In this document: positions 1 through 27,611 of the stretch, piece after piece
Numbering within the stretch: the stretch's first letter is position 1
How the letters are laid out: each line of letters starts with the position of its first letter
Origin: a virus
Lineage: Duplodnaviria > Caudoviricetes
Reading direction: 5' to 3' (one strand)
DNA length: 27,611 bases
Virus record (IMG/VR): IMGVR_UViG_3300027586_000039
Coordinates: 1-27,611 of that record
Made by a program: the position numbers and the translations under genes
Notes under the pieces: generated by a model
Database searches by the model: none
What the model saw: the letters and a program-made list of their open reading frames with translations, nothing else
Told to the model about the DNA's origin: nothing

Positions 1-1
1 C

Positions 2-514
2 AGTACCAGCAATTGAAACTTCTCCAGTGCCAATTCTAATAACGTCTAGCCTTTGTCCTGACACAAAAGGAACAGAACTGTTTAGTGGTATTGTAACTGT
101 TAGGTTTGATGATGAGTTAACGGTAATTGTTTTTCCAGCATCTATTAATCCTAAAGTGTAATCTGCAACCTTTGCTGATAGGTCTGCAGAATCTGTTACT
201 GATCTCCAAAGACCATTGTAATAATATTGAACTTGATTAATCTGAACACCTATATCTGTTTGTCTAACAAAACAAACAATTCCATCTGAAGGAGATGTTA
301 TTACTGCATCTCTTGCTGTTGGATTTAGAAAATTATTTACTCCTGCTTTTGCTTTTACAACTTGATCAAATGTAACTGAATTAGATACAAAAGAGTGTGT
401 TCCAGTCCATTGATAATTTGCAGAAGTGTTTGTTGTTCCTGCTACTGGATACCAGGTGTCAGTTTGTGTGTCATAAATATATGCTACTTTTCCATTAGAA
501 CTAATCGTTGCCAT
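2..514 (-). CDS. Putative tail fibre/virion structural protein (3'-truncated by window edge)
   Basis: Manually translated open frame MATISSNGKVAYIYDTQTDTWYPV...DYTLGLIDAGKTITVNSSSNLTVTIP...; beta-rich, Thr/Ser-rich, typical of phage tail-fibre domains; missing from ORF track because it has no stop in the window. Confidence 0.7.
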   Translation of the reverse strand, partial: MATISSNGKVAYIYDTQTDTWYPVAGTTNTSANYQWTGTHSFVSNSVTFDQVVKAKAGVNNFLNPTARDAVITSPSDGIVCFVRQTDIGVQINQVQYYYNGLWRSVTDSADLSAKVADYTLGLIDAGKTITVNSSSNLTVTIPLNSSVPFVSGQRLDVIRIGTGEVSIAGT

Positions 515-626
515 CTGATGTCAACCCCAACTCTCTTAACTCTTCTTCTGTAAATCCAAGTGCAACAAATTTAGCAATTGCTCTTTCTTTAATTATAGTA
601 TAGTAAGATTCTTCTTTTTTTGTCAT
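501..626 (-). CDS. Small hypothetical protein (41 aa)
   Basis: MTKKEESYYTIIKERAIAKFVALGFTEEELRELGLTSDGND; ATGA overlap with the upstream gene's stop. Confidence 0.6.
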   Translation of the reverse strand: MTKKEESYYTIIKERAIAKFVALGFTEEELRELGLTSDGND

Positions 627-1060
627 GCGCCTAATTCTCTCCAAGCAGTTCCTGAATAAACATACATTGTTAATGGAAATGAGTCAGAATCAACCCAAAG
701 TAATCCTGCTGTTAAATTTTCTGTTGGTTCGGATGCCTGATATCTTGATGTTGGTAAATCTGCAATTGCAGTTGGAGACAAATCTGATTTTACCCAAATG
801 TAATTATCTACTGGAGATGTTGGCTCAGTCGCTTGAAATGCTTGACCGATTCCTCTTGACTCTTCTCTGATATCTAATGCTGAAACTGCATCTTCTAATG
901 ACTTTATGTACCCTGCAACTGATGTAGCAATAACCTGAGACTCTGATGCTGGAACATCTGTGGTTCCATAATGATATAATTTTAAGGCTGCCTGAATGTC
1001 CGCTGCCTCAGAAAGTGCGGGAATTTTAGTAGTATAAACTGGTCCAATATCTTCAGCCAT
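623..1060 (-). CDS. Putative virion structural/tail-associated protein
   Basis: 145 aa; PT..P...WV.SD-like segments typical of phage minor tail proteins; GGAGG SD and TGGTATAAT upstream. Confidence 0.65.
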   Translation of the reverse strand: MAEDIGPVYTTKIPALSEAADIQAALKLYHYGTTDVPASESQVIATSVAGYIKSLEDAVSALDIREESRGIGQAFQATEPTSPVDNYIWVKSDLSPTAIADLPTSRYQASEPTENLTAGLLWVDSDSFPLTMYVYSGTAWRELGA

Positions 1061-1077
1061 GAAACCCTCCGCTAAAA

Positions 1078-1668
1078 TTATACCACATTAATGAGTAAAT
1101 GGACAGATCTTAATCCCTGAAGAGGTGTCCAGGATGTTCCATCAAATTCTGATGCCTTAATGTCAATTGGAAGAGACACAATGTCTCCATCTGTAAAGAT
1201 TTCTCTAACTGCAATATTTGAAGCAACCACATTTGACTCAGAATTTAATATAGAGTACTGCACATTAAACTGTTCCGCAGTAAGAGTAGAACTAAGACTT
1301 GATGTTCCAGTAATAGTTACAACTGGAATATTTATAGTTATTTCTCCATTTGAATCAAATGTTCTTTGATAGTTATTTGAGTAGACATTTGGAAGTAACT
1401 TCATAAGAGGTCTCCAAGTATTTGATCCAGCATATGCCTGATACTGGTATACAAATCTATACTCTTTATCTGGGTCTTGGGGGTCAATATTAATATATAA
1501 ATCTAATAACTGTACATCTCCATCTGGAGCATTACTATTTGGATTTCCTATACCAGTATAAATCATGCTTCCTCTTGGACCTTCTGGACCAAAGTCAACT
1601 TCAACATTTACAGTTGTTGGGCCACCAAGTACAGTTAAATCATCTACTGCTAAAATTGGATTTGTCAT
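1078..1668 (-). CDS. Putative virion structural protein
   Basis: 196 aa; short GPEGPRG collagen-like motif followed by a G.G.P...DLYIN segment typical of tail proteins; within structural cluster. Confidence 0.65.
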   Translation of the reverse strand: MTNPILAVDDLTVLGGPTTVNVEVDFGPEGPRGSMIYTGIGNPNSNAPDGDVQLLDLYINIDPQDPDKEYRFVYQYQAYAGSNTWRPLMKLLPNVYSNNYQRTFDSNGEITINIPVVTITGTSSLSSTLTAEQFNVQYSILNSESNVVASNIAVREIFTDGDIVSLPIDIKASEFDGTSWTPLQGLRSVHLLINVV

Positions 1669-2072
1669 GGTGTATTTGAAGTTACCTGATCTGTTACTGT
1701 AATTATTCCAGTAAGTAGTGTATAAACCAAAGGATAGGGTGTTGAACTTTTTTGAATTTGAACATCGTATACATAGTCTGTTCCAGATGTCATTACTGCG
1801 CCGTCTGCTGGTCTAATAGCACACTTAACATAGGATCCATTGTCAGAAATTGTTGCATAGCATTGGTGCTGAGTTGGAAGTCCTGCAGTTCCTCTTGCTT
1901 CTGAAAATTTAAAAATTGCTGTTTGAGTTCCAGTTGTTGCTGAATCTAAATCTGGGCCCATGAAAGAGGTTAAATCAAATGCACTTCCGTCAGTAGATTT
2001 TTTTGGGTAGATGTTAAATTCATAGGTGTCACCCTTGTAGTAATTGATGTTAAGTGTTCCTGGAAATGCCAT
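1665..2072 (-). CDS. Putative baseplate/tail-associated protein (BppU-N-like beta fold)
   Basis: 135 aa; KGDT.EF...FDLT...YVYDVQI...LLTG.ITV pattern common in phage tail-associated Ig-like proteins. Confidence 0.55.
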   Translation of the reverse strand: MAFPGTLNINYYKGDTYEFNIYPKKSTDGSAFDLTSFMGPDLDSATTGTQTAIFKFSEARGTAGLPTQHQCYATISDNGSYVKCAIRPADGAVMTSGTDYVYDVQIQKSSTPYPLVYTLLTGIITVTDQVTSNTP

Positions 2073-2079
2073 AGTTTTA

Positions 2080-2805
2080 TTATACCACGCTGACGTAGAC
2101 AGATTTGAAGATTACGGATGCATCAAAATCTGTTCTGATTTGTGGAACTCCCCCATTACCCCATATTTGTTGATTTTCAATAAATATTTGCTGAGTAACA
2201 GATATATCATATACATTTTGATATTTAAAAGATCCTACAAGTTGTGCTATTTCTTGCTCGTGTGCTGGAAAAAATGTTCTTAGCCAAACCTCTGTATTTG
2301 CAGTAAAAGTTGTCAGTTCAATATTGTATGTAACAAATACCTGAGAACCAATTTTTATTCCTTTGAAATTAAGCATTCTTGAATGAGAATTCCACAGGCT
2401 TACCGCATCCTTTGGCAAAAATTCTTCATTGTTTTTTTCAGAGGTCATATATAGACTTACCCATCCATCTATTCCTCTAGTTGCTCCAAGTCTTATGTCA
2501 GATAAAGAGTTATTAAGGTATGAGGCCCATCCTGCTTGTTGTCCTGAAGATGATAGGTTGCTGAGTCCGTCTGCTCCTTTTAGCCCTCTTTCACCTTGTG
2601 GTCCAATGTTTCCCGTGAAACCTTGTTCTCCTTTTTCTCCATCTCGGCCATCTCTGCCTGGTGGGCCAGGTTGTCCTTGTGGTCCAGGTACAGGAAGAAA
2701 AGATAATGCATTTTCTTGATATGGAGAGGCTTGGCTTTGTTCTACTTGTGCAGCGTAAGAAGATTTTTTTGCACTTGGAAAGTCCATAGATTTAGAAGCA
2801 GCCAT
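2080..2805 (-). CDS. Collagen-like (Gly-X-Y) repeat protein
   Basis: Run of Gly-X-Y triplets GPQGQPGPPGRDGRDGEKGEQGFTGNIGPQGERGLKGADG followed by a globular C-terminal domain. Confidence 0.8.
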   Translation of the reverse strand: MAASKSMDFPSAKKSSYAAQVEQSQASPYQENALSFLPVPGPQGQPGPPGRDGRDGEKGEQGFTGNIGPQGERGLKGADGLSNLSSSGQQAGWASYLNNSLSDIRLGATRGIDGWVSLYMTSEKNNEEFLPKDAVSLWNSHSRMLNFKGIKIGSQVFVTYNIELTTFTANTEVWLRTFFPAHEQEIAQLVGSFKYQNVYDISVTQQIFIENQQIWGNGGVPQIRTDFDASVIFKSVYVSVV

Positions 2806-2825
2806 GGATACATTATCTCACTATA

Positions 2826-4310
2826 TTAAATCAGTGGCTCTATAGATGTAATTATTCCATTAGTAACTGTGACTAATCTACTATCTGGAGTTTCAAATGT
2901 TCCTGTTGCTCCCCCGACAAAAGCAGAAGTTTGAGCGGTATCGTCAGGGAAGTTTATTGCATCATTACCAAATTCCCACCTACTCTCACCCCTACTTCTA
3001 TAGACTGTATAAGAATTTCCTGCTACAAATTCATGAAGATTTCCTTCTTCTGACATAGCACTATAAAGTCCTTCAGTGTTTTCCTCATCGTCCGTACTAA
3101 TTATATATTTAGCATCGCTATTAGGACTATCTAAACCAATTAGCCAGTCGCCGTCGTGTAAATTTCCAGTTTGAACGCCAAATGGGTCAACACCAAAAAT
3201 AACTTTTATTGTTGTATTAGAAACTGTATTTGCGTTTTGTACTACTTGCTCTAGATTTGAATTTTTTGATCTAATAGTTACAAGACCAGAGTTGGAGTAG
3301 CCACCCATATCGCTTACTTCAACTCCAGTTCTTTCTGCTCCAAGGAATAGATTTGCAGTAGAAGCATCTTGAACTCCTCCTGCACGGATGTGAATATGGT
3401 TTGGATCAGTTGGATCAATAATGATATACTGATCTTGGTTATTACTAGAAAGTACACTGTAATCTGGTACAAGTTTAAGTGTGTCATTTCCTAATCCGTC
3501 ACCAGAAGAGGCTATAGGGTTTTCAATGTATCCTGCACCAGGTAGGTGTAATTGTCCCTCTGAATTCATTGTCCAAGAGTGAATTGTAGAATTGTCAGTA
3601 ATATCATTGGCTGTTGTAAACCTAATATCATCTGCTGCATTAAGATGAATGTCATCTCCTTCGCCAAGTGTTTCAATAAAGATATCATCTCCAGCAGTTA
3701 TATATAAATCGCTATCTGCTCCTGCTTGAATTCGCATTCTTTTATCGCCAGGTAAACTTATTGAACTTTCATACTCATCAGTTTCTGTAAATACAAAGTC
3801 TGCAATGTTTGCACTTCCAGAACCATCTGCACCTTTAGCAGAAACTAAAATCCACCCATTTGTTGGCGGAGAGTATGATGAAAATTGTCCATTAGGATGA
3901 TAGTAGGTAGATCCTTCAAATTCAACTAAAGATCCAGGACCATAATCAATTCCATTTACCCATGGACCAGTAAAGTTCCAAAGTGCATCTGCACCATTTG
4001 TACCGTTTGTCCCGTTTGTCCCGTTTGTCCCGTTTGTACCATCTGCACCTTTAGGAATCCAAACTTCCCACTGTGCAATGTTTCCAACTGGATCTCCAAG
4101 TTGTCCACTTGCTTTAGCAAGATATAGTTGTCCATCTGATCCTCGTACTACTGCAATGTCTGGAACATAACCAGAAGATGGATTGTAGTTTCCTAAATAG
4201 AAAATTCCAAATCCTGCACCGTCTTCTCCATCTGCTCCGTTAGTACCATCGGCACCTGGTGCTCCTGGTGTTCCGTCTCCGCTACCACCTGTTGATGTAA
4301 AACGTGCCAT
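2826..4310 (-). CDS. Collagen-repeat tail fibre-like protein
   Basis: 494 aa; Gly-X-Y runs alternating with small Trp/Tyr-containing modules; IRFPD..Q..A-like and VTVTNGIITS C-terminal motifs typical of phage fibres. Confidence 0.75.
   Translation of the reverse strand: MARFTSTGGSGDGTPGAPGADGTNGADGEDGAGFGIFYLGNYNPSSGYVPDIAVVRGSDGQLYLAKASGQLGDPVGNIAQWEVWIPKGADGTNGTNGTNGTNGTNGADALWNFTGPWVNGIDYGPGSLVEFEGSTYYHPNGQFSSYSPPTNGWILVSAKGADGSGSANIADFVFTETDEYESSISLPGDKRMRIQAGADSDLYITAGDDIFIETLGEGDDIHLNAADDIRFTTANDITDNSTIHSWTMNSEGQLHLPGAGYIENPIASSGDGLGNDTLKLVPDYSVLSSNNQDQYIIIDPTDPNHIHIRAGGVQDASTANLFLGAERTGVEVSDMGGYSNSGLVTIRSKNSNLEQVVQNANTVSNTTIKVIFGVDPFGVQTGNLHDGDWLIGLDSPNSDAKYIISTDDEENTEGLYSAMSEEGNLHEFVAGNSYTVYRSRGESRWEFGNDAINFPDDTAQTSAFVGGATGTFETPDSRLVTVTNGIITSIEPLI
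3997..4040 (-). repeat. 9-bp tandem repeat encoding (GTN)n
   Basis: About five copies of gtttgtccc/gtttgtacc on the + strand; coding collagen repeat. Confidence 0.85.
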
Positions 4311-4312
4311 TA

Positions 4313-4585
4313 TTATTCAAGACCTGTCTTAAGAACTGCAACTGATGAACCATTAACATTTGTTATTGCATATAGCGCATTTGTTCCAGGTAGTTCAACA
4401 GAAAATGCTGATCCTGGAGCAATACGATATCCGTAATCAGATGCTGTTACTCCTTCTGCGCCAATATATACATATGCTGATGCGTGAATGTTTTGAATTG
4501 TAATGTCCATTCCAGAATGCATTCCGTTTGGAGTTAATCTGGTAGCAGTTGTGCTATCAAGGGTTACGAGGGCATGTAGTGTCAT
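4313..4585 (-). CDS. Hypothetical virion-associated protein (90 aa)
   Basis: ITIQN....VYIG...VT...GY.I.PG motif typical of small phage beta-proteins; leaderless (TGATATAAT-N6-ATG). Confidence 0.7.
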   Translation of the reverse strand: MTLHALVTLDSTTATRLTPNGMHSGMDITIQNIHASAYVYIGAEGVTASDYGYRIAPGSAFSVELPGTNALYAITNVNGSSVAVLKTGLE

Positions 4586-4597
4586 ACTTAGATTATA

Positions 4598-4684
4598 TCA
4601 CTTATTTACTTTAAAGGTTTTGTTTTTAATTCTAATTACTGAAGGCAACTCAGGTCTTGGAGTTGTAACTTTTACTATAGCCAT
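4598..4684 (-). CDS. Small basic protein (28 aa)
   Basis: MAIVKVTTPRPELPSVIRIKNKTFKVNK; TAATG coupling with upstream gene. Confidence 0.5.
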   Translation of the reverse strand: MAIVKVTTPRPELPSVIRIKNKTFKVNK

Positions 4685-5064
4685 TATAGACTACCTGTAA
4701 TATCCCCAAGGACTGATATAGTTCCAATCAAAGGTGTCCAAATTGTTTCTCCGTCAATAGTTACTTGAAGGTCAAAAGTTAATTCTGTTACAACTGATTT
4801 ATAACCAGTACCCCATAATTCAGTAATAGATGCTGGAGCCATAATGTCTACATATCCACTTCCTGCCGTAACTTCCAGGGTATCAAGAGCATCAGACTGA
4901 GGATCATAAGTAGTAGCCTCAAAGGTCCAATCAGAGGTATCAAAATATGTTACTTCGTCATCTTCTAAAAATTCAACACGAAGGGGTGAGGTGTCTCCTC
5001 TAACGATTTGCCATTTAATTCTGGCTGGATCTGCTCCAAAAACTTCTGGACCACATGTATTCAT
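4684..5064 (-). CDS. Putative tail-associated beta protein (similar pattern to 1665-2072)
   Basis: IVRGDT...FDLQVT...GTISV pattern; TGGTATAAT just upstream of ATG. Confidence 0.65.
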   Translation of the reverse strand: MNTCGPEVFGADPARIKWQIVRGDTSPLRVEFLEDDEVTYFDTSDWTFEATTYDPQSDALDTLEVTAGSGYVDIMAPASITELWGTGYKSVVTELTFDLQVTIDGETIWTPLIGTISVLGDITGSL

Positions 5065-5089
5065 AATCTTGATTATACCATAAAATAAG

Positions 5090-5136
5090 ACTGATACCTA
5101 GATAGGTGGGTATGAGAGACAAACCTAGGTATCAGT
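5090..5136. terminator. Inverted repeat/putative terminator
   Basis: ACTGATACCTAG ... CTAGGTATCAGT stem. Confidence 0.5.
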
Positions 5137-5345
5137 TAATAAATTATACCATAACGGACAAAAGAGACATATAAAACCAATGATATTTAAAGTTACAAGA
5201 TTGTTATAATAGGTAATGTCCGTTTTGTCATAATAAGTCTTTAATGCCAGGAATTTGATAGTGTATACTTTTATATATATAAGAGAAAAGAGTATCCTGA
5301 ATTAGGGTTATTAAAAGATATCTTTATATATAGTATATAGCAAAA

Positions 5346-5612
5346 TTATTTATTAAGTTTGTCAATGTGCTCAAGCAACATTTTATACATATCGTCAATT
5401 TTCTTTTCTTGGCGATCTCTAGATTTTATAGAATCAATTCTCTGGTTGTCCAAAGCGCTTTCTAATCTTGAAATTTGATCCTTCATCGATGATCCAGAAT
5501 TGGGTTTAAGTTCGACGAGATAATGTTTAACAAGCCACTTGATTCCAAATCCGATTGATGATACAATTGTTAGAATGGCTACAATTAGCGAAGCCCAGTC
5601 TTGGATTGTCAT
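5346..5612 (-). CDS. Membrane protein, holin-like or lysis-associated
   Basis: N-terminal TM helix followed by ELKPNSGSSMKD motif and coiled coil, a pattern frequent in actinophage membrane proteins. Confidence 0.6.
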   Translation of the reverse strand: MTIQDWASLIVAILTIVSSIGFGIKWLVKHYLVELKPNSGSSMKDQISRLESALDNQRIDSIKSRDRQEKKIDDMYKMLLEHIDKLNK

Positions 5613-5644
5613 AGTAACATTATTATAAGGGGTATATTCAACAA

Positions 5645-6415
5645 ATGAAAACAGACATACTCAACACACTGGAGTATTCTAAGAATCTTATTATATCCCC
5701 TGACATGGATGGTTTTATGACCGCAAAATTATTAGAGCGTTTTAACGGTTCGCAAATAGTGGGGTCATACGATAAAAATATTTTATGTCTCGCCGACGGC
5801 ATAGATCCAGAAAATTGTTTGTTCGTCGATTGCGATATGAATCGAGAAGGGTTTGTATCTCTCGGAAATCATATGCGTCTATTGGATGATGCTATGTCAA
5901 GTAAGTCTTTCAATCCGAATGTACACTTCGGCGTATCGACATATACTGACAAGTTTCCATATGCAACTGCTTTTTTGATAAGTTTCGCAACAGAGGTTCA
6001 AACCTCCGAGCAAGACCTTATACGCATGGCTTTCGCTGATTCAACTCTAAAGAATATGGAAAAATACAGCGACAACATGCGAAACTGGTCTACACGGATG
6101 GATCATCTAGCAGTAAAGTACATTACAGACAATTCGGACATTGCGCGGGATAGAGATGTTCAAGCAAGATTTGACTATATAGATCAATCATTTACAAGCA
6201 AAAGATACGGCAAAGAAAGATACCTGGATACCCTAAATAAGGCCCTAGCAGACCAGGAGATGGCTTTTGAGCCTTTGGTCCAAGGTGTAAAGTATCTATG
6301 TGACAAAGTAGGCGTAAACACGGTTACAAGGTTTAGTCATGATATAATTTCATATGCTGAGATATTTGGTGGAGAGTATAGTGTTACATATGACCAAGAG
6401 GTGGTTTGGAAATGA
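5645..6415 (+). CDS. Divergent DHH-family phosphoesterase-like protein
   Basis: IISPDMDG (DxDG-like motif I), FVDCD (motif II), LGNH (degenerate DHH position). Confidence 0.5.
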   Translation: MKTDILNTLEYSKNLIISPDMDGFMTAKLLERFNGSQIVGSYDKNILCLADGIDPENCLFVDCDMNREGFVSLGNHMRLLDDAMSSKSFNPNVHFGVSTYTDKFPYATAFLISFATEVQTSEQDLIRMAFADSTLKNMEKYSDNMRNWSTRMDHLAVKYITDNSDIARDRDVQARFDYIDQSFTSKRYGKERYLDTLNKALADQEMAFEPLVQGVKYLCDKVGVNTVTRFSHDIISYAEIFGGEYSVTYDQEVVWK

Positions 6416-6612
6416 GTGATGATGTTACCTTCTTTGATTTGTTTGATCCTTCTCAGCCAAGAAGCGATAAGGAATTAATTGAGTCCCGCTTAAAAATTTG
6501 TAATGCATGTCCTGCATTTAGAAAACATACAATGAGATGTACAAAATGTGGATGTTTTATGAAATTAAAATCAACACTTAAGCAGGCTCAATGCCCAATA
6601 GGGAAGTGGTGA
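6412..6612 (+). CDS. Small Cys-rich metal-binding protein (DUF6171-like)
   Basis: RLKICNACP...CTKCGCFM..K.....CPIGKW; ATGA overlap start. Confidence 0.7.
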   Translation: MSDDVTFFDLFDPSQPRSDKELIESRLKICNACPAFRKHTMRCTKCGCFMKLKSTLKQAQCPIGKW

Positions 6613-6643
6613 TATAATGGTTATACAAGAGAAAGAGGAAAAT

Positions 6644-6892
6644 ATGACAACTGGACAATTTGATCCAAACGATTTTGTATTCGAAAATGAAGATCAGCAG
6701 AATCGTCGTGAAGAAATATTAGAAATTATGTGTGTTGCAGTTGAAGTTGCCAATAGACGACTAGCATCTCAACAAGGACAAGAAGAACTTGATAAAATTG
6801 AAATGTGGATACAGCAACAGCGTCCAAACCTTCGTATGATGAATAATGAGATCTATAACGCTCTCAAGGCTAATGGAGTGTTTAGTGCTTAA
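6644..6892 (+). CDS. Hypothetical protein
   Basis: ORF with AGAGG SD before ATG 6644; TGATATAAT upstream. Confidence 0.65.
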   Translation: MTTGQFDPNDFVFENEDQQNRREEILEIMCVAVEVANRRLASQQGQEELDKIEMWIQQQRPNLRMMNNEIYNALKANGVFSA

Positions 6893-7469
6893 TAAAGACT
6901 TTATTCAGGTGTACCCCGACTTTATTGAAGAGTCTGATATAGATAAACTATATGATTTTTTATACTCTAAGGGTCCTCTTGACACTAAACAAATTTATTT
7001 TTTAGAAACACTCAATGATGCAGAGGCTGAGATTGCTCCAAATTTTGAAATTGTTGATGAAGAAATAAAAAATATTTTACTTAGTTCAGAAAAAAAAGTT
7101 GTTAAGCAAATCGTAAGTTCTTATTTTCCAAAATTAGGCTATGAGGCAGATCTGCAATGGTCAAGACATTTAGAACTTATTCGTTGGAATCAGTTTGCAA
7201 AATTAGGAGACCATACCGATGCACCAGAACCAACAGATGAATGGATTCCTATTAGTGCATTAATTTACATTAATGATGATTATGTTGGTGGAGAAATTGG
7301 CTTTCCAGATTATGATATTAATATCAAACCAAAAAAGAATGACCTAATTGTGTTCTGTGGATCAATGAATCATAATGTTGGCTTGATTGGAACTGATGAT
7401 ACTAAGGATCAGCGTAGATTTACTATGCCGTTCTTTTTTGACTTTAAGATTAAGCCATATTCCGAATAA
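6885..7469 (+). CDS. 2OG-Fe(II) oxygenase (prolyl-hydroxylase-like)
   Basis: HTD...LIYINDDYVGGEI.F...H.V...R.T motifs; GTG start after GGAG. Confidence 0.85.
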   Translation: MLNKDFIQVYPDFIEESDIDKLYDFLYSKGPLDTKQIYFLETLNDAEAEIAPNFEIVDEEIKNILLSSEKKVVKQIVSSYFPKLGYEADLQWSRHLELIRWNQFAKLGDHTDAPEPTDEWIPISALIYINDDYVGGEIGFPDYDINIKPKKNDLIVFCGSMNHNVGLIGTDDTKDQRRFTMPFFFDFKIKPYSE

Positions 7470-7617
7470 ATTGTGCTATGTCATGTGATGCGTTATGGTA
7501 ACTACCGTGAAACTTTTCTTCAACTTGTTTTGCAATAACAAACCTTAGTTTCTGCTCAATCTGAAATAACAAAATTACCTGTGCTTGTTCTGGAGTTAAT
7601 TTCTGATCTTCATTCAT
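7450..7617 (-). CDS. Hypothetical protein (55 aa)
   Basis: MNEDQKLTPEQAQVILLFQIEQKLRFVIAKQVEEKFHG...; overlaps the stop of 7610-7804. Confidence 0.6.
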   Translation of the reverse strand: MNEDQKLTPEQAQVILLFQIEQKLRFVIAKQVEEKFHGSYHNASHDIAQFIRNMA

Positions 7618-7804
7618 TTTTACAACTACAATCTGTGCAACAGGTTTCTGAAAATAATTTTACAGCCAACGATTGATCTTCTTCTGGTCTTCCCAGATCT
7701 TGCCAAAAAATTTCTTTTCCCATTGCGTCGCTATTTACCATAGGCTTTGATTCAAATTCAAAATTACCATCCCAGGCGTTTTCTAGATTGTCTAATATTC
7801 CCAT
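7610..7804 (-). CDS. Small acidic protein with C-terminal Cys cluster
   Basis: 64 aa, ends CCTDCSC; leaderless TGATAGAAT-N6-ATG. Confidence 0.65.
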   Translation of the reverse strand: MGILDNLENAWDGNFEFESKPMVNSDAMGKEIFWQDLGRPEEDQSLAVKLFSETCCTDCSCKNE

Positions 7805-7871
7805 GGATCTATTCTATCATAAATCTGAATATTTTGTCCAGATGTATGATACGGTATTTTAAAAATAAAAA

Positions 7872-7911
7872 CAAAAAAAGATAGTGAGCACATATTTTGG
7901 CTGACTATCTC
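7872..7911 (-). terminator. Intrinsic terminator of leftward early operon
   Basis: Minus strand AGATAGTCAGC..GCTCACTATCT stem followed by a T-tract. Confidence 0.6.
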
Positions 7912-7997
7912 TCTTTGTTTTATTTGTTAGCAGTGAAGTGCTAAACAACTAAGCCGATACCTACACCGACCTAATCGTTTAGACACTACACCCCTGC

Positions 7998-8288
7998 CTA
8001 ACTAATTTTGCTTAGTATGGGTACTACCTTGCGATCTAGATAAGCCTTCATTTGTTTAGTTTCTTTCTGTTGCTTTAGGTCTATGTTAGCGATACCTAAA
8101 TCTTTTATCACTTTGCTAGTTTCTACTACAATAGTTTTAGCAAATGCAACACCTAATAGTTTTAATCCTAAAGGAATTGCAACTACTGCACCAATAACTA
8201 AAATCATAGTAACTACTGCACCAAAAATAAGGAAGTAGCCTATCCAATCAAATAAAACACTAAACGGATTGGTGAACCAATCAAACAT
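7998..8288 (-). CDS. Membrane protein (96 aa)
   Basis: Long hydrophobic N-terminal region; AAGGAG SD. Confidence 0.75.
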   Translation of the reverse strand: MFDWFTNPFSVLFDWIGYFLIFGAVVTMILVIGAVVAIPLGLKLLGVAFAKTIVVETSKVIKDLGIANIDLKQQKETKQMKAYLDRKVVPILSKIS

Positions 8289-8297
8289 TTATTCTCC

Positions 8298-8507
8298 TTA
8301 GTCTGATGTAGTGAGGGATGATACAGGGGTAAGTGAGTCTAGGTAATCTTGGCGTACCTTAGACATAACTCTATTTATTTGTGCGTATGCATTAGCACAA
8401 TTATAGCAATAGGTTTCTGTGTTGATACCTAACATAAAGGCATCTGTACCGCTATAAACCAATTCGGTTGAGTCGCAGTTAATTACTTGGCAGGTCATTG
8501 TGTTCAT
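8298..8507 (-). CDS. Small Cys-containing protein
   Basis: C....C and CYNC motifs; operon context. Confidence 0.7.
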   Translation of the reverse strand: MNTMTCQVINCDSTELVYSGTDAFMLGINTETYCYNCANAYAQINRVMSKVRQDYLDSLTPVSSLTTSD

Positions 8508-8511
8508 TTAT

Positions 8512-8616
8512 TTATCTCTTTTCTGTTGTGCATAAGCAGGGGTTGATTGTTATTTGTTTATTTTTTTGTGTAACGATTGCAAGGGTATTGCAAGATGAGC
8601 AGATGTATAGGTGCAT
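8512..8616 (-). CDS. Small Cys-rich protein (34 aa)
   Basis: MHLYICSSCNTLAIVTQKNKQITINPCLCTTEKR; TAATG coupling. Confidence 0.55.
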   Translation of the reverse strand: MHLYICSSCNTLAIVTQKNKQITINPCLCTTEKR

Positions 8617-8705
8617 TAGAATTCACTCTTATCTAGCATAGTAGGGATTAGTACTAGTATAGTGCATAGCACTGACAAGGCGACTATGATGATAGGGAGG
8701 CTCAT
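8616..8705 (-). CDS. Small membrane peptide (29 aa)
   Basis: MSLPIIIVALSVLCTILVLIPTMLDKSEF; GAGGAG SD, TAATG coupling. Confidence 0.55.
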   Translation of the reverse strand: MSLPIIIVALSVLCTILVLIPTMLDKSEF

Positions 8706-8881
8706 TAGATACACTCCTCACAAGGGCATTGTGGGAATTCTGCATCTTGCTTAATTCTATTAGCAAGGCGCATAACCTCTATGTATGTAGCAGGTGAGGC
8801 TCCTCTAAAGGATACTACCTTACCTTCGGCTACTAATTGAGCAGCCTTATTTATTTTTTGTTCTAGTGTTAATGTAGTCAT
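8705..8881 (-). CDS. Hypothetical protein (58 aa)
   Basis: MTTLTLEQKINKAAQLVAEGKVVSFRG...CPCEECI; GAAAGGTGG SD. Confidence 0.7.
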   Translation of the reverse strand: MTTLTLEQKINKAAQLVAEGKVVSFRGASPATYIEVMRLANRIKQDAEFPQCPCEECI

Positions 8882-8933
8882 TGTATGACCACCTTTCTTT
8901 TTAATGCGATTAGACTATCTAATCTTTTCCTTG

Positions 8934-9010
8934 CCTAGGTTATTTGCTGTTTATTTGCTACGCTCACTCTATTGCTAGATTTATTTGGTAGGCTCAACAG
9001 GCTCACTAGG
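8934..9010 (-). ncRNA. Structured leader/sRNA element, UGA-GC..GC-AAAUAA family copy 1
   Basis: Nested stems CCUAG/CUAGG, CUGU/ACAG and UCUA-GCAA-UAGA separated by UGAGC..CAAAUAA repeats. Confidence 0.5.
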
Positions 9011-9119
9011 ATTTATCTTTATTTAATTTTTCTTACTCTGTAAGTGTAACATAAAAATGTCGTACTGTCCAGTATACTCACCAGTAGTCTCACTATGTGG
9101 AGCGTGTACTATGTGATTT

Positions 9120-9182
9120 AGGTCACTTATTTGCTAGGCTCATTCGAACACTTGTTCGACTTATTTGCTAGGCTCATAACCT
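9120..9182 (-). ncRNA. Structured leader/sRNA element, copy 2
   Basis: AGGUUA/UGACCU outer stem; two identical UGAGCCUAGCAAAUAA repeats flanking an 18-nt hairpin. Confidence 0.5.
9144..9159. promoter_or_regulatory. LexA (SOS) box, actinobacterial/Gram-positive type
   Basis: Perfect TCGAAC-ACTT-GTTCGA. Confidence 0.75.
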
Positions 9183-9213
9183 TTTATCTCTATTTAATTT
9201 TTCTTATACTAGT

Positions 9214-9242
9214 ATAATAACACATCTACCCCTAAAAGTCAA
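9214..9242 (-). promoter_or_regulatory. SigA-type promoter
   Basis: TTGACT-N17-TATTAT. Confidence 0.6.
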
Positions 9243-9251
9243 GTCCTAGCA

Positions 9252-9302
9252 CGGCGTGTCGTGTGTGATGTTCATCACATCGGGACGTCGGGGTTATCCA
9301 CA
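9252..9302. promoter_or_regulatory. Regulatory cassette: GACAC motif, CRP site, GACGTC, DnaA box
   Basis: CGGCGTGTCG 9252, TGTGA-N6-TCACA 9264-9279, GACGTC 9284, TTATCCACA 9294-9302. Confidence 0.7.
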
Positions 9303-9358
9303 GGGGGTGTGTATAGAGGCCCCTATATGGGTACCCCTGTACAGGTACCCTATATGGC

Positions 9359-9475
9359 CTATGCCCCTAGGATGAAGCATAGGGCTACTGATATACCTAC
9401 GCCTATGAATGCTCCGATTATTCCGTAAGCAACATTCTCATCTAGGAAGTCTTGTAGTGCTGTAAATGGATTCAT
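9359..9475 (-). CDS. Small membrane protein (38 aa)
   Basis: MNPFTALQDFLDENVAYGIIGAFIGVGISVALCFILGA; GAAAGGGA SD; own promoter at 9526-9554. Confidence 0.7.
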   Translation of the reverse strand: MNPFTALQDFLDENVAYGIIGAFIGVGISVALCFILGA

Positions 9476-9525
9476 TGTAATCCCTTTCGTTTAGTAGTTA
9501 GTATTTCTAACTTCTTAATAATAGA

Positions 9526-9547
9526 ATACTATCACTATACCCCGACA
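9526..9547 (-). promoter_or_regulatory. PafBC/RecA-NDp-type promoter
   Basis: TGTCGG-N10-TAGTAT. Confidence 0.7.
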
Positions 9548-9739
9548 AATGCAAGCGACACACCCTGTATATATGTGTGTCCTTGATCACATAGGTACCC
9601 CTATATAGGCGTATACGCCCAAGACCAGTCATAGGCAGGGGGGCCTAAGACCAGTCATATTTGGCACGTCAAAATGTGGCGTACATCACATATGACCTAT
9701 ATCACAATGTCCGATTTATACCTTTTATACCCTACTAAA

Positions 9740-9761
9740 TGTCAGTGGTAGGTGCTATACT
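9740..9761 (+). promoter_or_regulatory. PafBC/RecA-NDp-type promoter
   Basis: TGTCAG-N10-TATACT, no canonical -35. Confidence 0.75.
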
Positions 9762-9812
9762 TACTAGTATAAAGAAAGTCAGAAAAGGTTTCTGAACTAG
9801 AAAGGAATTCAA

Positions 9813-9992
9813 ATGAATTCAAATGTAATAATCAAGTGTGTAGAACACACCCCTAATAAACCTGCTATCTCAAATGTAGCAGATGAGCAATTCACTTTTT
9901 GTGAAATTTGCGAAAATAACATTGAGCGTTGGTATAACGATACCGACCCTGAGCGTCTACCTATGTGGACAGATTGGAAAGTGTCAAAATAA
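9813..9992 (+). CDS. Hypothetical protein (59 aa, C..H / CEIC)
   Basis: GAAAGGA SD; manual translation. Confidence 0.7.
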   Translation: MNSNVIIKCVEHTPNKPAISNVADEQFTFCEICENNIERWYNDTDPERLPMWTDWKVSK

Positions 9993-10129
9993 TGACTAAA
10001 CTAATTTGTTGCTTTTGTGAAAAAGTCTATTCTAGCGAAACTAAATTTTGTAGTTTCTGTAATGAGTATAAAGGTCTAATGACCATAAAAGAATTTGACG
10101 AATACTACGGAGAAAGGATTTATTCATAA
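9992..10129 (+). CDS. Small zinc-ribbon-like protein (45 aa)
   Basis: CCFC...CSFC; TAATG coupling. Confidence 0.65.
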   Translation: MTKLICCFCEKVYSSETKFCSFCNEYKGLMTIKEFDEYYGERIYS

Positions 10130-10227
10130 TGAATTTCTATGAAACATTTTTTGTAAGTGGTAATGCACTATTCTGGTTTTCTATGATCTGTTTAGCAAGT
10201 GGATTTTATTTATTCGTAAAAGAATAA
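10129..10227 (+). CDS. Small membrane peptide (32 aa)
   Basis: GAAAGGA SD, TAATG coupling, hydrophobic. Confidence 0.55.
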   Translation: MNFYETFFVSGNALFWFSMICLASGFYLFVKE

Positions 10228-10251
10228 ATTTAATTCCCCTGCAAAAAATGG

Positions 10252-10360
10252 GACGTCGCCTGTGGATAACCTGTGGATAACCTATGTGATGTTTATCACA
10301 AAAATACTTTTCCGACACGCCCGAAAAACAGGTCAAAATGTCAGACCCCCCTGCTATAAT
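10252..10360 (+). promoter_or_regulatory. Regulatory cassette: GACGTC, 2 DnaA boxes, CRP site, GACAC, PafBC-type promoter
   Basis: GACGTC 10252; TGTGGATAA 10261 and 10272; TGTGA-N6-TCACA 10285; CGACACGC 10313; TGTCAG-N10-TATAAT 10339-10360. Confidence 0.8.
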
Positions 10361-10411
10361 TACAGTATAAAGAAAAAGAGGTAAAGAAATCCTCTAAAGA
10401 AAGGAGAACAA

Positions 10412-10636
10412 ATGTTCTCACTAAAATACAGGGTTGAGTATAATACTAACCCTAACTATCCTCTATCAAGAGAGTTTAGTACTACGACTCTAGTAGTACC
10501 TAGCGAAGTCTACGCTAACGAATACCTAGACTTAGTATCTCTTAGAGGTACTATCCTAGAAGTTTCTCTAACTGAGTTAGAAAACTACACACCTAGCAAT
10601 CGTCAGGTGTACGCTACTACTAGAAGTTGGGAGTAA
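10412..10636 (+). CDS. Hypothetical early protein
   Basis: GAAAGGAG SD; ORF track. Confidence 0.75.
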   Translation: MFSLKYRVEYNTNPNYPLSREFSTTTLVVPSEVYANEYLDLVSLRGTILEVSLTELENYTPSNRQVYATTRSWE

Positions 10637-10641
10637 TACTA

Positions 10642-10764
10642 ATGAAAGATTTCGTAGAAAAATTAGAATTAGAAACCTACTGGGAAAACCCAGCATTAGG
10701 AATTCACCCTGATTTAGCAAAAATGCTAGATGAGGCAATAAAGAAAGGTAGTTATACTAAATGA
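10642..10764 (+). CDS. Hypothetical protein (40 aa)
   Basis: GGGAG SD; MKDFVEKLELETYWENPALG... Confidence 0.6.
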   Translation: MKDFVEKLELETYWENPALGIHPDLAKMLDEAIKKGSYTK

Positions 10765-10925
10765 GTACTTTTGTACCAATCAAATCAGTATGCGGTGCGG
10801 TTAGCACTAGCATAGACATCTATGACCTTGACCTAAACCCTCACGGAGTTATCTGTTGCGATAACTGTAAGTCAATCATCTTATGCCGTAAGGCGTGGGA
10901 TTTCTTATACAAGAAAGGTAAATAA
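10761..10925 (+). CDS. Small Cys-rich protein (54 aa)
   Basis: GAAAGGT SD, ATGA overlap; CG...CCDNC. Confidence 0.65.
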   Translation: MSTFVPIKSVCGAVSTSIDIYDLDLNPHGVICCDNCKSIILCRKAWDFLYKKGK

Positions 10926-11053
10926 TGGCTGAATTTACAACATACGGACAAAACATAAAAAAAGAAAAAACACTTCAAGAAAAATTAGATATTGCTGCTA
11001 AAGAATTAGAGCCCGTACTATGGGAATTGCTAGACGAAATTGAAAACAAATAA
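10925..11053 (+). CDS. Hypothetical protein (42 aa)
   Basis: GAAAGGT SD, TAATG coupling. Confidence 0.6.
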   Translation: MAEFTTYGQNIKKEKTLQEKLDIAAKELEPVLWELLDEIENK

Positions 11054-11095
11054 ATAAAAACCAAGATCGCAGAAATAAAAACTCTGCGATTTTTG

Positions 11096-11180
11096 GACGT
11101 CCCGTGTGACGCAAATCACATAGAAAATGTCCGATTTGTGCGTGTCTAAACTTGACTTTTGAGGCTTGGTCTGCTATACT
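11096..11180 (+). promoter_or_regulatory. Regulatory cassette: GACGTC, CRP site, ATGTCCGATTT, GTGTC, SigA promoter
   Basis: GACGTC 11096; TGTGA-N6-TCACA 11105; ATGTCCGATTT 11127; TTGACT-N17-TATACT 11152-11180. Confidence 0.75.
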
Positions 11181-11214
11181 TCTAGGTATAGAAAAAAAAT
11201 AAATAATGGACAAA

Positions 11215-11282
11215 TTGGCTAATGAGCCTAAGCAAATAAATGTGATACAAATCACAGTGAGCCTTAGCGAATAAGTAGCCAA
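11215..11282 (+). ncRNA. Structured leader/sRNA element, copy 3
   Basis: UUGGCUA/UAGCCAA outer stem; two UGAGCCUWAGCRAAUAA repeats flanking an 18-nt hairpin that is a perfect CRP box. Confidence 0.5.
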
Positions 11283-11284
11283 AA

Positions 11285-11306
11285 TGTCAGCCCCTAATGG
11301 TAAGAT
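11285..11306 (+). promoter_or_regulatory. PafBC/RecA-NDp-type promoter
   Basis: TGTCAG-N10-TAAGAT. Confidence 0.7.
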
Positions 11307-11339
11307 AGTCTTATCAAACAAACGAAAGGAAGTCTAAAA

Positions 11340-11537
11340 ATGACTTACACTATAACACTAGAAACCTTTTCAGGTTCTACAAAAAAAATCAACCTTGCCT
11401 CTAAGGGTGCGGTTGCTCAATTCATCTCAACTTATCCAACTCAACTACCTGTTGGCGTTGCGGTAAAAATCGCTTGCGATACTCTCGGAATTAGTGGCAC
11501 ACTTCGTGGCACTCTTACACCCTCAAAATCAAACTAA
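11340..11537 (+). CDS. Hypothetical early protein
   Basis: GAAAGGA SD; ORF track. Confidence 0.75.
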   Translation: MTYTITLETFSGSTKKINLASKGAVAQFISTYPTQLPVGVAVKIACDTLGISGTLRGTLTPSKSN

Positions 11538-11557
11538 AGAATAGGAAATAAATAAAA

Positions 11558-11764
11558 ATGATAAAAGTACCTCACACTCTAAACTTCGTTACAGAATTTG
11601 ACGAAACACATCCAATCGCACAAAAATTTCTTCAACTAGACGAAATCTCACAAGTAAACCTTTTAGAGTCAATGCTAAAGGACCTACTAATTCCTGCGCT
11701 AAAGCCTGCCCTTGATGAAATAAACGCTAGAGGCTCATACGCAATTCTAAAGGTGGCAAACTAA
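11558..11764 (+). CDS. Hypothetical early protein
   Basis: ORF track; AGGA SD. Confidence 0.7.
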   Translation: MIKVPHTLNFVTEFDETHPIAQKFLQLDEISQVNLLESMLKDLLIPALKPALDEINARGSYAILKVAN

Positions 11765-11961
11765 TGATGACTCGTAAAGACTATGTTGCTACCGCAGAAA
11801 TTCTTAGCAACTATTTTGCTACATCTGTTTTTGATGAGCAAGGAGAAATGTTATTCGCTGATTTAGTGGATGAATTTTCTCTAATGTTTGAAACTGATAA
11901 TCCAAGATTTGACGCAACTAAATTTGCGCTTGCTTGCTATAAAGAATTGGTAGGTGCGTAA
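11764..11961 (+). CDS. Conserved-type small phage protein
   Basis: MTRKDY...A..L ... F..DNPRFD..KF..AC pattern seen in many phage early regions. Confidence 0.75.
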   Translation: MMTRKDYVATAEILSNYFATSVFDEQGEMLFADLVDEFSLMFETDNPRFDATKFALACYKELVGA

Positions 11962-12113
11962 TGATTTTAGATAATGGAACACTAATTGCAATTGTAATTG
12001 CACTAGGCGGATCACTAACAGTTATGTGTTTATTTTGGAAACAAAATATTGCACAACAAAAAGAAATTCGCAGACTTCAAGTTACTTTGAGAACTGAACG
12101 ACTTCTAAAATAA
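11961..12113 (+). CDS. Small membrane protein (50 aa)
   Basis: TM helix plus basic tail; TAATG coupling. Confidence 0.65.
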   Translation: MILDNGTLIAIVIALGGSLTVMCLFWKQNIAQQKEIRRLQVTLRTERLLK

Positions 12114-12121
12114 AATAAAAA

Positions 12122-12149
12122 AAATCCTGAGCAAGATTTAAAACTGCTC
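12122..12149 (+). ncRNA. H-type pseudoknot motif PK copy 1
   Basis: AAAUC/GAUUU stem, loop CUGAGCAA, AAAAC linker, UGCUC pairs with GAGCA. Confidence 0.7.
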
Positions 12150-12166
12150 CACACTCAAAATTTTGG

Positions 12167-12355
12167 GACGTCGGGGTCGGGCGTGTCGTCCACAGACTTA
12201 TCCACAGGGCTATTCGTGTGAGATTTATCACATAGGCTGAGCGTCTCACTATTTGGACTTACTCGCTAGTAACTTGATAAATTGTGTGTAATAGGCTAAA
12301 CTTACATAGTAAGAAAAATAAATAAAAGTAATTTGTCAGACCCTAATGGTAGGAT
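12167..12355 (+). promoter_or_regulatory. Regulatory cassette
   Basis: GACGTC 12167; GGCGTGTCG; TTATCCACA 12198; CRP box 12217; GTCTCACTATTTGGAC 12243; TTACT-N4-AGTAA 12259; TGTCAG-N10-TAGGAT 12334-12355. Confidence 0.75.
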
Positions 12356-12387
12356 AGATTTATCAACAAAAAGAAAGAGGTTGGCAA

Positions 12388-12594
12388 ATGTCAGCAAATG
12401 TCTACACAATAGAACACCTACTTGTAGGAAAAATGTATTTCTCACGCACCTTGCAGGGAGAAATTATTTCAGCAGAAAAACACCCTAACGCAGTTTGGTA
12501 TAAAGATTGCGAAAGTTATCTAGTGGAAGTACGCCCTAGTAATTTTGGAAAAGTTACTTGCCGTACAGTAGCAGTAAAGGTACAGGATAACTAA
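12388..12594 (+). CDS. Hypothetical early protein
   Basis: AGAGGT SD; ORF track. Confidence 0.75.
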   Translation: MSANVYTIEHLLVGKMYFSRTLQGEIISAEKHPNAVWYKDCESYLVEVRPSNFGKVTCRTVAVKVQDN

Positions 12595-12716
12595 TGGGAT
12601 ACATAGAGATTTTTAGAATTGACAATGAGGGTGCAGGTTGGATAGACTTGGACAATGCAACACCTAGCGAATTGCTAGATTTAGAAATTGGACTATTTCA
12701 GGAAGGCGCTATCTAA
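12594..12716 (+). CDS. Small acidic protein (40 aa)
   Basis: MGYIEIFRIDNEGAGWIDL...; TAATG coupling. Confidence 0.65.
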   Translation: MGYIEIFRIDNEGAGWIDLDNATPSELLDLEIGLFQEGAI

Positions 12717-12868
12717 TGGGAGTAATGAAAGAATTGCACTTAGAGATAACTACTTGCGACTTATGCTATGGCACAGGTTGGCTACACTTTGGCAATAGCG
12801 AGGACTACGATACAGAGTCTTGCGATTGCAACCCACACCAATTATTTATCACTAAGGAGAATAACTAA
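12716..12868 (+). CDS. Small zinc-binding protein (50 aa)
   Basis: CDLCYGTG...CDC motif; TAATG coupling. Confidence 0.7.
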   Translation: MGVMKELHLEITTCDLCYGTGWLHFGNSEDYDTESCDCNPHQLFITKENN

Positions 12869-13089
12869 TGAATAATGAATACCTATACTCAGTAACTACT
12901 ACTAACGATAGCAACACCAAGCCCGATTGGGTTGGTCGCTACTCAGACGCACTAAGTGCCGTTGAAGTTTATCAACGATTTATTGACCACGGATTTGCTA
13001 ATGAATTTCGTACAGTAAATTTATCAGAGCCGTCAGGCAAAATGCATACAAAAATTCTGTATCGCTCAGGAATTGTGGGAGGTAAATAA
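12868..13089 (+). CDS. Hypothetical early protein
   Basis: AAGGAG SD; ORF track. Confidence 0.75.
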   Translation: MNNEYLYSVTTTNDSNTKPDWVGRYSDALSAVEVYQRFIDHGFANEFRTVNLSEPSGKMHTKILYRSGIVGGK

Positions 13090-13236
13090 ATGAATGGCTA
13101 TGAATTTAGAACCGCACTTGCAAAAATTGCACCCGACTATGCAATAGATAAAGATAACTATGGGCAAATAATTATCTACACTAATCTAATGGAAACCGAT
13201 AATGATGAATACACAGAATGGAAAGAGGATAACTAA
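13090..13236 (+). CDS. Hypothetical protein (48 aa)
   Basis: GGAGGT SD; DNYGQIIIYTNL motif. Confidence 0.65.
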   Translation: MNGYEFRTALAKIAPDYAIDKDNYGQIIIYTNLMETDNDEYTEWKEDN

Positions 13237-13508
13237 TGGGATCAGTTACAGCGCTAGGAATACAGGACTCAGTATTGGATTTAGAAACTCAGATTGCTTA
13301 TCACTTACAGGGTAATCACTATCCACCAGTACCGCTATCTATGGTGCAACCTTGCATAGATGCTATTGATGCATACTATGATGAGGACTACGATAAATTT
13401 ATTGCTATGCCTGAAGGCGTATTCTATAAGGGAATGAGCCACGCACCAGCAAGAGCAATAATTGAACAACACCACTTGGAATTTTGGCTACCAGAGTGGG
13501 AGGACTAA
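13236..13508 (+). CDS. Conserved-type actinophage hypothetical protein
   Basis: HL..NHYPPVP...C..AI...HHL pattern. Confidence 0.75.
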   Translation: MGSVTALGIQDSVLDLETQIAYHLQGNHYPPVPLSMVQPCIDAIDAYYDEDYDKFIAMPEGVFYKGMSHAPARAIIEQHHLEFWLPEWED

Positions 13509-13530
13509 ATTGTCTGATACAATGATTGCT

Positions 13531-13752
13531 ATGGATTTAGTACACGCAGACAACCTAACACCCGACCAATTGATGATTGGTGATTTAGTAAAAATTGGTG
13601 AGGACATCGTTGAAATTATTTTTATTGAAAGTGATTCAACGGGAGATAACTACGACATACAAACCGAAAATGAATTTGGTGAAAAAGAAGTAACACAGTA
13701 TAGTTATACTGATTCAATTTCTCTCTATGTTTTTATAGAGCAAGAGGAATAA
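13531..13752 (+). CDS. Small acidic SH3/beta-barrel-like protein
   Basis: L.IGDLV motif; likely leaderless from TGATACAAT 13515-13523. Confidence 0.65.
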   Translation: MDLVHADNLTPDQLMIGDLVKIGEDIVEIIFIESDSTGDNYDIQTENEFGEKEVTQYSYTDSISLYVFIEQEE

Positions 13753-13781
13753 TTTTTATGCACTTCCCCGCATAAAAATGC

Positions 13782-13963
13782 GACGTCGCGTTCGGGTGTG
13801 TCTGGGGATAACCTGTGGATAACTTTAGTCTACTGACCAGTAACCCCTATATAATTTCTTTACGAGGGACTTTTTTATTTCCCAGATCCTGGGCGAAAAA
13901 ATTTTTTTGTGATTTTAATCACACGATTTAGATTTGACATTTTTATGAGATGTGTGTTAGTAT
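13782..13963 (+). promoter_or_regulatory. Regulatory cassette
   Basis: GACGTC 13782; DnaA boxes 13803 (1 mismatch) and 13814; TACT-N4-AGTA 13831; TTACGA-N12-TTTCCC 13860; CRP box 13908; TTGACA-N18-TAGTAT. Confidence 0.75.
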
Positions 13964-13969
13964 TACTAT

Positions 13970-14119
13970 ATGAAGAAGACAAATGAGGAACTACGCAGGC
14001 TTATGGAACTACGCCGTAGCAACGCTGCCTCTGCCGTACCTTCAAAGAAAGCCTACAACCGTAGGAAATGTCAGTCTGAACTGCTACAATTGAAGAAATA
14101 CAAAGGAGACCCACTATGA
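13970..14119 (+). CDS. Small basic protein (49 aa)
   Basis: Leaderless; MKKTNEELRRLMELRRSNAASAVPSKKAYNRRK... Confidence 0.65.
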   Translation: MKKTNEELRRLMELRRSNAASAVPSKKAYNRRKCQSELLQLKKYKGDPL

Positions 14120-14292
14120 CCTATGAAAACGATGAAATGCTAGATGAGTACTACGCAACCGTCTGCCCCTCTTGCCGTGAAAATGCGGTAGATGAGTATG
14201 AGGATAAATGTACTCATTGCTTGCTAGAAGAAATGTCTTATACCTATAATGAAGACATTGCTCTAGAAATGAGTCTTGGACTTGACTACTAA
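14116..14292 (+). CDS. Small acidic zinc-ribbon protein (58 aa)
   Basis: AAGGAG SD; CPSC...CTHC; internal TGTCAG-N10-TACAAT promoter at 14069-14090. Confidence 0.7.
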   Translation: MTYENDEMLDEYYATVCPSCRENAVDEYEDKCTHCLLEEMSYTYNEDIALEMSLGLDY

Positions 14293-15022
14293 TACCCTCA
14301 CACTAAAACTAAAACGCTCTAATGATAGAAAGGTCGCTAATCTTGTTACAAAAAATGGAAAGCAAGCCGCAATCGCAAATACCTTTGGCCTACCTGCTGG
14401 AAAGGCTTTCTCGTGCCCTGGTGCCACTAGTATTTGTGAAAGCGTTTGCTACGCAGGAAAACTTGAAAAACTCTTCAAGGGTGTAAAGGCTAACCTATTA
14501 CACAATTGGGACCTGCTTAAGGACGCAGATCAATTAACTATGGAGACATTGTTAACTGAGATGATTAACGAATTCCGTGCAGACTGTGTAAAGAAAGACG
14601 CCCCTATGCTATTCCGTATTCACTGGGACGGAGATTTCTTTAATGATATATATACTAACGCCTGGAAGAATGTAATCACTAACAATCCTGATATTCAATT
14701 CTGGGTATACACTCGTGTGAAGAGTGCTGCTCTTATTCTTAAGGATGTATCTAATCTATCATTGTACTTTTCTGCAGATAGTGAGAATGTAAAAGTAGCG
14801 GTTGATCTAAAAATAAATAGCGGTGTTCGAATGGCATACCTTGCCAAAAACTTTGCTATTGGCCAGGCAGATGTAAAAGAAATGATAGGTCGCCCTGCTG
14901 CTAAGTGTCCTGAAAACAATAGACAAATTCCACTTATCTCAACCAAGGGTAGCGCTTGCGTTTCTTGCAGTTTATGTGTATACTCTAAGAGTGATATCAT
15001 ATTCAGTGCGAGCAAAAAATAA
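14282..15022 (+). CDS. GP88-like protein (mycobacteriophage gp88 family; Cys-cluster, radical-SAM-like)
   Basis: FGLPAG..SCPGAT..C...CYA, FRIHWDGDFF, FWVYTR, LYFSAD, C-terminal CP..C..C..C. Confidence 0.75.
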   Translation: MTTNTLTLKLKRSNDRKVANLVTKNGKQAAIANTFGLPAGKAFSCPGATSICESVCYAGKLEKLFKGVKANLLHNWDLLKDADQLTMETLLTEMINEFRADCVKKDAPMLFRIHWDGDFFNDIYTNAWKNVITNNPDIQFWVYTRVKSAALILKDVSNLSLYFSADSENVKVAVDLKINSGVRMAYLAKNFAIGQADVKEMIGRPAAKCPENNRQIPLISTKGSACVSCSLCVYSKSDIIFSASKK

Positions 15023-15091
15023 ATGAGCCTTTGGTTTTATTTACTAATGATTTTAATAGTAATGATTTCTATGTTAGGTGGTAGTGGCTGA
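15023..15091 (+). CDS. Possible hydrophobic micropeptide (22 aa)
   Basis: MSLWFYLLMILIVMISMLGGSG directly after the preceding stop. Confidence 0.35.
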   Translation: MSLWFYLLMILIVMISMLGGSG

Positions 15092-15107
15092 TCCCCTGAA
15101 AAAACGG

Positions 15108-15306
15108 GACGTCGGCATCACCCCTATTTGTCAAGCCGACACGCAGGCTTTATGATGTGATGTTTATCACACCCCGATTTGTAGGCTTGATTTGTATTTC
15201 TGGTATTTTTCTGCTACAATTATCTTATGAACAAAAAAACCAACCTAGTCCAAGATGTGAGATTTTTCTGGCATAATTTGTATTTGTCAGTAGGAAATGC
15301 TATACT
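15108..15306 (+). promoter_or_regulatory. Regulatory cassette with tandem promoters
   Basis: GACGTC 15108; CGACACGC 15137; CRP box 15156; TTGTAT-N17-TACAAT; TGTCAG-N10-TATACT 15285-15306. Confidence 0.75.
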
Positions 15307-15337
15307 TGGATTATCAACAAACAAAAGGAGAAACAAA

Positions 15338-15505
15338 ATGACAGTAAATACCGCAACATACAAGGTGGGCGACCTCTACACTTCACAGAAGTCAAAGGTA
15401 ACAGGCACAATCTTGGAAATCGCACCTAACAAGACAGGCGACGCAGTTCGTGTAAAGTTAGATGTAAATGGTAACACACGCTGGACAACTTGGACAGCAA
15501 AGTAA
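15338..15505 (+). CDS. Small SH3/KOW-like protein (55 aa)
   Basis: AAGGAG SD; YKVGD...GTI.EI pattern. Confidence 0.75.
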   Translation: MTVNTATYKVGDLYTSQKSKVTGTILEIAPNKTGDAVRVKLDVNGNTRWTTWTAK

Positions 15506-15556
15506 TCTAATTACTAAGTCGCCAATGTACAGCGACTCTAAATAAGTGGCAGGAAC

Positions 15557-15584
15557 TATCCTGAGCAAGATACTAAAAGGCTCA
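15557..15584 (+). ncRNA. PK copy 2
   Basis: UAUC/GAUA, loop CUGAGCAA, GCUCA pairs with UGAGC. Confidence 0.65.
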
Positions 15585-15590
15585 ACACAA

Positions 15591-15612
15591 TGTCAGACCC
15601 CTCCGCTATAAT
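15591..15612 (+). promoter_or_regulatory. PafBC/RecA-NDp-type promoter
   Basis: TGTCAG-N10-TATAAT. Confidence 0.75.
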
Positions 15613-15647
15613 AGAAACATAACCCACAAATAGAAAAGGAAATAAAA

Positions 15648-16070
15648 ATGGCTAGAGCCAAAGCAATAAATGTAAAAATCCCAACAGTACGAGTAATCGC
15701 AGGACTAGAGGAAGCACTTGCTACCCTAGAAGCAGACTACGCAACACAATCAGCAAAAGAAGCAAAGTACGAAATTGCTAAGAAGGCTTGGCAAAAAGAA
15801 GTTCAGGACTTCGCTATCGCAAACATCAGCAAGGCAGAAAACTTCCGCACTAACTTCCGTGCTTGGTCAAACAATCTCAACATTGACTTTGACTTGACAG
15901 TATTAGAAAAGGACTTGCCTAAAGAGCCTGAGCAGGACTACGAAGTAATCCATCAGCACACTTATCGTGAGTCAAAGAAAGAAATCACAAACGCAATTCG
16001 TCTGCTAAAGATGACAGATGAGGAAGTCGTTAGCACTTCTACTTACAACGCAATCGCACAGTATCTCTAA
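15648..16070 (+). CDS. Hypothetical helical protein (140 aa)
   Basis: GAAAAGGA SD; ORF track. Confidence 0.85.
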   Translation: MARAKAINVKIPTVRVIAGLEEALATLEADYATQSAKEAKYEIAKKAWQKEVQDFAIANISKAENFRTNFRAWSNNLNIDFDLTVLEKDLPKEPEQDYEVIHQHTYRESKKEITNAIRLLKMTDEEVVSTSTYNAIAQYL

Positions 16071-16079
16071 TTAGATACA

Positions 16080-16290
16080 CAACCTGAGTAGGTTGATAAA
16101 CTGCTCACACAACTAAATAAGGTTAGGGCAAGGGGTTCAGAGCCTCTCCTAATTCGCCAGGCTGATTAGGGCGATCACAGAAATACTATAGAGCGTCTAC
16201 CCCCTAGACTGGATGGGGGACCAGTTCACACCAACTGTCAAATGAGGTGTAACTACCTGAGTAAGTATCAAAACTGCTCCCCGCAAGGGC
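16080..16290 (+). ncRNA. Structured non-coding segment containing PK copies 3 (16080-16107) and 4 (16254-16279)
   Basis: Consecutive hairpins and pseudoknots; no plausible sense ORF. Confidence 0.6.
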
Positions 16291-16291
16291 C

Positions 16292-16321
16292 TTGACAAAT
16301 GTCAGTGCCTAGTAGTACAAT
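16292..16321 (+). promoter_or_regulatory. Dual SigA / PafBC-type promoter
   Basis: TTGACA-N18-TACAAT containing TGTCAG-N10-TACAAT. Confidence 0.75.
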
Positions 16322-16355
16322 TGAACTAACCAACAAACAGAAAGAGGCACCCCTC

Positions 16356-16775
16356 GTGGAACAAGATAAAATAACAGTAGTAAATGCAACAGAAGACTTT
16401 CTTCGTGACTCACTAGCCAAAGCAACATTGCGTGTTGCAGAACTAGAGGAGCACATCTCTCGTGTAACTCAGCGCTCATATGGTGAGGCTGCAGAGCGTA
16501 ATCGTATGCGTAATGAAATGCAAGAGTGGACATTGGAAGCACTTGATTGCGGGACCCTGAACGAATCAGAAGCACAAGAAATTGCAGACATCTGTGGTTT
16601 TGAACTAACAAAAGAGTTTGAACTAGATGTCACAGTTATGTATTCAATTACAGTGAATGCACGGAATGAAGAGGACGCACACTCTGCAGTTAGCGATATT
16701 GATTTTGATTCAGTGTCATATAATGATGACGCAATCAAATATTTATCTTCAAGTGTGGATTCAATCGATTCATAA
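16356..16775 (+). CDS. Hypothetical acidic protein
   Basis: GAGG SD before GTG 16356; C-terminal V.V.A.NEE.A pattern. Confidence 0.8.
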   Translation: MEQDKITVVNATEDFLRDSLAKATLRVAELEEHISRVTQRSYGEAAERNRMRNEMQEWTLEALDCGTLNESEAQEIADICGFELTKEFELDVTVMYSITVNARNEEDAHSAVSDIDFDSVSYNDDAIKYLSSSVDSIDS

Positions 16776-16792
16776 ATTTCCTGTGAGGGGAA

Positions 16793-16821
16793 TACATCCT
16801 AAGCACGATGTAAAACTGCTT
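16793..16821 (+). ncRNA. PK copy 5 (compensatory variant)
   Basis: UACAUC/GAUGUA; loop CUAAGCAC; UGCUU pairs with AAGCA. Confidence 0.7.
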
Positions 16822-16842
16822 TAACTTTTCCCTCAAAATTTT

Positions 16843-16968
16843 GACGTCCCGCTGACCAGTCATTGTCAAGTCGACACGCCGTTTACGATAGGTGATCTTC
16901 ACCACAATGTCCGATTTATCCATATCTAACTATCCCGATTTGCATATGTCAGTCAGTCCTGCTATACT
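16843..16968 (+). promoter_or_regulatory. Regulatory cassette
   Basis: GACGTC 16843; CGACACGCCG 16872; degenerate CRP box 16891; ATGTCCGATTT 16907; TGTCAG-N10-TATACT 16947-16968. Confidence 0.75.
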
Positions 16969-17000
16969 TGAAATATCAACACAACAGAAAGAAGGAAATC

Positions 17001-18014
17001 GTGGCTCACGAACTAGAAACACAAAACGGCGTTGCATCTTTTGCATCATTCCGTGAACCTGCTTGGCACGGATTGGGAACAGTCTTTACCGAGGAAAAAA
17101 CAACAGCAGAAATGCTATCATTAGCAAATCTTGATGGGTGGAATGTTCGCCTAGAGGATTTGGAAACACCTACACATCTCACAAGCGACAAGAATTACCA
17201 ATATGTCTTGCGTACAAATCCTACCGATACAACTCAGACCGACATTCTTGGTGTCGTTGGTGAGCGTTATCACCCAATGCAGAATGAAGATTTATTTTCA
17301 TTTGGCGATAACATTCTAGATGGTGGTGGTCGTTGGGAGACTGCTGGTTCAATCAAGGGTGGTCGTGTCGTGTTCGGTGCACTAGCACTAGAGCGTGAAA
17401 CAATTCTTGACCCTACTGGTGTTGCAGACAAGGTAAAAACTTATTTGCTCATCAACACATCACACGATGGTTCTATTGCAATTCAAGCAAGCATCACACC
17501 CGTTCGTGTTGTGTGCGCTAACACTCTCAATCTTGCACTCAATACAACACGCAAAAAGGGTGGCGTAAAGCAATCATTCAAGATTCGCCACACACAAACT
17601 GCAAGCGGTAAGGTTGCCGTTGCTCGTGAGACTCTTGGTATGGCTCATAAGTATATGGATTCTTTTGATGTTATGGCTAACGCTATGATTCAACAAGAAG
17701 TTTCTGCTAAGATGTTCAACGACATTATTCTTGCTGCATATCCAAAGCCTGAAAAGGATACTAAGGGTGCGCTAAAGAAATGGGAAAACAAAGTAGATGT
17801 CATCAACGATATTTACACAGGCGAGTTCAATGGTATGATTGCTGGTAATGCGTGGGGTGCGTTCAATGCGCTAACCGAACGCCTTGACTGGTATCGTTCT
17901 GCTCGTGGTGGTTCTAACGAATCCATTCTCGCAAGCGCAAGCGGTTTTGACCCTGCTATCACCGCAGAAAAAAATCGCTTACTAAAAATTGTGCGTGAAC
18001 TAACTAACGCATAA
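17001..18014 (+). CDS. DUF932 / phage-plasmid-like protein (TIGR03299-like)
   Basis: MAHELE...PAWHGLG...LGVVG.RY..QN...ETAGS..GG..VF...SHDGS...TPVRVVCANTL...IRHT...WGAFNA.TE..D; GTG start after AAGGA. Confidence 0.9.
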   Translation: MAHELETQNGVASFASFREPAWHGLGTVFTEEKTTAEMLSLANLDGWNVRLEDLETPTHLTSDKNYQYVLRTNPTDTTQTDILGVVGERYHPMQNEDLFSFGDNILDGGGRWETAGSIKGGRVVFGALALERETILDPTGVADKVKTYLLINTSHDGSIAIQASITPVRVVCANTLNLALNTTRKKGGVKQSFKIRHTQTASGKVAVARETLGMAHKYMDSFDVMANAMIQQEVSAKMFNDIILAAYPKPEKDTKGALKKWENKVDVINDIYTGEFNGMIAGNAWGAFNALTERLDWYRSARGGSNESILASASGFDPAITAEKNRLLKIVRELTNA

Positions 18015-18032
18015 TAAAAAAACTAAATAAAG

Positions 18033-18059
18033 ATTCCTGAGCAAGAATAAAAACTGCTC
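18033..18059 (+). ncRNA. PK copy 6
   Basis: AUUC/GAAU; loop CUGAGCAA; UGCUC; ends 4 nt before tRNA-Asp. Confidence 0.7.
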
Positions 18060-18063
18060 GCAA

Positions 18064-18137
18064 GGTTCCATAGATCAATTGGTTAGATCGCTACCCTGTC
18101 ACGGTAGAGGCTACGGGTTCAAGTCCCGTTGGAATCG
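18064..18137 (+). tRNA. trnD: tRNA-Asp(GTC)
   Basis: Acceptor GGTTCCA/TGGAATC, anticodon arm CTACC-CTGTCAC-GGTAG, GTTCAAGT T-loop; no encoded CCA. Confidence 0.95.
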
Positions 18138-18175
18138 CAATAAATAAAAATGCAATGCAATGCATAAAAATTTCG

Positions 18176-18314
18176 GACGTCGGCTGTGACCTGCATCACA
18201 TAACATTTTTGATAAAATAACTTTACGATAGGGTGATATTTTTCCCAGAATTTCTTTACGATAGGCAAAAATTTTTCCCCAAACCTTGCATTTGTCAGTC
18301 CCCTAGGCTATAAT
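18176..18314 (+). promoter_or_regulatory. Regulatory cassette
   Basis: GACGTC 18176; CRP box 18185; two TTACGA-N12-TTTCCC; TTGCAT plus TGTCAG-N10-TATAAT 18293-18314. Confidence 0.75.
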
Positions 18315-18320
18315 TAAAAT

Positions 18321-18539
18321 ATGACAAAACAAGTGGCAATATATGAAATGAACTACTCCTGCTCTCCTGGTGGCGTTGACTGCTGGGAAGCAACTATTCA
18401 AGGTTATGGTACTAGTACTACTGGCTCTGACTTTAAGACTGCTGGAGAGGCTCTTAATTGGGTGCTTGACAGATACCCTGACGAAATGCTAGAATTAGTA
18501 GTAACATCACTCCCAGCCTACGAAAAGGAATATGTATGA
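18321..18539 (+). CDS. Hypothetical protein
   Basis: Leaderless, 6 nt after TATAAT. Confidence 0.75.
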   Translation: MTKQVAIYEMNYSCSPGGVDCWEATIQGYGTSTTGSDFKTAGEALNWVLDRYPDEMLELVVTSLPAYEKEYV

Positions 18540-18769
18540 CAACCCAAATAATATCAGACCCAATGCTACAAGACTACTACTCTTGCGACCTTGCTATCTC
18601 TATTACAAATATCAAGGCTAAGAATAGACACCACGCAGAAGCCGTTATGCAAACCTTCATAGATGAGATTGGTAAGATAATGACTGATGAACTTAGTTGG
18701 GATGACGCCCAATGGGATATAGAGGAAAATGTATTCCTACCTGAACTTGGTGAGTGGCACTCAAAGTGA
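18536..18769 (+). CDS. Hypothetical protein
   Basis: AAGGA SD, ATGA overlap. Confidence 0.75.
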   Translation: MTTQIISDPMLQDYYSCDLAISITNIKAKNRHHAEAVMQTFIDEIGKIMTDELSWDDAQWDIEENVFLPELGEWHSK

Positions 18770-18918
18770 ACACCATTGATGATCTAATCAATGAAATATA
18801 CGAAAGCAATTTCTCTCACCTAGAGTTTGAGGAAAATATGGGGGGAACAGATTGTGACTGCCATATCCACATTACACTAAACACAATGGCTAAGTATGCA
18901 GGGATAGAGGTAGGATAA
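18766..18918 (+). CDS. Hypothetical protein (50 aa)
   Basis: GTGA overlap; CDCHIH motif. Confidence 0.6.
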   Translation: MNTIDDLINEIYESNFSHLEFEENMGGTDCDCHIHITLNTMAKYAGIEVG

Positions 18919-19070
18919 TGTTAGGCTATACTGAAACTGATATCGCAGTAATGACAGATGCTATGGAAGATGCTATCAAATCAGGTAGACTCTCTGATGA
19001 GATCACTGATGGTTTAGAGAAGGCTCAATCATTCCTTGATGGTCTATGGGCAGAAGGGTACTTTGACTAA
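18918..19070 (+). CDS. Hypothetical protein (50 aa)
   Basis: MLGYTE...FLDGLWAEGYFD; GAGGT SD; TAATG coupling. Confidence 0.7.
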   Translation: MLGYTETDIAVMTDAMEDAIKSGRLSDEITDGLEKAQSFLDGLWAEGYFD

Positions 19071-19291
19071 TGTATAACTGGACTAAGTATGACTATCTAT
19101 GTACTGATTGTGATGCCCTTATGGAAATCACTACCCTTGTAAATATCAGAGAGTGGCGAGGCTGGTGCTCTTGTGGATCTCCTAATCTAGTTTGGCTTGG
19201 CTCATATGATGGGAACTCCCCACTACTTGAACCTGTGACGAAGGTCACACCCCCACAACTTGTAAAAATCAACACCAACCCGTATAATTAA
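19070..19291 (+). CDS. Zinc-ribbon protein
   Basis: YDYLCTDC...CSCGS; 3' end carries a CRP box (19234-19249) and the next promoter. Confidence 0.7.
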   Translation: MYNWTKYDYLCTDCDALMEITTLVNIREWRGWCSCGSPNLVWLGSYDGNSPLLEPVTKVTPPQLVKINTNPYN

Positions 19292-19295
19292 TACT

Positions 19296-19451
19296 ATGAA
19301 CCCAAACACACTTATAGAGTATATAAAGATAAACATCATCTCTCTAGAGCAAGACCTAGAAAACGAGGACGGTGCTGATAGCATTGTTCCTTACCTTGAA
19401 GGTGCCATTGATGTATCCCGCCATTATTTGGAGGCAGTCAATGGAGAATAA
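19296..19451 (+). CDS. Hypothetical protein (51 aa)
   Basis: Leaderless after TTGTAA-N17-TATAAT. Confidence 0.65.
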   Translation: MNPNTLIEYIKINIISLEQDLENEDGADSIVPYLEGAIDVSRHYLEAVNGE

Positions 19452-19728
19452 CACAACACTAGACCCATACTTAATGAAACTAGTAGAACTAGGAATGGAC
19501 GGAGCAGATATCTTGCACGGCCACCTTAAAGTTTTAATGGTTGAAGCAGAAGCAATTCTTGACCGTTGCATTGAAGTAGAGGAGTACTCAGAGGACGCAA
19601 TGGACTCTATGGCTCGTACAGAGGCCACAGGCTATTTTGACGCACTGTGTGAAGTCTATGCCCTAACATATGCTATCGCTTTTGCCAAGGAAGATGTTAA
19701 GAACCGTAAGGAGATTCTTGGTGGATAA
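19441..19728 (+). CDS. Hypothetical protein
   Basis: GGAGG SD before ATG 19441. Confidence 0.75.
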   Translation: MENNTTLDPYLMKLVELGMDGADILHGHLKVLMVEAEAILDRCIEVEEYSEDAMDSMARTEATGYFDALCEVYALTYAIAFAKEDVKNRKEILGG

Positions 19729-20155
19729 CTTTATTGAACTTACTTTTGATGAGTGGTGTGAGCAGTACAAACCAATCAAGAATCATATAGATACAAATGC
19801 CTCCTTTGACGGAGAGATGTTTGAGACCTATGGTGATGAGGTTGAGTTTGTTAAGTCTCAGTCCCCCGCCAATATCTGGATGTATGGTGACGGTGACGAT
19901 GGTGCTGGCTATCTATGGAATGGCTGGGGCTTTGTTAATCGAATAGGATACTTTATCACTGAGGTGCCCTGCCCACCTGACACAACCATTCAGGTCTTAG
20001 TCAGCAATAACTGGCATTACTGCAACAACTGCAGCAGTGAAATGGAAGACCCTGATAATCTAATTAGAGATGCCTTTGACGAGGCAGACTTGCCAAAATG
20101 CCCACAATGTGCTACACTTGAAGAAATGACCCTAGTAAGATTGGAAGTAAAATAA
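19721..20155 (+). CDS. Conserved-type phage protein with C-terminal zinc ribbon
   Basis: YKPI.NH...FETYG.E..FV...IW...G...VNRIGYFITE.P; CNNC...CPQC. Confidence 0.8.
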   Translation: MDNFIELTFDEWCEQYKPIKNHIDTNASFDGEMFETYGDEVEFVKSQSPANIWMYGDGDDGAGYLWNGWGFVNRIGYFITEVPCPPDTTIQVLVSNNWHYCNNCSSEMEDPDNLIRDAFDEADLPKCPQCATLEEMTLVRLEVK

Positions 20156-20316
20156 TGGAAAAGCAATACACATACGACCTACAAATTGTATTTGACGGAA
20201 CAGGTGACGCAATGGTAGTCACAGGTTTTAAATCTTACCTTAGAGACCCTGAAGAGGTAAAAATAGAAGTTAAAAGATTGTTAGTAGTACACGCACACTC
20301 AGCGGAGGTTGAGTAA
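20155..20316 (+). CDS. Hypothetical protein (53 aa)
   Basis: TAATG coupling at both ends. Confidence 0.6.
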   Translation: MEKQYTYDLQIVFDGTGDAMVVTGFKSYLRDPEEVKIEVKRLLVVHAHSAEVE

Positions 20317-20474
20317 TGGGAAACTATACAATTGAATTAATCCACGAACCTAGCGGAGCCCATATGAACTTTGTTATGTTTAGTGAAACAGAAAATAATG
20401 AAGTTGAATTAGCCAAAGAAATTTGGTCAGATATGTCAGTTGTAGTATTGGACTATGAAGAGGGAGAAGAGTAA
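20316..20474 (+). CDS. Hypothetical acidic protein (52 aa)
   Basis: GGAGGT SD; TAATG coupling. Confidence 0.65.
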   Translation: MGNYTIELIHEPSGAHMNFVMFSETENNEVELAKEIWSDMSVVVLDYEEGEE

Positions 20475-20830
20475 TGGGAGCACGGATCAACTTTGTCTTT
20501 AAAGACTCTGAGAAGGGCCCTGTAGTAGTACTCTACAGTCATTGGGGCCAAGACGGATGGGAAAGAGATCTTGCAGCAGCGCTGCAGCATTCTAAGCCAA
20601 GGTGGGGAGATTCTTCATATGGCACCCGTATGATGATTAGTTATCTTATTCAGCACAGCATTCTAGATGAGACAGGTTTTGGAATTTATGCAATCGACCA
20701 AGACGGTTACGACCTAGGGGAGCAGACAGTGCTCATCGACTTTACTAACAAAACTATTACTGATAATGTGTCAGTCGGTTGGGACCTATTTGTGGCCGCG
20801 TATAGACCAGTTTTAATGGAGCAGATCTAG
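20474..20830 (+). CDS. Conserved-type phage hypothetical protein
   Basis: MGAR.N...LYSHWG...RW.D..Y..R pattern. Confidence 0.8.
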   Translation: MGARINFVFKDSEKGPVVVLYSHWGQDGWERDLAAALQHSKPRWGDSSYGTRMMISYLIQHSILDETGFGIYAIDQDGYDLGEQTVLIDFTNKTITDNVSVGWDLFVAAYRPVLMEQI

Positions 20831-20928
20831 GGAGTGGGTCCCCTAGACTAATAACGAGTGGGGCGTAGGGTTTTTGCCTACCTTGCGCCCCCTCAACTTT
20901 TTTGGTACAATGGAGTAAGGGAGGGACT

Positions 20929-21168
20929 ATGGCTTATTCAATTAGACGAACGGCAACCCATAATAAAGAAACAAAAGTAGCAGAACAATTAGGCAGACTC
21001 CTTACCCAAGATTTTGCGGTAGATTTAGAAAGAGTAGGATTTTACTTAGTAAGAAACCTACCACTAATAAATTACCACAGATTTGAGGTTTTAGGGTTGA
21101 CAGCAATGGAAGAGTATGATAAACTTATGTTAGAGATGAAAGGACCACAAAATGGATTTCGCAGATAA
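20929..21168 (+). CDS. Hypothetical protein
   Basis: GGAGG SD, TGGTACAAT upstream. Confidence 0.75.
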   Translation: MAYSIRRTATHNKETKVAEQLGRLLTQDFAVDLERVGFYLVRNLPLINYHRFEVLGLTAMEEYDKLMLEMKGPQNGFRR

Positions 21169-21457
21169 AGCAGGCATAATGGCAACGCTATGGCTGGAGT
21201 TCAAAGAGGACGAGGACTTTAGTGCGTTTGTAGATTACAACGACATTGGATTGCCTTTAGCCTATTGCCAAGCAAATGGTTTGGTAAAGGAAACAACTCC
21301 ACTAGGAGAGCAATATATTTTAGAAACAACAAGTATGTTTTTTGATTTGTTGGAGATTACAGAGGCAGAGGTTGATGAGTTAGAGGACCAATCACTAACC
21401 GCAATCCTGTTGTTTGGATACAACAAGAAAAACCCTAAAGAGACGCTTCCAGAGTAA
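21152..21457 (+). CDS. Hypothetical acidic protein
   Basis: F..F..YND.GLPLAY motif; AAGGA SD. Confidence 0.8.
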   Translation: MDFADKAGIMATLWLEFKEDEDFSAFVDYNDIGLPLAYCQANGLVKETTPLGEQYILETTSMFFDLLEITEAEVDELEDQSLTAILLFGYNKKNPKETLPE

Positions 21458-21765
21458 CTATCTTATCCTTGATCCCTGGGCTTGACAAAAGCCTGGGGCT
21501 ATGGGACGTCAGACGTCAAATCATATCAAATCGGACATAACAGACAAACCATGTTTTTTGCAAAAGAAGATTACGAAGGACGAATTCTTTTCCCCATACC
21601 AGGGGTATTACGATGGAGCAATTCTTTTCCCCGTACCAGGCATATTGACAAACCATATTTTCTACAAAATAAGATTACGAAGAGCGATTTCTTTTCCCCG
21701 TACCAAACCTTATACCATACAAACCTTTATATGTCAAACCTTTATATCGGGTGTATAATATATAT

Positions 21766-21972
21766 ATGAGTCCAAGACACTTTGCAGCATATGCTAAAAG
21801 AGATCCTAAAGGATATCAAACCTTTTCTGATTCTATGTGGAACTCCTTTGTATCTATTACTCATACTATAGGTTTGTCTAACTATTTTTCTTTTACCCCC
21901 GACTTTTTGGGCAAGGGCGCGGCGCTTGATCCAACGGCGCCAGAGCGCGGGACACAAGAAGAGACAAACTAA
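21766..21972 (+). CDS. Hypothetical protein (68 aa)
   Basis: Leaderless after TATAAT; lies inside the repeat locus. Confidence 0.5.
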   Translation: MSPRHFAAYAKRDPKGYQTFSDSMWNSFVSITHTIGLSNYFSFTPDFLGKGAALDPTAPERGTQEETN

Positions 21973-22110
21973 TACCCTATATACAATGACAAACCTTGTC
22001 TCCTGGTTTTCTTTATTTTTTAAATAAATAACAAACCTTTATATATTTTTATTACGAAATTCGAATAAATTTCCCTGGTTTTGGGGATTTTTTTTATGCA
22101 TAAAATGGGC

Positions 22111-22139
22111 TTGACAAACCTTGTTTCAAGGTGTATAAT
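22111..22139 (+). promoter_or_regulatory. Consensus SigA promoter
   Basis: TTGACA-N17-TATAAT; a second promoter TTGACA-N17-TATCAT at 22162-22190. Confidence 0.75.
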
Positions 22140-22329
22140 GCCCAAACAATGCATATGAGGTTTGACAAATAGGGTTTGATATGCTATCATATCGGGGCTA
22201 TGAAGGTTTGGGGATATGAGGTTTGGCCCCAGGGATTACGAACGCCTTCTTAAAAGGGCTCCATACTCCACTATCCTCCACAACACTCCACTTCTACCCT
22301 ATCTAATAATATTATCAGTAAGATTAATC

Positions 22330-22382
22330 TGTGGATAAACCTGTGGATAACTAACATTTTCACGGTATTGACATGTGGATAA
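22330..22382. promoter_or_regulatory. Three perfect DnaA boxes
   Basis: TGTGGATAA at 22330, 22342 and 22374; the last lies inside the TTGACA-N17-TATCCT promoter spacer. Confidence 0.8.
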
Positions 22383-22402
22383 CTGTGTGATATCCTGGAT
22401 AT

Positions 22403-22546
22403 ATGAACGAACTATTCTGGTATAGCCGTCAACTAAAAGAAGCCGTATCTACTACTGCTATGGAAAATGGTTGGAACGATGCCAAGTGCAAAGAAGTATT
22501 TGATGAACTTATGGAAAAATATCTAGTATCTAAGGATCTAAAATGA
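22403..22546 (+). CDS. Hypothetical protein (47 aa)
   Basis: Leaderless; manual translation. Confidence 0.6.
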   Translation: MNELFWYSRQLKEAVSTTAMENGWNDAKCKEVFDELMEKYLVSKDLK

Positions 22547-22665
22547 GTGATGCAATGTGTACTAAATATGGATGCGACTATCAATTAGACCTTGATGGTC
22601 AAGTGACCTGTTCTAATTGTGGGGCTATGGATGATGACATGACAAACCCTAATGTGATAGAATAG
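22543..22665 (+). CDS. Small zinc-ribbon-like protein (40 aa)
   Basis: C....C...CSNCG; AAGGA SD, ATGA overlap. Confidence 0.6.
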   Translation: MSDAMCTKYGCDYQLDLDGQVTCSNCGAMDDDMTNPNVIE

Positions 22666-22669
22666 TATA

Positions 22670-22855
22670 ATGGAAATAATTGCACTACTAGTGGTCTGGT
22701 ATGGTTGTAAGGTATATTACACAAAAACCTTTAAACTCTCAATCCCTACTTCAGATCCAAACCTTGTACAGATTCAATGCCATAAGTGTGCTCAAACCGT
22801 AGTAACCCATAGAGACAATCTCCGTGCCCCATTCTACTGTTTGGCATGCAAGTAA
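22670..22855 (+). CDS. Membrane-anchored zinc-ribbon protein
   Basis: Hydrophobic N-terminus; CHKC...CLAC. Confidence 0.65.
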   Translation: MEIIALLVVWYGCKVYYTKTFKLSIPTSDPNLVQIQCHKCAQTVVTHRDNLRAPFYCLACK

Positions 22856-22858
22856 GTC

Positions 22859-22996
22859 ATGGATAAATTAGAGTCCTCTTGGAGTCTGTATGCTAAGAAG
22901 ATTGATTCTTATAGGGTAGCCTGTAGCCAATGTGATCAACTATATGTAAAGGCTAATGATGAGCCTTTTGTATGTCTTACCTGTGCTGCTAAATAA
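22859..22996 (+). CDS. Small zinc-ribbon protein (45 aa)
   Basis: CSQC...CLTC. Confidence 0.6.
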   Translation: MDKLESSWSLYAKKIDSYRVACSQCDQLYVKANDEPFVCLTCAAK

Positions 22997-22997
22997 A

Positions 22998-23324
22998 TCA
23001 GGGGATATCAAGACTCTTAATTGCCTTGTTGACCATACGGATCAAACCTCTTCGAGTTATCTTCGATGCATCAAATGTCTCCGTATAACCCCCTTGTGGC
23101 ATATCCGACTTATCCAGAAAAGACCCATGCTTCTTAGTAAGTGTTTGTACTACTAGGGATTCTATTGCTCTTGCTTTATCCCGCTCAAAAAAATGCCAAT
23201 ATTTTATCAGTATCCAACCCTTGGTCCTATGGGCTGCAAACCTTCTACCTGAGATATCTGATATACCTATCTTAATAGCCTTGTGTACTGGGCTATAGAG
23301 TATGTATAGGACTGCTTCGTTCAT
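22998..23324 (-). CDS. GIY-YIG-like (T5orf172/MUG113-type) nuclease
   Basis: LYIL...IKIGIS...RR...H...A..IE...GGYTETF; leaderless ATG 23324. Confidence 0.75.
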   Translation of the reverse strand: MNEAVLYILYSPVHKAIKIGISDISGRRFAAHRTKGWILIKYWHFFERDKARAIESLVVQTLTKKHGSFLDKSDMPQGGYTETFDASKITRRGLIRMVNKAIKSLDIP

Positions 23325-23372
23325 GCATCTATTATACTTGACATACCGTGCTAATTTTGCTATACTTGTATT

Positions 23373-23531
23373 ATGCACATATTCAGAGTATCTCTACTAG
23401 ATTACGCAACGGCATTTGATCTTGATATCTTTGCCTCAACTGAGAAAGAAGCCAGAGCAATGGCACAAGCAGAAGAACCTAAAATGAACATTACGAAAGT
23501 GGTTTGTCTAACCACTATTGAGGCTATATGA
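23373..23531 (+). CDS. Hypothetical protein (52 aa)
   Basis: Leaderless after TTGACA-N17-TATACT. Confidence 0.65.
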   Translation: MHIFRVSLLDYATAFDLDIFASTEKEARAMAQAEEPKMNITKVVCLTTIEAI

Positions 23532-23671
23532 ACAACGAAGAGATAGCAGCGCTATTAGATAAAGAGTCCTATAGGGTTTGGGACACCGCCAAAGTGATCA
23601 AGAACCAAGACTACCACGATGGTCTGGTTAAGGGTTTGAAGATGGCTGCTAAGTATGTGGCTAAACTATGA
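23528..23671 (+). CDS. Hypothetical protein (47 aa)
   Basis: GAGG SD; ATGA overlap. Confidence 0.6.
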   Translation: MNNEEIAALLDKESYRVWDTAKVIKNQDYHDGLVKGLKMAAKYVAKL

Positions 23672-23778
23672 AACCTGAGCAATGTCTCAAGTGCAAGATG
23701 ATAGTTAAAGATCCCTTGTTTTGGGAGACTCATCAGACAATGACAGATGGCAAGGTGTGGTGTGCTAAGAAACTTTGA
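23668..23778 (+). CDS. Small Cys/His protein (36 aa)
   Basis: CLKC...H...C; ATGA overlap. Confidence 0.5.
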   Translation: MKPEQCLKCKMIVKDPLFWETHQTMTDGKVWCAKKL

Positions 23779-23971
23779 AATCCCAGATCCATTTCAAACC
23801 TTTGTAGCCAAGAAATATGCCAACTATAAAGGTATGGTCTATGATTTTTTTGCCAAAGAATGGTATCTCAAAACAGCCTGTTGTGGGGAAGAACTTTATG
23901 CTCCAAACAAAAAGACCATGAATAAGATTCGCCTATACCATACAAGAAATGAGTGCTTAGGTGGATATTGA
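23762..23971 (+). CDS. Hypothetical protein
   Basis: ORF track; GTG start after AAGGT. Confidence 0.65.
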   Translation: MLRNFEIPDPFQTFVAKKYANYKGMVYDFFAKEWYLKTACCGEELYAPNKKTMNKIRLYHTRNECLGGY

Positions 23972-24209
23972 TGAGTTTATGAAAGACCCCTGGAAACCTT
24001 TTAATGATATGAGGAACACTCCACACGAGTGTGATTACGATTACAGGGTAGATCCCTCTGGTGCTATGTTCTTTGAGATATGTAAACTATGCCTTGACAC
24101 TAAGGGTGTTATTGAGATAGATAAAAAATGTAGCCATACTTGGTATATGCGTGAAGATGGTATACAATGTACTAAGTGCTTGATTTTATGGGAAAAGGAT
24201 ATGGACTAG
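23961..24209 (+). CDS. Cys/His-rich hypothetical protein
   Basis: CKLC, C.H.W...CTKC. Confidence 0.65.
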   Translation: MDIDEFMKDPWKPFNDMRNTPHECDYDYRVDPSGAMFFEICKLCLDTKGVIEIDKKCSHTWYMREDGIQCTKCLILWEKDMD

Positions 24210-24814
24210 GATTGCCAGTCTATCTGCTCATCCTCATAAGGAGTAAACCAGATTATTAAACAGTCTCTATCACCTTCAGAAACCTTCTTTAGGCCGTGCC
24301 ATGTATTAGATGGGAACATAACTAACTCTTGTCCTATAGGCTTATACACAATACCACCCATGTCCTCAGTATATAGATCAAAATCTGTTTTAGTTGTGTG
24401 ATGATCTAAAAATATTAATTCTCCATCTTTAAAGTCACCATTGAGATATGCTATAGCAGTATACATTTTACTATCCTGATCGTAATCCCTGTGAATAAGA
24501 ATTTGTATTCCTGGCGTAAGCCTTTGAATTGATACCTTAACAGCATACAAAGATTCTTTAAGTTTATAGAAGTCTTTAAGACTATTAGCCATTCTTTCGG
24601 CATATGTTTCTATTAAAGGCTTGATGTTTAGGTATTCACTTGGCCTATTTGTTGTAGGAAACAAAGCCCTGTATGTTATTCCTTCTTTGTGTGCTATGCC
24701 TAACTTTTGTGTAAATAGTGATGTTTCTTTATTCTTGCTAATATAATCCCTGATACCCTGGCATTCTTCTGATGTCAAAAAGTCTTGAACAATATTTAAA
24801 TCATCTTTTATCAC
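24206..24814 (-). CDS. 2OG-Fe(II) oxygenase
   Basis: HRD...AYLNGDFKDGEL.F...FPS...HG...V..G.R. Confidence 0.85.
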   Translation of the reverse strand: MIKDDLNIVQDFLTSEECQGIRDYISKNKETSLFTQKLGIAHKEGITYRALFPTTNRPSEYLNIKPLIETYAERMANSLKDFYKLKESLYAVKVSIQRLTPGIQILIHRDYDQDSKMYTAIAYLNGDFKDGELIFLDHHTTKTDFDLYTEDMGGIVYKPIGQELVMFPSNTWHGLKKVSEGDRDCLIIWFTPYEDEQIDWQS

Positions 24815-24889
24815 AACAGCCTCCAGGGTTAGATTATCATTATATCACTGCTTCTTGACTTATAAGGCTCAGTGATGTATAATGAATAT

Positions 24890-25006
24890 ATGAAAGAACC
24901 TAAGATTATGCAAATGGACTGGAAAGCACTAGGATATGAAAGGATGTATGTAGATGGAAAACTCAGATGGGTTCCTCAGCAAGTCAAAGACGATTCAGAA
25001 GACTAG
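24890..25006 (+). CDS. Hypothetical protein (38 aa)
   Basis: Leaderless after TTGACT-N16/17-TATAAT-like promoter. Confidence 0.55.
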   Translation: MKEPKIMQMDWKALGYERMYVDGKLRWVPQQVKDDSED

Positions 25007-25334
25007 GATACTACCATTACGATGGATCGGTAATTTTCTTGGTTCCTATGCTGGTAATCATTTAGTTAAATGTTTTGATTATGATGAAGATGGTAAGTAT
25101 GGATTTGCTTATAAATACCACGCAAAATGCTGGAAGTATCTTAATAAGCCTTATGAGTGGTGGGGTACTTGCTACCAACTTGATATAGAGGGTATGATAA
25201 AAGATTTAGATGGTGCAGGCTGGGATGATTACGATAAAGATGGTATTCCATATTGGGAAAAATGGGAAGACGAAGGTGGTCCTGTAGATAATTCAGAAGA
25301 AAGATTAAAGTATATGGAGGATAATGGGATATGA
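24954..25334 (+). CDS. Hypothetical aromatic/acidic protein
   Basis: GAAAGGA SD; ORF track. Confidence 0.7.
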   Translation: MENSDGFLSKSKTIQKTRILPLRWIGNFLGSYAGNHLVKCFDYDEDGKYGFAYKYHAKCWKYLNKPYEWWGTCYQLDIEGMIKDLDGAGWDDYDKDGIPYWEKWEDEGGPVDNSEERLKYMEDNGI

Positions 25335-25435
25335 GTCGAACCATAGTGTGTCCTGTATGTAAGAAAGAATGGGATTTTAGAGTAGGCTTTGCTCACGAGA
25401 GCCTATACAAGCATATGAAGGCAGATCACCGATAG
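25331..25435 (+). CDS. C2H2-like zinc-finger micro-protein (34 aa)
   Basis: CPVC...LYKHMKADH. Confidence 0.6.
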   Translation: MSRTIVCPVCKKEWDFRVGFAHESLYKHMKADHR

Positions 25436-25529
25436 TGCCCGTTTAGGGCATAGAGTGGTTTAAGAACCTCTATTTTGCGCCGAACTTTAAAGACTTGACA
25501 ACATATCCGCCGAATGGTACAATATATAT

Positions 25530-25736
25530 ATGACTACTTTTAGTAAATTTGTATTTTTTATCAATATGGCCTTAGTGCCATTAACTACTTTTTTTGCTGG
25601 ATATGCAGCAAACGATACCAATGTAAACCAATATAAAGTAGGATTTTTTATATTGGTAGCAGTTGTTAACCTTATGTCTGCTGTTGGATATGTTCGTGCA
25701 AACTATGTTCAGACAGAGATTCAATATGAGCATTGA
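25530..25736 (+). CDS. Two-TM membrane protein
   Basis: Leaderless after TTGACA-N17-TACAAT; two hydrophobic helices. Confidence 0.7.
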   Translation: MTTFSKFVFFINMALVPLTTFFAGYAANDTNVNQYKVGFFILVAVVNLMSAVGYVRANYVQTEIQYEH

Positions 25737-25899
25737 TGAAATGATGCTTAGGGAAGAGATAGCAAGAGAGATTGAAGCCCTTCCTATTGAATCATCATTG
25801 ACAAATGCATTTGGTATGCGCCTTGCTGCTGCCCATATAGCAAGAGGAAAAGATAATTATATTACTAAAATGTTTGAAAATCAGGTTGATTTCGAGTAA
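25726..25899 (+). CDS. Hypothetical protein (57 aa)
   Basis: LREEIAREIE...AA.IARG pattern common in actinophage small ORFs. Confidence 0.7.
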   Translation: MSIDEMMLREEIAREIEALPIESSLTNAFGMRLAAAHIARGKDNYITKMFENQVDFE

Positions 25900-25926
25900 T
25901 CTTGAATATGCTATAATGTATTTACT

Positions 25927-26055
25927 ATGAAAGATAATCATCCCTGCTATTATTGCAAAAAAGAAGCACTGTACACACAGTTAGTCGGAACTCCTGGCAA
26001 CTATTTTGTATCTAATGTATGTAAAGACCATCTTATGATGGGCTTGTCTTCCTAA
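25927..26055 (+). CDS. Small zinc-binding protein (42 aa)
   Basis: CYYC...CKDH; TGCTATAAT upstream. Confidence 0.6.
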   Translation: MKDNHPCYYCKKEALYTQLVGTPGNYFVSNVCKDHLMMGLSS

Positions 26056-26078
26056 AGAAACTATGGTATCCTTAAGAT

Positions 26079-26201
26079 ATGAAAACAACTTATAAATGTC
26101 CAGAGTGTGCAACATCTATTACTATTAATACTAAGGTTCATGAACTACCCGAATCTATTATTTGTCCCTGCGAAGCCGTGATGCCTAATACATCCAAGTA
26201 G
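26079..26201 (+). CDS. Small zinc-ribbon protein (40 aa)
   Basis: CPEC...CPC; leaderless. Confidence 0.6.
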   Translation: MKTTYKCPECATSITINTKVHELPESIICPCEAVMPNTSK

Positions 26202-26360
26202 ATGGAAGAAGAAAAAGTAAGGGCCATGTTTGAGTTGGCCAGTAAATTAGACAAATTTCAATTAGTTTTACTTAACAAGTGTGAGGTTTGTGGTCCAATC
26301 TTGCGTGGTGCAGACAAATCTAGGTATCCAAAGTGTAAGAGACACGATGACCTATACTGA
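26202..26360 (+). CDS. Hypothetical protein (52 aa)
   Basis: CEVC...C..H; immediately follows the previous stop. Confidence 0.45.
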   Translation: MEEEKVRAMFELASKLDKFQLVLLNKCEVCGPILRGADKSRYPKCKRHDDLY

Positions 26361-26715
26361 TCCAGAAAAAAATGCTTTAGCAAAAGCCCTGTGGTACCAA
26401 AGAAATAAAGAACTTCAGCGGGTAAGACTTCAGCAAAGAAGATCTCAAAAAAGACAATATGTTCACGACATCAAGGAGGCTAACCCTACTTGCACTGATT
26501 GTGGTATTGACTATCCTTGGTATTGTCTTGACTTTGATCATCTCCCCGAATTTAAAAAATCTTTTGCTTTGAGTAGTACTGGTATGAGAGATAAAACTAT
26601 GGAGCAAATTTTAGAAGAGATAACCAAGTGTGAGATTGTTTGTTCTAATTGTCACAGACATAGAACAGAGATGCGTAAAATGGAAAAAAGAGTTAGCAAG
26701 GATAGGCACCAGTAG
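26347..26715 (+). CDS. HNH endonuclease
   Basis: CTDCG...LDFDH...EI.KCEIVCSNCHR.RT. Confidence 0.85.
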   Translation: MTYTDPEKNALAKALWYQRNKELQRVRLQQRRSQKRQYVHDIKEANPTCTDCGIDYPWYCLDFDHLPEFKKSFALSSTGMRDKTMEQILEEITKCEIVCSNCHRHRTEMRKMEKRVSKDRHQ

Positions 26716-26779
26716 CCAAGTTGGTTAAGGCACCGAACTCATAATTCGGCTATCGTAGGTTCAAGTCCTACCTGGTGTA
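26706..26779 (+). tRNA. tRNA with CAT anticodon (elongator Met or Ile2)
   Basis: GCACCAG/CTGGTGT acceptor; CCGAA-CTCATAA-TTCGG; paired 1:72 and no GGG/CCC anticodon stem, so not an initiator. Confidence 0.92.
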
Positions 26780-26783
26780 CTCT

Positions 26784-26855
26784 GTCTCCATCGTCTATCG
26801 GCTAGGACAACGCCCTTTCACGGCGTAAAGACGGGTTCAATTCCCGTTGGAGATA
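26784..26855 (+). tRNA. trnE: tRNA-Glu(TTC)
   Basis: GTCTCCA/TGGAGAT; ACGCC-CTTTCAC-GGCGT. Confidence 0.93.
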
Positions 26856-26859
26856 CTAC

Positions 26860-26931
26860 ACCTCTGTAACTCAGTGGAAGAGTAGCGGACTTCTAATCCG
26901 TTTGTCGATGGTTCGAATCCATTCAGGGGTA
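26860..26931 (+). tRNA. trnR: tRNA-Arg(TCT)
   Basis: ACCTCTG/CAGGGGT; GCGGA-CTTCTAA-TCCGT. Confidence 0.92.
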
Positions 26932-26960
26932 CTATTAAAACTAAGTAGTATAATATATAC

Positions 26961-27078
26961 TATTCCGCAACACATATCCCCTAGGGATTTTTGAAACGGA
27001 TGCTCTTATGAGAAGAGAGTTGGCAGGAGTTGAGTCTTCGTGGCCAATAGACCTGAGCAGTAGTCTATAAACTGCTCA
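26961..27078 (+). ncRNA. Putative ~120-nt structured RNA ending in PK copy 7
   Basis: TATAAT at 26949-26954; successive hairpins; terminal pseudoknot 27047-27078. Confidence 0.55.
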
Positions 27079-27082
27079 TTTT

Positions 27083-27610
27083 CTATACAAAAGTATAACA
27101 AGCAAGAACAGAATGTCTAGAATTTCCAAAACACTCAAGAACACCGTGAAGATAGTTGCTTGGGAATATTACTAGGGATCCCAATTCTGGCTTATATGTT
27201 AGGTTTTGGGTTGGAAAAAAAAGTTCCCCACCATTATAGTCATCGTTTATATAAATCAAAGATGTCATGTGTGAAAGTGGATTTCCATTACTGGCCTCTG
27301 CTGGCATATAGTCAAAGTGCTCTTCCATTTTTGTATTTGGAGTTCTTGAAGCAAAAGCCATATTAAATAAAGGCTTTTCTTCTACTTTTATGTTAAATTT
27401 TTTTAAATATTCATTAATATATTTTGGTATTTTTTTCTCAAGATCAATAAATACTTCAAAAACTTCAGGGCTTTCATCCTTAAACATTTTTTTAGATAAG
27501 TAGTTAAAGTCTGTAGTCATTTCAGAAGTTTTTTCTTTAATAAAATTATCTAATATATAAAGAATTTCTTTTGATACAAAGTTATCAATAATAACAATAT
27601 TGTCTTTTGA
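27083..27610 (-). CDS. 2OG-Fe(II) oxygenase (5'-truncated by window edge)
   Basis: HFD...LIYINDDYNGGELFF...FPS...HGV...R; frame stays open upstream of 27520 to the window end (NIVIIDNFVS). Confidence 0.85.
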   Translation of the reverse strand, partial: SKDNIVIIDNFVSKEILYILDNFIKEKTSEMTTDFNYLSKKMFKDESPEVFEVFIDLEKKIPKYINEYLKKFNIKVEEKPLFNMAFASRTPNTKMEEHFDYMPAEASNGNPLSHMTSLIYINDDYNGGELFFPTQNLTYKPELGSLVIFPSNYLHGVLECFGNSRHSVLACYTFV

Positions 27611-27611
27611 T

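What the first reader, a model, noticed from the sequence alone, without database searches (positions are those of the whole stretch)
12122..27078. Seven dispersed copies of a ~28-nt H-type RNA pseudoknot with covariation
Seen: consensus [S1]-CURAGYA(N1-3)-[S1']-A-rich linker-(U)GCUY at 12122, 15557, 16080, 16254, 16793, 18033 and 27047, all on the sense strand and intergenic. S1 differs in every copy but always pairs (AAAUC/GAUUU, UAUC/GAUA, CAAC/GUUG, UAC/GUA, UACAUC/GAUGUA, AUUC/GAAU, AUAGAC/GUCUAU). S2 shows a compensatory change (GAGCA/UGCUC to AAGCA/UGCUU) and G-U wobbles, which argues for RNA rather than a DNA operator. Four copies start within 20 nt after a stop codon, one of them ending 4 nt before tRNA-Asp, and others close structured RNAs. 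Established: compact pseudoknots with A-rich linkers occur in preQ1-I riboswitches, type III toxin-antitoxin RNAs (which phage PhiTE mimics) and exonuclease-blocking RNAs. The sequence does not match any I recall. Inference: a 3'-end protection or processing/termination signal, an RNase J roadblock, or a protein/toxin decoy.
Basis: partly seen in the sequence, partly recalled or inferred. Interest (0 to 1): 0.85.

Follow-up and report, generated by a model that had tools for sequence, protein, structure and literature searches.

The report
Phage gene-end RNA pseudoknot cap
A tiny knotted RNA fold that this lake phage and thousands of other phage contigs place just after gene ends is real and absent from the RNA catalogue, and it likely shields the end of each finished message from RNA-degrading enzymes.

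Summary
Exactly seven sense-strand copies of a 27-31 nt H-type pseudoknot lie at the stated coordinates (covariance model 23-47 bits; next best hit 8.5 bits).

The motif is very widespread. Pattern scans estimate about 5,400 to 10,000 IMG/VR stretches. It also occurs in Cyanophage S-RIM4 and in contigs filed under many bacterial phyla. Both stems covary. No Rfam family matches even at E<=10, and six literature searches found no description. This scan has already noted the family on other DNA, in at least 35 notes, as "coremin-like".

New here:
- The knot is tied to the upstream unit. No long-ORF stop codon lies 1-7 nt before the conserved core; 23 of 98 lie at exactly 8 nt and 62 of 98 at 8-13 nt.
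- Homology with relatives runs through the knot and breaks at its 3' edge (20 block ends against 1 start).
- The second hairpin that plant-virus coremin needs is not enriched.
- The 3' flank is G-poor and enriched in ACC(A).

Best reading (0.38): a 3'-boundary cap of the upstream message. Rivals are a 5'-to-3' barrier to RNases or to ribosomes. Function is untested.

The parts
12122..12149 (+). Pseudoknot copy 1: S1 AAAUC/GAUUU, loop CUGAGCAA, linker AAAAC, S2 GAGCA/UGCUC. It starts 8 nt after the stop at 12113.
   Evidence: 47.5 bits
15557..15583 (+). Pseudoknot copy 2: S1 UAUC/GAUA. It is the variant 3' box AAAAGGCUC, with a 4-bp S2. It lies 51 nt after the stop at 15505 and about 9 nt before a promoter-like TGTCAG-N10-TATAAT.
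   Evidence: 23.1 bits. The same variant occurs in 4 other-phage copies. Relatives have the knot about 12 nt after the stop.
16080..16106 (+). Pseudoknot copy 3: S1 CAAC/GUUG, S2 GAGUA/UGCUC (G-U wobble). It starts 9 nt after the stop at 16070.
   Evidence: 41.8 bits. 11 homology blocks with relatives end in or at it.
16254..16279 (+). Pseudoknot copy 4: S1 UAC/GUA, S2 GAGUA/UGCUC. It follows a 147-nt ORF-less stretch and is followed at once by the hairpin CCC-GCAA-GGG and the promoter-like TTGACA-18-TACAAT (16292-16321).
   Evidence: 32.3 bits
16793..16821 (+). Pseudoknot copy 5: S1 UACAUC/GAUGUA, S2 AAGCA/UGCUU (compensatory A-U). It starts 17 nt after the stop at 16775.
   Evidence: 38.1 bits
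18033..18059 (+). Pseudoknot copy 6: S1 AUUC/GAAU. It starts 18 nt after the stop of the DUF932 gene (18014) and ends 4 nt before tRNA-Asp.
   Evidence: (41.3 bits). The same gene-knot-tRNA-Asp order occurs in relatives.
27047..27077 (+). Pseudoknot copy 7: S1 AUAGAC/GUCUAU with a 3-nt junction (GUA). It lies 115 nt after the tRNA cluster, at a convergent junction, 6 nt before the end of a minus-strand gene (27083-27520).
   Evidence: 39.2 bits. Near-identical copies with the same upstream flank occur in at least 7 other contigs.
18064..18138 (+). tRNA-Asp (context). Its 5' end lies 4 nt after copy 6, so a cut by RNase P there would leave the knot at the 3' end of the upstream message (inference).

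Best explanation
Seven sense-strand copies of a covarying 27-31 nt H-type RNA pseudoknot sit at the downstream edge of genes and other RNA units of this phage contig. They likely act as a compact 3'-end cap that would stop 3'-to-5' exonucleases and so stabilise the upstream message.

Shown: the fold. S1 is 3-7 bp of free sequence closed by an invariant C-G. L1 is CU. S2 is RAGYA/UGCUY. The junction is usually 1 nt. L3 is A-rich and ends in an invariant AAAC. Also shown are its huge spread in phage contigs, its tight tie to the upstream stop codon, and its co-inheritance with the upstream gene.

Inferred:
- Long phage transcripts are cut in the G-poor single-stranded stretch after the knot, or by RNase P where a tRNA follows 4-13 nt later.
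- Exonucleases trim back to the knot.
- The knot plus its A/ACC(A) tail, which resembles a stable-RNA 3' end, halts them.
- The stop codon keeps at least 5 nt from S1 so that a terminating ribosome abuts the knot but does not melt it.
For: (1) Position. Among 98 copies with a long upstream open frame, the gap from the stop codon to the conserved core is never 1-7 nt. It is exactly 8 nt in 23 and 8-13 nt in 62. By a second ORF rule, 69 of 108 start under 20 nt after a same-strand stop, with a floor of 5 nt to a 4-bp S1. The distance to the next start codon is broad; the fullest bin, 20-29 nt, holds only 17.

(2) Co-inheritance. Homology blocks between the window and 21 related loci end in or at the knots 20 times and start there once. 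The background is 0.39 ends per 38-nt window. Among instance pairs with an identical knot, 11 share only the upstream flank and 2 share only the downstream flank.

(3) In the window, two copies lie directly upstream of promoter-like sites, so transcripts from those promoters would not include them. Copy 7 and 10 of 101 classified copies elsewhere sit at convergent gene ends with nothing downstream on that strand.

(4) 18 of 155 copies end 4-13 nt before a same-strand tRNA, and none lies within 30 nt after one.

(5) The 3' flank: A at +1 in 67%, G at 12% or less over +1 to +9, ACC in 28 and ACCA in 17 of 203. The next 30 nt fold less well than neighbouring stretches.

(6) RNA-library contigs carry the upstream gene plus the knot. 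Two of three RNA runs have no cover between copy 2 and the next gene start, where a DNA run goes on. This is a weak hint.

(7) No shared protein in the flanks and carriers in many phyla fit a protein-independent device.
Against: - No RNA ends were mapped. All runs are contigs, which cannot show ends.
- RNA-library contigs of relatives run through the knot into other downstream sequence, so at least some transcripts continue.
- This fold class (coremin, luteovirus frameshift knots) is known by experiment to resist 5'-to-3' motors, not 3' exonucleases.
- A 5-bp, AU-rich S2 is a weak obstacle from the 3' side. An ordinary GC hairpin would serve, so the strict conservation is not explained.
- About a third of copies are not near a long-ORF stop.
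- 17 copies lie 20-29 nt before a start codon, which also fits a leader role.
- The co-inheritance counts are dominated by one lineage. They also compare coding with non-coding flanks.
Confidence: 0.38

Rival explanations
1. A coremin- or xrRNA-like 5'-to-3' barrier. The knot would stall a 5'-to-3' decay machine (RNase J, scanning RNase E, or Xrn1 in giant-virus hosts) and act as a firebreak that spares the RNA downstream of it.
For: Features shared with the plant-virus coremin motif and its Watson-Crick variant: a hairpin closed by a required C-G; AAACU in the spacer; insertions tolerated only at the spacer's 5' end; and a GAG/CUC loop-spacer helix (papers). The architecture is an H-type knot with an A-rich L3. 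17 copies lie 20-29 nt before a start codon. One RNA-library contig begins exactly at the 5' edge of copy 2.
Against: The second hairpin that coremin needs for Xrn1 resistance is not enriched: 19 of 197 against 23-35 in ten control positions. The knot is anchored to and inherited with the upstream unit, not the downstream one. It lies upstream of promoters and at convergent ends where nothing follows. Copies 4 nt before a tRNA would be discarded with the leader. A contig start at a conserved element can be an assembly break.
Confidence: 0.22
2. A ribosome-directed bumper or insulator. Placed exactly at the leading edge of a ribosome that holds the stop codon, the knot would block read-through or post-termination sliding. 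This would uncouple the upstream gene's translation from whatever follows (next gene, promoter region, tRNA or small RNA).
For: The sharp 5-nt floor between stop codon and S1, with the mode at the floor, equals the spacer used by frameshift-stimulating knots (recalled). Coremin-type knots stall scanning ribosomes and stimulate frameshifting, and for that effect the second hairpin is dispensable. Linkage to the upstream ORF. The ribosome is universal, which fits the host breadth.
Against: Copies with no ORF before them: copy 4 after an ORF-less stretch, copy 7 after tRNAs, and about a third of copies elsewhere. No conserved slippery sequence before the stops (my reading). No clear benefit is shown. 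The floor may only mean that the knot must not be melted.
Confidence: 0.15
3. A processing signal or tRNA-acceptor mimic. The stacked S2-S1 helix with U(-1), G(+1)-C, A and CCA would be read by RNase P or another tRNA enzyme, which would cut or mark the transcript there.
For: L1 ends in U, S2 starts with G-C (or A-U), and A follows S2 in 67%. ACCA occurs in 17 of 203, far above my rough composition estimate. Copies lie next to tRNA genes. TYMV-type tRNA-like ends use the same knot topology (recalled).
Against: Only 8% carry ACCA. The stacked helix is 9-10 bp with no T-arm. The window's own tRNA-Asp does not encode CCA. There is no test of cleavage.
Confidence: 0.08
4. A DNA-level or recombination role, or a transcription pause/termination signal. 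The conserved boxes would serve as crossover points for swapping gene cassettes (as PeSL cassettes do in T4-type phages) or would act on RNA polymerase.
For: A relative lacks everything between copy 2 and copy 4, joined at the knot (joint 15584 to 16290). Homology breaks at knot edges. Two copies are followed by sigma-70-like promoters, which recalls PeSL order.
Against: G-U wobbles that would be A-C mismatches on the other strand, strand-specific sense orientation (90 of 101 have a same-sense upstream gene) and free covariation of S1 all argue for RNA. There is no U-tract, and one copy lies 4 nt before a tRNA. Recombination at a shared 24-nt box can be a by-product.
Confidence: 0.07

Closest known systems
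Coremin motif (xrRNA-C) of beny-, cucumo- and other eukaryotic RNA viruses, and its Watson-Crick variant xrRNA-WCC (PMC6546385, PMC10520033, PMC10321173; passages read)
   Same: A short hairpin closed by a required C-G pair. The loop starts with a pyrimidine and holds G-A. The A-rich spacer holds AAACU. [quoted passage not shown] The loop pairs with the end of the spacer (GAG/CUC in xrRNA-WCC). It also occurs in tandem or multiple copies and in intergenic regions.
   Different: The phage loop is 8 nt (CUGAGCAW) and forms a full 5-bp Watson-Crick S2. The obligatory second hairpin is not enriched. The carriers are DNA phages of bacteria. The element is tied to the upstream stop codon. Exonuclease resistance is untested.
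Luteovirus-type -1 frameshift pseudoknots (BWYV, PLRV), as named in PMC10321173; structural details recalled
   Same: A compact H-type knot with a 2-nt L1 starting with C, a one-base junction, and an A-rich L3 that can lie in the S1 minor groove. Nearly every non-S1 base is conserved, as expected if all take part in tertiary contacts. It sits 5 nt or more from the codon in the ribosomal A site.
   Different: It follows stop codons instead of slippery heptamers. There is no overlapping reading frame. S2 is 5 bp rather than 3. It occurs in many copies per genome.
PeSL (promoter-early stem-loop) cassettes of T4-type phages (PMC2839356; abstract read)
   Same: Small repeated regulatory units between small non-essential genes of a variable region. 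A structure at the gene end is followed by a sigma-70-like promoter. Recombination between copies shuffles gene cassettes (compare the joint 15584 to 16290).
   Different: The structure here is a conserved pseudoknot, not a terminator stem-loop. Only 2 of the 7 window copies abut a promoter. The motif is shared by unrelated phages.
3' stem-loop stabilisers of bacterial and phage messages (REP elements, terminator hairpins) and the duplex-plus-CCA ends of stable RNAs (recalled)
   Same: It lies just after the stop codon and belongs to the upstream message. Its 3' tail is rich in A and C like tRNA ends.
   Different: It is a knot with a conserved sequence rather than a GC-rich hairpin. Its ability to block 3' exonucleases is unproven.

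Membership tests
Coremin / xrRNA-C (incl. xrRNA-WCC) | 5' hairpin whose loop-closing pair is C-G | tested here: met
   C-G in 87 of 87 seed rows and 103 of 104 model hits. The requirement is stated in PMC6546385.
Coremin / xrRNA-C (incl. xrRNA-WCC) | Loop consensus YGAD or YGNNAD | tested here: inconclusive
   The phage loop is CUGAGCAW (8 nt): Y first, but G only third. The papers report a resistant heptaloop CGAGUAA and an octaloop, so larger loops are allowed, but this one was never tested.
Coremin / xrRNA-C (incl. xrRNA-WCC) | Conserved A-rich spacer (AAACU), sensitive at its 3' end and tolerant of insertions at its 5' end | tested here: met
   A22 A23 A24 C25 U26 are invariant in A1. All length changes lie between S1' and AAAC.
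Coremin / xrRNA-C (incl. xrRNA-WCC) | Loop-spacer (pseudoknot) interaction | tested here: met
   S2 cells are paired in 98.3%. Pair types are G-C 77, A-U 17, G-U 5 at pair 1, and C-G 78, U-G 24, U-A 2 at pair 4. Rare compensated variants appear.
Coremin / xrRNA-C (incl. xrRNA-WCC) | Second hairpin (hp2) directly after the spacer, needed for Xrn1 resistance | tested here: not met
   A hairpin starts within 0-3 nt in 19 of 197 copies, against 23-35 at ten control offsets. The downstream 30 nt are the least structured. The requirement is stated.
Coremin / xrRNA-C (incl. xrRNA-WCC) | Stalls a 5'-to-3' exoribonuclease in vitro | not testable with these tools
   Needs an enzyme assay.
preQ1-I riboswitch (Rfam RF00522) | Match to the family covariance model; leader of queuosine-pathway genes | tested here: not met
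   No Rfam match at gathering score, nor at E<=10 over 15540-16840, which holds four copies. The copies follow genes instead of leading queuosine genes.
Type III toxin-antitoxin RNA (ToxI-like) or phage pseudo-ToxI | Tandem array of near-identical repeats next to, or aimed at, a ToxN-type endoribonuclease | tested here: not met
   Copies are dispersed 148 to about 9,000 nt apart, each with a different S1. No toxin-like family was found among 33 ORFs (PHROGs) or 13 ORFs (Pfam). No protein is shared by more than 14 of 123 carrier groups. A dedicated ToxN profile search was not run.
Intrinsic (Rho-independent) terminator | GC-rich hairpin followed at once by a U-tract | tested here: not met
   None of the 16 terminator-like sites coincides on the + strand with a knot; one minus-strand site (15563-15550) overlaps copy 2's S1. 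T is 14-45% at +1 to +9 with A nearly as common. Copy 6 lies 4 nt before a tRNA.
Programmed -1 frameshift signal | Slippery heptamer 5-9 nt upstream and an overlapping -1 frame | tested here: not met
   A stop codon, not a slippery site, lies 5 nt or more upstream. The codons before it vary. There was no systematic slippery-site scan.
Viral tRNA-like structure (TYMV type) | Knotted acceptor arm ending in ACCA plus T-arm and anticodon-arm mimics | tested here: not met
   ACCA follows in only 17 of 203. The element is 27-31 nt with no further arms. ARAGORN and the Rfam tRNA model do not call it.

The most novel reading that the evidence does not exclude
This 27-nt triplex pseudoknot is a universal, protein-independent 'RNA punctuation mark' of DNA viruses. 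It would be the phage-world counterpart of the plant-virus coremin xrRNA, placed after thousands of phage genes. It would act as a two-way mechanical stop that sets message ends, halts ribosomes and exonucleases, and doubles as the crossover point for swapping gene cassettes. If so, one of the commonest structured RNAs in the virosphere has gone uncatalogued, and exonuclease-resistant RNA is not an invention of eukaryotic RNA viruses.
Probability: 0.3. Interest if true: 0.9.

Novelty: new variant of a known kind. Interest (0 to 1): 0.72.

Why it matters
If the function holds, phages of many host phyla share one tiny RNA device that decides where a message ends and how long it lasts. That would change how phage operons are annotated. 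It would add a very large family to the RNA catalogues. It would link bacterial-virus RNA biology to the exonuclease-resistant and frameshift knots of eukaryotic RNA viruses. It would also give synthetic biology a 27-nt insulator or stabiliser. The stop-codon spacing rule (never closer than 5 nt to S1) is a directly testable handle on how ribosomes and downstream RNA structure interact at termination.

Tried and rejected
- Rfam at gathering score, and at E<=10 over four copies: only tRNAs and chance hits.
- Megablast and blastn of the region against named phages: no close relative. The DUF932 and GP88-family proteins match actinophages at about 50-55% identity, and the 140-aa protein has no match.
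- A 35-nt blastn of copy 1 against named phages gave 12 records. Only the S-RIM4 site was confirmed by the model. The Salmonella and Flavobacterium phage sites lie inside genes and were dropped as chance.
- Nested-only folding of each copy returns either S1 or S2 with weak energies (-4.4 to -10.8 kcal/mol), as expected for a knot. It cannot decide the fold.
- The 147-nt stretch between copies 3 and 4 folds no better than shuffles.
- Metatranscriptome runs are held only as contigs. There are no start or end pile-ups (table 6 empty), so RNA ends could not be read.
- Of 121 genome contigs pattern hits, only 44 have S1 of 3 bp or more and 36 have the usual 24-nt spacing. Many are therefore chance.
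- The one giant-virus contig in my scans (L058/L230) has no S1 and was not counted. I did not test the giant-virus claims of earlier notes.
- Literature:
  - 'CUGAGCA' with 'pseudoknot': 0 papers.
  - The literal 8-9-mers gave only primers.
  - The xrRNA/bacteriophage/RNase J search and the pseudoknot/bacteriophage/intergenic/covariation search gave no description.
  - PMC10690425 (10,006 viral candidate RNAs) does not mention the motif in the passages I read. Its 6 searchable supplement files lack the boxes, but 3 files could not be searched.
  - The Minerva preprint describes other elements.

Full report
**What is there**

The window is a whole 27,611-nt contig of a freshwater phage. It carries:
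- tail-fibre-like genes on the minus strand at the left end;
- many small plus-strand ORFs;
- a GP88-family protein, a DUF932 protein, three 2OG-Fe(II)-oxygenase-like ORFs and an HNH endonuclease;
- four tRNAs.

DNA runs from freshwater and lake metagenomes hold it. Named phages hold no close relative.

- A strict scripted definition gives 7 on + and 0 on -. Shuffles gave a mean of 0.41 and a maximum of 3 in 300.
- The 8-mer CCTRAGYA alone occurs 12 times against 3.6 expected.
- A covariance model (R1) was built from 85 copies of other phages plus two window copies. It finds the same seven at 23-47 bits and nothing else above 8.5 bits.

**It is a very large family**

- The exact pattern CCTGAGCA-N4-14-AAACTGCTC hit 134 stretches in 2 of 64 parts of IMG/VR. 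The tool's estimate is about 5,400.
- A version free at the R, Y and last S2 positions hit 136 stretches in 1 of 64 parts. The estimate is about 10,000.
- These are not chance hits. The pattern says nothing about S1, yet 142 of 146 matches have an S1 of 3 bp or more with quite different sequences. When 3' partners are permuted among copies the mean is 42 and the maximum 59 in 500 trials.
- The spacing between the two boxes is nearly constant. S1' plus linker is 10 nt in most copies.
- R1 finds 104 copies in 964 kb of flanks from 73 loci.
- On that alignment, which models S1 as pairs but S2 only as sequence, 96.6% of cells pair against 79.3% in shuffles.
- S2 pairs in 98.3% of cells. Pair 1 is G-C 77, A-U 17, G-U 5, other 5. 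Pair 4 is C-G 78, U-G 24, U-A 2.
- In a scan that left the last S2 base free, a loop G goes with C 95 times, U 8 and A 1. A loop A goes with U 15 times, C 1 and A 3 (Fisher p 2e-12; relatedness is not corrected for).
- Rare variants are compensated: AGGCA/UGUCU, AAACA/UGUUA, GAGUA/UACUC.
- G-U wobbles would be A-C mismatches on the other strand, and 90 of 101 classifiable copies have a same-sense upstream gene. The fold is therefore an RNA, or at least sense-strand, H-type pseudoknot and not a DNA operator.

Anatomy:
- S1 is free in sequence but closed by an invariant C-G. The pair below it is A-U or U-A in about 92%.
- L1 is CU.
- S2 is RAGYA/UGCUY.
- The junction is usually one base (A, U or C) but tolerates 3-11 nt.
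- L3 ends in an invariant AAAC and takes insertions only at its 5' end.
- A recurrent subtype, AAAAGGCUC with a 4-bp S2, includes window copy 2.

**Breadth**

- Carriers fall into 123 contig groups, of which only 14 share the window's proteins. No protein family within +-10 kb is more widespread than that.
- About 30 of 121 pattern hits in bacterial genome contigs look genuine. They lie in contigs filed under Firmicutes, Saccharibacteria, Chloroflexi, Cyanobacteria, Proteobacteria and others. The rest look like chance.
- One cultured phage, Cyanophage S-RIM4, has one clear copy (44.8 bits). It lies 10 nt after a CDS stop and 28 nt before the next start.

**Where it sits**

This is the main new result.
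- Among 98 copies with a long upstream open frame, the stop codon is never 1-7 nt from the first C of CCUGAGCA. It is exactly 8 nt away in 23 and 8-13 nt away in 62.
- With a second ORF rule, 69 of 108 copies start under 20 nt after a same-strand stop. None starts 0-4 nt after it, and 14 start at exactly 5 nt from a 4-bp S1.
- Five nucleotides after the A-site codon is where downstream structure meets the ribosome's entry channel, and it is the shortest spacer of frameshift signals (recalled, not tested). The knot therefore abuts a terminating ribosome but is not melted by it.
- The distance to the next start codon is broad, with a minor peak at 20-29 nt (17 copies).
- 18 of 155 copies end 4-13 nt before a same-strand tRNA. 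14 of these are the window lineage's tRNA-Asp and so are not independent. None lies within 30 nt after a tRNA.
- 10 of 101 copies sit at convergent gene ends, as copy 7 does.
- Two window copies lie directly before promoter-like sites.

**Inheritance**

- Homology blocks between the window and 21 related loci end in or at the knots 20 times, often exactly at the last S2 base (12149, 16106-16110, 16279, 18059). They start there once. The background is 0.39 ends per 38-nt window.
- Among instance pairs with an identical knot, 11 share only the upstream flank and 2 share only the downstream flank.
- In RNA- and DNA-library contigs of relatives, likeness to the window stops at 15584, the 3' edge of copy 2, in three records. 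One relative joins 15584 to 16290 and so lacks the cassette between copies 2 and 4.
- The module is therefore 'gene plus knot'.

**Flank**

- After S2 comes A in 67%. G is 12% or less for nine positions.
- ACC follows in 28 and ACCA in 17 of 203 copies.
- The next 30 nt fold less well than neighbouring stretches.

**Comparison with the known**

Earlier notes of this scan pointed me to the coremin motif. The papers (passages read) show real shared features:
- a required loop-closing C-G;
- AAACU in the spacer;
- a loop-spacer helix that is GAG/CUC in the Watson-Crick variant.

But coremin needs a second hairpin directly downstream to stop Xrn1. The phage motif does not have one more often than chance: 19 of 197 against 23-35 at control positions. 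The same paper reports that this hairpin is dispensable for the knot's effect on ribosomes. I therefore do not file the element as a coremin member. It is a new variant of the compact triplex-knot kind.

**Mechanism**

My best reading (0.38) is a 3'-boundary cap of the upstream unit. After a cut in the single-stranded flank, or by RNase P where a tRNA follows, exonucleases would trim to the knot and stop there. The evidence is position, co-inheritance, placement before promoters and at convergent ends, and a tail that resembles stable-RNA ends.

Against it:
- no RNA ends were mapped;
- this fold class is known for 5'-to-3' resistance;
- a simple hairpin would suffice as a 3' block.

Rivals:
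- a 5'-to-3' RNase firebreak (0.22);
- a ribosome bumper or insulator (0.15);
- a tRNA-enzyme signal (0.08);
- a recombination or transcription role (0.07).

All functional steps are inferred.

**Novelty**

The motif is absent from Rfam 15. I did not find it in print in six searches or in the passages of two screening papers I read. Three supplement files could not be searched. This scan has met the family before on other genomes.

Noticed in passing
window 12333-12360, 15590-15625, 16292-16321, 16939-16968, 18292-18320: A recurrent promoter-like unit: (A/T)TGTCAG, 10 nt, then TAnnnT. It sometimes overlaps a TTGACA-17/18-TAnAAT match. It lies ahead of the plus-strand genes and usually downstream of a knot. 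It may be a phage-specific promoter class.
   Followed up: partly
window 12160-12215, 13780-13830, 15105-15125, 16843-16870, 18173-18195; also in relatives (e.g. L142, L151, L170, L196 flanks): Intergenic boxes with GACGTCG followed by GC-rich repeats and DnaA-box-like TTATCCACA / TGTGGATAA. They are conserved in related contigs downstream of knots. Their function is unknown.
   Followed up: no
window 16107-16253: An ORF-less 147-nt stretch bracketed by knots 3 and 4. Its core (about 16127-16194) is the deepest part of the region in RNA-library contigs of three runs. It has no Rfam match and folds no better than shuffles (z 0.07). It is a candidate small RNA.
   Followed up: partly
window 26990-27077 and L002, L003, L046, L061, L070, L086, L102: Knot 7 (S1 AUAGAC/GUCUAU, 3-nt junction) and at least the 8 nt before it, the only flank printed (the window itself differs there at one base), recur almost unchanged in at least seven other contigs. 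This suggests a larger conserved RNA that follows the tRNA cluster and ends in the knot.
   Followed up: no
window 15584 to 16290: A relative in an RNA-library contig joins the 3' edge of knot 2 to the sequence after knot 4. It thus lacks the 140-aa gene and the ORF-less stretch. This is cassette gain or loss by exchange between knots, as described for PeSL cassettes.
   Followed up: partly
window 15506-15556: The 51-nt spacer between the small gene's stop and knot 2 holds a 6-bp hairpin (AGUCGC...GCGACU). It is absent from relatives, where the knot follows the stop by about 12 nt (a DNA-run joint 15502 to 15556, and loose ends at 15517).
   Followed up: partly
window 26281-26715 and 26706-26932: An HNH-endonuclease ORF ends inside the first base pairs of tRNA-Met, at the head of a Met-Glu-Arg tRNA cluster. 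Three 2OG-Fe(II)-oxygenase-like ORFs (6846-7469 +, 24206-24814 -, 27083-27520 -) are scattered in the contig.
   Followed up: no
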